Below are positions 1 through 58,745 of a stretch of 58,745 nucleotides of DNA, piece after piece (positions within the stretch are counted from its first letter, which is position 1; every line of letters begins with the position of its first letter). Source of the stretch: a virus (Duplodnaviria > Heunggongvirae > Uroviricota > Caudoviricetes); IMG/VR virus record IMGVR_UViG_2531839662_000025. The stretch is one strand, 5' to 3'. Under the pieces are notes generated by a model. The model was given only the letters and a program-made list of their open reading frames with translations, ran no database searches and had not been told where the DNA came from. The translations under genes were made by a program, and so were the position numbers.

Positions 1-567
1 TTATTCCACTATAAAATTCCTAACCGAATTCAAATCCCCCAGACTGCTCAGTTCCTCTTTCAATTCACGCTGACGTTGATAAATCTCGTCATTGCGATCG
101 ACCTGAGCCTGCGCCATTGCAGTAAGCAGCTCATCCAGTTTCTGCATCGACAGTTTCACCTGCTGGTTTTCCGCATCGCCCCATACCATGGTTTTTCGCG
201 CTGTGTCAGACTTTGATGCCATTACTGCCGGATAAAGGCGGGCCAGTGAGTCGGGGCCAGCGTTCCAGGTGCGGCCGTTCCATTCGAACGTGAACGGCTG
301 CGCTTCCTGTTCTGTGCGCCATACCTCAATTTCTCGTTTTTTAGCGTCCTTTGCTGCTTCCAGCATTTCAGGCGTAACAGTGAACGGGGCGATTTCGCCC
401 CATTTGCCGCTTTTCAGTTCCTGCCAGATTTGCTGGCCTGTCGTCGCGGTGTCTTCTGGCGTGGCTGTGTACGGAAGCGGGTCTTCCATTCCTTCAAACA
501 GCACGTCGCAGTCAATCGCACCGGACTCGGTGTAGCGGGGACTGGTGATTTTTTTAATTTGCATCAT
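1..567 (-). CDS. tail fibre assembly chaperone (Tfa-like)
   Basis: 188-aa ORF immediately downstream of a tail-fibre gene (4-bp overlap); stop codon is the first 3 bases of the window. Confidence 0.7.
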   Translation of the reverse strand: MMQIKKITSPRYTESGAIDCDVLFEGMEDPLPYTATPEDTATTGQQIWQELKSGKWGEIAPFTVTPEMLEAAKDAKKREIEVWRTEQEAQPFTFEWNGRTWNAGPDSLARLYPAVMASKSDTARKTMVWGDAENQQVKLSMQKLDELLTAMAQAQVDRNDEIYQRQRELKEELSSLGDLNSVRNFIVE

Positions 568-2558
568 GAAACCCTCACAAACAAAGAAACCAGCCCCCGA
601 TTATAAAACGTGACATCCGGGCCTCCTGATAAAGCGAGATATGTGCCAGGCAGGGTACTTCCGTAGACAAATGACCTGGCAGCGGCACTAAATCCTGAAC
701 CGCGATACTCAGCTTCGAAGACCACCTGCCGGAGCCTTGATCCCGGCACAGGTTGCGTACGAAGTAATGTGACATCACTGCTGCCGCTATCTGGCAGGTA
801 TGCGGCAAGAACCAGGCTACCCGGTTGCGGAGCGCGCTGTGATGTAGTATCTCCTGCACATAACAGTTGTATCAGTCGGTCGCGTGACCAGAATAGCCGC
901 GACCATGCCCCGGGAAGTGTCGCCGAAGACATTGATTTTGTAACCAATACCTGATACTTAGCCGGCCCCTCACCAGTAGCGCCGCTGTATTCGGCATCGC
1001 CATGAAAAGTTATCCACCGGCCTGTTTCTGATTCAATACCGCCTGAACCAATTCCGCATCGTATTTCTATATCTACAAGCCCCCTGAAATAGGGTTGCCC
1101 CCCATCATAAGCAATGATGGGATTATATGAAATGCCACTCCCTCCATATTGTGTTACCGCGTAACGCCCGGGGGTGACTTCGAACACCCATTTCAGAAAT
1201 TCGGCAGGGCCATTTTTGGCGCTGAAATACACCACTTCCGACGAAGAGAACACATGCCCGTATCCGAACGCCCCCGGCAGCGCAACACGGCCTTCCGTGC
1301 TGTCGTAAAGGTCTGTCTGAATGTCCTTTACCGCTGCGCTTTTCAGCTCAAGCTCATTGCGCATGGCTTCCACTGTGGCCTGCGCCAGCAGTGACCGGGC
1401 TTTTTCTGACAGCGGAGACAGTGAAGCATTCCCGTCCTGATTAAAGCACAGAAGGTTATCTGCCCGTTCTTCCAGATTGCTGATTGCGGTTAACACGTCG
1501 CTGAGTGGTTGTTTACCCGCCAGCGCATTCATGATTGTTGTCGCAAAGTTCGGGTCATTACCCAGCGCCGCTGCCAGCTCATTCAGCGTGTCCAGGGCTT
1601 CCGGGGACGAGTCAACCAGCGCAGCAAGCAGTTTGCGGACAAACGCCACGTTCGCCATCTCCAGCCCGACGGCATCATCCGGTGGTGTTGGTGTGGTGGG
1701 CGTGCCGGTGAACGCCGGGCTGTCCAGCGGTGCTTTTGTTTTCGTCTCGTCCATGACGGTTTTGACAGCCTTTGGTGTGGCTGCCAGCTCTTCGCTGTCG
1801 TTGTCCGTATCACTACAGAGTTGCACCAGGCCTTTTTCTGTCGTGGAAGCATTGCTTCCCTTCAGGTCATCAACTATCCGTTGCGCCTCGTCCTTATGCT
1901 GTTTCGCGTTCTGCTCGCTTTTTGCTGCCGCTTCGGCGCTGGCTTTTGCCTCGCCGGTCAGCGTTGCAGCTTCACCGAGTTTATCGACCGCTTTCTTGAC
2001 TATCGTGTCGGCATCCTTGACGGCCTGCTCTGCGCGGGCGGCATCCTGTGTGGCAGATGATGCCAGCTGTGCCACCTGCTTTTTATCTTTGGCAACGGCT
2101 TCTGCATTCTGCTGTACGTTATCCGCCAGCGTCTCGCAGTCGCTCTTAATTTGTTGCGCATCAGCGACGTGTTGCCCGGCCTGTTGTTCGCTTTCCGCTG
2201 CCGCTTCCGCGCTCTGCTGCGCCTGCGCCACCATTTCCTCAAAGCGTTTCACCACGTCGGGTTTGAGGTCGCCTTCATCAAGGGCAGTCAGAAAGTCGTT
2301 CAGCGTACCGGGCCTGGAGTCGTCGTATACAGCAATGTCGCCAACACAGTACTCGTCGCGCCAGTCCTGCTTCAGATATACGCAATATTTTCCGGTTTGC
2401 GCCTTAAAACAGTACTCGCCACAGTTTCCTGTCACCACGTCGGCAACTGTGCGCATCACCACTTCTGAGGTGTTTACCCGGGATTTCAGAATTATGTGGC
2501 ATCCGGACATGGGGATGCCTGCGCCATCTATCAGCGCACCTGATATCACTACAGACAT
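564..2558 (-). CDS. side tail fibre protein
   Basis: 664-aa ORF with long Ala/Gln/Glu-rich coiled-coil stretch and C-terminal receptor-binding-like region, followed by a Tfa chaperone. Confidence 0.75.
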   Translation of the reverse strand: MSVVISGALIDGAGIPMSGCHIILKSRVNTSEVVMRTVADVVTGNCGEYCFKAQTGKYCVYLKQDWRDEYCVGDIAVYDDSRPGTLNDFLTALDEGDLKPDVVKRFEEMVAQAQQSAEAAAESEQQAGQHVADAQQIKSDCETLADNVQQNAEAVAKDKKQVAQLASSATQDAARAEQAVKDADTIVKKAVDKLGEAATLTGEAKASAEAAAKSEQNAKQHKDEAQRIVDDLKGSNASTTEKGLVQLCSDTDNDSEELAATPKAVKTVMDETKTKAPLDSPAFTGTPTTPTPPDDAVGLEMANVAFVRKLLAALVDSSPEALDTLNELAAALGNDPNFATTIMNALAGKQPLSDVLTAISNLEERADNLLCFNQDGNASLSPLSEKARSLLAQATVEAMRNELELKSAAVKDIQTDLYDSTEGRVALPGAFGYGHVFSSSEVVYFSAKNGPAEFLKWVFEVTPGRYAVTQYGGSGISYNPIIAYDGGQPYFRGLVDIEIRCGIGSGGIESETGRWITFHGDAEYSGATGEGPAKYQVLVTKSMSSATLPGAWSRLFWSRDRLIQLLCAGDTTSQRAPQPGSLVLAAYLPDSGSSDVTLLRTQPVPGSRLRQVVFEAEYRGSGFSAAARSFVYGSTLPGTYLALSGGPDVTFYNRGLVSLFVRVS

Positions 2559-2581
2559 AGTTTTTCTCGCGATAAATTAAA

Positions 2582-3127
2582 TCAGGAAGAGGCTTCCGGA
2601 GAGACGGGCCATTCAATGGCGTTATATGAGGTTTTATCAGTGATAATGTTGAAATCCATCGCCTGCAGCGATTTCGCGTAAATGCGGTACGCTTTCAGTT
2701 TCTCCCTGTCTTCGTCACTGATTAATCCCAGCAGCAGGTCTTTTTCCCATTCGCTGGTCATGATGCTGGCCTGTTTTAACAGTGCATCACGCTCATCTTC
2801 CGCTTTAAGTTTGTAGTCAAAAACAAATTCATCATTGCGGTAGAACCAGTAACCAGGCGCGGTAATACGGCGATTGGCGGTAATATCCGGAACTTCAATA
2901 ACACAGGCGTTACGGGGTTCAATGCCTGTCACATCCTTACCGACCCACACCACGCGCCCGTCCCCGGAGTAAACCATTTTTATTGTGTCACTGGCAAAGT
3001 TCTTCTGTTCTTCATACCAGTTTTTGCCGTCTTCCGAAAAAAGCCAGGTGACACCATATTGTTTTGTCAGTTGATATTGTTCCGCGGTTTTCGGATTACC
3101 CGCAGTAATATTTTTTAAATGTAACAT
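2582..3127 (-). CDS. tail fibre assembly chaperone (Tfa-like)
   Basis: 181-aa ORF directly after a tail-fibre gene; Tfa-like length and position. Confidence 0.7.
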   Translation of the reverse strand: MLHLKNITAGNPKTAEQYQLTKQYGVTWLFSEDGKNWYEEQKNFASDTIKMVYSGDGRVVWVGKDVTGIEPRNACVIEVPDITANRRITAPGYWFYRNDEFVFDYKLKAEDERDALLKQASIMTSEWEKDLLLGLISDEDREKLKAYRIYAKSLQAMDFNIITDKTSYNAIEWPVSPEASS

Positions 3128-3129
3128 TG

Positions 3130-4314
3130 TTAAACACTCGCCACGTTATACCAGGTGCCATTAATCAGTTTCTGAAGCGGACGGTAATACACGCCGCCGA
3201 TGTTATCTGCCGAATTACTTCCGGTTTCCTGCACATTAATACCGGATAACCCGTGGCCTGAAGGTGAGCGAAATGTCCAGGATACCTGGTTACCTCCCGG
3301 GTTGTAATACATTTCGGAACCATAACGCACATCCTGCACGCCGCCATTTCGCTGCTGATAGCGGGCATCAAAGTTTCCGTAGTTTGATGGAACCATCTGC
3401 CCGTTTACGGCAAACGTTATGCTGTTATCCGTATTCCTCTGACTGTAAAAATGCCAGCCAGAATCATCACCAAGCTCTGCAACAACAGGCCTTGAGGAAT
3501 TTCCCCATAGATTAAATCTTGCACTCTTCGTGGAAGAACTGTCACACGACAGCGTGAACTTTCTTAAATTGCCGGTCGAGAGATTTTCTAATGCCAGCAC
3601 ACCGTTTTTTGTAAAACGAAAGGCGTTGTGTCCCTCTGCAAACACATTAATAACACCGCGTCCGCCCCACTTAAAACCGGTATTGCTATCACAGAGCGTG
3701 AGTGATTTTTCACCCAGATTGTTCTCATTACCGATGCCAATCCTGTCACCAATAACCACATCGCCCTGGCGCAGGTTAATGGAAATGGGCCGCAGTGGGC
3801 CAATATCGCCATTCTCGCCCTGACCTTCACTGGTAGGGATAAGGTGCAGGCACTCTTCCGAGCGACGAAAAATCAGACCAAAGGCTTCGTTGAAAATCCT
3901 CAGCGCATTAACTCCACGGATTTTTAGTTCTCCGGTCATGGTGTCACCATCACGCTGAACGGCATTTTTTGCCTTATCCACCGTAGGTTTTAATCCGAGG
4001 TTTTCAACAGCCTCATCCTTATCTTCCACATCCGAAAGGTTATTTTTTATCAGCAATGCCTCTTCGTTAATCGCACCGCCCACCAGTAATAATATGGCTT
4101 TATATAGCTGATCGTGTTCTTCTTTATTCAGTTCTATCCCGGCTTTCTCAATGACACCACAGATTTCCTCCTGAATGGCATCCCACATGGCACTGTTCAG
4201 CCAGGTGGCAAGGCGTCCTGTGCGAAGATTTCCGTCAGTAAATCCGTTCTTGCCCGGGCCAAACTTATCTTTTACCGCTGTCAGCGTATCAATCCTGTGC
4301 ATCTTCATCCTCAT
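3130..4314 (-). CDS. tail fibre protein
   Basis: 394-aa ORF after the baseplate genes; conserved phage tail-fibre N-terminal region followed by Gly/Asn-rich distal part. Confidence 0.7.
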   Translation of the reverse strand: MRMKMHRIDTLTAVKDKFGPGKNGFTDGNLRTGRLATWLNSAMWDAIQEEICGVIEKAGIELNKEEHDQLYKAILLLVGGAINEEALLIKNNLSDVEDKDEAVENLGLKPTVDKAKNAVQRDGDTMTGELKIRGVNALRIFNEAFGLIFRRSEECLHLIPTSEGQGENGDIGPLRPISINLRQGDVVIGDRIGIGNENNLGEKSLTLCDSNTGFKWGGRGVINVFAEGHNAFRFTKNGVLALENLSTGNLRKFTLSCDSSSTKSARFNLWGNSSRPVVAELGDDSGWHFYSQRNTDNSITFAVNGQMVPSNYGNFDARYQQRNGGVQDVRYGSEMYYNPGGNQVSWTFRSPSGHGLSGINVQETGSNSADNIGGVYYRPLQKLINGTWYNVASV

Positions 4315-4879
4315 CTGGATAGGAAAATAAAACGACAGTATGTGACGGACATAATTTATTAATCACGCACTCCGCAACCGTATCCCCCCACGTCCGGATC
4401 GGTGTGTTGCAGGCGTCCGTGCATGTCTGCCACTGAGCACCGGCATCCACCGGCAACGTCACACGCCAGAAATAACGCCAGCGATCCCCCCATTCCGGAT
4501 CGGGGCTTGCATCCAGATTCTGGAACTGTTCGATCGTCACGCCGGTATATCCCAGCGCCTCAAGCTGATCCAGGAAAAACTGCTCATTTATGCCGCCAGC
4601 TACATTGGCTTTTGCTTCAAGACGTTGCTGGCGCTGGCGTAATGTCTGGGTTCCGACAGGAGAACAGGAATCAGGTAAACCATACAATTTTTCATAACGT
4701 TCAATCAGCTCTGTGGACTGACCGGGATCGATTTCAATCACCAGTTCATCAGCCCGCTGGTGAACACGCACAAGCGATGGAGCCAGACCGTCAAGTACAC
4801 CGTCGGTATCTGACCATGCAGGTCCCGGCGGCATCAGGCCATACAACAATTTTGTATAATCATCCTGTAACGTATCCAT
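4289..4879 (-). CDS. tail protein, Mu gp48/YmfQ-like
   Basis: 196-aa ORF between baseplate J-like gene and tail fibre, the Mu gp48 position. Confidence 0.6.
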   Translation of the reverse strand: MDTLQDDYTKLLYGLMPPGPAWSDTDGVLDGLAPSLVRVHQRADELVIEIDPGQSTELIERYEKLYGLPDSCSPVGTQTLRQRQQRLEAKANVAGGINEQFFLDQLEALGYTGVTIEQFQNLDASPDPEWGDRWRYFWRVTLPVDAGAQWQTCTDACNTPIRTWGDTVAECVINKLCPSHTVVLFSYPDEDEDAQD

Positions 4880-5961
4880 TATTTACTCCTTACCGGGTCA
4901 TAAGCCTGCCATGTGATCTCCCCGAGTACCGGAAGCTCAGTTTCCCCCAGGTCAATATCCGATGAAGGGTCGATGAGTCGATGGGCCACCTCGCCTGCAG
5001 ATAAACTGATAGCCTCGCTGATTCTGGACAGATACATGCGCCCTTCCGGCACACCATCCCGGAACATCAGCGCATTCAGTTCTGATTTTATTGCCGCCCT
5101 GATTTGCGGTGTGTCTTTCGATAACGCAATCGTCATCGGGATAACTTTTTCTGTGGCACCGAATACATACAATCCGCTTCCGGCAACAGGTGCCAGAGGA
5201 AGGATGTGGTCCCTGACTGCGTTAATCACGCTTTCATCCGGGGCCGGGTGTTCAGGATCGTTCGTCGCCACCATCACGCCAACCGTTCCAATACCTTTCC
5301 AGTGTCTGAAAGTCCATGCACGGTTAATACCCTGAACTTCTTTCGCCCAGATAACATAATCAGGATCTGCGCCCCCCTGTGGAATGTAGTAATAACGTTC
5401 CATAACGCGGGCACGCCATATTTCCAGATTTTCAATATCTTCACCGTCTGTAATGGTGTCAGCGTATCCTGTGGACGGCAGACCACTGACGGGTGTTCCC
5501 AGCTGCATGGCAATACCATCATCCGTATTCCCCGCCGATCCCGGTTCGTCTGCCACAACAGGCACCCGGAGAAGACCATCGGCTGCGGTCACCGTCGCCG
5601 TCGTGGTGAAGGTCACCTGATCATCACGCTGGATCTGCGTTCCCGCTGGCAATACCGGCGTCCCCTCTACGCCATCCCAGCGCACAAATCCCCGGGCTGC
5701 CACCGCATCTTTTCGCGGGCAGCGTTTGATTCTGGCGTGCCGGTACAACCAGTCTTCATCACACATGTCCGGCAACAGATTTCTGGCAAGATAATCGATA
5801 TACCCGTACAACGTGTGTACGGCTGCAGCCTGTACACGGGCATACACTTCCGCATCCATACGACGAAGCAGCGTATCCTGCTCAAAGCGGGTTAATAAAT
5901 CGCTCCGGATCATAGAAATAAGTTGCGGAAGGCCGGGGCGATAAAACTGACTGTCAGCCAT
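4879..5961 (-). CDS. baseplate J-like protein (Mu gp47-like)
   Basis: 360-aa ORF; size and position in Mu-like baseplate cluster. Confidence 0.7.
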   Translation of the reverse strand: MADSQFYRPGLPQLISMIRSDLLTRFEQDTLLRRMDAEVYARVQAAAVHTLYGYIDYLARNLLPDMCDEDWLYRHARIKRCPRKDAVAARGFVRWDGVEGTPVLPAGTQIQRDDQVTFTTTATVTAADGLLRVPVVADEPGSAGNTDDGIAMQLGTPVSGLPSTGYADTITDGEDIENLEIWRARVMERYYYIPQGGADPDYVIWAKEVQGINRAWTFRHWKGIGTVGVMVATNDPEHPAPDESVINAVRDHILPLAPVAGSGLYVFGATEKVIPMTIALSKDTPQIRAAIKSELNALMFRDGVPEGRMYLSRISEAISLSAGEVAHRLIDPSSDIDLGETELPVLGEITWQAYDPVRSK

Positions 5962-6367
5962 TCAGTTCACTCCAGATATCATCAAAAATAATGTTGTGAA
6001 TATTGCCGTCACGCTGGTAAATGGTAATGGCAAGTGCCAGCGAGTCTGTCCCGGTCCGGACAGCGTTAATATCAAGACGGGAAGCAACACCATCCTCCAC
6101 CATCCACGCCAGCGCCTCACGGGCATAATCTCTGGCAAGCTGCGGGGTTTTATTTGTCAGCTTGCTGCGTCGCAACAGATACAGACGCGACCCCGTGCGA
6201 TCATTCTGAACCGCAGGCCAGGTATCTCCCCACCATCCAAATATCTGCGGTGCATCATCATCACGCCCTGCACGCCGCCAGGTAAAAAGCGAAATAATCA
6301 CAGCACGCGTCAGAAGGTCGAGCGAAGCCCCGGTCGACACGGTTCGCCCGTTAACATTAATCATCAT
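5954..6367 (-). CDS. baseplate protein (Mu gp46 / GPW-like)
   Basis: 137-aa ORF overlapping baseplate J start; Mu-like order. Confidence 0.6.
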   Translation of the reverse strand: MMINVNGRTVSTGASLDLLTRAVIISLFTWRRAGRDDDAPQIFGWWGDTWPAVQNDRTGSRLYLLRRSKLTNKTPQLARDYAREALAWMVEDGVASRLDINAVRTGTDSLALAITIYQRDGNIHNIIFDDIWSELNG

Positions 6368-6372
6368 GATTT

Positions 6373-6906
6373 TCAGCCCATCGGTTGATCTGGCGTGTCA
6401 GTGATCCCACCACCATCACCATTTTCGGTGTGTTTGTGGGCATTGTAGGTCTGCCGCATTTGCTGCATGCTGAGTCCGCCACTGTCGCAATTGTCAGTAA
6501 TATCAGCGGTGGATTCGACAGGCATTTCAAAGCGCGCTTTAGGCGCGTTTTGAAAAATAATGGGCTTCCCGCCCCCGTTCACCACAATACCGGAACGAGT
6601 CAGGACAACGGATTGCCCCTGATCGTCATAAAGCGCCACTTCCCCACGTTTCAGTCCTTTCAACCGGTAACGTCTGTCAGCCACGACCACAACCACACCA
6701 TGAGAACGATCGCCCGCCGGGAATAAAGCAACGCCCTCAGCACCGTTCTGTGCAGCAGATGTAAAACCATAAGGCTCAAGGTGCTCAACGTGTTGTTTCT
6801 GATCTCCGGCTATCATTTTCAACCCTACAGACTGACACTTTCTGGCTGAATCCACCGCCGTGATGACAGCCCGGGAAATCAGATTGCGAAGAGAAAACCC
6901 GTTCAT
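6373..6906 (-). CDS. baseplate assembly protein V / spike (Mu gp45-like)
   Basis: 177-aa ORF in Mu-like baseplate cluster. Confidence 0.6.
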   Translation of the reverse strand: MNGFSLRNLISRAVITAVDSARKCQSVGLKMIAGDQKQHVEHLEPYGFTSAAQNGAEGVALFPAGDRSHGVVVVVADRRYRLKGLKRGEVALYDDQGQSVVLTRSGIVVNGGGKPIIFQNAPKARFEMPVESTADITDNCDSGGLSMQQMRQTYNAHKHTENGDGGGITDTPDQPMG

Positions 6907-7961
6907 CAGAAATCCTCCTCAACATTTTTTTTCTTCCTGCCGGTAACAGGCTCGGGGAGATAAGCATCTGCCGGGCCAACCCGTAATTCAGTCGTCGTGC
7001 CCCGGTCGTCCTGGTTATAGGTGACTTCTGCGATCACCAGTTCATCATTATCAAAATTATTCAGCGGGTCGAAAACGATGACAGATAACCCCGGACGCCA
7101 TAACGCGCCACTGCCCTGCCGCCAGCCCTGAACCGTATATGTTGTCTCACGGGTAAGCGCAGCCCGTTGACGCGCTTCAAATTCACAACGGGCCTTACAG
7201 GTTGCTGTCGTTGCTGTGCCTGACTGCTGAATCAACAAAGGGCGATAACGGGTCACACCACTGTCCTGAATGGTCTGACGTATTGCGGCAATGGTGGCCT
7301 CACCAAAATCATCATCGTTGCCCGGGCGCTGCCCACTGACCTGATATTCAGAAAACCGCTCTCTGATGCTTCTTTCCGTATCACAGGAAAGAATATTCTC
7401 TCCCAGCACCAGTGCTGTCGCCGCTTTGCCTGTTCCGGTTTTCCCCAGAACCAGTCGACCGCATTCATCGTCATAAGCCAGCGTCTGAACCTGCCCCAGC
7501 AACCGGTTAAGACAATCGGCAACGGTTTCGCCGTGTTCCGGCTGGGCATCAATCACCGCTGTCTGCGGCACACCGGCGTCAACAACGGTGATGCCAAATG
7601 GCGCAGCCAGTTCACTGACGATTCTGAGCAGGTTTTTTCCGCTCTGCTGGACTGGCAAAGCAGAGCAGTCAACCAGATCGGCTGTTTTGCTTCGCCCGAC
7701 AATTCCCATGCTGACGCTGCTGGCGTCATAACGAAGCGGTAGAGCCTCCACATATCCGGTGAGCACGGGCTCATCCCCGATAAGCACTTCAACCAGCTCA
7801 CCATTTTTTATCCGGGGCTGATAATCCCGGCTTCCGGGCCAGCGGGTGGTAATGGCAACATTAAAATCCCGGGCAATACGGTTAATGCCCGCACTGATTC
7901 GGACGGATGTCCAGCCGCCCCATTCGCGACCAGAAACCCGAAGTAAAACGGTATTATTCAT
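6906..7961 (-). CDS. tail protein, Mu P-like (gp44-like)
   Basis: 351-aa ORF between N-like gene and baseplate genes. Confidence 0.6.
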   Translation of the reverse strand: MNNTVLLRVSGREWGGWTSVRISAGINRIARDFNVAITTRWPGSRDYQPRIKNGELVEVLIGDEPVLTGYVEALPLRYDASSVSMGIVGRSKTADLVDCSALPVQQSGKNLLRIVSELAAPFGITVVDAGVPQTAVIDAQPEHGETVADCLNRLLGQVQTLAYDDECGRLVLGKTGTGKAATALVLGENILSCDTERSIRERFSEYQVSGQRPGNDDDFGEATIAAIRQTIQDSGVTRYRPLLIQQSGTATTATCKARCEFEARQRAALTRETTYTVQGWRQGSGALWRPGLSVIVFDPLNNFDNDELVIAEVTYNQDDRGTTTELRVGPADAYLPEPVTGRKKKNVEEDF

Positions 7962-9349
7962 CTGACGGGTACCCTTAATGCCCTGATCGGAACAAAGCCC
8001 GGATGGGAGATGGCATTTCGATCCAGGATATCAGTTTCACGGGACGCATCGTCGTACCATGACGCAGCCAGAACAAGCGCAGGAAGAACCTCCGCTGGCG
8101 TTCGCTCTGCGGTCTCCTCCGTCTGAACCAGACGGGCCTGAATATCCCGGTTCAGTTCTGTACGTAATGACGTCAGCTGAAAAAACAGCCTGTCATCCGC
8201 CGCACGCCTGAGCTCCTGTTCAATCGCCGCGTTCAGCGATTCGCGTATGATGGTGAGATTTTCCCGCGTGGGTGGTTGCGCGGTCTCATCCTGCTCTGTG
8301 CTGGCTGCCACGCTGTCAAGCGCCGGATGAGAAACATGAATGATATCGGACTGACGTTCAGTGGAACCACCAACAGCCACAACCGCCTGCTGATTTTTCA
8401 CCAGACTTCCGGGTTGCGGCAGTGAAGTGACCGCCCTTGCAGCCTCGCTGATTGCCGTCGTCCGGATGACTGCAGCCACCAGATTTGTCTGCTGTTTTTG
8501 CCTGACAACCGATGCGGAATCTGTGGGCCACACAGCACGCGGTGCCAGTCCTGGATCCAGCGTAATACCTGACATTGTCGTTATGGACTGCACCAGATCC
8601 TGTGTGTTACCCACCAGTCTGGTTCCTGCCCGCCAGGTATCCTGCAACGTATGCACAAAATCACTGGCAACCGACGGCGGCATCAGAATGACGGATAAAT
8701 CGCCCTGCAGTAGTCTCGCTCCGGCAGAAACAGCCGAATTAACCATTTTGAAAGCTGTCTGAACGGTTCCCAGCATATCGGTTGCCCGGGCAATAACATC
8801 GTTCTGAATAAAGTCCGATATTCCCGCGAGATCAAAATCGCCGAACATGTCTTCAATCAGCTCATCCAGGAATCCGGACGACTCCTCCAGTTTTCTGGCG
8901 GTTGCGGCTCCGGCGACCGGGAATGACAGTTCCCCGCTCTCAACAAACTGAAATGAAACCCGGCACATACGGCCTTCCGTGCTGGAATGAGAAACGGTCA
9001 CCTGTCCGTCAATACAACCCTGCATTTCACCGAACTGCGGATGGATCAGTGTCCCCGGCCCGGCGGTTTCAATCGCGGTAATCAGCCTGTCGCGCTGCTC
9101 TGCGTAATCATCACCAACGAGATACGCATTAATCGTCAGCCGTCGCGTGGCACGCCCGAGATCTTCCGTGTACGGTTTGTCACGGTTTGGGTATTCATGG
9201 ACCTGAACGCGGCGTCCGAACGAACCCTCGTCGCTTTCCACCGAAAACGGAACGCCACGAAATGAAGCATCGTAAAGATTATCGCGCCAATTGATACCTG
9301 AAGATGCAGAAAGGAGTGAAGAAAGAGAAGGTAAAGAAGGTAAGTCCAT
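7958..9349 (-). CDS. tail protein, Mu N-like DNA circularization protein (gp43-like)
   Basis: 463-aa ORF following tape measure in Mu-like order. Confidence 0.6.
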   Translation of the reverse strand: MDLPSLPSLSSLLSASSGINWRDNLYDASFRGVPFSVESDEGSFGRRVQVHEYPNRDKPYTEDLGRATRRLTINAYLVGDDYAEQRDRLITAIETAGPGTLIHPQFGEMQGCIDGQVTVSHSSTEGRMCRVSFQFVESGELSFPVAGAATARKLEESSGFLDELIEDMFGDFDLAGISDFIQNDVIARATDMLGTVQTAFKMVNSAVSAGARLLQGDLSVILMPPSVASDFVHTLQDTWRAGTRLVGNTQDLVQSITTMSGITLDPGLAPRAVWPTDSASVVRQKQQTNLVAAVIRTTAISEAARAVTSLPQPGSLVKNQQAVVAVGGSTERQSDIIHVSHPALDSVAASTEQDETAQPPTRENLTIIRESLNAAIEQELRRAADDRLFFQLTSLRTELNRDIQARLVQTEETAERTPAEVLPALVLAASWYDDASRETDILDRNAISHPGFVPIRALRVPVR

Positions 9350-9362
9350 ACTGTCTCCACTA

Positions 9363-9390
9363 TAAAAAAACCGCCAATTTCTGGCGGCTT
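9363..9390 (-). terminator. rho-independent terminator after lipoprotein moron
   Basis: Minus-strand hairpin (CCGCCA/TGGCGG stem) followed by U-run, directly downstream of the 9396-9878 gene. Confidence 0.55.
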
Positions 9391-9395
9391 ATATA

Positions 9396-9878
9396 TTAAT
9401 CATCACTAATATCTTTCATATTCAATTTGCAATTTTCGTAGGTCACTCCAGACTCGCCATTAACATTAACTCCAGCTCTGATATTCCCGTTTTCTTTTAC
9501 ATCTACAAAAAACTGGCCTCTTGGCATCTTGAACACAAATGTAAAACCAACGGTATCTGAATCAAAATCATCATCTTTATATATTGGGATCAGATGTGTC
9601 ATCGTCGCTGGTGATGCATTGTTTGCAAAATCAAATACACCTATACTTTTGCCGAATTCATAAGAAGCTTTTCTCAATATAATCGCACCGCTGGCAGAAG
9701 GGGATGGGCACGATATCCTCAGTTGTCTGAATCCATCTGTATCCAAGTCAACATCATTATATGCAGATGCTTTAACGTTATTAACAAATCGTGAAGCAAT
9801 CTCCGCATTTGTTAGTGTTTTCGCCTGAGCACAGCAAGAGGTTAATATTGCAACTGTCATTAAAAATGGCTTTATCAC
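9396..9878 (-). CDS. predicted secreted lipoprotein (moron in tail module)
   Basis: 160-aa ORF with N-terminal signal peptide and lipobox (LTSC); AT-rich relative to flanking tail genes; own terminator. Confidence 0.6.
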   Translation of the reverse strand: MIKPFLMTVAILTSCCAQAKTLTNAEIASRFVNNVKASAYNDVDLDTDGFRQLRISCPSPSASGAIILRKASYEFGKSIGVFDFANNASPATMTHLIPIYKDDDFDSDTVGFTFVFKMPRGQFFVDVKENGNIRAGVNVNGESGVTYENCKLNMKDISDD

Positions 9879-9945
9879 AAAACAAACTCCATTGTTAGCA
9901 TGTTACGCGATAATTTTGCCTCATCTCTCACCACAAAAAAAGAAT

Positions 9946-11895
9946 TCACCTTTTAAATGGAGAATACCCAACGTCATGGGTGATTTTCATAAAGGGATCG
10001 CCTGTTTTCGGCAAATCGATGACACGCATTCCCGGCGGCGCGTTGTCAAACGTCACCTTAAGTTCGCTGCGGGTTGCCGGTGACGATGAAAGGCTTAACA
10101 GTTGATTCCTTTCCAGTGATACATTCGGGATGTAGCGTTTATCTGGAGATAAATACCCATCACCACGTGGCATCTGCCATCCGGTCATGTCATAGACAAA
10201 ATCATGGAACTGTTTGCCCCACTCGTCGAACTTATCATTCAGACCAAATCCACTATTCAGTGCATCAGCCACAAAATTTTTAACAAGCCAGGGATGTTCT
10301 TTTTCAAACTCCTGCGCCATCATGCCCAGTTCAAGCAATCCACCAATCAGACTGATCTTACCAAGCCCCTTTAATTTCAGCGCCGTTTTTCCTGCCGCCG
10401 TTGTCCATTGATTCTGGGCGACTGTTGCTGCACGAATGGCTGCCACCGCTTTCACACCAATATACAGGGCAGAAACCGTTGCTATTGTTTTTACTGCCTG
10501 TTCCCATCCCCCCATTGCCCTGACAACCTGATCAACCTCCTGCCAGACTTTTTTCACAACCGGCCCGACCGTTTCCCAGTTGTCAATAATGAGATACGCC
10601 CCCGCTACCAGTAACGTAATGAGTCCCTTTGCCGGTGTCATATTCATCACGCTACCCATGATTTTTGTTATGCGTGTCAATGTGCCAATCGCCACGCCCA
10701 TCGTCAGTAATGCCGCACCAGTTTTCGCGATGGTTTTTACGACATCAGGATTTTCTCTGACAAACGTGCGCACTTCTTCCAGAAAAGGCTTCATCTCTTT
10801 TATGCCTTCATTGATTGAAGGCAGGAAGGTTTCCCCCAACGTGGAAGAAATCGCATTGATCTGGTTCTGCAGCAGCAACAACTGATTTTCCGTCGTCGCG
10901 GCACGGGCGGCATATTCTTTCTGCATTGAGCCGCCATACTGCTGCGCATCCGCCACACGATTAAAATTGGTTCGCAACAAATCCAGATTCGTGAGCAGCG
11001 GCGCAATGGCTCCCAGAGACTCCTTCCCGAACAGCGCATTAAGCACAGCAGCCTGTTTTTCTTTCGGCACTTTCGCCAGAGAATCCAGTACGTGCAGCAT
11101 GGCCCCACGGGCGTCTTTCTGCATATCCGCCGCCAGTTTTTTCGGGTCAATGCGCAACAGGCGAAGCGCTTTTTTCTGCGATTTGGTGGCAGAATTCCCC
11201 GCAGTCAGCGACAGCATAAAATTCTTTATCCCCGTCGCAGCAATTTCTGATTCCACCCCCATTCCGGCAATGGTTGCCCCCATTGCGGCAATCTCTCCGG
11301 AGGCCACACCCGCAACACTGCCTAAAGGGCCAATACGGGTCACAACATCAGAAATCTTTTTCGCACTCGCAGGACCGGTATTACCAAGATAGTTAATCTT
11401 GTCCGCAAGCCCTGCCACCTCTCCCTGTGTCAGTTTAAAGGCAGTGCGCCACTGTGCCATCATCTGACCGGATTCTTCCGCCGTGGTGTCAAAGGCCACC
11501 CCCATCTTCACGGCGTCGTCAGTAAACTGCATCAGCTCGTCACGGGCGATGCCAGCCTGACCACCCGCCGCCACGATTTCGGCGATACCTTCCGCCGACA
11601 TGGGCAGTTCTGTTGACAGGTCGCGCACCTGTTCCGTCATTGCCTTAAACGCTTCCGGCGTATCCAGACCATCCACCACTTTCCGGACATCCGCCATTTT
11701 TGATTCAAGGGCAATGGCAGATTTGACCGGGAGCGCCAGCGCCCCCAGTACTGCGGTTCCGGCACCCGCTGCGCCCAGTGACAGGCTGGCAAACTCCTTT
11801 TTAAAACCTTTCAGCTGGCGCTGCATTCCCTTCAGCGGTGCCGATACCTTATCCACGGCAGTGATGATCGCCTTCAGCTGAAAACTGTCAGCCAT
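9946..11895 (-). CDS. tail tape measure protein
   Basis: 649-aa Ala/Gly-rich ORF between tail chaperone and N-like gene. Confidence 0.8.
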   Translation of the reverse strand: MADSFQLKAIITAVDKVSAPLKGMQRQLKGFKKEFASLSLGAAGAGTAVLGALALPVKSAIALESKMADVRKVVDGLDTPEAFKAMTEQVRDLSTELPMSAEGIAEIVAAGGQAGIARDELMQFTDDAVKMGVAFDTTAEESGQMMAQWRTAFKLTQGEVAGLADKINYLGNTGPASAKKISDVVTRIGPLGSVAGVASGEIAAMGATIAGMGVESEIAATGIKNFMLSLTAGNSATKSQKKALRLLRIDPKKLAADMQKDARGAMLHVLDSLAKVPKEKQAAVLNALFGKESLGAIAPLLTNLDLLRTNFNRVADAQQYGGSMQKEYAARAATTENQLLLLQNQINAISSTLGETFLPSINEGIKEMKPFLEEVRTFVRENPDVVKTIAKTGAALLTMGVAIGTLTRITKIMGSVMNMTPAKGLITLLVAGAYLIIDNWETVGPVVKKVWQEVDQVVRAMGGWEQAVKTIATVSALYIGVKAVAAIRAATVAQNQWTTAAGKTALKLKGLGKISLIGGLLELGMMAQEFEKEHPWLVKNFVADALNSGFGLNDKFDEWGKQFHDFVYDMTGWQMPRGDGYLSPDKRYIPNVSLERNQLLSLSSSPATRSELKVTFDNAPPGMRVIDLPKTGDPFMKITHDVGYSPFKR

Positions 11896-11979
11896 GCTTC
11901 ATCTCCTCGTTAATGCGGACGGCCTCGGCTTCCAGTTCTGTAAACTGCGAAATAGCCACCCGTCGCAGCTCCAGTGGAT

Positions 11980-12309
11980 TCAGTTTCCAGAACCAGGCAA
12001 CATTGTAGAGTCGTTTCCGGAGGTGCTTCCCGTCTCCGACTGGGTAAAAAAACGCAGGATCTGCATGCTGGTCTTAAAAATATCCAGTTTTGCCATCTGC
12101 GCCGCCGATGAACGCGGGATCCCCGCCAGCAGCGGGATATATTTCAGTGCCACCTGGCTGTCCAGTTTTATACTGCCCTCACCGGAAATAATGAAAGGAA
12201 AACCCAGGGCCTCGATTTCGTCATACGTGGGTTCACGCAACTCCAGCACATGCAGCGTTTCGTTATGCGCTGTCACCGGTTTTTTTAAAACAATTTCTGT
12301 CACGCTCAT
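11980..12309 (-). CDS. tail assembly chaperone (Mu gp41-like)
   Basis: 109-aa ORF between tail tube and tape measure. Confidence 0.5.
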   Translation of the reverse strand: MSVTEIVLKKPVTAHNETLHVLELREPTYDEIEALGFPFIISGEGSIKLDSQVALKYIPLLAGIPRSSAAQMAKLDIFKTSMQILRFFTQSETGSTSGNDSTMLPGSGN

Positions 12310-12665
12310 TACTGATATCCTCCCTCTTCGCCGTGAAATTCAAGATCTGCCGTACCTTCTTCGGCATTATGGTTTGCTTCGCCATGCAGCCAGGCCGCCG
12401 AAAGCACATACACCATGCCGTTTGCCAGCTCGGCAGTAATCGTCATCTGGTCTGAGGTGGTAATTTTGTCGACCGGAAAATTTTTGGGCACTTTAAACGT
12501 GCCCTTAACGTAAGGTGACCGCCAGGTCTCCTTGTAATCCACATCACCAGCCATGCCGACGACATCATCCCGGACATTGGTGTTCATCGGCACTTCAATG
12601 CCACCTGTCAGCGATAACTGCTGACCATCCACTTTAAAAAAACAGGTTCCGGCGATCTTTGCCAT
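12309..12665 (-). CDS. tail tube protein
   Basis: 118-aa ORF immediately after sheath gene. Confidence 0.7.
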   Translation of the reverse strand: MAKIAGTCFFKVDGQQLSLTGGIEVPMNTNVRDDVVGMAGDVDYKETWRSPYVKGTFKVPKNFPVDKITTSDQMTITAELANGMVYVLSAAWLHGEANHNAEEGTADLEFHGEEGGYQ

Positions 12666-14161
12666 TATGCTGACTCCTCTGAATACTGGAGACGGAACTG
12701 GTTAACCACCGCAAAGACACGTAACTGGTTAACATAATCCGGCGGGAACAGCGTGTTCAGTCGGTTCGGGTTATCCGCATCACGTTCAACTATCAGATAC
12801 TGTTTAAACAGATCGTAATTTTCCACAATACCGGCACGCTCCATCTGACGATATGTCGCCAGAAGCTCCCCTTTGATAACGGCAGGAGTAACAATCGCCT
12901 GCCCAGGACCAAAACGGGTACCATCATTTGCCAGCTTGTGGCGTCCGTACTTGCTTGTGATGACCGATTTCAGTTTGCGAAGAACATATGCGCTGGTATG
13001 CAGTGTTTCACTGTCCAGATAGCTGTTGTCTGCCACGCCATATGCATTCTTTTTGTATGTGGTTACGGAACGCTGGATCCGCAACGTGCCGCCTTCCACA
13101 TAAGCCGTCGCCACGCCGTGAGATAAAAGGGTCTGCTGCTCTGTCATGATGAATCGCTTACCTTTCGGTGCCGGAAGCATCCCCACCAGTTCCCCCGTCT
13201 GTGTCGGACGGGCCGGATCATTGCGGATAAATACCGCTTCACGGGCAAGGCGACTGGCAACCAGTTCATCGACAGGCGACTGGGTTTCTTTTTCGTAACC
13301 GGCAAGCGTGATATGTTGCTGATTATGCATATCTCCGGCATCAACCAGCTCTGACAGCGTTCCCAGTTTTGCGGTATAGACATGCCCGTATAACTGGCGC
13401 GCATAACTCCAGCGACCGCTGCTGTCATTCATTTCGGTCATCATCATATTGATGGAGGCGGCATCGTTGAACGGCAGACCGATAAAGTCGAATGCCTCAT
13501 CGCCCATAGCAGCAACAGCGGCAGTAAGATCAGGCGCGCCACTACCCGCAGTTCCGGCTTCCGTCACAACCTGAAGCCCCGCAGGCAGAATCTCACCACC
13601 ACCAGAACCATAATAATTCAGGCAGACAGGCAACTCGTTACCATACAGCCCCTTATGGCGGGCAGTCAGCGTCACCACACCTGCATCAGATGACGCCGCA
13701 AACGGCAGGGTGATAACCCCGTTTACCGCTTCCTTAATCGCGGTGGCAACCGCAGTAGCATCATCGCCATTCACCACAGGCACCTGTACACGGTAGCGCC
13801 CGACATACAGACTCAGGGTGCCGCTTTCCTCTGCTTCTCCGGTAACTGTCACCCTGACCGTCGCCGCCGCCCCTTTGGCTTCCGGTACTGCAATAACATA
13901 CAGTTCACCGAAAGGATCTGTCTGACGGTAGACGTCAACCATACGCGCCAGCTGGCTCCCGGCCCCACAAATCTGACGGGCATAATCTGCCGACGGCATC
14001 AGCACCAGGCTGTTAACCTCAATGGCGGCATCGTTGCTGGCATGCCCGATCAATAATGCAGGCGCGCTGGTCACTGCTGTATTTGCCGCAGAATTGTCCA
14101 TCTCGGCGTAAAACAACGGCACCAGCGTATTCGACGGAACAGCACTAAAACTTATTGTCAT
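12665..14161 (-). CDS. contractile tail sheath protein
   Basis: 498-aa ORF; Mu L-like sheath size and position. Confidence 0.85.
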   Translation of the reverse strand: MTISFSAVPSNTLVPLFYAEMDNSAANTAVTSAPALLIGHASNDAAIEVNSLVLMPSADYARQICGAGSQLARMVDVYRQTDPFGELYVIAVPEAKGAAATVRVTVTGEAEESGTLSLYVGRYRVQVPVVNGDDATAVATAIKEAVNGVITLPFAASSDAGVVTLTARHKGLYGNELPVCLNYYGSGGGEILPAGLQVVTEAGTAGSGAPDLTAAVAAMGDEAFDFIGLPFNDAASINMMMTEMNDSSGRWSYARQLYGHVYTAKLGTLSELVDAGDMHNQQHITLAGYEKETQSPVDELVASRLAREAVFIRNDPARPTQTGELVGMLPAPKGKRFIMTEQQTLLSHGVATAYVEGGTLRIQRSVTTYKKNAYGVADNSYLDSETLHTSAYVLRKLKSVITSKYGRHKLANDGTRFGPGQAIVTPAVIKGELLATYRQMERAGIVENYDLFKQYLIVERDADNPNRLNTLFPPDYVNQLRVFAVVNQFRLQYSEESA

Positions 14162-14319
14162 GATTCTTTAGCCTTATCCTGTTTAACACGTACCACATCA
14201 CCCGCCGCTATACGGCGGAGCCAGTAGCTGTTTTCTTCCACATTTCGCCCGTCAGAAGGCAAAAGGTCTCCACGGGCAGGGTCAGGAACCGACCGCCCTT
14301 TCAGGGGTTTCACAAACAT
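14158..14319 (-). CDS. small conserved phage protein (53 aa, Mu gp38 position)
   Basis: Hand-translated ORF absent from track (under 60 aa): MFVKPLKGRSVPDPARGDLLPSDGRNVEENSYWLRRIAAGDVVRVKQDKAKES; stop overlaps sheath start (ATGA). Confidence 0.45.
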   Translation of the reverse strand: MFVKPLKGRSVPDPARGDLLPSDGRNVEENSYWLRRIAAGDVVRVKQDKAKES

Positions 14320-14328
14320 GAGGGACTC

Positions 14329-14892
14329 TTATTTCTGAGGGAAACTCATTTCCAGATGGTGCTCAAAGTCACCATCCGGGCCAGTACCAGGATCAATGTA
14401 ATCCACATCAATACTCAGCAGAGATAAATCCGGCAGAGCATTCACGTCCTCTGCCTGTCGCGTGTCTTCTTCCGTGATTTCATACTTCGCCGTAAAATCA
14501 AACTGGTAATACAGTTCGTAACGGTTCAGATCCAGCAGCGTGCCACCGGCATAAACAATCTCGCCCCCCTGCGGGTCCGGCATCCACCCAAGCAGGGCTT
14601 TCCAGAGTTCTCTACGGACATCATGAACGGCGTCATAGGCTGCCCACTGCCCTTTTTCATCACGCTCATTGCTGAGCACAACAATAACGGAGAAGCCTTC
14701 TGTCAAATCCTGCCAGTAATCGGTCTGTGATTTTTGTTCCCCCGGCGCATCGTCAGAGGGGACAACATAGGCAGCAGGCAGACGCAGTTTTCCGGCATCA
14801 GGGATCGCCTTAAACTGCGCTGCACCACCAACACGATTCTCAAAACGCGGGCATCGCTCACGCAACGCCGCAATTATTGTTGTCAGTTTCAT
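14329..14892 (-). CDS. virion/tail-completion protein (Mu gp37-like)
   Basis: 187-aa ORF between neck genes and sheath; function inferred from position. Confidence 0.45.
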   Translation of the reverse strand: MKLTTIIAALRERCPRFENRVGGAAQFKAIPDAGKLRLPAAYVVPSDDAPGEQKSQTDYWQDLTEGFSVIVVLSNERDEKGQWAAYDAVHDVRRELWKALLGWMPDPQGGEIVYAGGTLLDLNRYELYYQFDFTAKYEITEEDTRQAEDVNALPDLSLLSIDVDYIDPGTGPDGDFEHHLEMSFPQK

Positions 14893-15452
14893 TTATGCTT
14901 CCTTTTTACCGGACGTAACGAACACTGCAACTCACGGGACAACAGTTCCTGCGTCCAGTGACGCCGCCGCTCAATAACGTCAGCCATAAAGTTATTACGC
15001 GGAGCCAGCCGGAAAGCCGAAGAATGGTGCTTCTTCTGCCGCTTATCCTTTTTATCCATTCCATAAGCTGAATGGCGAACGCCGTAATACAGAAATGCCG
15101 GATAATAGGGTGCGCCTTCAGGGAAACGGCGATTCCCCTGCCCGTTTTTCTGGTTAGGAGAAATTTTCACCATCAGTCCGGGGCGACGCGTCGTTTTTTT
15201 GGGAACGTAATAACCGATGGAGCGGGCCAGACGCCCGGTCTGATATCCCGGGTTCTCTCCCGGACCGGATCGTCCGCGTTTAATCACCAGACGTCTTGCG
15301 TCGCGCATATAGACGCGCCCGATCTGCACAAATGCCCGACGCAGACGGGCGCGATTAAACTCCAGCTCCTTTGGTTGTTTAAAGTCGACGTGTAAAAATG
15401 CTGTCTGATTCATGGCATTCACCCCGTCGTCGCGCTGTACGCAGTTCTTCAC
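14889..15452 (-). CDS. neck protein (HK97 gp10-like)
   Basis: 187-aa basic ORF in head-tail joining cluster. Confidence 0.45.
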   Translation of the reverse strand: MKNCVQRDDGVNAMNQTAFLHVDFKQPKELEFNRARLRRAFVQIGRVYMRDARRLVIKRGRSGPGENPGYQTGRLARSIGYYVPKKTTRRPGLMVKISPNQKNGQGNRRFPEGAPYYPAFLYYGVRHSAYGMDKKDKRQKKHHSSAFRLAPRNNFMADVIERRRHWTQELLSRELQCSLRPVKRKHK

Positions 15453-15828
15453 ATTCCAGCAATAAAAAACGCCGCTGACCGTTCAGGTCGCGTATTCGCC
15501 GGATCCGGTACTCCTGACCGTAATAAACCACCTCATGATCTGCCGTGATGTCGTGACGGAAACGGATCGTAAAATAATGCGTAACGATATTTTCTGTCTG
15601 CACTGAGCCCTGATAAGCGGCAGCGCCTGGCTGAGCCACCTTTGCCCAGACATCAAACGACTCCGTATATGTCGGCTCCGTACCAAAATCAGCGGTGGGT
15701 TCATCCACCCGAAGGCGGATCTTTATTCGGCGATTCAGCTCTCCGGGATCCGGTAAAAGGTAAGTGGCACTGGTCTGACTTTGCCTGATTTTCATAGCGG
15801 GACAATCCTGTAAGGGCCAGCAAGCCAT
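15379..15828 (-). CDS. head closure / head-tail adaptor protein
   Basis: 149-aa ORF following gp6-like connector. Confidence 0.5.
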   Translation of the reverse strand: MACWPLQDCPAMKIRQSQTSATYLLPDPGELNRRIKIRLRVDEPTADFGTEPTYTESFDVWAKVAQPGAAAYQGSVQTENIVTHYFTIRFRHDITADHEVVYYGQEYRIRRIRDLNGQRRFLLLECEELRTARRRGECHESDSIFTRRL

Positions 15829-16115
15829 CTGAAACTCATTGGCGTTTCCAGCTTCTCCACATCGGTGATCGTTGAGCGATTTTCATAAAAATGACTGACC
15901 AGCATCAGCATTGCCAGACGAACATCATCAGTCAGATGCATCCCGTCAGGATCGTCTTCCGGAATCGTCTCTTCCGGTGCATACAACTTCCTGTTCAGGT
16001 ATGTCTCTGTTCTTTTCTGTACCGCCTGTGCCAGCAGTTTCAGAAAATCGCCGTCACTGTACAAACCATCATCGAGCCGGAGGTGAGATTTAATTTCCTC
16101 TTCTTTCAGGAGCAT
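15792..16115 (-). CDS. head-tail connector protein (gp6-like)
   Basis: Track ORF 15792-16136 uses a TTG start; a strong AGGAGG then ATG at 16115 is the likelier start. Confidence 0.6.
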   Translation of the reverse strand: MLLKEEEIKSHLRLDDGLYSDGDFLKLLAQAVQKRTETYLNRKLYAPEETIPEDDPDGMHLTDDVRLAMLMLVSHFYENRSTITDVEKLETPMSFRWLAGPYRIVPL

Positions 16116-16161
16116 ATTTTCCTCCTGTGCCCGCAATTACGCGGGCACAAAAAAAACCGCA

Positions 16162-17385
16162 TTACGCAGCGGCTTTCTGGCGGGTTGCAGCCCCAATTTT
16201 CATCAGCTTAATCGCCTGAGAATCCACCAGCATACCGCCGGTTCGCTTGGTGGTATAAAAACCCACAAACGGTTTATTGGTGTACGGATCGCGCAGGATA
16301 CGGGTACCGATGCGATCAACGATGGTATAGCCACGTTTGAAGTTACCAAACGCAATGGCTTTTGCATCGGCAGCAATATCCGGCATCTGTTCATTCTCAA
16401 CGATGCCATACCCTGCCAGAGAAGAAGGCTGACCCAGCTCAATACCCGGACGCCACAGATAATTTCCGTCGTTATCCTTCAGCAGACGAATGGCAAACAG
16501 GCTGCTGTTGTTCATCATGAACTTCGCGCCGCTGCGATGCGCCTTGCGCAGGGTGTAAATCAGTTTAATGATCGCATCGGCAGTCACGCCGGAAGCCGCA
16601 CCGGAAGCAATGTGCTGAAGTTTGCCAAACGCACGGGTCTTGTCATCTTCATCGGTGGACTCGTAAGCCAGAAAACCTTTTGGTTTTTTGCTGCCGTCGC
16701 CACTGGTAAAGGCAATTTCTTCCTGTTCGGCAAATTCCAGCGCCAGCTCACTGTTGATCCAGTCTTCCACATTGAAGAAAGCGTCATCGAGCATTTTCTG
16801 GGTGGCCTGCGGGTTGCCGTAGATTTCCCCCATAAAGGGTTCAATCAGACCTAGTTTTGATGTGGCGGTTTCCGGACGAGCATCCGTTTCCCCCACCCAT
16901 CCGGACGTTGTGCCGCCCAGATTTACCAGTTTTTTATAATCCGAGCCACCGAGGGTGATCACAGTGGCTTCCTGGCGCATCACCACCTCATCTTTCAGCA
17001 ACGTCAGAATAGTGCGGTCCAGTTCTTCCGGAATGGCATAACCACCATCTTCATCATTGCCCACCTGCATCGCCTTACGCTCAAGCTCACGCAGGCCATC
17101 TTCACGCCCCTTACGCATAAATCCGATAAACGCTTCTTTATGTTCACCGGCAACTTTATTTTGCGTGCCGCCTGCCGGACGCTTGACTTCAGCCAGTTCA
17201 GCTTCAAGATCGCTTTTCAGATTTTCCAGTTCAGCCAGTTTTCCGTTGAGGGTTTCCACTTCACCAGCAAGTTTTCCCTTTTCCTGCTCGATCGCGTCGA
17301 TACGTTTGTCGTTTTTTGCCTTAAAATCGTCAAACTTCCGCTGCAACTCCTGCGCGACCTGTTCCACATCTTTAACATCAGCCAT
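16162..17385 (-). CDS. major capsid protein (HK97 fold)
   Basis: 407-aa ORF with N-terminal coiled-coil delta-like domain, downstream of prohead protease. Confidence 0.85.
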   Translation of the reverse strand: MADVKDVEQVAQELQRKFDDFKAKNDKRIDAIEQEKGKLAGEVETLNGKLAELENLKSDLEAELAEVKRPAGGTQNKVAGEHKEAFIGFMRKGREDGLRELERKAMQVGNDEDGGYAIPEELDRTILTLLKDEVVMRQEATVITLGGSDYKKLVNLGGTTSGWVGETDARPETATSKLGLIEPFMGEIYGNPQATQKMLDDAFFNVEDWINSELALEFAEQEEIAFTSGDGSKKPKGFLAYESTDEDDKTRAFGKLQHIASGAASGVTADAIIKLIYTLRKAHRSGAKFMMNNSSLFAIRLLKDNDGNYLWRPGIELGQPSSLAGYGIVENEQMPDIAADAKAIAFGNFKRGYTIVDRIGTRILRDPYTNKPFVGFYTTKRTGGMLVDSQAIKLMKIGAATRQKAAA

Positions 17386-17941
17386 TATTTTCTCCTGGTT
17401 AAAATTTAAGATTTTTCAGTGCATTCAGTGCGGCATCCACATCCTCAGCATCACGCAGGGATAAAGCGCCATATCCCCCGGCCATGAATGCTTTGGCCTG
17501 GGTTCGCGAGAGTCCAACATCGCGCAGGACCCGCTCAATAATTTTCTGATCAGGGATCTCCCCACGCGCCAGCGCATTTTTCACATCGCTGATGCGTGCT
17601 TCATCATTGGAAGGAAACGTCACCAGACTGACCTCCCACAGGTCGATCTCTTTCAGCAGGAATACCCCTTTTTCCCGGTCGTACTCCCAGTCTTTCAGGA
17701 TGTAGCCAATAGAAAGGCCGGTTAAAGAACCGGCCTTCATATGGGCATGTGCACGTTTTGCCAGGGGATCATCATCAACGAGTAATCGCCCCCTGACATA
17801 AAGCCCGACATCATCTTCTTTCATTTCGGTGTACACACCGATGGGCTCATCCATGCGGTGCTGCCAGAGCAACGCAGGCAGCGCCTTTTTTTCGCTCCAT
17901 TTCTGGAGTGTTGTGGTAAAGGCACCGGGGACCACCACATC

Positions 17942-18102
17942 ATCGTGGCTGTCCTTAACACCAAAAACAGAACCGTAACCTTACAAACTTCCCCGGAATC
18001 ATCGTACTAACTTCGTATAATGTATGCTATACGAAGTTATTACGATCGTGGCTGTCCTTAACACCAAAAACAGAACCGTAACCTTCAAACTCCCCGGAAT
18101 CA
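17942..18102. repeat. ~60-bp direct duplication of protease coding sequence flanking the lox site
   Basis: 17942-18001 and 18045-18102 are copies of the same sequence; upstream copy has two single-base insertions. Confidence 0.85.
18007..18040. other. loxP recombination site (33/34 match to P1 loxP)
   Basis: CTAACTTCGTATA-ATGTATGC-TATACGAAGTTAT: exact loxP spacer (inverted orientation) and right arm, one mismatch at outermost base of left arm. Confidence 0.85.
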
Positions 18103-18129
18103 CTGACGGATTTCAGGTTCAGCGGTATA

Positions 18130-19371
18130 TCAAGACGCTGTTTTGTCTGCATCTCCACTCTCCTTTTTCTTACCGTTGTCATCGCCAGCAGAGGGACTGG
18201 TGGTCATGTTCATCGGAGTCAGATACACATCACCGCCCGGTCGGGGATTCATATCCTCCAGATCACGGCAGTCATTAGGGGAATAAATCCCCCAGTTGAT
18301 CCCCGTGGCATACGCTTCAAAGCGGGATTTCATGTCGCCACGCAACAATGCTCCGGCATTAAATTTGGCGTAAAATTTTCCCTGCTTGCTCTCCCTGACC
18401 AGCCCTGTATTGATCCGCTGCTCAATACGGGTCAGATACGGCACAAGGGAATAGTTAATGAAACCAAGCCCCAGCTCTTCAATATTGTTGAAGGTGGCAC
18501 GATCGGTGTTCTGCACCATATGCAGCGGCACGCGGAACATGCGACAGATTTCTTCCAGCTGAAACTTGCGGGTTTCCAGGAACTGGCTGTCCTCGGCATT
18601 CAGTGCCACCGTTTTCCAGTCCAGCCCCATTTCCAGAATCATCGGACGATGAGAGTTTCCCAGCCCGACATGCCGTTCCTCAAAATCCTTTTTGATACGC
18701 GCATAAGCCTGGTCAGAAAGTTGTTGATCCGTACGCAACACACCGGATGTTACCGCGCCATTGCCAAACAATCTGGCACCATGCTCCTCGGTTGCCGCTG
18801 CCAGTGAAATGGCCTCGCGCGCATATGCAATGGGATTCAGACCGACAAGTCCATCCAGCGTCAGGGTACGCACATGCCAGATTTCATTCTGGGTCAGCAC
18901 ATCCACAGAACCATCCGGAAACGTCACCTGATAAACCGGCTGCCACTGGCTGTTCAGCTTCGGTTCCACACAGCCCGGATCTATCGGAAGAAGCTCCACC
19001 ACTTCCCCCAGTGCCTTTACCTTGTAGGCGTAAAAATTACCCCGCAGACACAGGCAGACGATAACCAGTTCCCAGAATTCCTGCGGCGTCATGTAGCCAT
19101 TGGGTTTTGCCGAAATCAGCTTATGCAGTCGTTCATCCACTGCCCGTGTTTTAAGAGTGCCGGTGATTTTGTAGAGGCTGCAGGGCAGCATACCAACAGA
19201 CTCCGCCAGCACCCTGACGCAGGAATACACCGCCGTCAGCCGCATGGCCCGCTGACTGCTGATCCGCTTTCCGGTATAGGTGTCGTATGACAACCCAAGT
19301 TCTTCCGCAAGTATCCCGGGCGTTGTGACGGGGGTATTATTTTTACGTTGAAAAAGCCCCTGGAAAAACAT
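18130..19371 (-). CDS. portal protein (HK97 family)
   Basis: 413-aa ORF upstream of protease and capsid genes. Confidence 0.85.
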   Translation of the reverse strand: MFFQGLFQRKNNTPVTTPGILAEELGLSYDTYTGKRISSQRAMRLTAVYSCVRVLAESVGMLPCSLYKITGTLKTRAVDERLHKLISAKPNGYMTPQEFWELVIVCLCLRGNFYAYKVKALGEVVELLPIDPGCVEPKLNSQWQPVYQVTFPDGSVDVLTQNEIWHVRTLTLDGLVGLNPIAYAREAISLAAATEEHGARLFGNGAVTSGVLRTDQQLSDQAYARIKKDFEERHVGLGNSHRPMILEMGLDWKTVALNAEDSQFLETRKFQLEEICRMFRVPLHMVQNTDRATFNNIEELGLGFINYSLVPYLTRIEQRINTGLVRESKQGKFYAKFNAGALLRGDMKSRFEAYATGINWGIYSPNDCRDLEDMNPRPGGDVYLTPMNMTTSPSAGDDNGKKKESGDADKTAS

Positions 19372-19553
19372 TACTCACCTCCGGAGGCGACCCAGTGACC
19401 ACGATCGAGATAACGCGCAACCAGCCACGACCAGCACAGGCACAGCCCCCCGGCAACAACAAAACCTGCCGGGGGATAAATCAGCCATGTGCCATACGAC
19501 AGCAAAAGCGCCCCCAGCACGCCCACCAGTGGCGTGAGAATTATCAGAAACAT
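19371..19553 (-). CDS. small hydrophobic membrane protein
   Basis: 60-aa ORF with two predicted transmembrane stretches between terL fragment and portal. Confidence 0.4.
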
Positions 19554-19564
19554 AATGACCTCGG

Positions 19565-20290
19565 TTAAAGCGAGCGAATACCAACGCTGACCAGATGCTC
19601 AGACAGATCCGGCTCCGGTTCACCGCCATTGACCAGCATCCGGCTCATTGCTGTAAACATCGCAACAGGACCGTCGATTTTGGCTTCCGGCGTGGATTTA
19701 TTCGGGAAGATATTGTTGTTTTTGTCCGGTTTCACCGTAACGTTAGACATCATCCAGTTCATGACCGGGTGATTGCTGTGGTGGAAACGTCCGGCATAGA
19801 CCAGTGATTCCGTTTCCTTCATGGCCTCTGACAGATTGCGGACCGTCTGCGGAACTTCCACCAGCGGTATACCTTCTTCAGCCAGCGCCAGACTGAACTG
19901 CATTGCGCTCCACGGGTCAAATCCCAGTTCCCTGAGGTTTTCACCGCCAATCCATTCCAGTAAGTCACTTTTTATCTGAGCATGATCGATAACATCACCA
20001 TCCGTCAGGATGAGCTTATCCATCTCCGCCCACTTCCGGTAAAGTTCTGCCTGCTGCCGCGAGCATCGCTCCAGCCGTCCTTCCGGAAGCCAGAATTTAA
20101 AATCAGCATGAACATGTCCGTTATCGGTTCGCCAGAGTTTTGCCGCCGCACAGATATCAATCTTATGAGCAAGGTCGACGCCGACCCACATGGGATATGT
20201 TTTCAGCTCATGTTGTGGAGCAATGTATTCGCACTTCTCCCACTTAATCATATCCATCCAGGCAGATTCGGCAGTGACCCACACATTCAT
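19565..20290 (-). pseudogene. terminase large subunit, C-terminal (nuclease) fragment of the host prophage
   Basis: 241-aa ORF aligns by eye with the C-terminal third of the intact TerL at 20817-22478; N-terminal two thirds lie 15 kb away at 35283-36303. Confidence 0.8.
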
Positions 20291-20293
20291 GTG

Positions 20294-20309
20294 TTTGGTA
20301 AGAATATTT
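20294..20309. repeat. putative att core (left junction of satellite)
   Basis: TTGGTAAGAATATTTC; imperfect direct repeat of TTGGTAAAAAAATTC at 35276-35290, located at the terL break point. Confidence 0.5.
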
Positions 20310-20376
20310 CAAGTTTTTTAAAATCACCTGTATATCAATCATTTAACATGAAAAAACAGTCTTTATAAATCATCGA

Positions 20377-20397
20377 GCAATACACAGCGCAATACAC
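20377..20397. repeat. arm-type repeat GCAATACACAGCGCAATACAC
   Basis: Near-identical tandem motif also at 35125-35145 just inside the other satellite end. Confidence 0.5.
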
Positions 20398-20582
20398 GTA
20401 TCTGTATTGTTTTAATGCTGATACACACCGTTTTTTGATACAGTGATTCGACCTACCATCGCGAAGCATTTTTTATTTCTTGTGTGTAACAATCTGACGA
20501 GGTGAGCACTCAAAGAGATAAGAGGCAGTAGAAATTTCGATCCCCCCTGAATGCAATTTTTCGTATATATATACAAAACAGT

Positions 20583-20741
20583 GCGGGTTATGCGGGTTAG
20601 CGGGTTATCTTCGCGTGCTAAGTATTTTTTACTCTTTAATATCAATACGTTAAAAAACAACGTATCTAAATATCAGCCAGAATGTAACCCGCAAGACATT
20701 CAAAATAACCCGCAAACACCACTCAAATAACCCGCAAAAAC
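20583..20741. repeat. iteron cluster (GCGGGTTAT motif), three direct plus three inverted copies around an AT-rich spacer
   Basis: Direct copies at 20584, 20593, 20602; inverted copies at 20686, 20706, 20728. Confidence 0.7.
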
Positions 20742-20816
20742 ATCCCTGAAAGTGGGTGCCGATAATACTGAAAATTTATTCCATTAAATGAGCATTATCC
20801 TCTCTCATCCATTCCG

Positions 20817-22478
20817 TTACACACCATCAAACGTCGCAAGCCGCTCTTTGTGGCTGTCGCTCATATCGAATGCAAATTCCTCATGCTCTGCCTGGAATGT
20901 GCCAAACGCCATCAGCGCCGCAACGCTCGGGTCTATCTTGTTGGATGATTTTTTCTTGTTCGGCTTGATATTGGCGTTCGCGTCACTCTGCATCACAACA
21001 TTACTCATTGACCAGGCCAGCACCGGATCACCACGATGCACAATCACCTTCCGGTTAACAAAAACTTCGAACGATTTCGCCGCCGGACTGAAACGAAGGT
21101 ACGTTTGCGGGAACGGCTCCACCTCAAATCCTGCGCCCTGTAGCTGCGTCCTCAGGTGCGTGGCGTTCCATGTATCGAAACCCACCAGCCTGATATTGAA
21201 ATTCTCTGCATCCGCCATGATGTCATCACGGATACGGTCATAATCAATGCAGTCACCCGGTGTTGTGCGTATCCAGCCCGCCTTTACCCACTGGCGATAG
21301 ATGGCGCGGTTTTTATTGGCGGGGTTCTGTAGCTGAAATTCCGGCAGATAGTGACGGGAAACCAGCATAATCTTTTTACCGACCGGAAAGGCATAGCACA
21401 CGCTGGAAATATCGCTGGTTGATGATAAGTCCAGCCCCGCGTAGCACTCCTGCCCGTATAAATCCGCCTCCGCGAACGTTCCGGCGCACTCCGCCCATGC
21501 ACCGTTACCCATCCACGGCGTGGCCCCCTGACACCAGATATTGAATCGCTTGGTGAGCATTTCCACCCACTGCGACGGAATACCCCGCGCTTTCTGGATG
21601 GTTGAGGCCAGTTTTTCACGATCGACGGAAACATCGATATTGGGATTCGCCTTTATCCACATCGCCGGATCGTCAACCTCGCTTTCATCATCCAGCTCGT
21701 AAATCAGCACGAACATGGATTCGTTCACCTCTTCACCATCCAGTATCTGGCAGCAATAGTCGTAGTGTTGTTTACAGGCTGAAACAACGTTGCTCCCCGA
21801 TGTGGTGATGGCAAATAATAACCCCTCCGGACGCGCCCCCATTCCCAGTTCAAGCGCGGAATAAACCCCGTTGTCAGGGTGCAGGTGATATTCATCCACA
21901 ATGGCAAGACTCGGGTTTGTACCTTCAATGGTTGCCGCTTTTGCTGCCAGTGGCTTTAACAGGCTGTTGGTTTTCGGGTGTATCACCTTGTGTGCCTGAA
22001 TATTTACCCGCTTTCGCAACGGTCGGGATAAAAGGCACATCTGACGCGCATCATCAAACACGATCCGCGCCTGATCACGACTCACGGCGGCGGTGTAAAT
22101 ATCCTGCTGCCCGTTTTCCATAACCAGAAACCAGTTAGCCAGGATAGCGGCGACCGTGGATTTGGCATTTTTTCGCGGCACTTCAATGAATGCGCTGGTG
22201 TATTTGCGCCGTCCGGTGGCCTTAACCTTAAAGCCCAGGATGCACGCAAAGGCGAACTGCTGCCACGGCTCCAGCTCAATGGGGCTACCGCGCATTGCGC
22301 CTTTTACGTGCGGACACACCCTGGAAAAGGCAATAAACCGCTCCACGACCTCCGGATCGAACGTGTAAAGGGGGTTTTCAAGGTCAGAAAAATACCGTTT
22401 AACGGCCTGTTTCAGTCGTTTACAGGCCGTAATTTTGCCGTTTTTTACGCCTTCTGCGTACTCATGCCAGGCGGTCAA
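20817..22478 (-). CDS. terminase large subunit (satellite-encoded, intact)
   Basis: 553-aa ORF with ATPase and nuclease halves. Confidence 0.85.
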   Translation of the reverse strand: MTAWHEYAEGVKNGKITACKRLKQAVKRYFSDLENPLYTFDPEVVERFIAFSRVCPHVKGAMRGSPIELEPWQQFAFACILGFKVKATGRRKYTSAFIEVPRKNAKSTVAAILANWFLVMENGQQDIYTAAVSRDQARIVFDDARQMCLLSRPLRKRVNIQAHKVIHPKTNSLLKPLAAKAATIEGTNPSLAIVDEYHLHPDNGVYSALELGMGARPEGLLFAITTSGSNVVSACKQHYDYCCQILDGEEVNESMFVLIYELDDESEVDDPAMWIKANPNIDVSVDREKLASTIQKARGIPSQWVEMLTKRFNIWCQGATPWMGNGAWAECAGTFAEADLYGQECYAGLDLSSTSDISSVCYAFPVGKKIMLVSRHYLPEFQLQNPANKNRAIYRQWVKAGWIRTTPGDCIDYDRIRDDIMADAENFNIRLVGFDTWNATHLRTQLQGAGFEVEPFPQTYLRFSPAAKSFEVFVNRKVIVHRGDPVLAWSMSNVVMQSDANANIKPNKKKSSNKIDPSVAALMAFGTFQAEHEEFAFDMSDSHKERLATFDGV

Positions 22479-22818
22479 GCTCGTCCTCTTCCTCTGTTTC
22501 CGGTGGATTTCTGCGGCGACTTACCGGGTCAAAACCCAGCAAAGAAGCCATTTTGATCATTATTCTTTCCGCGTCAGCCTTTGCGCTCAGGGCGGGGTTT
22601 CTGCTCTCGCTGCCCTGACTGTTAACAATGCTGAACCCGCGCGTGGCAAGGTCTTCGACGGCTTTGCGGTATATGGAGTAGTTAACGCAATACAGCTCCA
22701 GATTGCTCCAGTCGGCGGGGGTAAGGTCTTCCCGTCCGGAAAGCTGGCGCGATTTTTCCTTCCACTGCCTGACCGCGATTTCATCCAGGTAAGCGGGGGC
22801 TTTTGGTGGTCTTGCCAT
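22462..22818 (-). CDS. terminase small subunit (P27-family-like)
   Basis: Track ORF 22462-22959; likely start MARPPKAP at 22818; upstream of TerL. Confidence 0.65.
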   Translation of the reverse strand: MARPPKAPAYLDEIAVRQWKEKSRQLSGREDLTPADWSNLELYCVNYSIYRKAVEDLATRGFSIVNSQGSESRNPALSAKADAERIMIKMASLLGFDPVSRRRNPPETEEEDELDRLA

Positions 22819-23106
22819 GTTCTTTTTTCGCCCAATTATTTTCAAAAAAAATCCCGTGCACAAAAATTTGAGGAGGCGGTCGGTGTCCGGCAGGGACGGT
22901 TTCGTCCTGAAAACCTCCCCCACCCCCTCTGACAGCCTCACCAGCGATTGCGAAAACATTCCATGACCTCGCGGTCACGGTCGGTTAATCGCTTCGCTGT
23001 GGTGCGTTCTGTGCGCCCTGTCCTGTTAGCTTTGTGCCCTGTCTCCTGTGTCTTCCATAAGTCACGCTGCCTTATCAGTCCACGTATCAGCCTGTTTTGC
23101 TCCTGT

Positions 23107-23547
23107 TCAGTCATCATCGCCATACATCCAGTCGTTACGATGTGCCGCCCGTTCTTCCTGCTCGCGATACATACCCGCCTTACGGTTCGCTTTCGTGGCT
23201 GGATCTTCCCGTGTCGTCTTACGGTTGTGGCACGTCTGGCACAATGCCTGGTGGTTCCACTCAGGCCAGAAGAGAACATCACCGCCGCCATTGATGGGAA
23301 TGATGTGATCCACCACAAGAGCTGGCGTATAAATCCCCTTAGCCAGACAACGCACGCATAACGGGTTTTTGCTCAGGTACAGGGCGCGGTATTTGTCCCA
23401 CTGTCGGGAATACCCGCGCGCGCGGCGGTGTCCCCGTCTGGCATCCTCTGCACGCCATGCAGCCCGCCTGTGCTCTTCACACTTGCCGGACTTCACGCGC
23501 TTATTACAGCCCGGCTCAGTGCATCGCCTTAATGGTTGCCACGGCAT
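23107..23547 (-). CDS. HNH endonuclease (packaging-associated)
   Basis: 146-aa ORF with Cys and His motifs, adjacent to TerS as in HK97-like cos phages. Confidence 0.75.
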   Translation of the reverse strand: MPWQPLRRCTEPGCNKRVKSGKCEEHRRAAWRAEDARRGHRRARGYSRQWDKYRALYLSKNPLCVRCLAKGIYTPALVVDHIIPINGGGDVLFWPEWNHQALCQTCHNRKTTREDPATKANRKAGMYREQEERAAHRNDWMYGDDD

Positions 23548-23846
23548 CAGTACACCCCCACATCACGATAAACCGACCAGAGCGCAGAAATAGCCATAGG
23601 CAGTTCAGACTGCTCCACTGGTGAAACTGCTTCCCTGTTCTCGTACAGGAAAGCGATGTACATCAGGCAACCAACACGCATTGCCGGGGTAAATTCCAGC
23701 CCGTCTTCAAAACGTTTCCCGATATGCTTCTGGCAGGCTTCCAGCGCCGCATCGGTATACATTTTCAGAAGTTCGCCTTCTCCGGAAAAGTCATCAAGGC
23801 GAAGATGTGCCCTGACCTCATCAGGTGTAATTTTTTCTTCACTCAT
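23547..23846 (-). CDS. head-tail connector protein (gp6-like)
   Basis: Track ORF 23547-23927; likely start MSEEKIT at 23846. Confidence 0.6.
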   Translation of the reverse strand: MSEEKITPDEVRAHLRLDDFSGEGELLKMYTDAALEACQKHIGKRFEDGLEFTPAMRVGCLMYIAFLYENREAVSPVEQSELPMAISALWSVYRDVGVY

Positions 23847-25053
23847 CTTTTTCACCTTTAATTTCCACCGTCTGCTTCCATGCCTGGCTGAATTCGTCGC
23901 CACCTTCGCGCGGCGGCATCCCCTCACGTTCGCGGGCTTCGTTCGGATTCATGATCCCGTTCTTAATCCCTTTCTCATACGTGGCGTAACGCTCGGTAGG
24001 GGTGGCGCGCAGTAAATCGGCTGAATCAAACTCAACCAGATAACGGGTACCAGGTACGGGAGAAGCCACCAGCAAAGCGGCCTTGATTTGCTGTTCGAAG
24101 TTCGCCAGCCACGGACGCATTGTCATAGTCAGAAACGCGCGGCTTGCCTCACTGAAATTGCTGTAGGTGCTGTTGCTGTATTCCTGAAGAAAAATCGGCG
24201 ACACGTTGAACATACGGGCAATGTCTTCAATGGAGAAGCGACGGGAGGCCAGCCATTCCGCATCCTGGTTACTCATCCCCAGTTGCCTGTAATCCATGCC
24301 CCCTTCAAGGATTGGCGTTTTTCCGGCATTTTTCGCCCCCTTATAGCGTTCCAGAGCATCTAATGCCTGTTTACCTTTCACGCCGTCCAGCCATTCGCCT
24401 GACGTGATAATCCCTGCCGCCATCATGCCATCTTTCATAATGCTGGCTCCGTGGCGCTGTTGAGCAAGGCCAAGCCCCAGCGCCTCACGGCAAATCGTGA
24501 CAGGGGAGCGCCCCAGAAAGCCATCATCCGAGGCATAGCGGAGATGCAGAACTTCTTCCTGTAAATACGTGCGTACCGTTCCTGTATAGGGTTCGGTGAT
24601 GGTATAGCGGTATTTGTGTGCGCCTGTGCGTTCCGGTACAACACACCCCGGCGCATAAGGATGAAGTGATTTTGGCTGACCGTCCCGCCCCCACTCAATA
24701 ACCGCATAGGCGTTACCGTTCAGCAGGCAGTGACGCATCATTGTGCGTTTAAACTGGTAAGGTGTCTGGCACGAATTAGGCTGCTCATTCAGCAGAATAT
24801 CGACCGGGTGACTGTCCAGCCATTCCCGCGCCTCCCTGCCCTTGTCATTGCGTACCAGATACAGATAACACGGCATCGTGGCCACCGCCTCAGCGATGAC
24901 AGAAACCGCGTTCATCACAGCAGGCAATGATTCAGCCGTCCCGGCAGAAACATATTCTCCGGATCCGGTATTCGGTACGCCGGACAGCGCCAGAAAATCA
25001 TCAATGGACAGGTTACGCAGATCGCTTTTTTTACGACTAAAAGGCCACCACAT
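23839..25053 (-). CDS. portal protein (satellite-encoded)
   Basis: Track ORF 23839-25143; likely start at 25053 abutting protease stop. Confidence 0.8.
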   Translation of the reverse strand: MWWPFSRKKSDLRNLSIDDFLALSGVPNTGSGEYVSAGTAESLPAVMNAVSVIAEAVATMPCYLYLVRNDKGREAREWLDSHPVDILLNEQPNSCQTPYQFKRTMMRHCLLNGNAYAVIEWGRDGQPKSLHPYAPGCVVPERTGAHKYRYTITEPYTGTVRTYLQEEVLHLRYASDDGFLGRSPVTICREALGLGLAQQRHGASIMKDGMMAAGIITSGEWLDGVKGKQALDALERYKGAKNAGKTPILEGGMDYRQLGMSNQDAEWLASRRFSIEDIARMFNVSPIFLQEYSNSTYSNFSEASRAFLTMTMRPWLANFEQQIKAALLVASPVPGTRYLVEFDSADLLRATPTERYATYEKGIKNGIMNPNEAREREGMPPREGGDEFSQAWKQTVEIKGEKDE

Positions 25054-25054
25054 A

Positions 25055-25615
25055 TCACAACCCCGCCAGTTCAGCCCAGCGATGACGATTATTTCCTGTC
25101 GGGCGTAATTCAGGGTGCTGTGCAAACAACGAACGGTGGGCAATCTCCACGCCGGATTCGGGATAAGCAGGCATCGACGTTATCGTGATTTCACGGAGTT
25201 CTGCGGCGGTAACAGTGCGCAGATACGGTTTTTGCGCGATATTCCACTCTTCGCATAATGCGCGAAAGCCAAAGCTCATTCCTGTAATGTCGCCACGCTC
25301 CACCAGCGTAAGCACATCTTTTCCAAGCTGGGTATCAGGCGGTGTCAGTTCAAAACGTAGCCCGGTGTTGTCCTCAGTCAGTACCAGTGTTCCGGATTTG
25401 GTGCGCCCCAGCAGTCGGGTATAGTCATGCTCATACAGGCAGCGCACATCATTACCCGCCGCCAGATAGTCAGCAAAAGCCCCCGGCGTGAACTGTTCGC
25501 GGAATTCGTCCCAGATAATTTCTGAAAGGCTGTTCCAGCGAACGGCATAACCCACCAGTTTTTTATCGCTGGCGGTCAGTTCAGATGTACGGATTTCAAA
25601 ATCGGTATTTTGCAT
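25055..25615 (-). CDS. prohead protease (HK97 family, satellite-encoded)
   Basis: Track ORF 25055-25831; likely start MQNTDFEI at 25615. Confidence 0.75.
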   Translation of the reverse strand: MQNTDFEIRTSELTASDKKLVGYAVRWNSLSEIIWDEFREQFTPGAFADYLAAGNDVRCLYEHDYTRLLGRTKSGTLVLTEDNTGLRFELTPPDTQLGKDVLTLVERGDITGMSFGFRALCEEWNIAQKPYLRTVTAAELREITITSMPAYPESGVEIAHRSLFAQHPELRPTGNNRHRWAELAGL

Positions 25616-25664
25616 CGGTGTACTCCATAAAGCTGAAAAAGGAGGCCGAAGCCCCCTTTGCTCA

Positions 25665-26810
25665 TTACTTGCCAGCCTGAATTTCCAGAATCTTGATGGC
25701 GTTCGAATCCACCACACCACCGCCCAGATATTTCTGGGTATAGATGTTAATGAATCCAGGTTCGCTGAAATCCAGACGGGTACGCGTACCGGTTTCATGG
25801 TCAACGATGAAATAACCGCGCTTAAAGTCACCTACTGCAATCACACCGTCCGGCATAAATTCCAGATATTCAACCGGAAGCCCCAGCAGAGAATCAGGAT
25901 CACCAGCCTGTAAACGATCGCGCCAGATGTAATCACCAGTGGCATTTTTCAGTTTTTGTGCGGAGGCGGCTGTATTTGAGTTCATCACCCATACAGCTTT
26001 TTTGCGGTACTTATTGCGCAGCGTAAATTTCAGGTCAATCAGCATGTCGGCGCTGAGACTGCCAGTAACTTTTTTCGTCTGGAGCGTACCGAAAGGACGG
26101 GTTTTGTCGTTATCCGCAGTGCGCGGAAAAGCCAGGAAACCTTTAGCTTTTTTCTCGCCATCACCGGAAACCAGATCCGTTTCTTCGGTATCAACGAAAG
26201 TGTCGCCAATTTCAGAAGATAACCAGCCCATAATATCGACTTCGGAAAAATCGATAATTTCCTGAGTGGTTTTCGGGTAAGCGTAGATCGGATACAGGCG
26301 GATACTGACTTCATTCAGTTTTGGTGTTGCCGTCTGGTTACGTGCCGCACCTTCTTCGCCGTGTTCAACGACCGCACCCCCGGCAGAAACCAATTGCTTA
26401 AATTCATTGCTGTGAATGGTTTTAACAGTACAGATTTTACGCATCACCGATTCATCAGAAAGCTGACGCATAATTTCTCTGTTCAGTTCCGGGATAACCG
26501 TATAACCACCATCAGCCGGGACACTGCCGGACAGGTTGCGGGTTTCCCCGGTCAGAATGTAAGAGCGCAGTTCGTCTTTGGTTATTTTCTCTTCGACGGA
26601 AACACCAGGCTGGTTACGTTCTTCATCAGCCACAGATTCGAGGCGGGAAATTTCTGTGTCGAGGGAATCGGCTTTTGCACGCAGTTCATCAAACTGTTTG
26701 CCCTCGTCATCGTTCAGGCTGCGGTTTTCACTGTCGGCTTTTTCCAGCAGGGATCGCATCTGGTTTTTCAGGGCGGTTTTTTGCTGGCGGAGTTCGATTA
26801 ATTTCTTCAT
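25665..26810 (-). CDS. major capsid protein (HK97 fold, satellite-encoded)
   Basis: 381-aa ORF with N-terminal coiled-coil; related in pattern to the host prophage MCP. Confidence 0.85.
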   Translation of the reverse strand: MKKLIELRQQKTALKNQMRSLLEKADSENRSLNDDEGKQFDELRAKADSLDTEISRLESVADEERNQPGVSVEEKITKDELRSYILTGETRNLSGSVPADGGYTVIPELNREIMRQLSDESVMRKICTVKTIHSNEFKQLVSAGGAVVEHGEEGAARNQTATPKLNEVSIRLYPIYAYPKTTQEIIDFSEVDIMGWLSSEIGDTFVDTEETDLVSGDGEKKAKGFLAFPRTADNDKTRPFGTLQTKKVTGSLSADMLIDLKFTLRNKYRKKAVWVMNSNTAASAQKLKNATGDYIWRDRLQAGDPDSLLGLPVEYLEFMPDGVIAVGDFKRGYFIVDHETGTRTRLDFSEPGFINIYTQKYLGGGVVDSNAIKILEIQAGK

Positions 26811-27104
26811 GAAGGTTTTCTCGTATTGGTTAAGATTCAGGACGTGAAACCAACACGGAGGGAGCGCCGCCCGACACTCTCGGCATCTCGCAGATCAACC
26901 CGGCATCGCGCAGGGGGTCAGGCGGCATTGTGGCGGCTCACGTCTGAGTGCCACACGCCAACATATACATAAAAATCAGTATGTAAACATCAGCCAGAAT
27001 CACCGAACAACCTGGAACAACCACGAACAAATAATTTACAAAACCTGAAAAAATAAATAAGCTGTTCCGTACATTTTCTGCTCGTCAATCAGGAGGAACG
27101 AACT

Positions 27105-27578
27105 ATGTCAGAAAATGAACTGAAAAAAGCAATGTTCATTCAGCAACGATTGCAGATTCTCCACCTTGGTAAACACTATGATGAGTTCAGCGATTCTTAC
27201 GTGTATGCCTGGGAGGCAGATGTTTATCCTTTCTTGCAGGATGGCGACGGAAGTATTCCTACTCGCCCACATGAAATTTACGAAGAGTTTTTCGGCACAT
27301 CTAAAAACAAAGCTAAAAAGATATACGATCGTCTGTGCAAAGCCTGGCACGACCGGGAGGCGCTCACATTCTATAAACTAGAAAGTGAATATGGTGTAAC
27401 AAGTAGCAGCATGCACGGATGGACACGAAGTGATTTACTTCACATTTGCCGCTATCTGTATCTTGAGGGGTGTTTCGATAAAGATTTCTGGGAAACATTA
27501 CTGGAAAACGGAAAATGCCCAAGCGAAGCACTTTACCTTAGCGATGAATTTAATCGCGATACAGAGATCGACTTCTAA
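27105..27578 (+). CDS. hypothetical protein (accessory cargo gene of the satellite)
   Basis: 157-aa ORF on the opposite strand to all flanking satellite genes, lower GC, own terminator; no family recognised. Confidence 0.6.
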   Translation: MSENELKKAMFIQQRLQILHLGKHYDEFSDSYVYAWEADVYPFLQDGDGSIPTRPHEIYEEFFGTSKNKAKKIYDRLCKAWHDREALTFYKLESEYGVTSSSMHGWTRSDLLHICRYLYLEGCFDKDFWETLLENGKCPSEALYLSDEFNRDTEIDF

Positions 27579-27580
27579 AA

Positions 27581-27614
27581 ATAATGGCCTGGAAAATACC
27601 AGGCCATTATTATT
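27581..27614. terminator. bidirectional rho-independent terminator
   Basis: 10-bp stem AATGGCCTGG/CCAGGCCATT with T/A runs on both sides, between convergent genes. Confidence 0.6.
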
Positions 27615-27902
27615 CTACCGTTTCACGGGATCACGCATTCTGCGCCTTATTTTCCACAGATATTCGATCATCGCTTCCACCTGCTCACGGTTGGTTGCGA
27701 AAATTTCCCCGGTCAGTGAGCTACGCAGAAAATCATGATGATCCACAAAAAATAACGCATCGGAAGAAAGCAGCCGGCGATATTTTTTTACTGTCGTGGT
27801 TTCCAGATCATCAAAACCATGAAACTTTTTATGTTGCTGAACTTCTTCAAATGTCACAGGCATGTTTCCTCCTGCTACCACGATACCAGAAACAGTTAAC
27901 AA
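27615..27902 (-). CDS. hypothetical protein
   Basis: Track ORF; likely start MPVTFEEV at 27863. Confidence 0.4.
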   Translation of the reverse strand: MLTVSGIVVAGGNMPVTFEEVQQHKKFHGFDDLETTTVKKYRRLLSSDALFFVDHHDFLRSSLTGEIFATNREQVEAMIEYLWKIRRRMRDPVKR

Positions 27903-28204
27903 CCGTTATCAATTATCCCCTTTTTTTTCGGGTAGTTCCTGAACATCTCACCGCCAGGTTTCTGTAAGCCCATCCCGGTATGTGTGCGGTTTATGGCCTC
28001 TTTCAGTATTCCGAAATTATCCGGTATGACTGGTTGGCGCGCTGCCTTACGGATACATTCCGCGCGACGCTTTGCCACCTGTTCGCGCTCCTTGTCAGTG
28101 CTCACCAGCCACATAACATCAGCCCAACGTGCCGCCGCTCTCCGGTACAGCCCTTTAGCCTCCAGTTCTTCCGCTTTGCTGTCTTTAATCATGCTGTACC
28201 TCAC
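27896..28204 (-). CDS. PerC-family transcriptional activator homolog
   Basis: About 100 aa containing AEELEAKGLYRRAAARWADVM, the PerC/Pch signature as I recall it. Confidence 0.55.
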   Translation of the reverse strand: MRYSMIKDSKAEELEAKGLYRRAAARWADVMWLVSTDKEREQVAKRRAECIRKAARQPVIPDNFGILKEAINRTHTGMGLQKPGGEMFRNYPKKKGIIDNGC

Positions 28205-28207
28205 TGC

Positions 28208-28633
28208 TTAAAACGGTATCCCGTCCCCGTACGGATCATCGTGCTGGCCTGTCTGTTGTTTTGCCCTGTTCAGTGCGTCAGTAGCCTGGCCCTGCTGGCC
28301 TTTTTTGCCGCCCGGTCGCGCCGTTCGCGCACTGATTACGCTGTCTGCGATGACCTGCCAGCCCTGCCGCATTTCGCCGTTCTGGCCTGTCCACTGGCTT
28401 ACCTGCATGTTACCCGCCACACTCACCAGTTCGCCTTTCTGGTGTTTTGCCAGTGCATCGGCCTGTCTGCCAAACGCCAGGACGGATAACCACATCGTCG
28501 CCGTTCCGTCATCTGCCTGGCTGCACGGCAGGGGAACCGCCATACTCGCCATAGCCATTTGTGTCCCCTTGCTGGTGGTCTTTAACTGCGGGTCAGCCAC
28601 CAGCCGCCCGTAAGCCGCTATCTGTGCTGTCAT
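28208..28633 (-). CDS. single-stranded DNA-binding protein-like
   Basis: 141-aa ORF with Gly/Gln-rich linker and acidic C-terminal tail ending DGIPF. Confidence 0.55.
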   Translation of the reverse strand: MTAQIAAYGRLVADPQLKTTSKGTQMAMASMAVPLPCSQADDGTATMWLSVLAFGRQADALAKHQKGELVSVAGNMQVSQWTGQNGEMRQGWQVIADSVISARTARPGGKKGQQGQATDALNRAKQQTGQHDDPYGDGIPF

Positions 28634-28696
28634 GCTGTCTGTTCTCCGGTTTTAACGTTGATTGTTACGCTTGTTTACACCCTTACGGTGAAATTC

Positions 28697-28820
28697 TGCG
28701 GGTTATAATCGCACTTTTGCGGGTTATAACTGCCGTTTTGCGGGTTACGTGCGGGTTATTGATTTCCTTTTTATTCATACAGTTAATGCACTTATACACA
28801 GGATAACCCGCATAACCCGC
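28697..28820. repeat. putative satellite replication origin: GCGGGTTAT iterons at 21-bp spacing plus inverted copies
   Basis: Direct copies at 28697, 28718, 28739, 28751; inverted at 28803, 28812; immediately downstream of primase. Confidence 0.65.
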
Positions 28821-28843
28821 AACTTTTCACCTCACACAGGGGG

Positions 28844-30964
28844 TTAATCTTCTGCCTCAGGCTGGAACATCAGCACGTAAAAAACATGCTGCTTCCCCCC
28901 AATTTTGCCGAGCGCCTTTTTCTTGTAACGGCGATCGTTACCCGCTTCCAGCATTCCGGCAGCACTCAACGCGCGGGCAAAGTGAGACGGATTAAATCCC
29001 TGTGCTATCTCACCCTCAAATACATGCGGGAACGTGTAAAAACGGAACTCGTCATCTTCGTTTCTGATACTCCCCTTTCTGTATCCGGCAAGCTCTTTAA
29101 TCGGTAAATCACGCTCGTCGGTGTTGGGCCACGGAAGGTATCTGCTGAATCCGAACGACGCTAAAAAAGCCTCTGCCTGTTCAACCATCTGTTTAAACTC
29201 CCTGTTACCCGTGCCGAACTCCTTCACCCAGGCATTAAAATTATGCTGAATGGCATCGCGGCACGCCTGAACATCCCAACCAGTAATATGGACGGAAAGC
29301 ACCAGCGCCGACTCCAGCATGGCGAATCGTTCCCCCACACGGTGAACCTGTTCGCCGTAACTCTCCGGTATCAGGTTGCGCCACCGTTCACGGCATGCCC
29401 TTACCGTATCCTTTGCCTCCTGCTGGTGGTCTGCCAGCCATTTAACCCATTCACGCCCCGCCGCCCCGTGATTTTCTGTCCAGGCATCCTTTAACGCGTC
29501 TGCGTGTGCCTTTCCGGTGCTGTATTCGTGAAACTGCGTGGCTTTTTCCATTGGCACGTTAAGCAGGCGGACAAGCTGCCCCGCCTTGACTTTTATCCCC
29601 TCCGTTTTGAGGAATGTCTCAACGTCCATTTCTCCGGTGCTGATTGCCACCGTGCGCCAGTGTTTGATCTCCCTGTTGCCGCCGTCCTTCGCCCCCTGTA
29701 ATTTCCCCGAACCGTTAAACAGCGTATAAGCCGACGTGGACACTTCCCGCGCGTTTCCGGCCTGACCTATTTCATCTAGGGGTAATAGCCCGTCATTGTG
29801 CGCCTCTGCCTCGTTGGCGATGCCTAACGCTGTACCGTACCAGGTCAGCCGTTGCGCGTCCGGCTCTCCCCATAAACTGGATGCGATGTTCTGTGTGGTG
29901 GTTTTCCCTGCCGATGACTGTTCGAAAAGATGTACCCCGAAGCCGTCAGCGCCCACCAGCCCGATTAATGGTGCAGATAACGATACCGCCACACCCAGCA
30001 TCATGGACGGATTACCACCAGCCAGCCGCGCAACGGTATCGCGCCAGCCCTCCGCCGTTCCTGCCACGGAATAACCATTAACAGCAGCCGTTTTTCCGGT
30101 AAACAGGACTGGCTTTTCGCAATCACCAATGACCGAACCGTCCGGCATGATGTACGCGCCAAAATGCCAGCCCGTTGTTGTGCTTAACTGCCATTCCTCA
30201 TGGTTTCCGCTTAACTGCATCCAGTCAGCCAGGATAGCCCTGTATTTGCCGTTGGTTGTCACGTTCAGGCCGTGGTCTTTCAGCAACCGCCAGCCGTCAC
30301 GGTCGCCAATGCCACCACATGGGATCGCCATTGTGATGACTTCATGGTTTGCTGGCTTTTTCCAGCGCATCACGCGGTAATGCTCTTTACCGATCGTCCC
30401 CGTTCCCAGTAGTTCAAGCGGAGAACATAACCACGTCTCAGGCCGGATAATTTCGCCTGACTGCTTGTCCACTTTTGGCGTTACCCAGAAAACACCATCG
30501 GCGCGGCTTTCAACGCGGGGCTTTAATTCATCATCGCCCTGGCTTTCTGTGATTTTTTTCTTTAAGGGCAACACCAGACTTTCCCCGCGCTCGTATTCGT
30601 CTTTCAGTCGGGCAAGCTGTGGTGTCCAGTCCTCCAGTAAATCGCCGTTCTCGTCACAAAAACAGGCTTCCTTAACACCAGCCACTGCCAGCAGGGTTTC
30701 AATCTGTAGCGCCAGTTTGTCATCCAGTTTTCCGGCACGTCTGACGATGGCGCGTGACCGACCATCATCCACAATACGCAGGTTTTCCAGATTACCCAGG
30801 TCACGCCGTCCGAGATAAACAGGTGGTATTTTGTCGCCGCGCTTTCTGGCTTCTCCGCCCTGCATGTAATGCTCTGCATGGCTGTATGCGTCATCCCCCG
30901 CAAAAATCACTGCATCCTCGCCTTTATCTTTCGGTAACAGTTTTACGTTCGGTGCCAGTTTCAT
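28844..30964 (-). CDS. primase/helicase (P4 alpha-like replication protein)
   Basis: 706-aa ORF with Walker-type NTPase region (SSAGKTT). Confidence 0.7.
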   Translation of the reverse strand: MKLAPNVKLLPKDKGEDAVIFAGDDAYSHAEHYMQGGEARKRGDKIPPVYLGRRDLGNLENLRIVDDGRSRAIVRRAGKLDDKLALQIETLLAVAGVKEACFCDENGDLLEDWTPQLARLKDEYERGESLVLPLKKKITESQGDDELKPRVESRADGVFWVTPKVDKQSGEIIRPETWLCSPLELLGTGTIGKEHYRVMRWKKPANHEVITMAIPCGGIGDRDGWRLLKDHGLNVTTNGKYRAILADWMQLSGNHEEWQLSTTTGWHFGAYIMPDGSVIGDCEKPVLFTGKTAAVNGYSVAGTAEGWRDTVARLAGGNPSMMLGVAVSLSAPLIGLVGADGFGVHLFEQSSAGKTTTQNIASSLWGEPDAQRLTWYGTALGIANEAEAHNDGLLPLDEIGQAGNAREVSTSAYTLFNGSGKLQGAKDGGNREIKHWRTVAISTGEMDVETFLKTEGIKVKAGQLVRLLNVPMEKATQFHEYSTGKAHADALKDAWTENHGAAGREWVKWLADHQQEAKDTVRACRERWRNLIPESYGEQVHRVGERFAMLESALVLSVHITGWDVQACRDAIQHNFNAWVKEFGTGNREFKQMVEQAEAFLASFGFSRYLPWPNTDERDLPIKELAGYRKGSIRNEDDEFRFYTFPHVFEGEIAQGFNPSHFARALSAAGMLEAGNDRRYKKKALGKIGGKQHVFYVLMFQPEAED

Positions 30965-31260
30965 TTTTTACCTCTGGATGCGCTGAGCATGCTTTTTATT
31001 TTCTTAATATTTTCCCGTGCTTTTTCCCTGCTGGTGGGCTTACCGCGTGTTGCGTTCTGTACCAGAGAAAAATCACGCCGGAACTGATAAACAGGCATCA
31101 CGCAGTCATAGCCGTACCCATCACGGCGGTAAGTAACACACCGTCCCGCCACGCTTTTAATCGTTACAGTGCCGCCGTATTTATCTTTGAAAATATCGCC
31201 GGGGCGGATTTCAGGCCGAGCGGGGCCGCTGGCAGTAAAGCCAGAATTTTTCTGTTTCAT
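30961..31260 (-). CDS. hypothetical protein
   Basis: 99-aa ORF overlapping primase start. Confidence 0.45.
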   Translation of the reverse strand: MKQKNSGFTASGPARPEIRPGDIFKDKYGGTVTIKSVAGRCVTYRRDGYGYDCVMPVYQFRRDFSLVQNATRGKPTSREKARENIKKIKSMLSASRGKK

Positions 31261-31265
31261 GGTTT

Positions 31266-31493
31266 TTATTCCGCGTTTATTTTTTTATCGTGAATTTCGA
31301 TCGCTTTATTTAATTCGACGATTACCGTATCGAGTAATGAAATAAACGCACCAGCAAGATTAGATTCACGTTCATCTTCCGGCGCATCACTTAAACCATC
31401 AAGCCAGATAAGCAATATTTGCCGCAAACATTCACTGTTAGTCAGTGCGTTTTCTGCATGGCTCATTGATTTTAAATAACTGTCATCATGCAT
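31266..31493 (-). CDS. hypothetical protein
   Basis: 75-aa acidic ORF. Confidence 0.4.
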   Translation of the reverse strand: MHDDSYLKSMSHAENALTNSECLRQILLIWLDGLSDAPEDERESNLAGAFISLLDTVIVELNKAIEIHDKKINAE

Positions 31494-31689
31494 GGCTCAC
31501 CCCCTGACGAATACGGGCGGCGAATACCATCACACAGCCATCAGGAGATTGCTGGCGTGCTTCCTGTTCGCTGGTGGCCTCGATGTGAATTACGCGCGGT
31601 TGTGCCGTACTCAGGGCGATAAAACGCCAGATATATTTATTCAGGTTGTGCGAGTCCCGCCCTTGCGGGTGTGTGGTATGATTTAACAT
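31486..31689 (-). CDS. hypothetical small protein (67 aa)
   Basis: C-terminal part of the 357-aa track ORF; begins MLNHTTHP just downstream of the divergent promoter region. Confidence 0.35.
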   Translation of the reverse strand: MLNHTTHPQGRDSHNLNKYIWRFIALSTAQPRVIHIEATSEQEARQQSPDGCVMVFAARIRQGVSHA

Positions 31690-31766
31690 AGCTACCTCGA
31701 TACTCTTGCTATCGTTGGTGGTTAGACGCCCTGCATGTGTTGCGAGCACTGCGGGGCGTTGCTTAA

Positions 31767-31867
31767 TTTGAGTGACAAAACTCAAACTGTGCGCACAGAT
31801 TAAAATCATGTGTGCGCACATGTCAATACTTAACATCTCATTTTTTTTGCTGTATTGTGTGCGCCCA
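31767..31867. promoter_or_regulatory. divergent regulatory region with palindromic operator-like sites (TGTGCGCACA)
   Basis: Perfect palindromes at 31788-31797 and 31808-31821, half-site at 31856-31867, inverted repeat at 31767-31786. Confidence 0.5.
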
Positions 31868-31894
31868 TAAAGTCCATTTAAGTGAGGTGCATCA

Positions 31895-32092
31895 ATGTCT
31901 AGCGGTAACACAAACAACAAATCAGCAAAGAAAAATATTCGATTCCCACATGAGCTTATAGATGGGATTGATGCCAGCGTTGAACAAGAAAAATTAACTA
32001 ATCCTAGTGCTAATTTTTCCGCATGGGTCTTAGATGCCTGTGGACGCAAATTAAAATATGAACAGCGCCGGAAGGCCAAAGAATCAGAATAA
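31895..32092 (+). CDS. small putative DNA-binding regulator of the satellite
   Basis: 65-aa ORF transcribed away from the operator-containing promoter region. Confidence 0.4.
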   Translation: MSSGNTNNKSAKKNIRFPHELIDGIDASVEQEKLTNPSANFSAWVLDACGRKLKYEQRRKAKESE

Positions 32093-32134
32093 TCACTATC
32101 AGCGCCGTGGTGTGAGTAACTACGGCGCATTGCT

Positions 32135-32323
32135 ATGCAGGACAACACAATGACCGATAAAGAATTGACCAAAACATTATCACCGACACGGAAAAGACGG
32201 CGCAGAAAGATAGAGCATGAATCAGAAAGATTCGCACCTTGTTCGTTTGCTCTTGAGAAATTCCTTAAAGAGCGCAGGAAAAAGCTCTCGTTGCAAACCC
32301 TGGAACGAACCAAATCTGACTGA
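32135..32323 (+). CDS. small basic hypothetical protein
   Basis: 62-aa ORF followed by a plus-strand terminator. Confidence 0.35.
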   Translation: MQDNTMTDKELTKTLSPTRKRRRRKIEHESERFAPCSFALEKFLKERRKKLSLQTLERTKSD

Positions 32324-32389
32324 TCACATTGCCCACCAGCCGCAAATGTGGCATTGTTGGTGATGCTTTTGTTTTCCCTTGTTCCCACT

Positions 32390-32419
32390 GGCGACCCTTT
32401 TGCGGTCGCCTTTGTTTTG
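32390..32419 (+). terminator. rho-independent terminator
   Basis: GGCGACC/GGTCGCC stem followed by a T-run. Confidence 0.55.
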
Positions 32420-32703
32420 CCTGTTATCCGGCAATAGTGGCGCTTCGTCACCTGTCTGATATAATTCCACAGCTTATATTCATTTTTTGCGCAGTAGGTT
32501 AATTGTTCGCAAGGGCGCTCCGGCAACGGGGCGCTTTTTGTTTTTACCCACCAGCACAATAAAAATCTTCATTTTCCATTTTTGTAAAATTTCATGCTTT
32601 CCGGACGACTGGTCATATGTCATTTTTTAGCAGAAGATTTTGCCTTGCTGGTGGGTAGCTTCCCGGTCAACACGATGTACCGTATAATCAACACCGCGTG
32701 TGG

Positions 32704-33282
32704 TTACTGAATACGCTCACCAAAGTAAAACTCAGGCTGGTATTCACGTATCAGCCTTTTTTCTTCTTCCTCCAGCTCACGCTTTTTGCGCTTACATGCC
32801 TGTAGCTCCCTCCCCTTCTCACTGGCACTTATCTGGTATTGCTCTTTGCGGCGGGAAAAATCCTGTAATGCGCCCCACGGGATACCATAAGCCCCCGTTT
32901 TTCTGATACCCGGTATCACATTTCTGAATACCCAGTTACTGAAACGATGAGCAAATGTGCCAGGCGTCGTTGCTTTGCGGCTGCGGGCTATTAGTTTGTA
33001 GAAACCTGACTCGGAGATAATGCTCATATTCTGATTTCCTCCGGGGGTGTAAGTTAAATTTACTCCCTTTTCGTCATCATCAAGCATCTGCAACGCCGTA
33101 CGCGAATTGGTCAGTTCCAGCGCAGCACAAACATCCTTTGCAACAAACCACGGATCGCCGTTTAGATACACCACACGAACATCCACGCCATCAAAGCGCA
33201 GAACGACCAGATCACGAATATCACAGAATTTTTTCACATGACGTGCGTCACCCTTGCCCGTCACGGCAATATTTTTATTCAT
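32704..33282 (-). CDS. Bro-N domain protein (antirepressor-like)
   Basis: 192-aa ORF with Bro-N-like N-terminal region. Confidence 0.55.
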   Translation of the reverse strand: MNKNIAVTGKGDARHVKKFCDIRDLVVLRFDGVDVRVVYLNGDPWFVAKDVCAALELTNSRTALQMLDDDEKGVNLTYTPGGNQNMSIISESGFYKLIARSRKATTPGTFAHRFSNWVFRNVIPGIRKTGAYGIPWGALQDFSRRKEQYQISASEKGRELQACKRKKRELEEEEKRLIREYQPEFYFGERIQ

Positions 33283-33301
33283 TGCTTTTTACCTCACATA
33301 C

Positions 33302-33328
33302 AAAAAACCCCGCATTGCGTGGTGCGGG
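33302..33328 (-). terminator. rho-independent terminator
   Basis: 7-bp GC-rich stem followed by U-run on minus strand, after the AlpA-like gene. Confidence 0.6.
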
Positions 33329-33339
33329 GTTGTCGGTAA

Positions 33340-33618
33340 TTACTTATTGGCGTTTTTGTATGGGCTGTTTACTTCCTTTACTCCTGGCGGATGCATAACC
33401 CACCAGAGCACATCAGAGAGCAACCAGGAAACAGACACTTTCCCTAAATGAGCACGAGCAGGAAATGCTCCCTCCTGTTCAAGTACCCAACGTCTGCTTC
33501 TTGAAAGCCCGGTACGATTGGCACACTCATGTTCGCGTATACGGCGATCATACGGTTCGCCATGATCTTTCAGAATCTGAATGCGTTCTTCGGGTGTAGG
33601 ATAAATAAATTTTTGCAT
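33340..33618 (-). CDS. AlpA-family regulator / excisionase-like
   Basis: Track ORF 33340-33648; likely start MQKFIYP at 33618; small HTH protein. Confidence 0.55.
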   Translation of the reverse strand: MQKFIYPTPEERIQILKDHGEPYDRRIREHECANRTGLSRSRRWVLEQEGAFPARAHLGKVSVSWLLSDVLWWVMHPPGVKEVNSPYKNANK

Positions 33619-33681
33619 AAAAATATCACCTATAAAAAAACCCGCCAAAAGACGGGTTGATTATATCTCATTTAATTTAGC

Positions 33682-33915
33682 TCAGGGTTTCCATTCACCT
33701 TTTACCCATTCCAGCACCTCAGATAAGCGCCAGACTTTTGTTTGTGGGCCAATACATATTTTTCGTGGAAATTTTCCTTCCTTTTCAAGTAACGATCTGT
33801 GTCTCCTGCCAAGAGCGGTTAACCATGCACATTCATCTTCCTTAATCATCCTGTCGATTGTTTCATCATTTTCAAGTTCTTCACGCGTAACTATTTGAAT
33901 CATTACTGTCACCAC
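33682..33915 (-). CDS. AlpA-family regulator / excisionase-like
   Basis: 77-aa HTH ORF next to integrase. Confidence 0.55.
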   Translation of the reverse strand: MVTVMIQIVTREELENDETIDRMIKEDECAWLTALGRRHRSLLEKEGKFPRKICIGPQTKVWRLSEVLEWVKGEWKP

Positions 33916-35104
33916 TAATTTGCTTATTCAGATAGTCGTACCACCAGTTCATAGCTTCTTTTTTTCTGTCCATATACTGGCTTCTGTTATAAACCCCGGC
34001 AACACCGCCTAATGTGTGCCCAAGCAACTGTTCAACCACATTATGTTCAAAACCATGATCACTTAGTTTTGTGGCAAACACTCTTCGCATATCATGCGCC
34101 GTCCATTTCTCCGAGTGTTTCATCCTTTTCCATGTCTTACCGATAGTTACGCTTGCCGTACACTGACGCATATCAAACCCAATCACATTTTCTTTGTTAC
34201 CTGTTATTTTTTTTAACGTAACTAACCAGTTAAACATGCCATCAGGAATCGGTCTGATTATTTCCCTGCCATTTTTGCTATGATCAGCGGGAACGCGCCA
34301 TAATTTCTTATCAAAATCCCACTCTACCCAGGACGACAGTAATACTTCTGACAGTCGACAACCAAAAACTACCAGGAAACGTAAAATAATTCGGTTTTCA
34401 TATGATAATTCGTGATTGTCATAATCAGTATTAATACTTCGCCATAAATCTCTGATTTCATCATCTGTTAAAACCCTGCTTCTTCGCGCAGACTTTTTTC
34501 CCACATCACAGACCTCAAGATCATCAATTTCATGACTAATCGCGTATTTTCTTACCCTACAAAATTTAAGCGCCTGTTTTGATATACGCAACAAAGCTCC
34601 GGCCTGTACAGGTGCTACTTTTTTTATTTTGTCAAAACACTTAATCCACATAGATATAGAGCAATCACTAAGTGGTACATGACCAATCACCGGATAAATA
34701 TGTTTACCAAAGCACTGCCTGATATGTTCTGCTCCCCTACGCTTATCCATTGCATAATTATCAAGCCAGTATTCAAGTGCCTCACGAACGGTAACAGGTT
34801 GCAAGGTGGCTTCCCGTTCAATTTTTATCTGAATCCGTGGATCTCTGCCCTCCGCAAGCCAGGTTCGACACTGATCGCGCATCTCTCTCGCTGATTTGAG
34901 ACTCAGATCAGGATATTTTCCAAGTGTCAGCCAGATGGGCGCGGTTCCCCTTCCCGCCAGTCTGTAAAAGAAAACAAAACTAACACATCCGTATTTACTG
35001 ACCCGTACCGAAAGCCCGTTACCATCAGCGATGGTTTCCTGCCTCTCACTCCTGCGTCCAAGCAGGGAACGAAGTTTTTTATCGCTCAGTTTGTTTAGCG
35101 CCAT
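33881..35104 (-). CDS. tyrosine integrase (P4-type)
   Basis: Track ORF 33881-35140; likely start MALNKLSDKKL at 35104; P4-type N-terminal arm-binding pattern and C-terminal catalytic region. Confidence 0.8.
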   Translation of the reverse strand: MALNKLSDKKLRSLLGRRSERQETIADGNGLSVRVSKYGCVSFVFFYRLAGRGTAPIWLTLGKYPDLSLKSAREMRDQCRTWLAEGRDPRIQIKIEREATLQPVTVREALEYWLDNYAMDKRRGAEHIRQCFGKHIYPVIGHVPLSDCSISMWIKCFDKIKKVAPVQAGALLRISKQALKFCRVRKYAISHEIDDLEVCDVGKKSARRSRVLTDDEIRDLWRSINTDYDNHELSYENRIILRFLVVFGCRLSEVLLSSWVEWDFDKKLWRVPADHSKNGREIIRPIPDGMFNWLVTLKKITGNKENVIGFDMRQCTASVTIGKTWKRMKHSEKWTAHDMRRVFATKLSDHGFEHNVVEQLLGHTLGGVAGVYNRSQYMDRKKEAMNWWYDYLNKQISGDSNDSNSYA

Positions 35105-35124
35105 GTGATTTATAACCCGTTTTT

Positions 35125-35145
35125 GCAATACACAGTGCAATACAC
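35125..35145. repeat. arm-type repeat GCAATACACAGTGCAATACAC
   Basis: Direct repeat of the motif at 20377-20397. Confidence 0.5.
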
Positions 35146-35275
35146 AAATGATGAAAACAGCCAGAACCTTCCAGAAAAAACAAAAACGACGAACAAGAAA
35201 AAATCTTTTTCTTTCATTTGGTTACTAAAAAAATCAGGACAGGTCGCACTGTTGTTACGGCGTGATGTTACTTTC

Positions 35276-35290
35276 TTGGTAAAAAAATTC
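35276..35290. repeat. putative att core (right junction of satellite)
   Basis: TTGGTAAAAAAATTC at the point where the host terL reading frame is lost. Confidence 0.5.
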
Positions 35291-36303
35291 ACCCGCGCAG
35301 AGACCTGCTCCTTCGCTTTTTTCGCCAGACGACGCAGATCATCCCAGCGTTTACAGATGCCCAGGCCAGGATTCGCTTTCTGCCAGACCGTTTCATCAAA
35401 CGGATCATCTCCCTCATCGAGCGTGTAAATGATCGCAAAGTAGGAGTCGTCTTTTACCGCGCCCTCCACGTCGCTGTTATAGCCTCGCAATACCTTAATG
35501 GCGTAATCGCGCTGCTCGTAGCAAATCCCTTCCTTGTTAAAGCCAGCCGTGGTGATGCCAAATAACAGAGACTGCAGACGGGCACCGGTTGCCGTTTCCA
35601 GAACGTCCCACACGTCACGGGTTTTATGAGCATGCAGCTCATCAATAATGGCGCAGTGGATGTTCAGACCGTCCAGGTTGTTTGCATCCGAGGAAAGCGG
35701 TTCAAATTTTGATGCGCTCTGCTCCTGGTAAATCGCCAGCTTGTTGAAATCAAACAACCGCCCGAGTGTCGACCGGGCTTTTCTGACCATATTTTTGGCG
35801 TCTTCAAACACAATTCTGGCCTGGTCACGCGTGGTTGCGGCTGAATACACCTCAGCACCGCCTTCACCATCTGCCCCCGTCATATACAGGCCGATACCCG
35901 ATGACAGGGTTGATTTTGCGTTTTTACGGGCGACTTCGTTGTACGCCGTCCGGAACCGGCGCACCATCACCGGACGTCCGCTGCCATCGCTGCGTATGAC
36001 AACTTCCCCGGTCTCTTCATTGACCAGCGGAATGACAAAACCAAAAATATTAATGAGGATAAATACATGCCAGTCCATCAGTTCAATGGGCTGGCCTGCC
36101 AGCGCCCCTTTTACATGGGGCACAAATTTGTAGAAATTCAGGATGTGCTGCGCACGGGGTTCACTGAAATAAATCCCCCGCTCTTCGCCGTACTTCAGAT
36201 CATCAAGAAAACGCTGGCAGGCCAGACGGACAAATTCGCCAGCGACAATTTCTCCTGCAACAACACGTTCGGCGTAGCGGATCCCGTCAGCCACTTTTGC
36301 CAT
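35283..36303 (-). pseudogene. terminase large subunit, N-terminal (ATPase) fragment of the host prophage
   Basis: Track ORF 35110-36303: first ~345 aa are TerL-like, then the frame runs into satellite sequence and becomes low-complexity. Confidence 0.8.
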
Positions 36304-36785
36304 CAGTCTCTCGCTTTTAAAAGTTCCGCCAGCGGATCAACATCATCCGGTCCGGCGGTATTTACTTTCGCCCGGCTTGCCGGTGACATACCAAACTCTG
36401 CAAGCATCGCCCGGATCCGCTTCCAGGCATCCGCTTTCATCGCAGCAGCCGGGTGTGCCTTAATCAGCACATCACCGTTCTGCGTTTCCGTACGGTAGGT
36501 ATAACCCTCTGCATCAAGTGTTTCGCAGTGATGCCGGTATTCGGTGTAGGCTTCCACCAGTAACTCGAGTGCACGCGCATCAAGCTGAGAAATGATCCCT
36601 TCCGCATTCAGTTCTTCCGCCATTCGCCTGAACCAGTACTTCCCCTGCGACCCTAAATGCTGCGGAATTTTAGGGAGACCTTTTTCATCCTTTTTAGCGG
36701 TTTTTTTTGGGTCTTTAACGGGGCGCTTTGAGGGGTTGCCTCGTATCAAATGCAGGCGTGGCGGGGTTTTCGGGGGTCCTGACAT
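36303..36785 (-). CDS. terminase small subunit (host prophage)
   Basis: 160-aa basic ORF immediately upstream of terL. Confidence 0.65.
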   Translation of the reverse strand: MSGPPKTPPRLHLIRGNPSKRPVKDPKKTAKKDEKGLPKIPQHLGSQGKYWFRRMAEELNAEGIISQLDARALELLVEAYTEYRHHCETLDAEGYTYRTETQNGDVLIKAHPAAAMKADAWKRIRAMLAEFGMSPASRAKVNTAGPDDVDPLAELLKARD

Positions 36786-36931
36786 AATCGGTTTTACCTA
36801 TCAATCGTTTGATCGCATTCCCAAAAAAAGTTTTCGAACCTGCGGCGATGCGAAGAAGGGTTGGCGGGCGGTCCCGGACAGCCAGGGTTGCAGGGATTTG
36901 ACCCGCCCCTCCCCACAAGTGAGAATAATTA

Positions 36932-37357
36932 TCACCTGATTCGTTCGCGCGCTGTTTTCGCTTTGTGGCAGGGCCAGCACAGACTCTGCAGGTTGCTGTC
37001 TGCGTCTGTTCCGCCATGCGCTTTCGGGATGATGTGGTCGACGGTTTTCGCCTCGCTCACCACACCGATACGCAGACACAACTGACACAGACCTTTATCG
37101 CGCTTCAGAATACGGGCACGAATCACCGTCCATTTTGAGCCATAGCCACGCTGGTGGCGGCTCAGTCCGCGCTGGTGCTGCACCCAGCCTTCACCGCGAT
37201 GCTTATCGCAGTAACCCGAACTGTCTGTTGTTGTGCCTGCACATCCACGCTTACGACAGGCGCGGGGTATTCGTGATGGCATTGGAATCTCCTTAATACC
37301 GGCATTATCGCAGCCCCTCACTGAAGGGCTGCTGTAATGCCTGTTACTCAGTAACAA
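36932..37357 (-). CDS. HNH endonuclease (packaging-associated)
   Basis: 141-aa ORF with Cys and His motifs upstream of TerS. Confidence 0.75.
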   Translation of the reverse strand: MLLSNRHYSSPSVRGCDNAGIKEIPMPSRIPRACRKRGCAGTTTDSSGYCDKHRGEGWVQHQRGLSRHQRGYGSKWTVIRARILKRDKGLCQLCLRIGVVSEAKTVDHIIPKAHGGTDADSNLQSLCWPCHKAKTARERIR

Positions 37358-37643
37358 CTGCGCCTTCCGGTAATTTCATACCGGCAAATACCGGACAGCC
37401 CGGATGGCGATCATCTTCTGTTGCTTCCAGCATTGACTCACCAAACCACTCCGTTGTGGCACGACCATCAGCAGCTTTGTAGTGGAGCAAGTACTGGTTT
37501 TCGCCATCTGCATACTGAGCGCGAGCTTTAACCTCACCCCATTCATCACTGATGCGTACTTCCACCAGTTGTGACAGTTCAAACTTAAACGGTGCAGCAT
37601 CAGCACCAATTACAATCGGTTTGTTTTCTGTTGTTTCCATCAT
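37344..37643 (-). CDS. hypothetical protein
   Basis: Track ORF 37344-37706; likely start MMETTENKP at 37643. Confidence 0.4.
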   Translation of the reverse strand: MMETTENKPIVIGADAAPFKFELSQLVEVRISDEWGEVKARAQYADGENQYLLHYKAADGRATTEWFGESMLEATEDDRHPGCPVFAGMKLPEGAVVTE

Positions 37644-37728
37644 CGTCTCCTGATATCTAATCCCGCCGCCGCACCGGGCGGTGGCGCACCCTTCATTTTT
37701 CAGCAAAATATTCTGCTCTTACAGACGA

Positions 37729-37911
37729 TCAGTTCTGCACACACCGTCGAACGCCATCAATAAGCTGACAGACCTGAGACGCGGTATCGAAAAGCTGGCG
37801 CGCCTTATCCAGGCTGACGCATCCCGCCAATAAAAAAGGCACCAGTATCGCTACCAGTGCCCATTTCGCCGCCACTCGCGGTATTCTGTGTGTCCAGTGT
37901 TTTCTGCTCAT
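37729..37911 (-). CDS. lysis-associated lipoprotein (Rz1/o-spanin-like)
   Basis: Track ORF 37729-37983; likely start at 37911; signal peptide with lipobox LLAGC; sits after the endolysin. Confidence 0.4.
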   Translation of the reverse strand: MSRKHWTHRIPRVAAKWALVAILVPFLLAGCVSLDKARQLFDTASQVCQLIDGVRRCVQN

Positions 37912-37925
37912 AACACACCTGGTTA

Positions 37926-38309
37926 TCAGCGTTTCAACTGAAAGTGAGGTCCGTCTTTCAGTGTTTTCCAGTCCCCGCCCCATTCGATGGCAGTTCCCAG
38001 CTCTGCGGCAGCCTGCTTAAATGCCTGCGCGATTTTCTCGTACAGAGGCCAGTCCCATGACACCTGGCTGTCAACCCAGGCAACAACATCCACCGCATCA
38101 CCGGTCAGGTGGCGGCTGTTCATGGTCTGGCTTTTCCCTTCCGCGACCAGCTGTTTCTGGCGTTCTTTCGTGCGCAGCCCTTCCGTAATACCGAAATCAA
38201 CCTCCGTCAGCTCCAGCGCACGGCGAACGACAGCAACCAGCTGTGGTTTGACACCCTCCAGATTTTTTTCACTGCGACGGCTGAATCTGAATTTACCCGA
38301 CATATTCAC
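37926..38309 (-). CDS. endolysin, peptidase M15-like
   Basis: 127-aa ORF after holin-like genes with a peptidase-like His/Asp pattern. Confidence 0.6.
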   Translation of the reverse strand: MNMSGKFRFSRRSEKNLEGVKPQLVAVVRRALELTEVDFGITEGLRTKERQKQLVAEGKSQTMNSRHLTGDAVDVVAWVDSQVSWDWPLYEKIAQAFKQAAAELGTAIEWGGDWKTLKDGPHFQLKR

Positions 38310-38635
38310 CTCAACAATGGAAAGATTTTTGTGACGTTCCCGCGTGCGCGTATCACCAGCACGCAGAACAGCAGGTTAAAAAACACTTCCAGCCAGCCCG
38401 TTGCTAACGGGCGACCACACAGATAGCTGAGGGGCGCAAAGGCATACAGCAGCATCAGCAGCCAGGCCAGCCATGACATCAGCGGTTTATGTCTGGAATC
38501 ACGGCGACGATAAAAAAAGAGCGTCAGCACGATAACCGTGCATAACGCTACATTCAGCAATCCGGGAATGTTACTTAACATTGCCGCCACCTCCACCCCG
38601 CAGACGGGAGAACAGGCCGGACACCAGTGATGCAA
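38306..38635 (-). CDS. holin-like membrane protein
   Basis: Hydrophobic ORF upstream of endolysin. Confidence 0.45.
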   Translation of the reverse strand: MHHWCPACSPVCGVEVAAMLSNIPGLLNVALCTVIVLTLFFYRRRDSRHKPLMSWLAWLLMLLYAFAPLSYLCGRPLATGWLEVFFNLLFCVLVIRARGNVTKIFPLLR

Positions 38636-38964
38636 TATCCTGCTGGTGGATGAACGAGAGAATCTTCACCGACACCACTGACACCAGTACTGCACACAAT
38701 GCGTCGACAGGTGCACCGTCAAACTCTGTATGCTTTACCAGCCAGGATGCAAGAACCTCTGCGCCCAGTACGCCGATAATGAACGACACCAGAAAATGCG
38801 CCGCCACACGCCAGGCTGAAAGCGCCTGCGGCATCGTTGCCACAAATAACGCCCCGGCGAACGCACCAAACACAATCCCGAAATCCGTTCCGGTAAACAG
38901 CCCGAATACCGTCGCCCCGCCGAGCGCCGCAGCCGTGCCGGAACCGGATAAGGGTTCAGACATA
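38571..38964 (-). CDS. holin-like membrane protein
   Basis: Track ORF 38571-39029; likely start MSEPLSG at 38964; multiple transmembrane stretches. Confidence 0.5.
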
Positions 38965-39052
38965 CTTTTTTCTCCTGTAAATAAAAAAGGGCCACCAGCG
39001 GCCCGTAAAAAACACCCCGTCAAAGGCACCCGCAGATGCCTTTTGTGTGGTG

Positions 39053-39206
39053 CTATTCAGATTTGCGCAGTAAAGGCCGGAGCACGACCAGCGCCATCGC
39101 CACCAGCACACCATCTGCCAGCACCGACATCAGCCGTCCGGTAAAATCCACCACCACAACCAGAAACAGCAGGATGGCAGCCAGAACAAGGCGCGCACCT
39201 TTCACA
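39053..39206 (-). CDS. small membrane peptide (50 aa)
   Basis: Hand-translated ORF, GTG start overlapping the upstream stop (GTGA); hydrophobic VLAAILLFLVVVV core; the track ORF 39057-39317 is in another frame. Confidence 0.3.
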
Positions 39207-39627
39207 GGTACTGCTCCAGTGGTAACTGCAGTGCCTGAGCAATTTTCTTGAGCTGCACTTCTTCATCCGGACCAATACCATCCTGATCAGCAATATCCAG
39301 GCACAGGCACAGCACATTCACCGCGTCGTCTGTACCTGCCACGTCAGCCAGTTCACGCAATGCATGAGCATTCGCGCTACGCGGCGACGCTTCATAACGG
39401 GCGCGAATATTGGCGCTCATTTGTGCAATCTCACCGGAGAACGGCGCAAAGGCAGGGAGTGCTGCAATGGTTTTCTCCAGTACCGCGATTTCTTTCGCAT
39501 CACAGGTGCCGTCGGCGAATGCTATGGAATACGCGCCCCAGACGGTCGCCTCCACTGCGTCGCGGTTCTCCATCTTCTTCACTTCGGTAATGGCCTTGCG
39601 GGTTTTCTTTTTGAAAATACCAAACAT
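39202..39627 (-). CDS. TerB-like domain protein (tentative)
   Basis: 141-aa ORF at the late moron position between tRNAs and lysis genes. Confidence 0.4.
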   Translation of the reverse strand: MFGIFKKKTRKAITEVKKMENRDAVEATVWGAYSIAFADGTCDAKEIAVLEKTIAALPAFAPFSGEIAQMSANIRARYEASPRSANAHALRELADVAGTDDAVNVLCLCLDIADQDGIGPDEEVQLKKIAQALQLPLEQYL

Positions 39628-40270
39628 CGTGACTTTTCCTTTTAGTGGGTGAGCCTCCGCCCGGGGGTGACCAGCCCACAGAGAAAGTCACACTGACCAT
39701 CCCGTAAGCTCACCCCTGAAAGGCTCTGTGGTTTTTGATGTGCGCCGGGCGTGGCGCGAAGAAATGAAATAAAGCTTATCTGAAATTAAGGTTAATACGG
39801 GGATTTAAACCATTTTTAAAGCTTAGTAATATCAACTCGTCTCCTGGAGGAGACCGATGCTTATTCTTCTTCACGGATTTTGTCCCGCGGCTTTAATCCG
39901 ACAACCGCGCTTTTTTTGCGCCATATTCATCACTGACTTACATGGCATTGCCACACGGACATTATCAATGTCCGTGTTTTCTTTTTTCGAATTAAGAATA
40001 AAAAAACCGCCTGGCGCGGCGGTTAAAGATGTATTTCCTGGGTTTGATTGATTTCAACGTGATGCTTACAACATCGGGATGATGCATCACCGGCCCCTGC
40101 CAGAGACATTGCAAATCTCTACCAATAATGCACCATTCCGGTGGCGTAAAAAATGGCACTGGACTGCAATTGGTATCACTCATTACAGAACGGGACGTGG
40201 ATAAAGAGGCCAAAAACCATCCCCACATATATAATGTGTCAGTGCATAACACAATCTCGCCTTACTACTA

Positions 40271-40345
<75 letters not shown>

Positions 40346-40348
40346 ATA

Positions 40349-40424
<76 letters not shown>

Positions 40425-40601
40425 AATGGTTCTTCGGGAGAGCGATATCACCGATGAACAGGAGTTCCCCTCAGAACCGTTGCGCATAATAACGGGCAAA
40501 AAAATTACTTCAACCAAAATAATCCGAAAATAATCCCGGATTTGTAAATATATGCATATGTTTTTATTTTTTCTGAAATAAAGAAATTACCAAATACACA
40601 T

Positions 40602-41648
40602 TTAACGATTATTTTTTATTTCAGTTACAGTCTGATTAAATCTCTCTTCTTCCAGTTCCACGCCAACCGCACGCCTTCCCAGCGATAATGCTGCTTTTAT
40701 TGTTGACCCCGACCCCATAAAAAAATCAGCAACCAAATCACCCGGACGACTGCTGGCCTCAATTATCTGCCGCAACATACCCGCCGGTTTTTCACAGGGA
40801 TGTTTGCCCGGATAAAACTGTACAGGTTTATGCGTCCAGACATCCGTATAAGGAACAGCTGCCGATACGGAAAAATAACGCCGCAGGGATTTGTACTCTT
40901 CCAGCAGGCTGGCATATTGCCGGTTCAGTTCACTGTATGTACTGACCAGCTGATGGTGTGACTTTTCCAGTTCCCCGCGCTGATGTTTTTCTGCCGCAAC
41001 ACGCGCAAACAACGCCTGCAATTTGTTGTAATCACCCTCGTTCGGCAACTGCCACTGACTGGTACCAAACCAGTGTGACGCCATGTTTTTCTTTCCGGTG
41101 GCTTCCGCTATCTGTTTCGATGTTACCCCCAGTGAATCACGCGCATCACGAAAGTAAGAAATCAGCGGGGCCATGACGTGCTGTTTAAGCTCGCGCCCCT
41201 TTGCCGCACAGCCGTCATGTTTGGGCTGATATGGCCCCTGATAATGTTCGGCAAACAGAATGCGCTCTGTTGCCGGGAAATACGCCCGCAGGCTTTCCTT
41301 GTTGCAGCCATTCCAGCGTCCGGACGGCTTCGCCCAGATAATATGGTTCAGCACATTAAAGCGTTCACGCATCATTATTTCGGTATCAGATGCCAGGCGA
41401 TGACCACAGAACAGGTAAAGACTTCCGGCAGGCTTCAGTACACGCCAGAACTGCGCCAGACACTGGTCCAGCCATTTCAGGTAATCATCGTCACCCTTCC
41501 ACTGATTATCCCAGCCCTCGGGCTTCACTTTAAAGTATGGCGGGTCTGTGACTATCAGATCGACAGAGTTTTCCGGTAAGGTCTGGATAAATTCCAGGCA
41601 ATCAGCGTTGATTAACTCACAACTGGATATTTTTACAGTATTAGCCAT
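40602..41648 (-). CDS. DNA methyltransferase (amino-methyltransferase, DPPY motif)
   Basis: 348-aa ORF with DPPY catalytic motif and SAM-binding FMGSGST-like motif; no adjacent restriction gene. Confidence 0.75.
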   Translation of the reverse strand: MANTVKISSCELINADCLEFIQTLPENSVDLIVTDPPYFKVKPEGWDNQWKGDDDYLKWLDQCLAQFWRVLKPAGSLYLFCGHRLASDTEIMMRERFNVLNHIIWAKPSGRWNGCNKESLRAYFPATERILFAEHYQGPYQPKHDGCAAKGRELKQHVMAPLISYFRDARDSLGVTSKQIAEATGKKNMASHWFGTSQWQLPNEGDYNKLQALFARVAAEKHQRGELEKSHHQLVSTYSELNRQYASLLEEYKSLRRYFSVSAAVPYTDVWTHKPVQFYPGKHPCEKPAGMLRQIIEASSRPGDLVADFFMGSGSTIKAALSLGRRAVGVELEEERFNQTVTEIKNNR

Positions 41649-41798
41649 AGATCAATAAGCACTTCTCTGATAGGCTCATACCGCTTTTGCGCAAAGCAGA
41701 TGGGCCTGAGGTTTGCTTGTGACCCCAACGCATGAGCAAATGGCTGGCAGGTGCCGCTAACACCCACCAGCCGCCCATTACCACAAATTAAAAAGCCT

Positions 41799-41996
41799 TC
41801 ACTGCGGAAGGCGTCTGTAACAACCGAACTGATAATCTGCCAGACCCGCCATAACAAGCTGGGTCAGTATTAACTGGCAGCGTTCGCGTGAAAGGTAAGT
41901 ATTCTGCGCAATTTCCCCGACGGTCGCCGGTTCGGTGACGCTTAATTCATTAAACACCACTCTGGCGGTTTCGGTCATATCCTGCTGTTTTAGCAT
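41799..41996 (-). CDS. hypothetical protein
   Basis: 65-aa ORF downstream of the late-promoter terminator. Confidence 0.35.
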   Translation of the reverse strand: MLKQQDMTETARVVFNELSVTEPATVGEIAQNTYLSRERCQLILTQLVMAGLADYQFGCYRRLPQ

Positions 41997-42118
41997 GTCT
42001 TTTTCCTTTTCTGGTTAACGTGACATACCAATAGCTCTTGTCGAAAAAGCCAGCAAGCTGAAAGACCGGTATTCGCAACCATCAGCGCGTTTAACGTCCT
42101 GTACCGTTTTTCAGGCAT

Positions 42119-42146
42119 AAAAAAAACCCGCAAAAAGCGGGCTCTT
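42119..42146 (-). terminator. rho-independent terminator downstream of Q-like gene (tR'-like)
   Basis: GCCCGC/GCGGGT stem followed by U-run on minus strand, ~160 bp after the Q-like stop. Confidence 0.55.
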
Positions 42147-42307
42147 TCAAATGTCCATGTCTGCTATTCGCCTCGCGGTACAGCTTTGCGAAGCGTAGCT
42201 GGATTGAAACAGTTTATGGCTAAAAATACAAGCTTTTTTTTAAAACTGCATAAGCCTTGCCACCAACCAGAAATCCTCTTCGTGCAACAACAAACGCCCT
42301 CCAGACT

Positions 42308-42862
42308 CTAAGCGTCAGTAAAAGAAAATGCATCTCGCATCAGTGGATATAGAATAAACTCAGCTATTCTCAACCACATATCTATACGATTGCGGCATGT
42401 TGCATAGCACCACTCAGGGTGAATCTCATTCAACAATTCAGCCATTTTTCGTTTACTCATCCCCCGCCCTTCGTACCGTTGCCGCAGGATATCAATCAAT
42501 CCAGGATAACTTGCGAGCGCTTTACTTATCACCCCATCAATGCGTAACGCCTCTGCATCAGTACAGTGAGACAGCCAGCTCTTCTGTCTGCCAGCGATCA
42601 TCTCTCGCAAGAATGCTTCCAGTTCAGGTTTATCAATCCCTGATTCTCTGATTTTGCGCATGGCTTCATTGATCGCGGTTTTTGTCAGTTTTTTGGATGT
42701 CAGCAACTGATTGAACATATTTCCTGTTTTGCCACCACCTATATACGACCAACGCCCCCACATACGCAGTTTCCCCTGGAGCCAGACACTTTCCAGCGTT
42801 TTCAGGCGTAAATGCTCACCGCTTTTGCCTGTAATTTCCGGGTATATCATATTTACGCTCAC
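42308..42862 (-). CDS. late antiterminator, Q-like (QuuQ-like)
   Basis: 184-aa ORF between rusA and the late terminator; position matches Qin quuQ. Confidence 0.5.
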   Translation of the reverse strand: MSVNMIYPEITGKSGEHLRLKTLESVWLQGKLRMWGRWSYIGGGKTGNMFNQLLTSKKLTKTAINEAMRKIRESGIDKPELEAFLREMIAGRQKSWLSHCTDAEALRIDGVISKALASYPGLIDILRQRYEGRGMSKRKMAELLNEIHPEWCYATCRNRIDMWLRIAEFILYPLMRDAFSFTDA

Positions 42863-43218
42863 TCACTTTCAATTTTGTAAATCTTCACGCCCAACCGACC
42901 ACCAGGAACGACCTGACCGCGCACAATATTGATTTCATCAAACTGCTCGTCGTCGATAAGCAACCCCGCATGCGTCAACGCATCCAGTGGTGCTTTCAGA
43001 ATATTGTCCAGGTCACGGCGGCGCTTATCCGGTGGCTCTGCAGTAATTTTTATTGCCAGCCTTCCGGACAGGTTTAATCTCAGTCGCTGCTGGCGAACAA
43101 TGAGCGCCACATCACGGCGATAACGCTCACCGGCTTTTGATACAAAATATGTACTGCCACGACGTCGCCAGTAGGTGTTCACCGTCGGCGGGTAAGGCAA
43201 AACAAACTCTATACGCAT
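42859..43218 (-). CDS. rusA: Holliday junction resolvase RusA
   Basis: 119-aa ORF with the conserved DKRRRDLDN motif. Confidence 0.8.
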   Translation of the reverse strand: MRIEFVLPYPPTVNTYWRRRGSTYFVSKAGERYRRDVALIVRQQRLRLNLSGRLAIKITAEPPDKRRRDLDNILKAPLDALTHAGLLIDDEQFDEINIVRGQVVPGGRLGVKIYKIESE

Positions 43219-43230
43219 CAGTAACCTCTT

Positions 43231-44205
43231 TTACCCGAGCACGCCGGTTGCAAAGGCGTGATCAAGAAAACGAAAAATTAAATCAACCTGGGAACCATGC
43301 TTTTCTTCGAACGCCAGCGGATCCGCATGAAGTTCATTGTGATGCTCCCGGCACAGCGGTAACGTGAAAATATCGTGGGCTTTTGTTCCCATTCCACCCT
43401 GACCATGACCAATCAGGTGATGGGGATCGTCGGCTGGCTTACCACAACACGCACACGGCTGTGTCTTCACCCAGCGCGTGTATTTCTCATTCATCCAGCG
43501 GCGACGTTTAGGTCGCCTCATGAAAGATTCAGGAGACTCCGGATCAACGGCAATGCTGACCACCGTCTTTTCCTGTGGCGGGTTTTGCTGGTGGGCGTGA
43601 GGCACCGGCGTAAGATTTTTTGTGCGCTGCTTCAGTATGCTGGTGGCTGTCTGCTCTCCAGGTACGATGTCGCTGTCGCGGTACACTGAGAGGATTTTAT
43701 CCGCACGCAATCCCAGCGAACGACGTAATACTGCCTCCGGTAATGCGTCCGCTACCTGATTGCAGAGCGCCCACCAGGATAATTCAGCCAGCGATAATTC
43801 CCGCTCCTGTGTGCCATTCATTGCGTGACGGATGACGTCAGTCATCCATGCTGACAGGTTTTGATGAGCAAGTTGCCCGAGTGATTCGGAAGTCTGGTCA
43901 CGCAGCTGGTTGTCGCAGTGCCAGCACAACACCATCGCGCCGGTACCGTAACGATGTATGACGGTTTCGCTGTGGTGATAGTCGCCATGAGGCCACTGGC
44001 AGGATTTGACATGACGCAACAGCCAGTCAGAAAGTGCACCAGCGCCGCCAGCAGCACGAATCACCCGTTCGTTACTGAAAAACGGCAGCAATGTTTTGTC
44101 TTCCGCCAGCGGCTGGCGAATGGCAGGAACGACTCCGGACGGCAGACCGCGCATGCTTTTCGGTTCCGGCTCCACCAGCACTCGAGGGTTATGAAATACC
44201 TGCAT
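43231..44205 (-). CDS. DUF968-family phage protein (YdfU-like)
   Basis: Track ORF 43231-44403; likely start MQVFHNPRV at 44205; C-terminal Cys/His cluster. Confidence 0.55.
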   Translation of the reverse strand: MQVFHNPRVLVEPEPKSMRGLPSGVVPAIRQPLAEDKTLLPFFSNERVIRAAGGAGALSDWLLRHVKSCQWPHGDYHHSETVIHRYGTGAMVLCWHCDNQLRDQTSESLGQLAHQNLSAWMTDVIRHAMNGTQERELSLAELSWWALCNQVADALPEAVLRRSLGLRADKILSVYRDSDIVPGEQTATSILKQRTKNLTPVPHAHQQNPPQEKTVVSIAVDPESPESFMRRPKRRRWMNEKYTRWVKTQPCACCGKPADDPHHLIGHGQGGMGTKAHDIFTLPLCREHHNELHADPLAFEEKHGSQVDLIFRFLDHAFATGVLG

Positions 44206-44278
44206 GGATTCACGACCAGGCTTAAGGACCACCAGCCCGAGTTCCGGTACCGGAACAGGTCGAAGCAATACCCGCACG

Positions 44279-44551
44279 TTACCTCCAGATCCGTTGCTGG
44301 AATGTGCGGGACGGACGCGGTGGGCGTTCAGAGTAAGGCAGTCTGACTGAGATGATCCAGTGTCGGAAGTCGAGGCTGAGGTCTTTCTGAAACTCGTAAC
44401 CACGTCTGCGGTAGTTCTGAATCAGCCATTCGGCCTGTTCTTCAGTGCAGGGGTCATGCTGATACCAGTCATATTTGAATGTATGAGAACGCCGCCCGTG
44501 CCTGCTGGCAAGGTCGGTATCAGAATTGTGATGTTTGGTATTGTGCGCCAT
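44279..44551 (-). CDS. hypothetical protein (Rem-like position)
   Basis: Track ORF 44279-44677; likely start MAHNTKHH at 44551. Confidence 0.4.
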   Translation of the reverse strand: MAHNTKHHNSDTDLASRHGRRSHTFKYDWYQHDPCTEEQAEWLIQNYRRRGYEFQKDLSLDFRHWIISVRLPYSERPPRPSRTFQQRIWR

Positions 44552-44620
44552 CGGTTTTCTCTGCTGGCGCAGCAGGTGCCAGTTGTTCAGGCTGGCCTGT
44601 GGATTGTAAACCAGAATACG

Positions 44621-44648
44621 TAAAACAAAAAACCCGCCGAAGCGGGTT
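44621..44648 (-). terminator. rho-independent terminator 3' of hok
   Basis: AACCCGC/GCGGGTT stem with U-run on minus strand. Confidence 0.55.
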
Positions 44649-44717
44649 AAGCGCGGGTGCGTTGAGGATGCCGACACATCAGAGGTGGCGGGAGATTACT
44701 CTCCCGCCTGGTCACTC

Positions 44718-44870
44718 TTACTTCTCAGATTCGTAGTCCACGAAGACAGCAACCTCCGTCTGGCCGGTTCGGATTCGTACCTCACAGAGGTCTTTCCTCG
44801 TTACCAGTGCCGTCACTATGACGGTTAAACAGATGACGATCAGGGCGATTAACATCGCCTTTTGCTGCTT
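44718..44870 (-). CDS. hok: Hok/Gef-family type I toxin
   Basis: 50-aa MKQQKAMLIALIVICLTVIVTALVTRKDLCEVRIRTGQTEVAVF; track ORF extends in frame upstream to 44930. Confidence 0.85.
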   Translation of the reverse strand, partial: KQQKAMLIALIVICLTVIVTALVTRKDLCEVRIRTGQTEVAVFVDYESEK

Positions 44871-45132
44871 CATAGCCTGCTTCTCCTTGCCTTTCGGCAC
44901 GTAAGAGGCTAACCTAGATTTGCCGTTCATAGATTGAGCCTCAGATTAATGTTAAGCGTCTTGCAGGACGCGTAATGTTAACTGGGGCTTTTCTCTATCT
45001 GCCTTTTGGTGTTCATGCCTGAGACAGATAGCCTCAAGCACCCGCAGTCATTCTACTTAACTAAGATTTCCCCGCAAACCGTTTTTGTCCGGCACAGTAA
45101 ATATCCAACTAAACCAATGGCGTTCGCTGTAT

Positions 45133-45351
45133 TTACCGCCAGTATTCAATGCACATGACCGCCATGAACACCCCTAAAAAAAGGGCATTTATATATCCAA
45201 ATATTAATATCAAAACATCAACTTTTTCCATATACCTTGCTGTGAAGATGATGGGCATACATGATACGAACAACCAGAACGCAACAAACAAAAACTGCAA
45301 TGCGTTTTTCATTATTCCTCCTACAATCAATGTGCAATTACATTTAAACAC
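45133..45351 (-). CDS. small membrane protein (moron)
   Basis: 72-aa hydrophobic ORF in an AT-rich segment. Confidence 0.4.
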   Translation of the reverse strand: MFKCNCTLIVGGIMKNALQFLFVAFWLFVSCMPIIFTARYMEKVDVLILIFGYINALFLGVFMAVMCIEYWR

Positions 45352-45964
45352 ACCTCAATTTGGCCGGACATATAAATATCTAAACCAGAAAAAATCACTT
45401 ACATAGCGTTACAAACTCTTTAGTCTAAATATTCATCGTAAAACATTCCCCATACTTATCAGCCCGTTCTGCGCCAGGTAGCTCATTGCCTTATCTGGGA
45501 ATCTGTAATCAGGTTTCCGGATGCTGGTGGATTTTCGCGTTTTAGTTGTTCATAAAAGTGCACAGCTTTAACCAGTTCTTCTGATGTAACCGGGACTGAC
45601 GGGGCAGTGAATAAGGCCTGAATTTCATAGTTCGGCCTGTCGTTACAATCCTCTTTTTTCGGTACATATTTCCAGTCACCAGACCACTACTTCCCCTGAA
45701 AGTCCGTAACGCCTTTTTTTTCACGTAGCGATATCGCCATGCCACTGTTTTTGCTTGCCCCGCCGTTTCATGCCCTTCCTGATAATTAACCTCGCTCATT
45801 CATCGCCCCACTCATCACAATATGCTTCGACCGGAGTTTTTCCTGCTTCATAATCATCACGCCATGCTTCAGCATCAGCAGCACTGCCACCACGTAACTC
45901 TGCATAGTCCATTAACAGTTCATGTCATTCTTCAAAACTGACGTTGTATTTAGTTGAACCAAAA

Positions 45965-46147
45965 TCAGCCATTTTGTTCTTCCTCTTCGTCTTTTATTTC
46001 GTGATATGAGTAACTGCAGTAGTTAAAGAAAATATCTTTTGCTTCGTCATGTATTTCATCAGGCGTCGCATCATCATCCACTTCGAATTCATCCTCGAAA
46101 TCTCCACCGGCTATTCCCGTTTCAATAATTATTTTAAACTTTCGCAT
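45965..46147 (-). CDS. small acidic hypothetical protein
   Basis: 60-aa ORF, highly acidic. Confidence 0.35.
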   Translation of the reverse strand: MRKFKIIIETGIAGGDFEDEFEVDDDATPDEIHDEAKDIFFNYCSYSYHEIKDEEEEQNG

Positions 46148-46240
46148 TTAACTACCGCCCTTTCGGGCGGCCTCCTGATGTTCTGAGGGTGCAGAAATCC
46201 CTCCGGTTAAGGATTAAATTTTTAACAGAGCTAAATTTAA

Positions 46241-46597
46241 TTATTCAGTTCTGGATTTTGTCGCCCTGCGTATCCGCGCTTTCGCGTTACGCTCAATCTG
46301 AATTAACTTTTCTATATTTTTCCGTCTTTCCTGTTCCTCCTGGCGCAATAGCCTTACATCATCTGCCAGTCTGGTTTCTCTTTTCGCCACAGAGAGCATC
46401 CAGTCAAACGACTCCACAACTGCACCGCAGATTTTACAGCGGACCTGACGCTCTTTTTCGTCAACCCGGACAGAGGCGTGATGGCAATATGGTCTTTCCG
46501 ATGGCTCATAAAGAAAATTAACCTGATTACGTGGGTCATCCTCTTTTGCCGGAAATAAAACAATATTACTTAACTCATCTTCTGGTTTTATTTCCAT
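46241..46597 (-). CDS. hypothetical protein with zinc-ribbon-like motif
   Basis: Track ORF 46241-46639; likely start MEIKPEDE at 46597; paired Cys/His motifs. Confidence 0.4.
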   Translation of the reverse strand: MEIKPEDELSNIVLFPAKEDDPRNQVNFLYEPSERPYCHHASVRVDEKERQVRCKICGAVVESFDWMLSVAKRETRLADDVRLLRQEEQERRKNIEKLIQIERNAKARIRRATKSRTE

Positions 46598-46985
46598 ACT
46601 CCTCTCCTTTGATATGAATGCCAGCAATACGTAGTTCATGTTCTAAGTCAGCCAGATAAAGCCAGCAGCCATTTTCTTTAGGTATCATGACGTAGCGCTC
46701 ATCATCATTTATCGGATGTCCATATCGAAGGCCGTAGCGAGTCGGCAAATGAACTTCCCGCGCTTCCAGCTCTTTAATGCGTTCCTCGAGTTCGTAGACT
46801 CTGCATTGTTCTTTATCATCAATCAGATATAACCCAAGACATTCGCTTTCTACCCAGCCACCGAAATCATGATCGTAACGCTCACACGAAAACTCACCAT
46901 CGCTGTCCCTTGTTGGAATGGTGTAACTGTCTAATGGGCCGCCATACGTCGGCACATTGCCCAATTTCGGATGCTCAATCCACAT
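46575..46985 (-). CDS. hypothetical phage protein
   Basis: Track ORF 46575-47105; likely start MWIEHPKLG at 46985. Confidence 0.4.
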   Translation of the reverse strand: MWIEHPKLGNVPTYGGPLDSYTIPTRDSDGEFSCERYDHDFGGWVESECLGLYLIDDKEQCRVYELEERIKELEAREVHLPTRYGLRYGHPINDDERYVMIPKENGCWLYLADLEHELRIAGIHIKGEEYGNKTRR

Positions 46986-47031
46986 GAAAAATGCACGTCC
47001 GGTTATAGGGCAAATATCTGGTCGCCATTGG

Positions 47032-47331
47032 TTATTCACTGTTTGCCTCCTGGAAAATAACTGCATGCCCCAGCTTCTCCGCCAGTGCCAATTCTGCCTT
47101 AGCACCTGCTGACCGCTGCCAGCCTTTCAGCATGTAAATCGCATCCACACAACGAATCATTGCCATGCAAATATCCATGTAGTGTGGCTGTGTCAGCCCG
47201 TCCGGAAGTACTGCCGGGTTTAAGACTGTATGCCCTTCCCGTTTCAGTTCCTCTTCCGCATTGTGGAACGCCTCACGGTTGAAATTTTTATACCCGGTCA
47301 TTGGACCGGCGATATAAACCCTTACCCTCAC
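47032..47331 (-). CDS. DUF4406-like protein
   Basis: 99-aa ORF with YIAGPMTG motif; GTG start overlapping the stop of the upstream IS-disrupted gene. Confidence 0.5.
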   Translation of the reverse strand: MRVRVYIAGPMTGYKNFNREAFHNAEEELKREGHTVLNPAVLPDGLTQPHYMDICMAMIRCVDAIYMLKGWQRSAGAKAELALAEKLGHAVIFQEANSE

Positions 47332-47433
47332 TCCATCACCTCCTGAAAATCTCCCTGATAGAACGCCAGTACACGCTGCATAACCTCACTCTGACGGCAC
47401 TCACGGCAAATTATGTTCTGGTGTCGGTCGTAG

Positions 47434-47441
47434 GGTTGTGC
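47434..47441. repeat. 8-bp target site duplication GGTTGTGC (left)
   Basis: Identical 8-mer at 50147-50154, immediately outside the IS termini. Confidence 0.75.
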
Positions 47442-47471
47442 GTAAGCGGCTCGCCAGAACCGTATTGATAT

Positions 47472-49043
47472 TTACTGAGAGGTCAGATCAACTTTCCAGG
47501 GCAACAGATCGCGTACCCGGTTTGCCGGCCAATCCTGGATATGCTCAATGACGTAACGCAGCCATTTTTCTGGTTCCACATTGTTCAGACGGCATGTGCC
47601 GATCAGCGAGTACAACACCGCCGCATGTTCGCCACCGCTGTCGGAACCCGCGAAGAGCCAGTTTTTCCGGCCTACGGCCACTCCCCGTAAGGCGTTCTCT
47701 GCGATGTTGTTGTCGATTTCCACCCAGCCATTACTGCAGTACACGTTCAGGGCCTCCCACTGTTTCAGCAGGTATGCGAACGCTTTTGCCGTATCCGAGT
47801 GACGCGACAGTGTTTTCATCTGTTCCTGTATCCAGTCATACAGTGACTGCATCAGTGGAGCCGCTCTGGCTTTTCTTGCTGCCAGACGCTGTTCTGCTGA
47901 ACATCCCCGGACTTCTGCCTCGATGACATACAGTTCACCGATACGCTGCAGGGCTTCCGTGGTGATGTCGGTGGGCACTCTTGCATGCACATCGTGGATT
48001 TTTCTCCGGGCATGGGCCATACACGCGGCTTCCGTTATTCTGCCGGATTCGTATAACGCCCGGTAACCACCGTAAGCATCTGCCTGAAGCACACCGCTGT
48101 AACCGGCCAGGTGATTCTGTGGATGGATACCTTTCCGGTCCGGGCTGTACGCGAACCAGACCGCCGGGGGCATCTGTGAACCGGCGTTACGGTCATCACG
48201 GACATAGACCCACAGCCGGGCAGTTCTTGTTTTACCACTGCCCGGCTCCTGGACCGGAACGGGGATATCATCCGCATGGACTTTACCGGGCATCAGCACA
48301 TACTGGCGCAGGACGTCATACAGCGGCTCCAGCAGTTCAGCAACGGCACCTGTCCAGCGCCCCAGCGTGGCGCGGCTCAGCTCCACGCCCTGGCGACGGT
48401 ATATTTCTGACTGGCGGTATAACGGCAGATGGTCTGCATATTTCCCGGTAACAACATGGGCCAGAAGCCCCGCTCCGGCATAACTGCGTGCAATGGGTTT
48501 TGAAGGTACTGTTGCCTGCACGATATGGTCGCACCGACAACAGGCCAGTTTCGGACGTTGTGTTTCGATAACCTTAAAGGCGCTGCTGATAAGCTCCAGT
48601 TGCTCTGACACATCACACCCCAGAGGACTGAGGTCACCACCACAGGCCGGGCAGCATTCCTCTTCCGGCCGGATGACCCGGGTTTCACGGGGAAGTGAGG
48701 CCGGTAACGGTTTACGGGCTGAAGACTGGCGCAGGGCGGATGGCAGTACCGGGTCATATTGCTCACCCAGCGTTTCCGCCATTTCTTCCTGAAGTGCGCT
48801 GATTCGCTCCTGTGCTTCCTGTATCTGCCGTTCGGTTTTAGCGCGAAGTTTTTCTGAGCTTTTACCGAACTGCATGCGCTGCAGTTTCGCAACCAGCGCC
48901 TTCAGCCGGTTGATTTCGGAAGCATAAGCCGCCACCCGCTGTGAGAGCAGGCGGTTGTATTTCGCCATCTGGCGGATGGTGTCCTGTTGCGTCTGCAACA
49001 GTGCCCGCAGGCGGGCATTCTCATGAGCAAGTGAGGTGTCCAT
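47472..49043 (-). CDS. tnpC: IS66-family transposase TnpC
   Basis: 523-aa ORF with N-terminal leucine zipper, CCPACGG zinc motif and DDE-type core. Confidence 0.9.
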
Positions 49044-49062
49044 ATCCTCACTTTACAACGGG

Positions 49063-49411
49063 TTATATGCGGATGCCAGCGCGTTCCGTTCGTTTCGGGT
49101 GCTTCCAGTCGATGCCTTCGAGAAGCATGGACAACTGAGCCGGAGTAAGGTGAACCTTTCCATCGCGGGTGACCGGCCAGACGAAGCGGCCCCGCGTCCA
49201 GGCGTTTGGTGAAGAGGCACAGTCCGTCACTGTCAGCCCACAGCACTTTTATCTGGTCACCCCGGCGTCCGCGGAAGATGAACAGATGCCCGGAGAACGG
49301 GTCATCCTTCAGGACGTTCTGAACTTTTGAGGCCAGGCCGTTAAAGCCATTTCGCATATCGGTGATACCGGCAACCAGCCAGATACGCGAACCGGCAGGG
49401 AGAGATATCAT
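49063..49411 (-). pseudogene. tnpB: IS66-family TnpB, apparent +1 frameshift in a G-run
   Basis: Track ORF 48902-49411 leaves the expected frame after KRL; the shifted frame gives RFVWPVTRDGKVHLTPAQLSMLLEGIDWKHPKRTERAGIRI and stops just before tnpC. Confidence 0.5.
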
Positions 49412-50061
49412 CAGTGGCTGCTCCCTTTCATTTCGCGGATAAGTGTCTGTAATAACGCCGGTGTCAGTTCACCTTTCAGCCTGAGAGTTCCGGCCGGCAG
49501 AACCAGCTCGCAGCACAGACTGTCTGGCAGTGTATTTATCTGTTCAGGTATCTGCACTGGTGCCGGGATTTTATTATCCGGCTCCGGAGTTAACGTCACG
49601 GGAAGTAGCGATGTTTCATGTTCGCCGGGCGGTTGCAGGCCACCGTTACGCCAGAGATGCCGCCAGTTAAAGAGCAGGTTATCGTTAATTCCATTCTCTC
49701 GAGCTATTTGTGCGACACAGGCACCGGGTAAAAGAGTTTGCTGAACCAGTCTCCATTTAAACTCCGGTGAAAATCGGTTCCGGCGGGGTTTCTCTGCTTT
49801 CACAGGCTGAGTCACGGTCGGGGCTGAAGGGTATCGCCCCGGGAAAAGAGCCCGGGCCAGTTGCCCGCAGGAATATTCACCGGAAAGAGGCCAGTCAGTG
49901 AATACCTGGTGAAATCGCCTCACCAGAGAAAAAATGGTGGTTTTGCTGACACCGGTCTGCGCAGAAATGCGCGGGTACGACAGTGACTCGTCAAATCTCA
50001 GCTGTAGCACACGCAGGATCAATTCCGGATTGTCTGCCAGTACCGCTTTTCGTGCATTCAT
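49411..50061 (-). CDS. tnpA: IS66-family accessory protein TnpA (orf1)
   Basis: 216-aa HTH ORF at the start of the IS operon. Confidence 0.7.
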   Translation of the reverse strand: MNARKAVLADNPELILRVLQLRFDESLSYPRISAQTGVSKTTIFSLVRRFHQVFTDWPLSGEYSCGQLARALFPGRYPSAPTVTQPVKAEKPRRNRFSPEFKWRLVQQTLLPGACVAQIARENGINDNLLFNWRHLWRNGGLQPPGEHETSLLPVTLTPEPDNKIPAPVQIPEQINTLPDSLCCELVLPAGTLRLKGELTPALLQTLIREMKGSSH

Positions 50062-50146
50062 CTTAAATGTCCCTTTACTGCGAAAATGGACATTAGTATC
50101 GGAAACAGGAAAGGGAGGCGAAAGACGGTTTAAATGAGACGGTTAC

Positions 50147-50154
50147 GGTTGTGC
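50147..50154. repeat. 8-bp target site duplication GGTTGTGC (right)
   Basis: Direct repeat of 47434-47441. Confidence 0.75.
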
Positions 50155-50442
50155 TCCGGCTTTACCCTGTTTTTGTGCTGGTTTGCGGATAACCCTTGCT
50201 TTTCTTGCCGAACTTGCCAGCCATTCACGGTAAACTCCCTCTGAAAGGAATACCCCTTTTCCGCTGACAACATACACTTCGCCCTGGCTCACCAGCATCT
50301 TCAGGTACCGGCGAATGGAATCATGTGAAGCATATGTTGTCGATGCCAGTTGTGGCATTGTCATACGCCCGTTTTTACGTACAAGGTCAACGATGTGACG
50401 CTGTAATCTTTCCCGCTGTTCTTCGGTATAAATAGCCCCCAT
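50147..50442 (-). pseudogene. winged-helix phage protein disrupted by the IS66 insertion
   Basis: Track ORF 50143-50442 takes its stop codon from the IS terminus; the same frame continues on the other side of the IS at 47441-47328 for 34 more codons. Confidence 0.65.
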
Positions 50443-50484
50443 AAACTCTCCTGAGAAAATAACTTCATAACCTCAAATCAACAC

Positions 50485-51432
50485 TTACCCCCTGAACCCC
50501 GGCGGAATTTCGGTGTCCGGTTCAGAAATGTGATTCACGCAACGCTGTACAGGCGAACGCCCCAGACGAATAACCAGCTCATCCCATTTTTCGCGAAGCT
50601 TTGACGGGCTCATGACGTTTTTTACCCAGAATGGATCCCGCTGTACCCGACCAAACATTTCGCAAATTTGTCTGTGAGTTCTGCCATCCAGCATCCGCAT
50701 TGTGCGCACATCATTGGCCCATGCAGTCCAGTTGGGTTCTTTCGGTCGCATGATTTCGCCATCATCGCTGGCAGCCTGCTCGTAAAGACTCACGATTCGT
50801 CCCCAGATCCACTGCGCACACGCTAAATCTTCCTGGCTGCCCCACTGGCGTTTTTTCGCACTGAACACAACCGCGTCAGGGTGTCGGGTTAAAAAATCCT
50901 GTTCAGCCGTCTGCGAGTCCGGTTGCGAAGCTTCCGGACGAAAAGATCTTTTATCTGACGGATCAGGTTTTAATACTGACGGATCGGGGCCAACCATCGC
51001 CCCCCTAACCGGATGTTTTTTATCAACGGTTGATCCATCAAAATTTGAGGGGTCAATCGTTGAGGGGTCAATATTTGACGGGTCATTTTTTACCGGGTTA
51101 ATTTTTCTTTTCGGTTTATATGCCTCACGCGCCGCCGCTGCTGCTGCTTCGAGTTTTTCCACATTAAGACGGTAGATATTGCTTTCATTACGCCCACCGA
51201 CCTTACGTTCTTCCTTCGTCAGCCAGCCGTTCTTTTCCAGTTCTGCTATCGCAGCTTTAACCGTTGATTCACTCTTTGCCCCAATCTGACGACGAATGGT
51301 CTCCACTGCAGGCCATGACACACCTTCGTCATTGCTGTAATCTGCAAGGCGAGCCATTACTGCCACCCTGGATAAGATCATGCCGGTGAAGGCACACCCT
51401 TCCCAGACAAGACCATGAAGCTTGCTGCTCAT
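50485..51432 (-). CDS. replication initiation protein, lambda O-like
   Basis: 315-aa ORF: N-terminal HTH, internal peptide repeats (DPSNIDPSTIDPSNFDGSTVD) encoded by DNA iterons. Confidence 0.7.
   Translation of the reverse strand: MSSKLHGLVWEGCAFTGMILSRVAVMARLADYSNDEGVSWPAVETIRRQIGAKSESTVKAAIAELEKNGWLTKEERKVGGRNESNIYRLNVEKLEAAAAAAREAYKPKRKINPVKNDPSNIDPSTIDPSNFDGSTVDKKHPVRGAMVGPDPSVLKPDPSDKRSFRPEASQPDSQTAEQDFLTRHPDAVVFSAKKRQWGSQEDLACAQWIWGRIVSLYEQAASDDGEIMRPKEPNWTAWANDVRTMRMLDGRTHRQICEMFGRVQRDPFWVKNVMSPSKLREKWDELVIRLGRSPVQRCVNHISEPDTEIPPGFRG
50954..51106. repeat. origin iterons inside the O-like gene
   Basis: Tandem TTGAGGGGTCAAT / TTGACGGGTCATT / TGACGGATC repeats followed by an AT-rich stretch. 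Confidence 0.6.
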
Positions 51433-51455
51433 AAAAAACTCCGAACACCGTGCTT

Positions 51456-51881
51456 TTAGTGCATCACCACGGCATTTCCCGCCGGACCACCACGATTCAT
51501 CTGATTGAAACCAGCGATCGCCACTGCGACAAAATCATCAGCGTCTCTCACCAGTCGTTCCCGCATCTCCACCAGCTCCCGAAAATAGGCTGAACTGTGG
51601 CTGCGCATTCGGGCCACCAGCAGAGGTGGCATTGCCTTTTCGATCGCCGGTAACAGCGCCTGAATTTTTTTAACCGCATCAGGGGTGTCTTTCTCCACCC
51701 AGCGGAAAATTTTCTGAGTATTGCGAGCCAGGGCTTCCGGATGCCTGTCGTCATATAGCTCCGGGAACGTCATACCAAGCTCAAAATAAGCCTGGGTTAT
51801 TTCAGCTGCCGGAACTTTTTCACCGTCCGGATGCGCCCAGGCATTCATCGCCATGCGGATGTGTTCATGCTTGATTTTCAT
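51456..51881 (-). CDS. YdaT-like protein (CII-like regulator)
   Basis: 141-aa ORF closely resembling Rac YdaT as I recall it. Confidence 0.6.
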   Translation of the reverse strand: MKIKHEHIRMAMNAWAHPDGEKVPAAEITQAYFELGMTFPELYDDRHPEALARNTQKIFRWVEKDTPDAVKKIQALLPAIEKAMPPLLVARMRSHSSAYFRELVEMRERLVRDADDFVAVAIAGFNQMNRGGPAGNAVVMH

Positions 51882-52093
51882 TAATCATTCTTTCCTTCGT
51901 TCGAGGTGCTATCCTGCTTCTTGTAAAGTTCTGGGTTGTATTTCAATTCACCGTTAGTAATTTCATCCAGTTCCATTGCGCGAAGTTTGGGAATAACTGC
52001 TTTCCACCGCACAACAGCCACATGTGAAATTCCAAGAGCCTCAGCTACTAGTCGCTTTTTTTTGAAATAGCGCAGAACATCATCTTTGAACAT
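51881..52093 (-). CDS. Cro-like HTH regulator (YdaS-like)
   Basis: 70-aa HTH ORF divergent from the cI-like gene. Confidence 0.65.
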   Translation of the reverse strand: MFKDDVLRYFKKKRLVAEALGISHVAVVRWKAVIPKLRAMELDEITNGELKYNPELYKKQDSTSNEGKND

Positions 52094-52121
52094 AAAACTC
52101 TCCTGTTATTTCGAGCGGGAT

Positions 52122-52184
52122 GGTAACAATAGTTACATAGCAATGTCAACCATAGCAACATCACTTGGTAGTAACATTGGTTAC
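52122..52184. promoter_or_regulatory. operator sites in the cI/cro-like divergent promoter region
   Basis: GGTAACAATAGTTAC (52122-52136) and GTAACATTGGTTAC (52171-52184); palindromic half-sites GTAAC/GTTAC. Confidence 0.55.
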
Positions 52185-52859
52185 ATGAAAAACACTATCA
52201 GCGAACGTATTCGGAATCGTCGAAAAGACGTTGGATTAACCCAACAGCAGGTTGCGAAAGCAATCGGCATATCTCGTGTATCCGTAACAAAATGGGAAAA
52301 TGGCTCTTCAAAACCTGACGGTGAGAATTTGCATCTACTGTCAAAATTGCTTTCCAAATCTCCTGAATGGATTCTTTATGGAAAGGACTGTCACGATAAA
52401 ACCGATGATCTGCGTCTGAATCAGTACCCTTACATTAGTGACAACATCGCCCGGTTGCCCGTTTTAACGTGGGAACAGGCTGGTTATTGGGATATGAGTT
52501 GTCCAGTAACCGAGATTCCTGGTATTAAGAATTGGGTTGATGTCATGACAAAAACCGCTGAAAACTCTTTTTTATTGCATGTTGAGGGAGATGCGATGAC
52601 AAACTCTAACGGCCTCCCAACCATCCCCGACGGATCTACCGTGCTGATCACACCATGCTCAAGTAACATTAGAGAACTGGTGGGAAAAATAATCTTAATC
52701 CAATTGGAAGGAACGCCAAACGTAACACTAAAAAAAGTTGCGATTGACGGACCAAACATCTATCTGTTGTCACTGAATCCGCTTTACAAACCCATCGAAC
52801 TGAATGGTGGTTACACCATTAAAGGTAAAGTTTCACAAATACATCAATACTTAGACTGA
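52185..52859 (+). CDS. CI-like repressor (HTH plus S24 LexA-like peptidase domain)
   Basis: Track ORF 52086-52859; likely start MKNTISER at 52185 (alternative 52143). Confidence 0.75.
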   Translation: MKNTISERIRNRRKDVGLTQQQVAKAIGISRVSVTKWENGSSKPDGENLHLLSKLLSKSPEWILYGKDCHDKTDDLRLNQYPYISDNIARLPVLTWEQAGYWDMSCPVTEIPGIKNWVDVMTKTAENSFLLHVEGDAMTNSNGLPTIPDGSTVLITPCSSNIRELVGKIILIQLEGTPNVTLKKVAIDGPNIYLLSLNPLYKPIELNGGYTIKGKVSQIHQYLD

Positions 52860-52864
52860 GTCAG

Positions 52865-52891
52865 AACCCGCATTCATTGCGGGTTTTTTAT
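52865..52891 (+). terminator. rho-independent terminator after cI-like gene
   Basis: AACCCGC/GCGGGTT stem followed by TTTTTT. Confidence 0.65.
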
Positions 52892-52930
52892 GCTCTCGAA
52901 TGTACCTTTTGCAACACTGTATTGACTCGA

Positions 52931-52950
52931 AAGGTAACTCTTGTTACCTT
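52931..52950. promoter_or_regulatory. operator, perfect palindrome AAGGTAAC-TCTT-GTTACCTT
   Basis: Same GGTAAC half-site as the cI/cro operators, overlapping a TTGACT -35-like hexamer at the head of the leftward operon. Confidence 0.55.
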
Positions 52951-53050
52951 AACGACATACCAACCCACCCCGCCCCACAGAACGCAGGGCAATACTTCGA
53001 GTTACCAGGCAGTGGTCAGGGGTTAAGTAGCCAGCCCGAGGCGTAAGAAC

Positions 53051-53185
53051 ATGACGGCAGGGTTCAACTTTAACTATGCAGCAGGTTTTTGTTCCGCTAC
53101 CCCGGCGTTAAGGGGAAACAGCACTGAGAGGAATCAGTATGCAGAAACGAGAACCCGTCATCATCGCGCCAGACTATACCGATGA
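53051..53185 (+). CDS. possible small ORF (44 aa, YdfB-like position)
   Basis: Hand-translated MTAGFNFNYAAGF...; overlaps the start of the next gene in another frame. Confidence 0.25.
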   Translation: MTAGFNFNYAAGFCSATPALRGNSTERNQYAETRTRHHRARLYR

Positions 53186-53357
53186 TGAACTTTATGAGTG
53201 GATGCGCCAGAAAATTACGGCAGCGCAGGACCTGAAGTGGGCCAATGAAGCCAGGGCTAAGCAGGCTGAAAATCTGTCCGCTCTGGAGCAGGATATCACC
53301 AGGCTGGAAAAAGCAGCGGCATTAAGCATTGCCAGAATGATTACATACCCGCGTTAA
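53139..53357 (+). CDS. YdfC-like small protein
   Basis: 72-aa ORF resembling Qin YdfC as I recall it. Confidence 0.55.
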   Translation: MQKREPVIIAPDYTDDELYEWMRQKITAAQDLKWANEARAKQAENLSALEQDITRLEKAAALSIARMITYPR

Positions 53358-53492
53358 TAGCTAACCAACGAGGCTAAGGTTGGTAATTAAGGAGTTCTCC
53401 ACGGGTCAGGTGGAGTGCGTGCGCCGGACACGGGTGAGCATCCGGCACGTTCTTTAAAAATCTGGATAGTCCCAACTTATTTAAACGGTTAA

Positions 53493-53927
53493 TTATCTTG
53501 AGTTCATCCAGAACTTATTATTGCAAGCGGGGCAAAAAGTACGAAAATGAGCATCAAAGCGCATTATTTCCATTGGCTGAAGTACAGATATTACCTTTTT
53601 TCCAAAGCATTGTGGGCAAAGATGCACAGTTATCTCAGTATCGCCTATAAATTGCTTCTTGGAATATACAAGGGTTCCAGAATCAAGCTTGTTAAGCTTG
53701 TAACCTTCCGCCTGTCGCTGAAAATCTTCTGTCTCTGCAATTTTTGCTTTGAGATGCATTATCTCTTCATCACGAAAGCGGATCGCATCGCAAAGAGAGA
53801 AGCATTCCGCCTGAAGCGTGATTAGTTTGTTCTGAAGTTCAATAGTTGCGGCTTTAACTTCTGCATCCGTTTTTGCGTCATTAATAACCTTAGCGAGACC
53901 AGCTGTCTCCTTTATCGCAGCCATAGC
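53493..53927 (-). CDS. hypothetical coiled-coil / zinc-ribbon protein (reverse-oriented moron)
   Basis: Track ORF 53493-54068; likely start MAAIKETAG at 53927; C-terminal CPQC...CPAC; AT-rich; antisense to the surrounding plus-strand operon. Confidence 0.5.
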   Translation of the reverse strand, partial: AMAAIKETAGLAKVINDAKTDAEVKAATIELQNKLITLQAECFSLCDAIRFRDEEIMHLKAKIAETEDFQRQAEGYKLNKLDSGTLVYSKKQFIGDTEITVHLCPQCFGKKVISVLQPMEIMRFDAHFRTFCPACNNKFWMNSR

Positions 53928-54249
53928 TGCTGACAGTTCTGCTATCACGTTGAGTACTCTTCTCGTTGTTGGGGATATCCGGATTATACGAATTTCTTGT
54001 TGTTGGGGAATAACAGGAACCACCTCGCCTGACGTGGTTAAAAGCAGGCACACAACGCGAAAGCGCACGGCGAGGTAGCTGGTTCATAGATAGCCTGTCG
54101 TTAAATTTTCGTCGACAGTGCGCTTCCGGTTGTGGCACTCCGCGAAATGGCGCGGCGGTAAGTATGGCGGGGTTATCCTTGCCCCATTAGTGGCACCGGG
54201 TTGTCAGGTTGACCATACGCCTGAGTGACAACCCCGCTGCAACAACCCA

Positions 54250-54306
54250 TGTTGATTACCTTTTTGGCGGCATCAGTTTCATTGCTGGCTGATGTCCGCC
54301 CTTTTT
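54250..54306 (+). ncRNA. dicF: DicF-like small RNA
   Basis: TTTGGCGGCATCAGTTT...CTGATGTCCGCCCTTTTT resembles E. coli DicF from memory, including terminator hairpin and T-run, immediately upstream of dicB; ends approximate. Confidence 0.45.
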
Positions 54307-54489
54307 AAAGTGAATTTTGTGATGCGGTGAATGCGGCTCAGCGCACGCGGAACAGTTAAAAAGGCCAGTTGACTTCCGTATTGGTTCTTATGGGTGGGTT
54401 CTCTGTATCCGGCGTTAATTATTAACTGGTTAACGTCACCTGGAGGCACCAGGCACCGCATCACAAAATTCATTGTTGAGGACGCGATA

Positions 54490-54678
54490 ATGGAAACGTT
54501 ATTACCAAACGTTAATACGTCTGAAGGTTGTTTTGAAATTGGTGTCAGAATCAGTAACCCTGTATTTACTGAAGATGCCATTAATAAGAGAAAACACGAA
54601 CGGGAGTTATTAAATAAAATATGCATTGTTTCAATGCTGGCCCGTTTACGTCTGATGCAAAAAGGATACTGGCAATGA
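54490..54678 (+). CDS. dicB: cell division inhibitor DicB
   Basis: 62-aa METLLPNVNTSEGCFEIGVRISNPVFTEDAINKRKHERELLNKICIVSMLARLRLMQKGYWQ, near-identical to K-12 DicB as recalled. Confidence 0.8.
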   Translation: METLLPNVNTSEGCFEIGVRISNPVFTEDAINKRKHERELLNKICIVSMLARLRLMQKGYWQ

Positions 54679-54878
54679 ATACTGCTATTGCCCTCACTCT
54701 GACTGTTTTTCTTAATACTGGCGAGCCTGTTGACATGGTTATTGACATTTACGGTTCAATGAAAGAATGCATGGCTGCCGCAGCAGAACAAAAAATTCCC
54801 GGTAACTGCTATCCGGTCGATAAAGTTATTCACATGGACAATAACGAAATCCCGGCAGGACTTAAAACAGCACCGTAA
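54675..54878 (+). CDS. YdfD-like small protein
   Basis: 67-aa ORF with hydrophobic N-terminus directly after dicB (ATGA overlap). Confidence 0.55.
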   Translation: MNTAIALTLTVFLNTGEPVDMVIDIYGSMKECMAAAAEQKIPGNCYPVDKVIHMDNNEIPAGLKTAP

Positions 54879-54958
54879 TTAATATCCGGTTTCATTTTTA
54901 TATGCCAGCAATGGCAGGGATTTGTTCACCCTTAAATCTGTAATGAGGTTAAAACAAA

Positions 54959-57439
54959 ATGAGTAAAGTCTTTATTTGCGCCGCCATTCCGGACGAACAG
55001 GCAATAAAGGAAGAAGGTGCAGTCGCTGTAGCCACTGCCATTGAAGCCGGCGACGAACGCCGCGCCCGTGCCAAATTTACCTGGCAATTCCTGGAGCAAT
55101 ATCCGGCTGCTCAGGACTGCGCTTATAAATTTCTTGTCTGCGAGGATAAACCCGGCATGCCCCGCCCTGCCATCGACTCCTGGGATACCGAATATATGCT
55201 GGAAAACCGCTGGGATGAGGAAGGCGCTTCCTTTGTTCCGGTCGAACCAGAATCCGATCCGATGAACGTCAATTTTGACAAGCTGTCCCTTGAAGTACAG
55301 AACGCGGTCCTGGTTAAGTTCGGTACATGTGAAAACATCACCGTTGATATGGTGATTAGTGCACAGGAATTGTTGCAGGAGGACATGGCAACATTCGACG
55401 GGCATATCGTTGAGGCACTGATGAAAATGCCTGAAGTTAACGTCATGTATTCAGAACTAAAGCTGTTCGCCATCGGGTGGGTTAAACATAAATGTAAGCC
55501 GGGCGCAAAATGGCCTGAGATCCAGACAGAATTACGCACCTGGAAAAAACGTCGCGAAGCCGAACGCAAAGAAACCGGGAAATACACGTCTGTTGTTGAT
55601 CTTGCCCGCGCCAGAGTCAACCGGCAGCACACTGAAAACTCAGCAGGAAAAATCAACCCCGCCACTGCCGCCATTCGTCGCGAATACAAGCAGACATGGA
55701 AAACGCTGGATGAAGAACTGGCCTACGCTCTGTGGCCTGGCGATATTAATGCCGGAAACATTGACGGCAGCATCCATCGCTGGGCAAAAAATGAAGTTAT
55801 CGACAAAGATCGCGAAGACTGGAAGCGCATTTCCGCATCAATGCGCAAACAACCCGATGCCGTTCGCTACGACCGTCAGACTATTTTTGGCCTTGTCCGT
55901 GAGCGTCCGATCGACATTCACAAAGATCCCGTGGCACTGAACAAATACATCACTGAATACCTGGTGACAAAGGGCGTGTTTGAGGATGAAGAAACAGACC
56001 AGAACACTACTGATATTCTCCAGCCGTCAGCAGCACAAACTGATGCAGTGGAAACTGAAGTATCTGATACCCAAAAAAATGAAAGCACGCTGGAAACTGA
56101 ACCATCTGTAGAGCGTGAGGGGCCGTTCTACTTCCTTTTCACCGATAAGGATGGCGAAAAATATGGTCGTGCAAACAAACTTTCTGGTCTGAATAAGGCG
56201 CTGGCTGCAGGGGCTACTGAAATCACGAAAGAAGAATATTTTGCCCGCAAAAACGGCACATACTCAGGTTCACAACAAAATACTGGTGCATCTGACACGA
56301 CCGCACAACCGGAGCCGGTAAAAGTTACCGCTGACGAAGTAAACAAAATTATGCAGGCAGCCAATATCAGCCAGCCTGACGCCAATCAGTTGCTTGCTGT
56401 ATCACGTGGTGAATTTGTTGCAGGGATTAGCGACCCGAATGATCCGAAATGGGTGAAGGGGATTGAAACCCGCGATTCAGTGAATCAGAACCAGCAAGAA
56501 ACGGAACAGAACGACCAGAAAGCGGAACAAAACAGCCCAAATGCGTTACAAAACGAGCCAGAAACGAAACAACCTGAGCCAGTAGCGCAACAGGAAGCGG
56601 AAAAAGTCTGCACCGCCTGCGGTCAGACCGGCGGCGGCAACTGCCCTGATTGTGGTGCGGTGATGGGCGACGCAACATACCAGGAAACATTCGATGAAGA
56701 GAATCAGGTTGAAGTTCAGGAAAATGATCCGGAGGAAATGGAAGGCGCTGAACATCCACACAAGGAGAATGCTGGCAGCGCTCAGGACCACGCCAGCGAT
56801 AATGAAACTGGCGAGACGGCAGATCCCTTAATTGCGGTGAACGGTCATCACGTTATCACATCCACCAGCAGAGTGTGGTACCACCTGATGATCGACCTTG
56901 AAACAATGGGAACCAACACCAATGCGCCCATCGTGGTTATTGGTGCGGTTTTCTTCGACCCACAAACAGGGGAAATCGGGCCAGTATTTTATATCGTTAT
57001 CAGTCTGACTGACGCAATGAATACAGGGGCTGTTCCTGACGGTGGAACCATCGAATGGTGGCTGAAGCAGTCCAGTGAAGCCAGAGCTGCCATTTTAACA
57101 GACCAGGTAAAACTGAAGGATGCCCTTTCGCGGTTTCGGGAGTTCATCAACGAATACTCAGATGAAAAATTCGTTCAGGTATGGGGTAATGGTGCAACTT
57201 TCGATAACGCAATTTTGCGCACCTCATACGAACGTCTGGACATCCCCTGCCCGTGGCGCTACTACAACGATCGCGATGTACGCACAATCGTTGAGCTGGG
57301 AAAAACAATCGACTTTGATGCCAGAACAGTTATTCCATTTGAAGGCGTGCGCCACAATGCGCTGGATGATGCCCGTCACCAGGCAAAATACGTTACAGCC
57401 ACGATACAAAAACTGATCCCGAATCCGGTTGATTTTTAA
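54959..57439 (+). CDS. large early-left protein with C-terminal DEDD-type 3'-5' exonuclease domain
   Basis: 826-aa ORF; C-terminal ~200 aa carry exonuclease-like [18 protein letters not shown] and HNALDDARH motifs; internal [16 protein letters not shown] zinc ribbon. Confidence 0.55.
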
Positions 57440-57505
57440 TGTTCACCCCTGATCGCCGTCTCCGAATTATATTGGCGGCGGTCATGCTGTAAGGCACGTG
57501 ACCAC

Positions 57506-57757
57506 ATGTACGAATTAACTCTATCGCCAGCAGAGATTCAAGAGATCACGAAATACGAGCGATACACAAAACAGCAACACCAGTTAAGGCTGCACGGTAT
57601 CCCATTTGTAATCGGTCCTAAAAACGAACCAATAGTTCTTCGCAGGGATATTCCACACGGACTGACTACGATGCCAAAAGCACCTGAACTGGTTTCCGCT
57701 GAACCCGATTTTGAGGCGCTGAACAATGGGAAGACCAAGAAAAAACAAAAAAGATAA
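57506..57757 (+). CDS. putative excisionase (Xis-like)
   Basis: 83-aa ORF immediately upstream of and overlapping the integrase. Confidence 0.4.
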   Translation: MYELTLSPAEIQEITKYERYTKQQHQLRLHGIPFVIGPKNEPIVLRRDIPHGLTTMPKAPELVSAEPDFEALNNGKTKKKQKR

Positions 57758-58745
57758 TGCACTACCACCGCGTGTTAGATCGAATGGTTACAGTTACGTA
57801 TGGAAACCCGAAGGAAGCACAAGAACTATAGGGCTCGGAAGAGTGCGGGAAACCAGCGTAGCTAAAGTCTGGCAAAATTATGAGCTGGAAAAAGCAAAAC
57901 TCCACAACATAATGACAGTAGCTAAATTATGGCACATGTTTATGGACTCCCCTGCATTTACAGAACTGGCCCCCCGAACCCAAAAAGATTATCGGCAACA
58001 TCAAAGGGCATTGTTGGCAGTATTCGGAAAAGTGCTTGCTGATAATGTAAAAATTGAACAGGTAAGAATTTTCATGGATAAGCGAGGACTTGAGAGCAAG
58101 ACCCAGGCAAACCATGAACTGGCAAGTCTGAGCCGTGTATACGGATGGGGATATGAGCGTGGGTATGTGAAAAATAATCCATGCAAAGGAGTCAGAAAAT
58201 TCACACTTAAAGCCCGTACTGTTTACATCACCGATGAACAGTATGCTGCAATATATGCGGAAGCAATTCCACAGTTACGTATTGCAATGGAGATATCCTA
58301 TCTTTGTGCGGCAAGGCTCGGTGATGTACTCGAGCTGAAATGGCAGGATATTATGGATAAAGGGATTTACATTGAGCAAAACAAGACCGGCACTAAACAA
58401 ATCAAGGAATGGTCTCCGCGATTACGTACGGCGATCCAGTTAGCCCGAAATGTATCTTCCGGCACATGCGAGTATGTGATCAACACAACCAAAGGCGGGA
58501 AGGTAATAGCCAAGACGCTGAACAACTGGTGGAATCAGGCTAAACGTGCGGCCGAGCAAAAAGCCGGCGTTCCGTTTGGGTGCAACTTCCATGACATAAA
58601 AGCCAAAGGGATTTCAGATTACGAAGGCAGCAGTCGCGACAAACAAATTTTCAGTGGACACAAAACAGAAAATCAGGTGTTGATTTACGATCGTAAAACC
58701 AAAATCACCCCAACACTGGATTTGCCGCTTGTGGTCAGTAAGTAG
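57726..58745 (+). CDS. tyrosine integrase (lambda-type) of the host prophage
   Basis: 339-aa ORF ending at the window edge; phage-integrase N-terminal SAM-like and C-terminal catalytic regions. Confidence 0.8.
   Translation: MGRPRKNKKDNALPPRVRSNGYSYVWKPEGSTRTIGLGRVRETSVAKVWQNYELEKAKLHNIMTVAKLWHMFMDSPAFTELAPRTQKDYRQHQRALLAVFGKVLADNVKIEQVRIFMDKRGLESKTQANHELASLSRVYGWGYERGYVKNNPCKGVRKFTLKARTVYITDEQYAAIYAEAIPQLRIAMEISYLCAARLGDVLELKWQDIMDKGIYIEQNKTGTKQIKEWSPRLRTAIQLARNVSSGTCEYVINTTKGGKVIAKTLNNWWNQAKRAAEQKAGVPFGCNFHDIKAKGISDYEGSSRDKQIFSGHKTENQVLIYDRKTKITPTLDLPLVVSK

Follow-up and report, generated by a model that had tools for sequence, protein, structure and literature searches.

Satellites that lie inside late genes of prophages, the helper-embedded PICIs (HE-PICIs), have been described from 14 sites of this kind, A:Terminase_1:246 among them (Tommasini, Mageeney, Williams 2023, PMC10111431). 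The sole HE-PICI to have been induced experimentally is 11capE (Eco567.11capE), which occupies the lambda-like capsid gene E in E. coli NRG857c; its excision, seen in 42-98% of replicated composites, made the interrupted gene whole again (PMC10111431). HE-PICIs have a doubled arm motif, tgTGTATTGCa, whose copies are co-oriented and located ~81 bp upstream and ~132 bp downstream of the attP centre (PMC10111431). Supplementary File 1 of the same work lists Eco146.15.A_Terminase_1_246 from E. coli UMNF18 (AGTD01000001.1/1112532-1127509), with the core 'ttaccaa', and Eco33.15 in E. coli 042 is a second listed element with this core; the terL-site elements were catalogued there, with no cf-PICI analysis or testing. 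Capsid-forming PICIs (cf-PICIs; Alqurainy et al. 2023, de Sousa et al. 2023, He et al. 2025) of proteobacteria have late genes in the order capsid-protease-portal-connectors-hnh-terS-terL, as set out in the cf-PICI literature, and use non-contractile siphovirus tails, which the inducing phage need not donate (He et al.).

The locus studied here lies within a window of 58,745 nt, by which we mean the whole stretch of DNA that was analysed (IMG/VR record IMGVR_UViG_2531839662_000025), and it very probably represents an HE-PICI with a cf-PICI-type head-and-packaging module, inserted by site-specific recombination in the terL gene of its helper, an E. coli prophage. The helper TerL is found as two ORFs 15 kb apart that are two halves of one protein: the ORF at 35110-36303 (minus strand) resembles residues 7-311 of the intact satellite TerL (33% identity, E=3e-54), and the ORF at 19565-20290 (minus strand) resembles the adjacent residues 312-541 (29% identity, E=5e-29). 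Joined at their common 7-bp core, TTACCAA, the halves give an in-frame TerL of 1,758 nt and 585 aa, in which ...RVNFFTK meets HMNVWV... at the junction, and the gene reads in frame only once the insert is taken out. A search for the empty site, proposed in the preliminary description, found the rejoined terL uninterrupted in 909 of 5,426 complete E. coli genomes (100% coverage, 97-98% identity) and contiguous in isolated phages of 38-40 kb, such as phi467 and vB_EcoM-606R7 (99.3% protein identity). The alignments and the in-frame joining thus confirm the initial view that the two ORFs are parts of one TerL. The accompanying division into an ATPase part and a nuclease part is right for the halves but not exact for the break, which falls within the current Pfam TerL_nuclease model (residues 283-563), ~60 residues past its start. 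The 5' ORF itself continues into satellite DNA, where its stop codon is at 35110-35112.

The imperfect core repeats noted at the outset are present at both junctions (TTGGTAAGAATATTTC at 20295-20310 and TTGGTAAAAAAATTC at 35276-35290), and the attL and attR alignments in PMC10111431 agree with the junction sequences of the window. The matching arm-type repeats inside both ends are likewise real: they correspond to the doubled motif TGTATTGCNNTGTGTATTGC, which has exactly two copies in the window, both on the minus strand, with 0 expected by chance, and these copies are co-oriented and lie at the distances from the core expected for an HE-PICI (Table 1). At the att-equivalent site, the satellite's own terL is identical at 35 of 72 nt, and because of this difference self-integration into that gene is predicted to be unlikely.

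Table 1. Features of the satellite and its helper. Positions are those of the window; distances of arm motifs to the core centre were taken from the reconstructed attP.
Feature	Position	Strand	Basis or remark
Satellite, 14,981 bp with one core copy counted	20302-35282	-	HE-PICI, A:Terminase_1:246 group, cf-PICI-type late module
attL crossover core TTACCAA	35276-35282	-	Junction mapping; same core in PMC10111431 Supplementary File 1
attR crossover core TTACCAA	20295-20301	-	Junction mapping; PMC10111431 att alignments agree
Doubled TGTATTGC motif, P' arm	35125-35144	-	Starts 133 nt downstream of attP core centre
Doubled TGTATTGC motif, P arm	20377-20396	-	Ends 78-79 nt upstream of attP core centre
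Tyrosine integrase (Arm-DNA-bind_3 + Phage_integrase)	33881-35104	-	Pfam; arm-binding domain P4-type
AlpA-family regulator/excisionase 1	33682-33915	-	Pfam/PHROGs
AlpA-family regulator 2	33340-33648	-	Pfam/PHROGs
Bro-N domain protein (Bro zone)	32704-33282	-	Pfam/PHROGs
Long ORF, C-terminus similar to PHROG 'transcriptional repressor' families	31486-32559	-	PHROGs
DUF4222 protein	30961-31260	-	Pfam/PHROGs
DUF927 primase/replicase	28844-30964	-	Pfam/PHROGs
Iteron cluster A, 6 copies of GCGGGTTA, two opposed groups flanking AT-rich spacer	28698-28820	.	Just downstream of primase gene
SSB	28208-28633	-	Pfam/PHROGs
PerC-family transcriptional activator, accessory gene	27896-28204	-	Pfam/PHROGs
Satellite HK97-type major capsid protein	25665-26810	-	Pfam/PHROGs; 40% identical to helper capsid
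S78 prohead protease	25055-25831	-	Pfam/PHROGs
Satellite portal protein	23839-25143	-	Pfam/PHROGs; 32% identical to helper portal
Head-tail adaptor Ad1 (gp6-like)	23547-23927	-	Phage_connect_1 / PHROG Ad1; sole connector gene found
Satellite HNH endonuclease	23107-23547	-	Pfam/PHROGs
Satellite small terminase (Terminase_4 / P27 family)	22462-22959	-	Pfam/PHROGs; 27% identical to helper TerS
Satellite TerL, intact (TerL_ATPase + TerL_nuclease)	20817-22478	-	29-33% identical to helper TerL
Iteron cluster B, 3 + 3 opposed GCGGGTTA, AT-rich spacer	20583-20735	.	Between satellite terL and attR
Helper terL 5' part, codons 1-343	35276-36303	-	Alignment, rejoining, genome search, Pfam
Helper terL 3' part, codons 344-585, nuclease-domain remainder	19565-20294	-	Alignment, rejoining, genome search, Pfam
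Helper TerS	36303-36785	-	Immediately upstream of interrupted terL
Helper HNH	36932-37357	-	Upstream of helper TerS
Helper portal, protease, capsid, neck, sheath, tube, tape measure, baseplate, fibres	1-19371	-	Same operon, downstream of insertion

All genes first named from the sequence, from the P4-type integrase, AlpA, Bro-N, primase and SSB to the series running from capsid to TerL, matched Pfam or PHROGs families, and no tail or lysis family matched within 20295-35282 in either collection, so that the proposed cf-PICI gene set without tail genes is borne out. Both the size, within the ~10-18 kb of cf-PICIs, and the combination of int, an alpA-type regulator and a primase-replicase are those of this class, as is the order of the late module. 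cf-PICIs have been described with an adaptor and a connector; one such gene was found in the insert, which would give 10 of the 11 SatelliteFinder core components. The iterons are also genuine, with 14 copies of GCGGGTTA in the window against 1.6 expected, 12 of them in two clusters inside the insert; cluster A is likely to be the satellite ori. An ORF of 61-126 aa between the satellite HNH and terS genes matches only a PHROG of unknown function. RefSeq divides the stretch at 31486-32559 differently, into an Icd-like gene and YlcI/YnfO on the opposite strand.

A satellite in terL is real, well characterised and already known. Indeed, the integrase of the window is identical to that of the UMNF18 element (408 of 408 aa), the two composites are 99.4% identical with both junctions 100% identical, and the catalogued coordinates of the UMNF18 element fall within the cores mapped here. 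Both have the same doubled arm motif and a tRNA-Ser helper of ~58 kb, and there is essentially no difference between them, the window being a near-identical copy. Since the concept, the site and the element were all in the literature by 2023 (PMC10111431), this is no new kind of system, and the novelty that the preliminary description attached to a terL-embedded satellite does not stand. The remaining HE-PICI characteristics are found as well: insertion in a prophage late gene, with no replacement sequence in attP; int, alpA and primase on the minus strand like the helper HNH-terS-terL-portal-tail genes; the site-group identity block 'ttaccaa' of A:Terminase_1:246 at both junctions; the ordered zones Integration, Bro, Replication and Late, here Int with two AlpA, Bro-N, DUF4222/primase/SSB and then capsid through TerL; and membership of the integrase clade, assigned through identity to a listed member rather than a recomputed phylogeny. 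Two strains with terL-site HE-PICIs, E. coli 042 and UMNF18, are available.

Like the satellite of the window, 11capE lies within a helper late gene and in the same orientation as it, has its own homologue of the interrupted gene, and shares the integrase clade, the arm motif and the proposed logic of cis-regulation. It is, however, 11 kb long, lacks terS and terL and is presumed to use helper cos machinery and capsid parts, whereas the satellite described here is 15 kb long with both head and packaging genes; moreover, the target of 11capE is the capsid gene of a lambdoid siphovirus, rather than terL of a contractile-tailed phage. The cf-PICI EcCIEDL933 is of the same size class, also lacks tail and lysis genes, and has the same module order (int-alpA, primase, capsid-protease-portal-connector-hnh-terS-terL); an EDL933-derived fragment is ~73% identical in nucleotide sequence in the packaging module, and its adaptor is 61% identical. 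By contrast, EcCIEDL933 (Alqurainy et al. 2023; He et al. 2025) occupies a chromosomal attB, responds to induction in trans, reportedly does not interfere with its helper and takes its tails from a siphovirus (HK106), whereas the satellite of the window interrupts a helper gene, has a contractile-tailed enclosing phage and has one connector gene found. Elements of regulated gene integrity, or active lysogeny, are similar in that a split gene is restored by precise excision and attP has no replacement sequence (PMC10111431), but here the split gene belongs to another mobile element, and it is presumably the satellite, not the cell, that benefits from regulation by terL interruption. A P4-like satellite was also considered: only the integrase type and the Icd-like annotation resemble P4, the insert has no Rfam match to the regulatory RNAs C4/isrK even at E<=1, and general Pfam and PHROG scans returned no Psu, Sid or Delta family.

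We propose that the integrase recombined the attP core with an identical heptamer at codons 342-344 of terL in a contractile-tailed, HK97-headed temperate phage, which would have split the gene without any replacement sequence in attP. The subsequent steps of induction, excision and packaging are modelled mainly on the experiment with 11capE, a different HE-PICI (PMC10111431). Upon SOS induction, the whole composite would leave the chromosome and replicate. Helper late transcription from HNH-terS-terL' would read directly into int-alpA; the stretch from the junction to int has no predicted terminator, and the truncated TerL ORF stops 5 nt before the int ATG. Int and AlpA would then excise the satellite, re-creating an intact terL, and the satellite would replicate from its iteron ori, make its own small capsids and package itself with its own HNH, TerS and TerL; it would need tails from a phage, be it the enclosing one or another. 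For the helper, the net effect would be to delay expression of terL, and possibly of late genes further downstream, but not to block it for good. Two strong terminator-like hairpins predicted 3' of the alpA genes could limit read-through, and as the tail genes follow the insertion within one operon, a satellite that stays in place could have a polar effect on them too. The early suggestion that insertion in terL blocks helper packaging while sparing tail production is hence only partly tenable, given the position of the tail genes and the expected restoration of terL by excision. More generally, late-gene-embedded satellites show that a phage parasite is able to choose another mobile element over the chromosome as its target, and to tie its activation in cis to the helper.

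The enclosing prophage may also donate the tails, as first assumed; its tail is contractile (sheath, tube, baseplate J), whereas the cf-PICIs studied so far use siphovirus tails (He et al.). We raise only tentatively the possibility that terL-embedded members are the first cf-PICIs to use the contractile tails of an enclosing myovirus-type helper and the first to interfere with their helper; interference would act in cis, with terL and possibly the downstream late operon held hostage until excision. This would contrast with published cf-PICIs, which are non-interfering users of siphovirus tails. Alternatively, the enclosing prophage may be a landing pad and inducer only, the tail-less capsids being completed by non-contractile tails of other, siphovirus-type phages in the cell or the environment. 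Tail-less cf-PICI capsids do join tails in trans, and a podovirus that induces them need not supply any (He et al.). The satellite adaptor fits such a scheme, being 32% identical to that of the helper and 59-61% identical to its nearest relatives, which belong to other cf-PICI-like elements; the adaptors that full-size phages carry (34-37% among the matches listed) are no closer than the helper's. Nonetheless, by targeting terL the satellite is assured of sharing its cell with exactly this phage, 27 of 36 carriers have no terL of this type other than the interrupted copy, and satellite and helper have homologous head modules, both of HNH-cos/HK97 type, such that we consider this alternative doubtful.

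It is rather improbable that the insertion inactivated the prophage and left an immobile remnant with no satellite-helper cycle. An IS66-family element interrupts a gene in the early region of the helper and may impair this particular composite, many HE-PICI helpers look truncated and the model strain gave no virions (PMC10111431), and searches of IMG/VR and JGI metagenome contigs did not turn up the predicted attP junction; yet in the window the major ORFs of satellite and helper are open, including those annotated as frameshifted in the UMNF18 RefSeq record, and the junctions, arm motifs and integrase are kept across 36 genomes whose elements differ elsewhere. Helpers are found at differing chromosomal sites (tRNA-Ser, zinT|mtfA, potB), which implies repeated mobility. 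We give practically no credence to the remaining possibility, that the phage natively contains the 15-kb block as one contiguous piece, a duplicated head module, and that the two TerL ORFs are independent genes: nothing but the shared orientation of all genes speaks for it, and it is already refuted by the in-frame joining and the contiguous terL of genomes and isolated phages. An att core and integrase arm motifs bound the block, and the same block is found at a chromosomal site elsewhere.

The occupied terL site recurs in other genomes, with the attL junction in 36 and the attR junction in 35 of the 5,426 complete E. coli genomes, from pig, poultry, cattle, human and water sources. No sequenced record labelled as a phage has the satellite, the nearest being ~75% identical in nucleotide sequence. 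Lastly, the same satellite backbone (96.5% identity) is found with another integrase in chromosomal yifB of another strain, showing that the integration module is exchangeable.

The two ORFs that flank the satellite align to adjacent residues of the intact satellite TerL (20817-22478): the minus-strand ORF at 35110-36303 matches residues 7-311 (33% identity, E=3e-54), and the minus-strand ORF at 19565-20290 matches residues 312-541 (29% identity, E=5e-29). In the direction of the gene, the upstream junction reads ...GTGAATTTTTTTACCAA|GAAAGTAACATC... and the downstream junction ...GAAATATTCTTACCAA|ACACATGAATGTG...; the heptamer TTACCAA is common to both, at plus-strand coordinates 35276-35282 and 20295-20301. 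Fusing the fragments at TTACCAA yields an in-frame gene of 1,758 nt that encodes a 585-aa TerL and reads ...RVNFFTKHMNVWV... across the join. The alignments and the in-frame join establish that the two ORFs are halves of one TerL, as the preliminary description had claimed. The predicted junction of terL restored by satellite excision is …AATTTTTTTACCAAACACATGAATG…, and the predicted attP junction of the satellite is …GAAATATTCTTACCAAGAAAGTAACATC…. We conclude that the satellite is inserted site-specifically at the 7-bp core; attP brings no replacement sequence, and terL is restored only by precise excision.

The same arrangement might be read as a native, duplicated head module of the phage. 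Homologous prophages with a native block and a single TerL had been named in the preliminary description as a finding that would overturn it; this test favours insertion. The reconstructed terL is uninterrupted in 909 of 5,426 complete E. coli genomes (100% coverage, 97-98% identity), and isolated phages of 38-40 kb, such as phi467 and vB_EcoM-606R7, have the same TerL in contiguous form (99.3% protein identity); hence the empty site exists, which rules out a native duplicated module. Head and packaging proteins of the satellite are only 27-40% identical to those of the helper, so that this module is old and separate rather than a recent duplication. A chance or off-target insertion is ruled out by the 36 genomes that share the same junction and by a dedicated integrase subclade. 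Among complete RefSeq E. coli genomes, the occupied attL was found in 36 and the occupied attR in 35, as against 909 with intact terL, such that the satellite occupies ~4% of prophages of the helper's type. The carriers came from pigs, poultry, cattle, humans, sprouts and water, and their helpers reside at varying chromosomal sites (tRNA-Ser, zinT|mtfA, potB); 27 of these 36 genomes have no terL of this family other than the interrupted one.

Satellites that integrate inside prophages have been described before. De Sousa et al. (PMC10085698) cite a preprint on such elements, since published as Tommasini, Mageeney and Williams (NAR Genomics and Bioinformatics 2023; PMC10111431), which defines helper-embedded PICIs (HE-PICIs). 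The 491 elements of this class occupy 14 sites distributed over nine late genes of prophages, the terL sites A:Terminase_1:132, :245 and :246 among them. Supplementary File 1 of that paper lists Eco146.15.A_Terminase_1_246 (AGTD01000001.1/1112532-1127509; helper Eco146.58.S; att identity ttaccaa) and likewise Eco33.15.A_Terminase_1_246 of strain 042. When the window is mapped onto UMNF18, its cores fall at the catalogued coordinates of the former element. Both junction 221-mers are 100% identical to those of the UMNF18 element, the integrase is identical at 408/408 residues, and the composite of helper and satellite is 99.4% identical overall; we assigned the HE-PICI clade and the Terminase_1 break position through this identity to a listed member. 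The junction sequences also agree with the published attL and attR alignments of the A_Terminase_1_246 group. A diagnostic feature of attP unique to HE-PICIs is a doubled tgTGTATTGCa motif lying ~81 bp upstream and ~132 bp downstream of the centre (PMC10111431). The doubled motif occurs exactly twice in the window; in the reconstructed attP, one occurrence ends at -78/-79 and the other starts at +133. The preliminary description was right in every detail of what it observed and in its structural interpretation; the novelty that it attached to a terL-embedded satellite falls away, since Tommasini et al. had already reported the phenomenon together with its site and this very element (PMC10111431). 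The capsid-forming gene content is also within the data of Tommasini et al., who speak of "late gene capture" rather than of cf-PICIs (PMC10111431).

Some A_Terminase_1_246 members, including Eco8512, Ese18, Eco11232 and Eal51, carry, in attL as in attR, the core TCACGAA rather than TTACCAA (PMC10111431). The two cores are synonymous for the same TerL codons, which suggests that the satellite core tracks the helper sequence. One off-target copy of the group lies at a chromosomal site labelled DUF333_yeaN (PMC10111431). In an O169:H41 strain, a satellite that shares this replication and late backbone (~96.5% identity) but has another integrase occupies the chromosomal yifB gene, indicating that it is the integration module that makes the variant in the window helper-embedded. 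None of the phage records searched contains the satellite, the nearest being vB_KppS-Ant (~75% nucleotide identity); a fragment derived from EDL933 is ~73% identical. Searches for the reconstructed attP in IMG/VR (28-mer and 19-mer) and in JGI metagenome contigs (24-mer) returned no match, a weak negative in both cases, since only exact matches were sought.

All major satellite genes are on the minus strand, the orientation of the helper late operon. By Pfam and PHROGs, the integrase is followed by two AlpA genes, Bro-N, an ORF whose C-terminus resembles repressors, DUF4222, the DUF927 primase, SSB and the PerC-family activator; then come HK97-type capsid, S78 protease, portal, a gp6-like Ad1 adaptor (the one connector gene recognisable), HNH, a Terminase_4/P27-type TerS and the complete TerL. 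Neither tail nor lysis families were matched within the insert, and the gene set named in the preliminary description, including its lack of tail genes, is thereby borne out. The 8-mer GCGGGTTA is present in 14 copies in the window (1.6 expected), 12 of them in two clusters in the insert. Homologues of PerC/Pch activate virulence loci of pathogenic E. coli; the yifB-integrated relative has a ProQ/FinO gene where PerC sits here, which makes this position a variable cargo slot. Between capsid and PerC, the stretch at 27000-28000 has a low GC content (42.6%) and includes a plus-strand ORF (27105-27578, 157 aa) that is possibly an uncharacterised accessory gene. Plus-strand ORFs at 27105-27967 had no Pfam or PHROG match, and PADLOC matched no defence system among the satellite accessory ORFs, including 27105-27578. 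P4-like CI/seqA RNAs have been reported for some HE-PICIs; Rfam detected no family in the insert, either at the gathering threshold or at E<=1, so such RNAs are not detectable in this satellite.

Features of the satellite and of the enclosing helper prophage
Feature	Coordinates	Strand	Remarks
Satellite insert	20302-35282	major genes minus	14,981 bp with one core copy counted
Tyrosine integrase, P4-type arm-binding domain	33881-35104	minus	Pfam, PHROGs
Ori-like iteron cluster	28698-28820		after primase gene; opposed GCGGGTTA groups around AT-rich spacer
Ori-like iteron cluster	20583-20735		between satellite terL and attR; opposed GCGGGTTA groups, AT-rich spacer between
PerC-family transcriptional activator of satellite	27896-28204
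IS66-family element in helper DUF977 early gene	47032-50061		IS679-like transposase 47472-49043, with TnpB and TnpA accessory genes
hok/sok-type toxin-antitoxin locus, helper	44868-45043		Rfam sok, 112 bits
Two tandem helper tRNA genes	40274-40424		annotated tRNA-Gly and tRNA-Thr in UMNF18

In an induction experiment with 11capE, an HE-PICI in capsid gene E, the composite excises and replicates, after which 42-98% of copies lose the satellite by excision. From that experiment and the anatomy of the window, we propose a cycle in which transcription of the helper late genes would continue into the satellite; the interval from the junction to int is predicted to contain no terminator-like site. 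The truncated TerL ORF ends in a stop codon (35110-35112) with the int ATG (35104) 5 nt beyond it, a spacing that could couple int translation to helper late expression. Annotators have called a TerL-Int fusion in strain 042 and others, owing to a 1-nt length difference. Once excised, the satellite would use its iterons for replication, make capsids of its own and rely on its HNH, TerS and TerL to package its DNA.

The preliminary description further held that integration blocks helper packaging and spares the tails. This does not follow, since the helper tail genes belong to the interrupted operon and lie downstream of the satellite, the alpA genes are followed by two strong terminator-like hairpins (33658-33639 and 33331-33306), and excision restores terL. 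An unexcised satellite is thus possibly polar on the tail genes too. We expect the effect on the helper to be a delay rather than a selective packaging block, as already put forward by Tommasini et al. (PMC10111431). Sheath, tube and baseplate J genes indicate that the helper tail is contractile; cf-PICIs use non-contractile siphovirus tails, and their inducer and tail donor may differ (He et al.). Among the matches listed, the satellite adaptor is closest to adaptors of other satellite-sized elements (59-61% identity) and to no phage of recognisable tail type, and is therefore uninformative on the tail donor.

Outside the insert, the window is a temperate phage, with HNH and TerS upstream of the terL break and, downstream, portal, protease, HK97-type capsid, neck proteins, tail sheath, tube, tape measure, DNA-circulation protein, baseplate J and fibres. 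Further upstream, toward the high-coordinate end, are lysis genes, the tRNA pair (flanked by a DNA methyltransferase gene and the lysis region), the hok/sok locus, which corresponds in position to an annotated Hok/Gef gene of UMNF18, and early genes; an integrase lies at the window end. The IS66-family insertion, also present in UMNF18, may compromise the helper in this window. Upstream of HNH, the helper has an 84-aa ORF (37729-37983) with weak similarity to part of the satellite TerL (36% over 59 aa, E=2e-4); its sole PHROG match is to a family of unknown function, and the likeness could be due to chance or could mark a terminase relic. Lastly, the window and the UMNF18 composite, elsewhere 99.4% identical, fail to align over ~1.2 kb around the start of the tape-measure region (9353-10543), indicating a local replacement.

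Follow-up and report, generated by a model that had tools for sequence, protein, structure and literature searches.

The window, meaning the whole 58,745-bp stretch of DNA that was analyzed, contains a 14,981-bp capsid-forming PICI (cf-PICI) located within the terL gene of a prophage. The satellite genes are all on the minus strand, from 35140 down to 20817, and are arranged in the order integrase, regulators, DUF927, unit A, SSB, PerC, major capsid, prohead protease, portal, connectors, HNH, TerS, TerL and unit B, with gene identities taken from Pfam, PHROG and RefSeq annotation. The assignment as a cf-PICI follows from the presence of int, regulators and pri-rep together with the element's own capsid, protease, portal, connector, HNH, terS and terL genes and no tail or lysis genes, and the gene order is the same as that of the prototype cf-PICI EcCIEDL933 (bioRxiv 10.1101/2022.09.08.507074). 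Units A and B are clusters of one 9-bp iteron, GCGGGTTAT, and their coordinates and those of the surrounding features are collected in Table 1.

Table 1. Features of the two iteron clusters and of the satellite element (positions in the window).
Feature	Position	Strand	Description or basis
att core TTGGTAA, B-side junction	20295..20301	.	empty-site reconstruction
Origin unit B	20553..20741	-	phased iterons x3, AT-rich spacer, tandem inverted iterons x3, (TA)n palindrome (minus-strand sense)
Imperfect 32-bp palindrome GCAATTTTTCGTATATATATACAAAACAGTGC	20553..20584	.	repeat search; corresponds to the T4-G-(TA)n-C-G-A5 box
B tandem iterons GCGGGTTAT / GCGGGTTA(g) / GCGGGTTAT	20583..20608	+	motif scan
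B spacer, candidate unwinding region	20609..20683	.	75 bp, 70.7% A+T
IHF-consensus match TATCAATACGTTA in B spacer	20640..20652	+	consensus match only
B phased iterons GCGGGTTAc, GCGGGTTAT, GCGGGTTAT	20684..20735	-	motif scan
Satellite terL, last gene before unit B	20817..22478	-	Pfam TerL_ATPase, TerL_nuclease; RefSeq
Origin unit A	28698..28820	-	+ strand: four iterons, AT-rich spacer, two tandem inverted iterons
Putative initiator, 706-aa DUF927 primase-helicase, SaPI Rep / Cch type	28844..30964	-	Pfam DUF927 1.1e-45
Satellite tyrosine integrase	33881..35140	-	Pfam Phage_integrase, Arm-DNA-bind_3
att core TTGGTAA, integrase-side junction	35276..35282	.	empty-site reconstruction

Over 400 bp the reconstructed empty site and intact prophage terL genes agree at 100% identity, and this match and the two att cores define the length of the element, with cluster B starting 281 bp away from the junction. 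Of 5426 complete E. coli genomes, 905 have a place that covers at least 80% of the empty site, and the occupied junction is found in 34 genomes. The host prophage has an HK97-type head and a contractile tail, with the two halves of its terL at 19565-20301 and 35276-36299, and the att site inside this gene is occupied by no prophage, yet is itself prophage DNA. The satellite splits the terminase gene of the resident prophage, inactivating terL until excision, while needing only helper tails, and a satellite seated in this manner deserves separate study. The same int gene is located beside the N-terminal half of terL in two related loci (L012 and L013). Near the B-side junction GCAATACAC is present twice, 11 bp apart (20377-20396), and the 11-mer GCAATACACAG is found again at 35125-35135, in the 5' end of the int ORF, ~150 bp inward from the integrase-side att core; these repeats are probably integrase arm-type sites. 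An IHF-consensus match is also present in the att arm (20333-20345). Beyond the prophage terS/HNH region, genes for tRNA-Gly(TCC) and tRNA-Thr(TGT) are located on the minus strand at 40271-40424. The window is 100% identical to E. coli UMNF18 (L001) over 20200-21000; RefSeq calls the DUF927, terS and HNH genes of UMNF18 frameshifted pseudogenes and the window ORFs (DUF927, 28844-30964; terS, 22462-22959; HNH, 23107-23547) are intact, reflecting either a different strain or assembly or else assembly errors.

The DUF927 protein matches PHROG 1139, "DNA primase" (3.9e-176), and its core matches PDB entry 8tch_A, "Pathogenicity island protein" (E 6.5e-14), as well as the Cch helicase, matches that identify it as a relative of the SaPI Rep and Cch self-loading helicases. 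At the C terminus there is a weak match, below the cut-off, to Pfam HTH_56 (the Cch helix-turn-helix), and no Pfam family is found in the N-terminal 170 residues. An AlphaFold2 model built from a 25-sequence alignment has a mean pLDDT of 49.5, with values below 50 at the C terminus, and is too poor for confirmation of a winged helix or for a fold search. Unit A begins 24 bp past the stop codon of this protein, immediately 3' of the primase-helicase gene, which is the canonical place of a PICI origin. It is composed of four direct iterons (steps of 21, 21 and 11 bp), a 43-bp spacer of 69.8% A+T and then a tandem pair of inverted iterons. A perfect DnaA-box consensus, TTATACACA, is located in the A spacer adjoining the tandem iterons (28792-28800), but the box is kept only in the GCGGGTTA lineage and is ruled out as a general origin feature because it occurs in only 4 of 58 composite origins. 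The crr region of P4 also starts with TTATCCACA.

Cluster B has its iterons between 20583 and 20735, with three direct copies starting at 20583, 20592 (GCGGGTTAg) and 20600 (steps of 9 and 8 bp) and three inverted copies at 20684 (GtAACCCGC), 20705 and 20727 (steps of 21 and 22 bp, or about two helical turns). The first-pass annotation had described three direct and three inverted copies of the primase-side motif around an AT-rich spacer of ~75 bp, lying after the terL stop and ~280 bp from att, and this description is confirmed, with its coordinates correct: the end of the terL ORF, at 20817, and the nearest iteron are 81 bp apart. Both clusters hold six copies when up to one mismatch is allowed. 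The exact GCGGGTTAT occurs 9 times on the two strands of the window compared with an expected 0.38 and a largest value of 2 in shuffled sequences, and all nine copies fall inside A or B, so that the motif is not dense throughout the element. The A+T content of the B spacer stands out against 50.8% for the whole element, and the second least stable 40-bp stretch of the 15-kb element lies inside this spacer, with the seventh in the spacer of A. Read in one direction, cluster B is the mirror image of cluster A. The Gram-negative PICI origin has been defined by two opposed iteron sets flanking an AT-rich region (PMC6092414, PMC9371898), and B, in keeping with its first description as an origin-like array, has this full anatomy of opposed iterons around an easily melted spacer. 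In position it differs, being located not directly 3' of rep or pri-rep but 8.1 kb from the initiator stop and past terL.

The arrangement was compared across 160 related loci, comprising 80 IMG/VR loci with a DUF927 protein 58-100% identical to that of the window and a further 80 loci from one genome per species (loci are referred to by L numbers). A contiguous two-unit pattern, '++-----++---', is present in 53 of the 80 IMG/VR loci and in ~44 of the 80 species genomes. In this fixed pattern of ~12 iterons the initiator stop is followed by two tandem iterons, an AT-rich spacer and four or five phased iterons, after which come two phased iterons in the opposite sense and, beyond another AT-rich spacer, three in tandem. 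It corresponds to unit A directly followed by unit B, ~280 bp together and forming mirror-image units. The iteron sequence varies with lineage (at least a dozen types) and the architecture is constant, indicating that the usual origin of the DUF927 replicon family is the contiguous A-then-B pair. The earlier expectation that a second array should not occur is therefore overturned, with about 100 of the 160 loci having the contiguous two-unit origin and B appearing as the relocated second unit. No description of a two-unit pairing or of a split PICI origin was found in the open-access papers searched.

Cluster B aligns with unit B of the contiguous origins that share its iteron (L024, L028, L031, L034 and L038). 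The aligned region spans both the phased and the tandem iterons, together with the conserved half of the spacer between them and the box that follows the tandem set, with the unit B sequence running TTGATATTAAAGA.TAAAAAATACTTAGCACGCGAAGA, tandem iterons and then CACTGTTTTGTATATATATACGAAAAATTG. The half of the spacer that is kept in both split and contiguous relatives is the one proximal to the tandem iterons. The gene order is pri-A-B-ssb in L024, L034, L038, L044 and EcCIEDL933, with the relatives carrying a small ORF between B and ssb, compared with pri-A-ssb...terL-B-att in the window. EcCIEDL933, a cf-PICI whose replication after induction has been shown experimentally, has a contiguous origin, also built on the GCGGGTTAT iteron, with nothing following terL. 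On this alignment cluster B is identified as the orthologue of unit B of the contiguous origins; its identity is settled with good confidence, and its mechanism is what we infer. The contiguous form is present in 138 E. coli genomes and the direct terL-B junction in 29 complete E. coli genomes. As a separate feature, EcCIEDL933 (L082) carries four copies of a ~25-bp repeat (GGCGCGGTAACTkgyTGATAtT...) downstream of terL at 19560-19990, none of which is found in the window; they may be arm sites of the integrase or else bind the terminase.

In the window the block from ssb and perC through the capsid and terminase genes separates A from B, with the result that B adjoins attP. On the 14,981-bp excised circle the two units are ~8.1 kb apart in one direction and ~6.9 kb in the other. 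The split form of the window's lineage is found in 15 IMG/VR loci, with an extra 0.5-1.1 kb of sequence between terL and B in four relatives (L010, L014, L027 and L037). Seven loci of the species-level sample have their second unit 2.2-9 kb downstream of the first; they come from Escherichia albertii (L083, iteron CTTGTCCC), Rosenbergiella (L102), Serratia (L107 and L111), Lonsdalea (L118), Chimaeribacter (L120) and Pantoea (L137). Inspection of the sequences of L083, L107, L118 and L120 shows a distal unit built from the element's own iteron with the anatomy and orientation of the window's B, and in L102, L111 and L137 the strand pattern and the flanking box agree with B. In L107 and L118, direct repeats of 29 bp and 19 bp flank the element and enclose the distal unit, as does the only repeat in L120, a weak one of 14 bp; the unit lies 0.8-2.9 kb from the right end of the element (for L120 measured on that weak repeat). 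The distal unit of L083 has CTTGTCCC iterons like its own proximal unit, yet the right flank is that of the window, TTTTGTATATATATACGAAAAATTGCATTCAGGAGGGG. In L086 and L151 the units are 160-400 bp apart, a spacing that looks like an intermediate state.

Conservation of B was assessed over 11 loci of the split type, among which both the upstream context and the att end come in three different versions. Invariant columns make up 98% of the iterons, 64% of the rest of B and 25% of the flanks, indicating that B is under selection. The ~100 bp separating unit B from the att arm (20440-20552, beginning CATTCAGGGGGGATCGAAATTTCTAC...) are also partly conserved among split-type elements despite different integrases and att sites, including in L083 of E. 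albertii. This segment shows no RNA family and no conserved fold, with a consensus RNA structure of -11.6 kcal/mol and a positive covariation term, and an Rfam scan of 20200-20900 returns only a meaningless miRNA match (E 0.26). Within each element both units share one iteron, and the iteron type shifts with the C-terminal ~60 residues of the initiator over six types. For example, the initiators of L022 and L023 are 89% identical to that of the window over residues 1-672 but have a different C terminus and GGGACAAC iterons. This covariation, seen in the split elements as well, is the evidence that the units carry iterons cognate to their initiator, as in a PICI-type origin unit.

The two units appear to be non-equivalent, with a (TA)n box and an IHF site specific to B. 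Directly beyond the tandem iterons of unit B comes the T4-G-(TA)n-C-G-A5 box, which A-only loci lack. Among 32 loci sampled from different iteron types, 26 have a (TA)n run after these iterons and the others a degenerate version of it. The IHF consensus, WATCAANNNNTTR, has only three matches in the window, including those in the B spacer (20640) and the att arm (20333), and in 58 contiguous origins it gives 20 matches compared with ~1.6 expected, 15 of the 20 being at the equivalent place in unit B. B is kept in near-identical relatives and is absent from the available sequence of L003, L007 and L008, which have primases 97-99% identical and the same unit A, so that B is not indispensable for the window's initiator. 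Further loci with unit A only are L020, L021 and L075, together with ~18 single-unit elements in other genera. No element with B only is seen among the 160 loci, and B may therefore be an auxiliary unit rather than an origin by itself.

From these features B is probably one part of a split origin, namely its distal unit for initiator binding and melting; binding, melting and the effect on replication are what we infer from the sequence. After induction, the C-terminal helix-turn-helix or winged-helix domain of the initiator would bind the iterons of B, one set of three being in phase along a single helical face and the other three being tandem and in the opposite sense. IHF would probably bend the B spacer, and the AT-rich spacer and adjoining (TA)n palindrome would be melted and the helicase loaded as proposed for SaPI origins. 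B would act in cis, either as an auxiliary unit cooperating with A via initiator-mediated looping, like crr and ori of P4, or as a second initiation site. Within the split-origin reading an auxiliary, A-dependent role is somewhat favored over an autonomous second origin, given the lack of B-only elements and the distinct features of B. A more specific proposal, drawn from the analogy with P4 crr and held only tentatively, is that B could be an orientation-constrained long-range cis element that loops with A to license or boost firing.

The closest functional analogue of this arrangement appears to be P4, the resemblance being in design and not one of P4-family membership. In both cases a small satellite replicon has two clusters of one short iteron several kilobases apart, one cluster being directly 3' of the primase-helicase gene and one adjoining attP. 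The alpha protein of P4 reportedly binds both regions, with crr said to be required in cis. In the annotated GenBank record of P4, crr (4291-4590) is located directly after the alpha gene and beside attP, 4.5-5 kb from ori (9086-9809), and in each crr repeat a T/A-rich spacer separates a tandem pair of iterons, 9 bp apart, from inverted iterons. There is no detectable homology between the window's initiator and P4 alpha, with BLASTP giving only a 54-residue match (E 0.007), and the domains differ, P4 alpha having Zn_Ribbon_Prim, Toprim_3, D5_N and Pox_D5 compared with DUF927 only in the window's initiator. Other differences are that in P4 the primase-adjacent cluster is also the attP-adjacent one, that the units are contiguous in relatives of the window's element, and that the A-only relatives argue against a universal requirement for the distal unit.

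Initiator-binding clusters a gene or kilobases apart, with initiator-mediated looping, are also known from the R6K alpha/beta/gamma origins. Bipartite chromosomal origins (H. pylori oriC1/oriC2 and B. subtilis oriC) are similar in having separated clusters that cooperate by looping, described for H. pylori in PMC3479198. These systems differ in their initiators, pi and DnaA, and have neither a satellite context nor a mirror-image two-unit design. Among known systems, the PICI/SaPI origins share the DUF927 initiator family and the anatomy found in both A and B, with A in the canonical place; EcCICFT073's pri-rep-ori segment drives plasmid replication (PMC6092414). The differences are that the origin here is a pair of two non-equivalent units and that the second unit is ~8 kb off and att-proximal, not beside the initiator gene.

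A different role for the same iterons would be negative control, in which B titrates the initiator or handcuffs with A, limiting or timing replication without initiating itself. The iterons of A borne by B at a distance would suit such a sink, as does the observation that A alone appears enough in related satellites. Satellites replicate explosively after induction, without copy-number control, and this counts against the sink. Titration and handcuffing are well established for iteron-bound plasmid initiators, and the plasmid inc arrays (P1 incA and F incC) are likewise extra iteron arrays outside the minimal origin that bind the same initiator (PMC5397158); these arrays act negatively and have no unwinding spacer, whereas B has the full anatomy of an origin unit. 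A pure sink needs iterons only, and the fixed-length AT-rich spacer, the IHF-consensus site and the (TA)n palindrome, which B also keeps across many lineages, are left unexplained. In most relatives B moreover abuts A, within the origin region that has been described and tested (PMC6092414). The sink proposed by the first-pass annotation thus agrees with the shared iterons but not with the remainder of the unit, and is unlikely.

The same (TA)n box raises the question of transcription. B, or its tandem-iteron/(TA)n end, might be an initiator-controlled promoter or operator that drives the ssb-perC-late operon in contiguous origins and here fires toward att, into int on the excised circle. The orientation of B relative to the genes is constant in all split lineages examined, and in contiguous origins a Shine-Dalgarno sequence and ATG follow the (TA)n box by ~20-30 nt, a distance to the next start codon that makes a promoter role possible for that part. 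A scan of 20250-20900 for sigma-70 promoters and terminators finds nothing in B on either strand. The TATATA of the box has no conserved T at position 6 of a -10 hexamer, the -35 position falls inside iterons that vary between lineages, and the box is conserved in the window and in L118 though no gene follows. The phased iterons and the spacer are also left unexplained, and a promoter role for B is rather improbable.

The rearrangement might also have been a by-product of modular PICI exchange, with B left behind by the rearranging recombination as a relic that has no function. The existence of A-only relatives is compatible with this. However, a relic would not be expected to keep near-invariant iteron columns between poorly conserved flanks across three upstream contexts and three att ends. 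The split is moreover found again in other genera that use other iterons, the distal copies having changed each time to match the element's own initiator, which makes a relic quite improbable. A packaging (cos/pac) or centromere-like partition site, suggested at first by a repeat array lying so close behind terL, is highly improbable, given that orthologous B units adjoin the primase in PICIs that have no terminase or capsid genes (L024 and L028-L036) as well as in EcCIEDL933 and in cf-PICIs with 92-100% identical TerL (92-93% in L038 and L044), that B lies 0.5-1.1 kb beyond terL in four relatives, that the repeats, being the iterons of the initiator, follow the initiator and not the terminase, so that B does not belong to a terminase module as a cos or pac site would, and that no ParA/ParB-like gene is annotated in the element.

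PICI origins have so far been treated as one compact iteron/AT-rich block beside rep. The split-origin reading of B, taken with the contiguous relatives, suggests that the origin of the DUF927 family is built from two non-equivalent units, of which B carries an IHF-type site and a (TA)n palindrome. The repeated separation of these units by 2-9 kb, with neither lost, provides a ready-made test of whether the Rep helicases need both, and split elements also allow communication over a distance as in P4 and the role of the B-specific palindrome to be tested. Annotation tools that search only beside rep miss half of the origin in split elements, and engineered satellite vectors derived from the window's lineage may need both units. 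If B does loop with A over a long range, a bipartite long-range origin would have arisen in a second, non-homologous family of satellite primase-helicases. The cargo between A and B, here the capsid/terminase module, would then be a cassette exchangeable by homologous recombination at A and B among satellites with a common initiator. In Yersinia pekkanenii (L104), three iteron clusters of the same type are present within 6 kb (7152-13212), an arrangement that suggests satellites in tandem or nested within one another, or else duplication of the origin.

Follow-up and report, generated by a model that had tools for sequence, protein, structure and literature searches.

The window, 58,745 nucleotides of E. 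coli chromosome, comprises a prophage and a satellite seated inside it, and the minus strand carries every relevant gene of both elements. Between 17 and 40 kb the window shows 99.6% identity to a region of E. coli strain UMNF18. The prophage has lambdoid early genes and a contractile tail, and its packaging genes are arranged in the order HNH, gap, TerS and a terL gene that is split in two (Table 1). The satellite, with 14,981 bp between the att cores, lies between the two terL halves, and alignment to the intact phi467 terL places the break at codon ~342. An uninterrupted terL of 585 aa is found in 10 of the 18 viral contigs with an identical prophage cos junction (described below); because the same prophage type has the intact gene in these contigs, the satellite insertion is polymorphic. 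The sequence GTGTATTGC is repeated close to both satellite ends.

The satellite carries genes for an integrase, for regulators, and for a DUF927 primase and an SSB. The structural genes code for a major capsid protein, a protease, a portal, and one connector, and the packaging genes for HNH, a 61-aa ORF, TerS, and TerL, all of them its own; genes for tail or lysis proteins are absent from the satellite, as judged from the annotated UMNF18 counterpart. The published definition of capsid-forming PICIs (cf-PICIs) fits this element (10.1101/2022.09.08.507074), as its size is within 10–18 kb, the integrase, regulator, and primase genes and the set from capsid to TerL are present, and tail and lysis genes are absent. 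The split of terL and the location of all genes on the minus strand are those of a helper-embedded PICI. As a cf-PICI lodged in a prophage terL, the satellite follows an arrangement that is already known. A single connector gene of the Ad1 type (23547-23927, minus strand) is placed between the portal and HNH genes of the satellite, and O157-type relatives have two. The tail of the surrounding prophage (1-19500) is contractile, whereas the cf-PICIs characterised so far use the non-contractile tails of siphoviruses.

Table 1. Location of the packaging genes, att cores, and putative cos elements in the window, with the evidence for each.
Feature	Coordinates	Strand	Evidence or remark
Prophage terL, 5' part	35276-36303	-	Pfam TerL_ATPase and first 68 positions of TerL_nuclease
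Prophage terL, 3' part	19565-20301	-	Pfam TerL_nuclease positions 64-283; alignment to phi467 terL
attL core TTACCAA	35276-35282		
attR core TTACCAA	20295-20301		
Prophage HNH endonuclease, 116 aa	36932-37282	-	Pfam HNH PF01844, E 6e-16; 99.1% to phiP27 L34
Prophage putative cos region, non-coding	36786-36931	-	between HNH and terS; nhmmer match 36819-36918, E 8.5e-13
Prophage G-box GGGGAGGGGCGGG	36902-36914	-	13/13 to phiP27 and SfI
Prophage core CGCCCGCCAA	36861-36870	-	predicted cohesive end; 8/10 to phiP27 cos
Prophage TerS, 160 aa	36303-36785	-	Pfam Terminase_4, E 4.5e-26; 99.4% to phi467 TerS, only 20% to phiP27 TerS
Satellite HNH endonuclease, 146 aa	23107-23547	-	Pfam HNH PF01844, E 8.8e-10; 39% to prophage HNH
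Conserved 61-aa ORF	22938-23123	-	WP_001251183; phrog_3173, E 2.7e-29
Satellite putative cos region, non-coding	22819-22937	-	between small-ORF stop and terS start; nhmmer match 22852-22927, E 7e-6
Satellite G-box GGGGTGGGGGAGG	22914-22926	-	10/13 to phiP27/SfI G-box GGGGAGGGGCGGG; same 31-nt distance to core
Satellite core CGACCGCCTC	22873-22882	-	predicted 10-nt cohesive end; in register with SfI and phiP27 ends
TerS-side flank of satellite core	22819-22872	-	CTCAAATTTTT, then GTGCACGGG, T-run, GAAAATAA; candidate TerS-binding (cosB-like) part
Satellite TerS, 118 aa, intact	22462-22818	-	frame check; Pfam Terminase_4, E 1.6e-23
Satellite TerL, 553 aa	20817-22478	-	Pfam TerL_ATPase and TerL_nuclease (PF03354 and PF20441)
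Third, diverged cos-like site	20456-20549	-	after satellite terL, beside iterons; nhmmer match 20468-20547, E 1e-5
Core equivalent of third site TGCTCACCTC	20499-20508	-	

Layout and relatives of the two HNH-terS gaps

The original prediction described both elements as having the order HNH, non-coding gap, TerS, with gaps similar enough to be putative cos sites. The order is correct for both, each having a co-oriented HNH, a short non-coding gap, TerS, and TerL, but the satellite gap, given as 22819-23106, is not non-coding throughout. The 61-aa ORF, which stands between HNH and the gap in the HNH module of the satellite, fills most of it, and the true non-coding stretch is limited to 22819-22937. 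No Pfam domain was matched in this ORF. Throughout this satellite family the ORF sits between HNH and cos, and its 3' end (FRNRW stop) stands before every satellite-type cos found. It might correspond to the 'hypothetical gene 1792' of EcCIEDL933, an element whose transfer dropped when that gene was lost. The satellite TerL shows 29–33% identity to the two TerL fragments of the prophage, over which the PF03354 and PF20441 domains are spread.

Read along the coding (minus) strand, the two gaps share a common register with no indel, consisting of a 13-nt G-box, a 31-nt spacer, a 10-nt GC-rich core, and a flank adjoining terS. The G-box (GGGG-A/T-GGGG) is found 31 nt ahead of the core at both gaps, with 13/13 matching positions in the prophage and 10/13 in the satellite. 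The motif strings on which the likeness had been noticed by eye are located as described: GGCGGTCGGTGTCCGGCAGGGAC at 22875-22897 of the plus strand, followed by the C-rich CCTCCCCCACCCC at 22914-22926, in the satellite, and GGCGGGCGGTCCCGGACAGCCAGGG at 36863-36887, followed by the C-rich CCCGCCCCTCCCC at 36902-36914, in the prophage. These strings are the core together with its HNH-side neighbour, and the C-rich tract of the satellite is its G-box seen on the plus strand. Compared segment by segment, satellite and prophage agree at 10/13 positions of the G-box, 14/31 of the spacer, and 7/10 of the core, and in the 20 nt on the TerS side at 7/20, which is the chance level. The G-box is also an imperfect inverted copy of the core (exact over 8 bp in phiP27 and SfI, over 5–6 bp in the two sites of the window), and this inverted repeat is inconsistent across relatives. 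The cosQ element of lambda resembles a cosN half-site, and a role in termination is therefore a reasonable guess for the G-box.

The similarity of the two gaps is not recovered by direct pairwise alignment: 778 of 2000 dinucleotide shuffles did as well as the local score of 17, and 428 of 3000 as well as the score of 24 obtained with softer scoring. As the direct comparison was not significant, intermediates and profiles were used, and through these the resemblance is upheld. When only the strictly non-coding parts are aligned and gaps are allowed, the satellite scores 42 against phiP27 (0 of 3000 shuffles, z 7.8) and 37 against SfI (reached by 1 of 3000 shuffles). An ungapped scan of both strands of the whole window with a 74-mer from the phiP27 cos region (background mean 18.5, standard deviation 3.8) has its best match in the prophage gap (60/74) and its next best in the satellite gap (46/74). 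For an nhmmer profile, 51 distinct cos regions of the phage type were taken from a viral contig collection, none of them from this window. Below E 1e-4 this profile has three matches in the 58.7 kb: the strongest is in the prophage gap (8.5e-13), followed by the satellite gap (7e-6) and a site at 20468-20547 (1e-5), ahead of a fourth match with an E value of 0.015. The lambda-type core GGGCGGCGACCT is absent from the window, where only a 9-nt partial match is present (at 31515).

The intermediates tie the two gaps to known DNA ends. The 10-nt cohesive end of the Shigella phage SfI, TGCCCGCCCC, was mapped by sequencing of the virion DNA ends (PMC3636060); the SfI record terminates with it, in the same register as the sites of the window. 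In the phiP27 record a 10-bp cos-site, CGCCCGCCCC, is annotated between the HNH and TerS genes, matching the place of the prophage core. The satellite core CGACCGCCTC agrees with the mapped SfI end at 7/10 positions and with the annotated phiP27 cos at 8/10. On the TerS side, the box (G/C)TC(A/G)..TTTTT followed by a ACACCCGCG-like sequence is present in the satellite, which has 14/20 identical positions to phiP27. The corresponding flank of the prophage has only 8/20 to the phiP27 box, and 19/20 to phi467.

From the HNH gene into the gap as far as the core, the prophage is 99% identical to the Stx2e phage phiP27, and the high-identity alignment ends at about position 36863, within the core. 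Being phiP27-like on the HNH side and phi467-like on the TerS side, the prophage site is a mosaic, and since the switch falls in or beside the predicted 10-nt core, the module boundary would lie at cos itself. The idea that the prophage core is a one-off recombinant was rejected, as the exact junction recurs in the 18 viral contigs mentioned above, including the 10 with an intact terL.

The combined pattern of G-box, fixed spacing, and core is found in at least 120 viral contigs, compared with ~1 expected by our own estimate. The 121 pattern matches divide into 98 of the phage type and 23 of the satellite type, and each of the 23 lies in the stretch from the small-ORF end to the terS start. 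To avoid circularity, 80 loci were gathered by the satellite TerS protein alone (84–100% identity); the cos layout is kept in 80/80 of these, and 37 of their 39 distinct variants align over 100 nt without an indel. In the relatives, the G-box with TTTTCAGGAC, the sequence CTCAAATTTTT, and the T-run with GAAAATAA are nearly invariant (the first ten bases of the G-box are invariant in 15 diverse relatives of the satellite), and a 17-nt block of the spacer is hypervariable. The core occurs in satellite relatives as CGACCGCCTC, CGACCGCCCC, CACCCGCCCC, and also CGCCCGCCCC, identical to phiP27; with several positions of the core equivalent differing from satellite to satellite, the exact limits of the core are uncertain. 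The HNH-to-terS stretch of the satellite has matches in 534 of 5426 complete E. coli genomes. For vB_KppS-Ant, a virion-derived cf-PICI of 16.5 kb, the linear record has its break inside the HNH-terS gap and, set against close relatives, is short of ~70 nt with the predicted core at their centre. A drop in coverage towards physical DNA ends would give such a break, although an effect of the assembly may also lie behind it.

A third cos-like site in the satellite

The third nhmmer match lies after the satellite terL. It is a more diverged site, with 41/74 positions identical to the phiP27 74-mer in the ungapped comparison, and its local alignment to phiP27 reaches a score of 48 (0 of 3000 shuffles), which exceeds that of the satellite's own site. 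At the same position, classical PICIs without capsid genes have near-canonical phiP27-type cos sites, for example in strains BH100 and Ec1117, where the cores are TATCCGCCCC and TGTCCGCCCC, followed by GTCAAATTTTTACACCCGCG. Other capsid-forming relatives have one or two such sites, with E values of 1e-12 and about 1e-23 in the relatives L131 and L040 (island adjoining hpt).

Two extra phage-type cos sites are found after terL in L131, at 8178-8267 and 8469-8548 (coding, reverse-complement orientation), and also in L040. Those of L131 are ~290 nt apart, and the second is almost a canonical SfI-type site (E about 1e-23). A segment of ~120 nt is duplicated in the L131-type island, with one copy ahead of each extra site. 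In the window, iterons are located around an AT-rich stretch (20582-20737), with three direct copies of TTGCGGGTTA (20685-20737) and three inverted copies of TAACCCGC (20582-20608). The 75 nt directly before the third site, including the inverted TAACCCGC copies, are 100% identical to the classical PICI of strain BH100. The iteron region may serve as a replication origin, or the repeats may be arm sites of the integrase.

The simplest reading of the third site is that the PICI backbone inherited cos sites of the helper type, and that the copy in the window drifted after the element had gained its own packaging module. A broader proposal, to which we give a rather low probability, is that the cf-PICI lineage carries, besides its own HNH-terS cos, one or two integrase-distal SfI/phiP27-like cos sites from classical PICIs. 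If this were true, packaging could follow two routes, either in the element's own small capsids or by the terminase of an SfV/phiP27-like helper and its large capsids, and the diverged third site of the window would record the loss of the second route.

Probable packaging from the two sites and alternative explanations

Judged by homology, the two gaps very likely hold the cos sites at which prophage and satellite begin packaging, in agreement with the original prediction; the support comes from the in-register homology to the mapped SfI end and to the annotated phiP27 cos. The two sites, as aligned here, descend from one known phage cos family, the satellite site being a diverged relative of the prophage site and not its copy. 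In our preferred reading, which we regard as likely on these comparisons, each site is the cos of an HNH-dependent, HK97-like packaging module and belongs to the SfV/SfI/phiP27 cos family, and each terminase acts on its own element only. In HK97, TerS bound at cos brings the motor to a stall, and cutting by TerL is stimulated when the HNH protein gp74 is present (PMC9410871). By such a mechanism, TerS would recognise the site, and the concatemer would be cut just upstream of terS by TerL with the help of the HNH protein, at cut positions that are predicted for both gaps; the 10-nt GC-rich core (CGCCCGCCAA in the prophage, CGACCGCCTC in the satellite) would turn into the cohesive end. With its own HNH, TerS, and TerL, the satellite would package unit-length 15-kb genomes from its own site. 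The HNH-side parts (G-box, spacing, and core) would be of common ancestry, while the TerS-side parts, the expected place of TerS binding, would be unrelated, and each terminase would recognise its own element only. The parts played by the G-box and the TerS-side flank are presumed.

Two readings dispense with cos altogether. The gap resemblance might be a chance product of GC-rich intergenic sequence with no shared function, as could be argued from the direct alignment, which does not rise above the dinucleotide shuffles. This is extremely unlikely, given that both gaps match a profile built from outside sequences, which has only three such matches in the 58.7 kb, that the register is identical with no indel, and that the layout is kept across the 80 relatives gathered by TerS. 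Alternatively, the motifs could be transcription signals (a late promoter, a terminator, or an RNA structure) of the terS-terL operon, in keeping with the A/T-rich, conserved flank ahead of terS and with the pairing of the G-box and the core region by RNAalifold. The homologous 10 nt are a physical cohesive end in SfI, and no promoter-like or terminator-like site is found on the coding strand of either gap, both of which make this explanation highly improbable. A structural role of the RNA or DNA was rejected, as the G-box/core pairing shows no covariation (covariation term 0.03 in RNAalifold).

The other two alternatives accept cos sites and differ in which site is used and by whom. The diverged third site could be the working cos of the satellite and the HNH-terS copy inert, considering that classical PICIs have a phiP27-type cos at exactly that position and that PICIs are reported to keep cos integrase-distally (PMC10111431). 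It is the most diverged copy, with TGCTCACCTC two positions off the L131 copy, a shortened G-box, and a broken T-run, whereas the HNH-terS site is kept in every relative and is the one at which the vB_KppS-Ant virion record breaks, so that we find this option very hard to credit. A stronger candidate, although still unlikely, is that the two cos sites are interchangeable, with the prophage terminase packaging satellite DNA or the reverse through the shared G-box and core. The 10/13 and 7/10 agreement at identical spacing, the phiP27-identical core of some satellites, and the use of helper cos by P4, some SaPIs, and EcCICFT073 (PMC6092414) speak for it. Against it stand the unrelated TerS-side flanks, TerS proteins that are only 27% identical (E 7e-8), the complete HNH-TerS-TerL set of the satellite, the mutually exclusive packaging of a related pair (below), and genomes of 15 kb and roughly 40 kb, which need differently sized capsids.

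We thus return to separate cos sites of common origin. The binding sites of the lambda small terminase are on the gene side of the cut (PMC6092414), and by likeness to lambda cosB (same source) we infer that the TerS-side flank of the satellite would bind TerS and that this flank would set specificity. In the 20 nt concerned the satellite resembles phiP27 (14/20) and the prophage phi467 (19/20), and the satellite TerS is 32–36% identical to those of phiP27 and SfI (E 1e-17 to 1e-20). Since the flanks of the two elements are unrelated and their TerS proteins are so distant, separate packaging specificities are predicted. Related packaging signals, as originally suggested, are therefore seen in the shared ancestry of the sites but not in their TerS-side halves, and the cross-packaging which that suggestion implied is less likely than separate specificities. 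Satellite and prophage probably do not package each other's DNA, the sites having diverged too far. This fits the cf-PICI EcCIEDL933 and its helper HK106, whose packaging is mutually exclusive (10.1101/2022.09.08.507074). Some room is left for recognition or cutting by a foreign TerL/HNH pair by the shared G-box and the near-identical cores, including the phiP27 core of some satellites. The prediction is that, with the HNH-side half shared and the TerS-side half not, the elements should not package each other.

Predicted cos cores are now given for a widespread cf-PICI lineage and for the prophage that surrounds it, and both elements are tied to a cos family with an experimentally mapped end. 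When such islands are annotated, their genome ends can be placed by means of these cores. A cos feature is expected for a packaging module of this type, and no current view is overturned.

Relation to known systems and state of the locus

The site is a further case of known kinds, namely an HNH-type cos site, a cf-PICI, and a helper-embedded PICI. The closest counterpart is the cos of the Shigella phages SfV and SfI and of phiP27 (10-nt end NGCCCGCCCC), with which both elements share the gene context, the G-box, and the 31-nt spacing, each having a GC-rich stretch of 10 nt as its predicted core. The left half of the prophage site is identical to phiP27, and the satellite agrees with phiP27 at 46/74 positions and shares its TerS-side box TCAAATTTTT. 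In contrast to this family, the prophage core has AA at its end in place of CC and the prophage is phi467-like on the TerS side, whereas the satellite differs by its core, by another spacer, and by the 61-aa ORF between HNH and cos. The HK97 system (TerS gp1, TerL gp2, HNH gp74) has the same order of HNH, cos, terS, and terL, and a 10-nt cohesive end (PMC9410871). The TerS proteins of the window are, in turn, of the P27/Terminase_4 family, and the HK97 biochemistry is presumed for both elements.

The cf-PICI EcCIEDL933 has its own capsid and packaging genes and island-exclusive packaging, and the satellite likewise has its own set of genes. The O157:H7 elements show ~85% DNA identity to the satellite over HNH, the small ORF, cos, and terS, with the same own-type cos layout; no cos sequence of EcCIEDL933 is given in the literature searched. 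The satellite differs from EcCIEDL933 in that it is embedded in a prophage terL and not in a chromosomal site, and in having one connector between portal and HNH, not two. Among the helper-embedded PICIs described by Tommasini, Mageeney and Williams (2023, PMC10111431), one listed insertion site falls in the large terminase gene (A:Terminase_1:245). The position in a late gene of the prophage is common to them and the satellite, which here cuts terL; the model element of that work is without terS and presumably relies on the cos of its helper, whereas the satellite has its own terminase and cos. From the satellites that borrow the helper cos (P4, cos SaPIs, EcCICFT073) it is set apart by its HNH, TerS, and TerL genes and by a cos that agrees with that of the prophage at only 7/10 positions of the core and 7/20 of the TerS-side flank. 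Islands with several cos sites have been described before (PMC6092414). The third site is integrase-distal, as are PICI cos sites, but the sites of EcCICFT073 are of the lambda type, while the one in the window is of the phiP27/SfI type and diverged.

With terL interrupted and an IS element in the early region, the prophage may be defective and its cos not in present use. The IS element is of the IS66 family (IS679, with tnpA, tnpB, and transposase), lies at ~47400-50100, and interrupts a DUF977 gene; both the element and the interruption are taken from the annotation of the near-identical UMNF18 region. In that annotation TerS, HNH, and primase are frameshifted. In the window the TerS and HNH frames are intact and the primase is one long ORF (28844-30964), and strain 2014C-3075 is 100% identical to the window over 22400-23600. 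The UMNF18 frameshifts in the three genes are probably assembly errors.

Follow-up and report, generated by a model that had tools for sequence, protein, structure and literature searches.

A swappable cargo gene of an undescribed protein family in the accessory hotspot of a capsid-forming PICI

The mid-island region of PICIs next to pri has been described as an accessory/immune region, and genes taken from it, the Tai genes, experimentally confer phage resistance (He et al. 2024, PMC11364771). [quoted passage not shown] 2024, PMC11364771). Among capsid-forming PICIs (cf-PICIs), the prototype EcCIEDL933 has been reported to be induced, packaged and transferred. Comparisons of another kind are offered by type II antitoxins, whose classic DNA-binding modules are RHH, Phd/YefM and MazE/AbrB and for which the promiscuous Panacea/DUF4065 antitoxin domain offers a parallel, and by anti-defence proteins that regulate themselves, such as anti-CRISPR proteins joined to repressor domains of the Aca type.

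The window analysed here comprises 58,745 nucleotides of a viral sequence (Caudoviricetes; IMG/VR virus record IMGVR_UViG_2531839662_000025), and the gene under study is an ORF on its plus strand (27105-27578) encoding a 157-aa product, hereafter the X protein. On the left it is flanked by the minus-strand genes of the major capsid protein (25665-26810; Pfam Phage_capsid, E = 1e-60), which is the first gene of the packaging operon and divergent from the cargo gene, the prohead protease and the portal. On the right, also on the minus strand, a small backbone gene converges on it (phrog_1957, 27615-27902; PHROG match with E = 1e-36; the RefSeq version has 82 aa, 27615-27863), followed by genes for PerC, SSB, a DUF927 primase and a DUF4222 protein. 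The Pfam matches in the element (capsid, S78 protease, portal, DUF927 primase, SSB, PerC, DUF4222) confirm the placement of the ORF, in the initial annotation, between the capsid module and the PerC/SSB/primase module of a satellite. A near-identical element in E. coli ETEC1749 (RefSeq) contains an integrase, regulators, the replication block, the ORF and a complete head/packaging module up to TerL, and the RefSeq annotation lists no tail or lysis genes between the integrase and TerL. We took as defining a cf-PICI the possession of an integrase, a replication module and its own capsid, protease, portal, connector, HNH, TerS and TerL genes without tail or lysis genes; according to the Pfam and RefSeq annotations the host element has this composition, which is the gene set described for EcCIEDL933. 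The satellite assignment was therefore correct, and by gene content the element is a cf-PICI.

In identical elements the ORF is annotated in RefSeq as a "hypothetical protein" (WP_001293446.1), an accession mentioned in no paper that we found. It has 19 full-length homologues with 52-63% identity in Enterobacter, Serratia, Raoultella, Rouxiella, Edwardsiella and others, with 35 invariant positions, and dN/dS between close allele pairs is 0.03-0.24; because of this conservation and these ratios we regard it as protein-coding, a real gene under purifying selection. Among the same allele pairs no positive selection was seen, and dN/dS gives no sign of an arms race. The ORF is also, as first noted, the sole substantial plus-strand gene of the satellite: the other annotated ones encode 59 and 65 aa, and longer plus-strand ORFs overlap minus-strand genes. 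The remark that its GC content is below that of its neighbors holds in part. The ORF has 42.2% GC, against 49.8% for the whole satellite, 48.3% for the capsid gene, 51.8% for PerC, 59.9% for SSB and 54.0% for the primase, but the integrase (42.1%) and the adjacent phrog_1957 gene (43.8%) are as low, so GC alone does not single it out.

Alignment with an ORF-less E. coli cf-PICI (L002, NZ_CP027447) revealed that the gene belongs to a cassette present or absent as a clean 534-bp indel (27054-27587), with identity up to ...CCTGAAAAAA and again from CCTGGA... onwards. The cassette is inserted on the plus strand between the conserved ...TTTACAAAACCTGAAAAAA and a hairpin, and consists of a -10 box, the 5' UTR, the ORF and a left extension of the hairpin stem. 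To its left lies a backbone element (27005-27053) in which three GAACAAC repeats, spaced about 10 bp from one another, precede AAATAATTTACAAAA; it is located 5' of the capsid operon and contributes the -35 box used by the cargo gene. This element is kept across E. coli genomes and is invariant in an alignment of four slot states, and its ACAAATAATTTACAAAA part is kept in other genera too. The AT-rich upstream region initially ascribed to the gene itself (26950-27104) is indeed AT-rich, with 38% GC, but it is mostly conserved satellite backbone upstream of the capsid operon, present in ORF-less elements too. A similar correction applies to the strong bidirectional terminator. The hairpin (27580-27611; inverted repeat I1), predicted by folding to act as a bidirectional intrinsic terminator, has a 13-bp stem (27580-27592 and 27599-27611) with a 6-nt loop and -21.1 kcal/mol on both strands (z = -7.0 on the plus and -5.8 on the minus strand), and was missed by a simple terminator scan. 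Since the ORF-less element carries an 11-bp version of it, followed by a T-run on the minus strand, the hairpin is a backbone feature common to the cassette and the converging operon, and not part of the gene. The phrog_1957 gene on its far side is kept with or without the cassette.

The putative promoter straddles the left boundary of the cassette, with the -35 box (TTTACA, 27035-27040, plus strand) in the conserved backbone element and the -10 box (TAAGCT, 27058-27063, plus strand, 17 nt past the -35 box) in the cassette. Of 25 distinct homologous cassettes taken from diverged cf-PICIs, 21 have the pattern TTTACA-N17-TAnnnT 56-70 nt 5' of the ATG, although their spacers and -10 hexamers have diverged (equally spaced variants of the latter are TATGGT, TATGTT, TATTAT, TATTGT and TAGCCT); judged from base composition, the chance of finding TAnnnT at a given site is ~0.03. 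The cargo gene probably has, judging from this conserved spacing, its own sigma-70-type promoter with the -35 box taken from the backbone, and the layout suggests expression from a housekeeping-type promoter in the integrated satellite. The -10 box of the window itself is weak, and its promoter, with a score of 8/12, was missed by a simple scan with a threshold of 9/12. A strong Shine-Dalgarno sequence (AGGAGG, 27091-27096, plus strand) is readable 8 nt 5' of the ATG. A candidate 5' UTR hairpin over the ribosome-binding site (27065-27124) was rejected as not significant (z = -1.3).

The AlphaFold model of the X protein is confident (pLDDT 90) and all-helical. The protein is acidic (pI 4.9, net charge -11; family median pI 4.9) and contains 16% aromatic residues. 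A profile search of 1.84 billion representative proteins identified 348 clusters of relatives at E <= 0.001, to which a set of 5.8 billion proteins added little. The nearly invariant positions across this broad family are mostly aromatic or hydrophobic, with one Glu and one Arg, and for this reason the X protein looks more like a scaffold or binding protein than an enzyme; no catalytic signature or functional motif was found in it or in the broad family alignment. A HEPN-like Rx4H motif (R108...H113) was rejected by eye, position 113 being H, N, D or K in close homologues. Neither the X protein nor 76 diverse family members matched any Pfam, PHROGs or NCBIfam family model. Pfam, which would cover anti-defence proteins such as ArdA, Ocr and KlcA, thus yielded no such match for the X protein, and no antitoxin domain of Pfam, DUF4065 included, matched the X domain. 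PADLOC-DB v2 returned no match for the X protein and chance-level matches only across the 76 members, a sequence-profile search of the PDB found no match for the family, and Foldseek searches of the model against the PDB and BFVD gave nothing significant (E above 2); X has a weak winged-helix-like sub-fold. These profile and structure searches bear out the first impression that no family could be recognized. They reveal no homology to a housekeeping or structural protein, and the family is widely conserved. By the searches performed, the X domain is an undescribed family with a predicted fold matching none in the databases covered.

The slot was surveyed in 5,426 complete E. coli genomes, using as a query the region from the capsid 5' end to phrog_1957. 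Some part of it is matched in 484 genomes, only nine of which contain the cassette; in most of the 484, O157:H7 included, the match is confined to the backbone element (~50 bp, 27005/27010-27053). Most related E. coli cf-PICIs, among them the O157 element examined, have nothing in the slot, while in others the same point is occupied, in the same orientation, by a gene for a 168-aa protein, which was rejected by comparison as a homologue of the X protein. Among 74 cf-PICI loci sampled from IMG/VR with the capsid protein as a seed, the X gene fills the slot at three, and the others are empty or contain other cargo, namely the 168-aa family, a 159-aa protein, a pair of genes (228 + 140 aa) and several singletons. 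Further cargo at these loci includes a DUF2971 protein that matches the PADLOC candidate PDC-S31 (E = 7e-99), a 581-aa HEPN_LA2681 protein and a YopJ-family acetyltransferase. Across the E. coli and IMG/VR cf-PICIs the slot is therefore empty, or holds X or one of at least eight unrelated cargo types in the same orientation. The PDC-S31 and HEPN_LA2681 cargo resemble X in insertion point, orientation and cassette-like presence/absence, but unlike X they have recognizable domains, and their sequences and folds are unrelated to it. The slot lies between pri and the packaging modules and varies in content among related islands, as a PICI hotspot does. This comparison of related satellites agrees with the initial annotation that the location carries variable cargo, and the location is one known in PICIs for anti-phage cargo (He et al. 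2024, PMC11364771). The X gene is swappable cassette cargo in a documented satellite hotspot. The literature on cf-PICIs and satellites that was searched for accessory or hotspot content describes no gene at this slot; as a PICI-hotspot cargo gene X is of a known kind, and its family and fold have not been described previously.

The YopJ effector found in the same slot indicates that the slot cargo is not all immune-related. It raises the alternative that X is cargo for some other aspect of host fitness or lysogenic conversion (a modulator of stress, physiology or virulence), at the extreme a selfish passenger, with which the lack of a functional motif and the occurrence of some family members at plain chromosomal sites among housekeeping genes would agree. 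Purifying selection and wide conservation speak against a useless passenger, no obvious secretion signal or membrane segment is seen when the X sequence is read by eye, and the strong bias of the family to satellites and defence neighborhoods (see below) points to phage-related biology; we consider this alternative improbable.

About 30 recovered homologue loci are cf-PICIs of several genera in which the X gene occupies exactly the same slot, divergent from capsid. The alleles do not follow the element in which they reside: capsids 93-98% identical are found beside X alleles only 54-63% identical, and X alleles 98-99% identical beside capsids 65-74% identical. With a Spearman coefficient of only 0.23 between X and capsid identity and many discordant pairs, co-inheritance of X with the satellite backbone was rejected, and on these identities X alleles are exchanged between elements independently of the backbone. 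A PICI-like island of Raoultella, which shows no capsid module in the 8 kb inspected, also carries an X allele 94% identical to a cf-PICI one.

The constancy of the slot among these cf-PICIs, together with the divergent orientation of X and the capsid operon around a common GAACAAC/TTTACA control element, could mean that X serves the satellite's own cycle as a regulator or co-factor, which for instance modulates the capsid-operon promoter or senses the helper phage; the winged-helix-like sub-fold, weak as it is, and relatives with DNA-binding domains (see below) point the same way. We regard such a role as very unlikely, because most related cf-PICIs, including the empty-slot O157:H7 elements, are devoid of X, and because EcCIEDL933, with which the O157 element examined here is not equated, is reported to complete induction, packaging and transfer. 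Unrelated genes moreover replace X in the same slot, and X is found in prophages, plasmids, defence islands and plain chromosomal loci as well.

Analyses of genomic context outside cf-PICIs revealed some neighbors of defence type. A Raoultella satellite has a PDC-S31 gene immediately upstream of its X homologue; another homologue is next to a TIR-domain gene, at that end of a prophage which holds the integrase; a Citrobacter homologue is convergent with a short pAgo + Mrr/DREN-APAZ system; the X gene of Alloalcanivorax is followed by SymE/AbrB-like and SRA-HNH (type IV restriction) genes; and Abi_2 and DUF4760 genes are among the other neighbors. X relatives are also present in Mu-like prophages, in an Enterobacter CbtA/CbeA island and in a few plasmids. 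Across 16 non-cf-PICI contexts no recurring partner gene was found. Searches with three divergent family members as queries detected no homologue in 50,697 GenBank phage genomes, and the family is nearly absent from 72,556 plasmids.

About one-sixth of the top 150 family hits are fused at the N-terminus to an antitoxin-type DNA-binding domain. These relatives are roughly 195-205 aa long, and their N-terminal extensions of ~45-55 aa are RHH (CopG), Phd/YefM or MazE/AbrB domains, with a few others of winged-helix or other type. In this the family is like the modular type II antitoxins, since one C-terminal domain is joined to three unrelated DNA-binding domains and is acidic. The main rival to the reading preferred here is accordingly that X is an antitoxin-like neutralizer or counter-defence factor: fused to RHH, Phd/YefM or MazE/AbrB it would form a self-regulating antitoxin-type protein, while the solo X of the satellite would inactivate a toxin or a defence effector whose gene lies elsewhere, so that the satellite or its helper could become established and replicate. 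Besides the fusions, it is consistent with a MazE-X gene followed 17 bp on by a gene whose 283-aa product weakly resembles PemK/MazF (E = 0.005, below the Pfam cut-off), with the SymE/AbrB-like gene next to the Alloalcanivorax X gene, with the acidic character that X shares with antitoxins and many defence inhibitors, and with the residence of X in hotspots and defence islands, where counter-defence genes also gather. Against it, the X protein of the window consists of the X domain alone, without a Pfam match and without an N-terminal DNA-binding domain, and has no adjacent toxin gene, both its neighbors being opposite-strand backbone genes; five of the six fused relatives with examined context stand alone, without an adjacent toxin, the MazE-X gene being the exception; there is no recurrent partner; and phage genomes and plasmids, where counter-defence genes would be most expected, are the places where the family is absent or nearly so. 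Overall we judge this rival serious but unlikely.

We tentatively favor, while rating it as somewhat short of probable, the reading that the X protein is made in the resident state and acts against phages, or interferes with them, as a non-enzymatic binder of another protein. The cassette has the terminator of the replication/regulation operon on one side and the capsid operon's control region on the other, and the probable sigma-70-type promoter with its backbone -35 box would allow X to be expressed while the satellite is integrated. Being small, acidic and all-helical and having no catalytic signature, X may bind another protein stoichiometrically. The likeliest target would be a component of the infecting or helper phage, and binding it could bring protection or interference to the benefit of host and satellite, as Tai proteins encoded in the equivalent PICI region do. 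We infer all three elements of this proposal, namely resident-state expression, protein binding and the anti-phage outcome. For an anti-phage role we count the slot that X occupies, the alternative cargo and neighbors of defence type, the Tai precedent, the bias to satellites and hosts together with absence from the phage genomes searched, the expression signals, the marks of a functional protein (dN/dS and the size of the family) and the shuffling of alleles. On the other side stand the missing PADLOC match, neighbors that cannot separate defence from counter-defence, the YopJ cargo of the slot, the lack of an arms-race signal in dN/dS, the weak -10 box, and the family members that reside among housekeeping genes. 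The fusions to antitoxin domains would suit a neutralizer or regulator no less well than a phage-binding effector. Of the original suggestion of a candidate accessory or defence gene, the accessory part thus stands firm, as swappable hotspot cargo of an undescribed family, while a role in defence is our conjecture, with an antitoxin-like or counter-defence function as its serious competitor.

The likeness to Tai extends to several features. Both are single small cytoplasmic proteins carried as PICI accessory cargo, with the replication module on one side and the packaging module on the other; both are also present in hotspots of other mobile elements, both families are internally very divergent, and neither was recognized by PADLOC or DefenseFinder when it was found. 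Homology of the X family to the phi80 Tai/Ati pair was rejected, with an hhalign probability of 0.1% each for TaiEcA (Orf63, 204 aa) and AtiEcA.

We speculate further, as a minority possibility, that the X domain could be a new module for partner binding, widespread and of unseen fold, with a logic like that of promiscuous antitoxin domains, acting either as a stand-alone immune or counter-immune factor or as the sensing/neutralizing half of toxin-less single-gene proteins with RHH, Phd or AbrB fusions. Such a module would represent a new class of one-protein antitoxin-like system. If X protects against phages, it would define a new defence family and extend the mid-island immune region of PICIs to the capsid-forming ones; if it neutralizes a toxin or defence system, the stand-alone antitoxin-domain fusions would constitute an unrecognized class of one-gene antitoxin-like regulators. 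Satellite and prophage hotspots have proved a productive source of new immune and counter-immune genes, and the cassette is an easily tested single-gene candidate for which near-identical satellites with an empty slot or other cargo provide natural isogenic controls.

The anti-CRISPR proteins fused to Aca-type repressors provide a last parallel, X being a small, acidic, inhibitor-like protein some of whose relatives have an N-terminal repressor-type domain, with the difference that the X family is absent from the phage genomes searched. One X family member matches Pfam Aca2_YdiL.

The satellite, a capsid-forming PICI (cf-PICI), spans about 20.3-35.1 kb of the window and interrupts the large-terminase gene of the HK97-like prophage that surrounds it. 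The left TerL fragment (19565-20290, minus strand) matches TerL residues about 312-541 and the right fragment (35110-36303, minus strand) matches residues about 7-311; the prophage terL is thus split at the junction of the ATPase and nuclease domains. In the RefSeq record of ETEC1749, an E. coli strain with a near-identical element, both halves of terL are annotated as partial terminase genes. Homologous satellites in five of the related loci retrieved for comparison (L025, L026, L031, L033 and L040) are likewise flanked by TerL fragments, and for this reason terL looks like a recurrent integration site of such satellites. Satellites that integrate into prophages have been mentioned in the literature.

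Between the capsid gene and the divergent cargo gene (27105-27578, plus strand) lies a 50-bp element (27005-27053), which comprises three GAACAAC repeats spaced about 10 bp apart and followed by AAATAATTTACAAAA. In most of the 484 E. coli genomes matched by a query reaching from the 5' end of the capsid gene to phrog_1957, this element is the sole conserved part of the query; it persists when the remainder of the capsid upstream region, and the capsid gene itself, differ, and its core is retained in other genera too. The element is positioned just upstream of a promoter-like site for the capsid operon (26987-26960, minus strand, TTTACA-16-TATGTT), and it also supplies the putative -35 box of the cargo gene. 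It may be where the activator of the packaging operon binds. Between this putative capsid promoter and the capsid start codon there is a GC-rich segment (26860-26930). An inverted repeat of 15 nt (26866-26880 / 26912-26926) lies within it, as does a direct repeat, CGGCATC(T/G)CGCAG, in two tandem copies 20 nt apart (26881 and 26901). This segment could serve the packaging operon either as a structured leader RNA or as a protein-binding site.

The slot between the capsid operon and the phrog_1957/PerC/SSB/primase module is also used by other cargo. In E. coli NZ_CP137705 (L066:1993-2499) it encodes WP_001053661.1, an unrelated cargo protein that, together with its homologues in the same slot of L075, L103, L107 and L122, covers a length range of 168-181 aa. 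Its C-terminal tail is hydrophobic and rich in glycine and alanine (...STVASIVGAGASALIGLL). Searches of Pfam and PADLOC returned no matches for this protein, which is a second uncharacterised candidate. Four IMG/VR cf-PICIs (L134, L135, L088 and L095) carry yet other cargo at this position upstream of the capsid gene. A HEPN_LA2681 protein of 581 aa occurs there, as do a YopJ-family acetyltransferase, with a transposase-like ORF after it, and a DUF2971 protein that matches PADLOC PDC-S31. A pair of genes (228 and 140 aa) with no assigned function recurs in the slot as well, and the second member of this pair bears an N-terminal hydrophobic segment.

Homologues of the studied gene were also found elsewhere. 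In Citrobacter youngae ATCC 29220 the homologue is convergent with a pair (L019:8914-11716) comprising a short pAgo (PDB match with E = 2e-87) and its Mrr/DREN-APAZ partner. Upstream of this homologue a cf-PICI-type ACGAACAAATAATTTACAAA motif is retained, which suggests that the cassette moved jointly with a piece of the satellite backbone. The 35-kb plasmid NZ_CP133550 of Pleionea sp. (L153) has two places that match the family in tblastn, of which one copy, at locus 6001-6456, is confirmed, while a hypothetical CDS nearby (8170-8637) is a candidate for the other; the plasmid additionally encodes ParA and a RelE/ParE toxin-antitoxin pair.

In one satellite variant, on an IMG/VR contig (L023:524-1876), the phrog_1957-PerC gene pair is tandemly duplicated and directly adjoins the cargo gene.

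Follow-up and report, generated by a model that had tools for sequence, protein, structure and literature searches.

What does a PerC-type regulatory gene do when it travels on a phage satellite: does it switch on virulence genes of the bacterium, regulate the satellite itself, or act on the host in some other way? The question is raised by a stretch of 58,745 nucleotides from a virus of the class Caudoviricetes (IMG/VR record IMGVR_UViG_2531839662_000025), referred to here as the window. A preliminary description of this DNA had noted an open reading frame for a protein of about 100 amino acids at 27896-28204, had assigned it to the PerC family and to a satellite, and had proposed that the satellite may alter host gene expression, with the activation of virulence loci in pathogenic E. 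coli as the precedent.

The extent of the gene can be fixed with some precision. The minus-strand frame at 27896..28204 is present and amounts to 102 aa if the GTG at 28204 is taken as the start, which adds four codons to a 98-aa frame. This GTG is probably not used. The true start is almost certainly the ATG at 28192, because a Shine-Dalgarno sequence read from the DNA (GAGG, 28199..28202, minus strand) lies 6 nt upstream of it, every PerC homologue starts MI/MV-x-D, the Pfam PerC alignment begins at the methionine that this ATG encodes, and a RefSeq CDS of the same extent is annotated in E. coli UMNF18 (WP_000588636.1, “PerC family transcriptional regulator”). The perC/pchE-type gene is thus placed at 27896..28192 on the minus strand (98 aa plus stop), so that the preliminary description had the right frame and, in all likelihood, a start four codons too early. 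The stop codon of the preceding ssb gene is at 28208-28210, which leaves a gap of 15 nt between the two genes.

In comparisons without saturated dS, perC has a dN/dS of 0.17-0.39, which shows that it is maintained by purifying selection with its frame intact. One might see in perC a decaying, non-functional passenger, given its patchy presence among related satellites and the truncated 54-aa versions that occur in other elements. This is highly improbable in view of the intact frame and good Shine-Dalgarno sequence, a dN/dS well below 1, the retention of all invariant residues and the finding of an identical protein on 519 contigs of a large protein collection.

Assignment to the PerC/Pch family is well supported. 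The product matches the Pfam PerC profile PF06069 over profile positions 1-89 of 90 (E 3.1e-35; 120.8 bits, the curated cut-off being 22.6 bits). The motif that had first drawn attention to the gene, AEELEAKGLYRRAAARW, is found at residues 7-23. A family alignment of 32 sequences has ten invariant positions, and the protein retains each of them (A7, L10, E11, G14, R17, R18, A19, R22, W23 and C46) together with the near-invariant M74, G75, F84 and R85. BLASTP against the prototype, PerC of the EPEC plasmid pMAR2, gave 45% identity over 87 aa (E 9e-27). Identity to EHEC PchA is 51% over 87 aa (E 2e-29), to PchE 60%, to EcCIMP1_025 51% and to PchD about 34%; the sequences of PchA, PchD and PchE were taken from the Sakai annotation, since a query with EPEC perC DNA reaches pEAF-type plasmids only and the Pch genes are out of its reach at the DNA level. 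A full-length profile match, the invariant residues within 98 aa, similarity to the prototype and a location on a horizontally acquired element are therefore found together, and the gene is a genuine member of the PerC/Pch family, of the PchE type (O157 “group 3”). The preliminary description had left its family claim to stand or fall with a homology search against PerC/Pch proteins, and that search returned significant similarity along the full length. A neighbour-joining tree, calculated from a short alignment and without bootstrap, also groups the window protein and PchE in one E. coli PICI clade, away from PerC and PchA; we take this placement as only supportive.

Known relatives differ in where they reside. 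PerC of EPEC (BfpW, pEAF/pMAR2) and PchA/B/C of EHEC are, like the window protein, PF06069 proteins of about 90-104 aa with the invariant N-terminal motif, but the former is encoded in the perABC operon of a virulence plasmid and the latter are morons of lambdoid prophages, whereas the window gene is on a satellite. YfdN-like proteins of temperate phages (SfII/SfIV/SfV and Stx phages) have only the first ~50 residues, the three-helix domain, in common with it. Consistent with this, no match covering at least 80% of PerC was found among 50,697 phage records, where similarity is confined to the N-terminal ~50 residues. Within the window, a weak tblastn match of the motif at 47294-47329 (E 1.2) falls in an ORF that the UMNF18 annotation calls a DUF4406 gene and was taken as chance.

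The predicted structure has a confidently modelled N-terminal domain of three helices, which holds the invariant LE-x2-G-x2-RRA-x2-RW and is TPR-like in the sense that applies to helical hairpins generally, for which such matches are generic. It is followed by a fourth helix and by a conserved C-terminal MG...FR motif modelled at low confidence. The N-terminal domain matches PHROGs labelled “transcriptional activator”. No helix-turn-helix was recognisable in the window PerC, a PDB sequence search gave nothing significant (the best match was EF-Tu, E 1.5), and PerC had no match in PADLOC or to any NCBIfam model at E <= 0.01.

A small, all-helical, TPR-like protein predicted to have no helix-turn-helix might also be an ANR-like anti-activator, that is, a protein that binds AraC-family virulence activators and/or H-NS and represses; NCBI names some members of the cluster “ANR family”. 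AraC-family activators, which could be its partners, are used by the adhesin regulons of ETEC. ANR proteins, which bind AraC-type activators, are about 60-70 aa long, whereas the window PerC has 98 aa and a conserved C-terminal half; the shorter ANR proteins are not known to have the C-terminal half that is matched by Pfam PerC, and here the Pfam match is full length and includes it. The negative NCBIfam result points the same way, to the extent that the library, which may or may not include an ANR model, covers the family. Among experimentally studied relatives, EcCIMP1_025 represses LEE1-lux in C. rodentium and has been proposed by those who studied it to function in an ANR-like way (PMC11773190); PchA was reported not to co-precipitate with H-NS (unpublished observation in PMC4764244). 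Weighing these points, we consider an ANR-like mode of action unlikely for the window protein.

The element that carries perC is a capsid-forming, PICI-like satellite of ~14.8 kb at 20377..35145 (minus strand), delimited by its gene content, by its collinearity with Sakai Sp7 (see below) and by a 21-bp direct repeat, GCAATACACAG[C/T]GCAATACAC, at 20377-20397 and 35125-35145. Its genes, from 35.1 kb down to 20.8 kb, are all on the minus strand. The order begins with an integrase (33881-35140), two adjacent AlpA-domain paralogues that adjoin it (33340-33648 and 33682-33915, minus strand; Pfam E 7e-10 and 2e-9), a Bro-N protein, an Icd-like protein (RefSeq annotation) and a DUF4222 gene. It continues with a DUF927 primase, SSB, PerC and an 82-aa ORF, and then with a packaging set of HK97-type capsid, protease, portal, connector, HNH, TerS and TerL; tail or lysis genes were absent from the gene content of the satellite. 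An integrase, alpA and a primase with an iteron origin are thus combined with the element's own capsid-to-TerL set in about 15 kb, and, judged by these genes, the element is a cf-PICI as defined by Alqurainy et al. (bioRxiv 10.1101/2022.09.08.507074). With perC inside its repeats, the proposed carriage of the gene by a satellite is confirmed. A pair of AlpA copies is also present in EcCIMP1, where one of the two was reported not to be essential (PMC11773190).

The replication module lies immediately before ssb and perC. The primase/helicase gene (28844..30964, minus strand) matches Pfam DUF927 (E 1e-45) and phrog_1139, DNA primase (E 4e-176). Nine copies of the 9-mer GCGGGTTAT are present in the window, where 0.38 would be expected, and five of these copies fall in the 210-nt gap between primase and ssb. 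They form a cluster at 28698..28820 (no strand assigned), in two orientations with an AT-rich spacer between them, and by this pattern the gap is origin-like, resembling a PICI-type iteron origin. The other four copies are clustered at 20583-20735, in an AT-rich stretch between the stop codon of the satellite terL and the right-hand att repeat, and resemble another origin-like region or what is left of one. The primase ORF is intact in the window (706 aa) but annotated as frameshifted in UMNF18. In a relative, strain 06-00048, the same satellite has a RepA-family helicase in place of the primase and keeps ssb-perC-orf82 and the capsid operon.

The layout around perC is compact. The ssb gene (28208..28633, minus strand; Pfam SSB E 1.4e-15, TIGR00621) is directly upstream in the same direction, the 82-aa ORF (27615..27863, minus strand; phrog_1957, E 6.5e-37) is downstream, and the three genes are tightly spaced. 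The 82-aa ORF is the last gene before an intrinsic terminator at 27577..27611 (minus strand), with a stem of 12-13 bp and a U tract, whose predicted folding energy of -21.4 kcal/mol (z -5.4) was reached by none of 200 shuffled sequences. This terminator is predicted to close a primase-ssb-perC-orf82 transcription unit. It is probably bidirectional, because runs of A and T flank it, and would then be common to the perC unit and to a convergent ORF of 157 aa on the plus strand (27105-27578; RefSeq WP_001293446.1), which lies between the terminator and the capsid promoter region. The 157-aa ORF has no Pfam, NCBIfam, PHROG or PADLOC match and is present in some related cf-PICIs only; it could be an orphan cargo gene or serve in defence. 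The start of the capsid gene, at 26810, is preceded by a 294-nt AT-rich region (GC 0.41-0.45) with one promoter-like site (26987-26960). Comparison of the packaging promoter across relatives was uninformative, as the sequences are 99% identical.

Such a layout could suit a life-cycle regulator of the satellite, a protein that activates or anti-silences the element's own capsid-to-terL operon. The perC gene is near the end of the replication-module unit and a strong terminator follows; the capsid operon is set apart by the convergent ORF and by the AT-rich region with its promoter-like site; the N-terminal domain matches PHROGs described as activators; and, across PICIs of many genera, a perC that is present is invariably positioned after primase/SSB/ProQ. 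A tandem repeat, GGTTGTTC, upstream of the capsid promoter-like site shows no enrichment, as its three copies compare with 2.1 expected.

The occurrence of perC among relatives bears directly on this point. We collected 80 IMG/VR loci that encode a homologous primase (58-100% identity) and screened every ORF in them with an HMM made from the PerC family alignment. PerC was found in 24 of the 78 loci with at least 3 kb of sequence downstream of the primase and in 9 of the 46 cf-PICIs that have the same HK97 capsid operon, or about 20%, in a sample of loci that are phylogenetically non-independent. Elements lacking it have the architectures SSB-ProQ-orf82-capsid, SSB-orf82-capsid, orf82-capsid or capsid alone. 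PerC is therefore optional cargo, a cassette in a variable slot between the origin/SSB and the packaging module, and the capsid operon is independent of it. The 82-aa ORF, unlike PerC, is consistently linked to the capsid operon, which it precedes in most related cf-PICIs, including many without PerC, and it may open the packaging module or regulate it. A stronger version of the life-cycle reading, in which PerC belongs to the conserved backbone and acts late to turn on the capsid operon, had been prompted by synteny, by the arrangement of terminator and promoter and by the PHROG labels, and was rejected on the 24/78 and 9/46 carriage. The reading as such is quite improbable: PerC is missing from 37 of the 46 related cf-PICIs that share the capsid operon and have a homologous primase, the operon keeps company with the 82-aa ORF rather than with PerC, the repeat near the promoter is not enriched, and, in the prototype cf-PICI, induction and transfer were shown to require alpA (bioRxiv 10.1101/2022.09.08.507074).

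The slot itself is widespread. Around perC we found a conserved order of int, AlpA, AntA/Bro, DUF4222, primase, SSB (in some elements), ProQ (in some elements) and PerC. The same slot holds a perC homologue in Salmonella, Enterobacter/Klebsiella and Erwinia; when 31 loci from various species of Enterobacterales were compared, about 17-20 had the homologue there. At the DNA level, perC homologues were detected in 1426 of 5426 complete E. coli genomes, and 1634 of the 1636 matching places are chromosomal. PerC homologues are also encoded on 386 plasmid records, often beside a ProQ/FinO gene.

Genes for SSB, ProQ/FinO and PerC are neighbours both in PICIs and on plasmids (PerC-ProQ/FINO rows; loci L003, L012, L020, L021 and L054). 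Because the adjacency is seen in both kinds of element, it suggests that the three genes form a cassette common to PICIs and plasmids. Going further, one could picture PerC, SSB and ProQ/FinO as a mobile “establishment/host-reprogramming” cassette that moves between PICIs and conjugative plasmids and confers a trait of benefit to the satellite. We regard this larger picture as doubtful. If it were true, reshaping of the H-NS regulon, with curli and biofilm down and flagella and motility up, might bring more encounters with helper phages and more adsorption, or else PerC might counter-silence the incoming AT-rich DNA of the satellite; either way, PerC would serve the satellite and not bacterial virulence.

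The most instructive counterpart is found in E. coli O157:H7 Sakai. The element annotated there as “prophage Sp7; untypable” measures 15.46 kb and has the order primase, hypothetical, SSB (ECs1587), pchE (ECs1588), hypothetical (ECs1589), major head protein, protease, portal, adaptor and, further on, terS and terL. In the window satellite, SSB, PerC, the small ORF and the capsid gene follow one another in that order too, the iterons are the same, and the products are 70% (SSB), 60% (PerC/PchE), 43% (small ORF) and 74% (capsid) identical. The window perC thus corresponds to pchE, the O157:H7 perC homologue of “group 3”, in slot and in collinear order. Its size and gene content, rather than a sequence comparison, suggest that Sp7 represents the prototype cf-PICI EcCIEDL933 in Sakai. 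Differences between the two elements should be kept in view: 40% of the residues of PchE differ from those of the window PerC, and so does the C-terminal tail, which is KKKGIIDNGC in the window protein; the replication modules differ; Sp7 alone has an extra small ORF upstream of ssb, which bears a mapped promoter (PMC7369912); and Sp7 is integrated at ycfD/phoQ whereas the window satellite is inside a prophage. EcCIMP1_025, of the classical PICI EcCIMP1, is likewise a PICI-borne allele, but its gene is at the far end of the element, past acquired virion-protein genes, unlike the slot seen here, and in the tree the protein clusters with alleles from Enterobacter, Citrobacter and Salmonella.

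PchE has been studied experimentally. Over-expression of pchE represses csgD more than 7-fold and lowers curli, biofilm and adhesion to HEp-2 cells, and its deletion slightly raises Congo-red binding (PMC6265319). It raises fliC about 20-fold along with other flagellar operons and motility, and it alters expression of ler, stpA, eae and lpfA1 (PMC7369912). Its transcription is joined to that of ssb, which precedes it; the level is low and steady without induction and drops further after SOS induction (PMC7369912). A mechanism has been described for PchA, which activates AT-rich promoters by taking apart the H-NS/StpA/Hha complexes that silence them; such anti-silencing has been shown for PchA alone in the family (PMC4764244).

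By analogy with these relatives, we favor, with moderate confidence, the explanation that the window PerC is a trans-acting modulator of nucleoid-silenced host genes with an output like that of PchE rather than that of PerC. The protein would act in trans on AT-rich host promoters bound by H-NS/StpA/Hha and may remodel the silencing complex as PchA does. The expected consequences would be lower csgD/curli expression, biofilm formation and adhesion, higher expression of flhDC and flagella, and no activation of LEE. PerC would then be a regulator of the lysogenic-conversion kind, standing outside the machinery of satellite replication, packaging and interference. An effect of the satellite on host gene expression, as first proposed, is thus plausible through the example of PchE and its targets (csgD/curli, biofilm, adhesion and flagella; PMC6265319, PMC7369912).

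The more specific proposal, activation of a virulence locus, fares less well. EPEC PerC and PchA/B/C activate LEE1/ler, and the PchE clade, with which the window allele groups in the tree, does not (PMC6265319). The window protein is 45% identical to PerC and 51% identical to PchA over the whole length and has all the invariant residues, which would fit a LEE activator of their kind. Its closest studied relative, PchE, had little effect on LEE, as did group 2/3 homologues (pchD and pchE) in general, in the accounts of Iyoda 2004 and Porter 2005 relayed by PMC6265319 and PMC11773190, and the PICI allele EcCIMP1_025 represses LEE1 (PMC11773190). The tree sets the window protein apart from PerC and PchA. 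The genomes nearest to the window are mostly from porcine ETEC, with chicken and other isolates in addition, and ETEC is a pathotype not known to carry LEE. That this PerC is a LEE/virulence activator is therefore rather improbable, and the suggestion finds no support for the PchE subgroup. The sign of the output is unpredictable from sequence distance, since the range of 45-60% identity takes in activators, a repressor and also a member that hardly affects LEE.

Satellite-borne PerC is already known. Fillol-Salom et al. 2018 (PMC6092414) pointed out alleles on PICIs, and Pick et al. 2025 (PMC11773190) investigated such alleles; perC also appears as satellite cargo in a survey from 2026 (PMC13612085), two papers deal with pchE, and the exact protein is in RefSeq. 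What we add is modest, namely the placement of PchE-type genes in the slot after origin and SSB of cf-PICIs, an estimate of roughly 20% for the occupancy of this slot, and the TPR-like model. The placement now links the published PchE regulon to a satellite of the cf-PICI type, again a modest point for this locus. Satellites with trans-acting regulators can rewire biofilm formation, motility and adhesion of their hosts, and such rewiring can spread between strains on the tails of helper phages. As optional cargo in about 20% of related cf-PICIs, perC is best annotated as a conversion gene, neither as satellite machinery nor automatically as a virulence activator.

The integration site deserves a final comment. 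The satellite is flanked by two fragments of the terL gene of a surrounding contractile-tail prophage (window 19565-20397 and 35125-36303); RefSeq labels them “TerL missing C-terminus” and “TerL endonuclease subunit missing N-terminus”. When the flanks are simply joined at the att core repeat, no complete prophage terL results. The arrangement of a satellite within a prophage terL was found in at least 25 complete E. coli genomes, and UMNF18 is 99.5% identical to window positions 17000-36000. The search criteria of the original cf-PICI study admitted only attachment sites that prophages never occupy, and six attB sites were given for E. coli (bioRxiv 10.1101/2022.09.08.507074). The surrounding prophage has tRNA-Gly and tRNA-Thr genes (positions 40271-40424 and 47472-50061 were noted for prophage features). 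Its annotation in UMNF18 includes an insertion of the IS66 family (IS679) and several frameshifted structural genes, and on these grounds the prophage may be defective.
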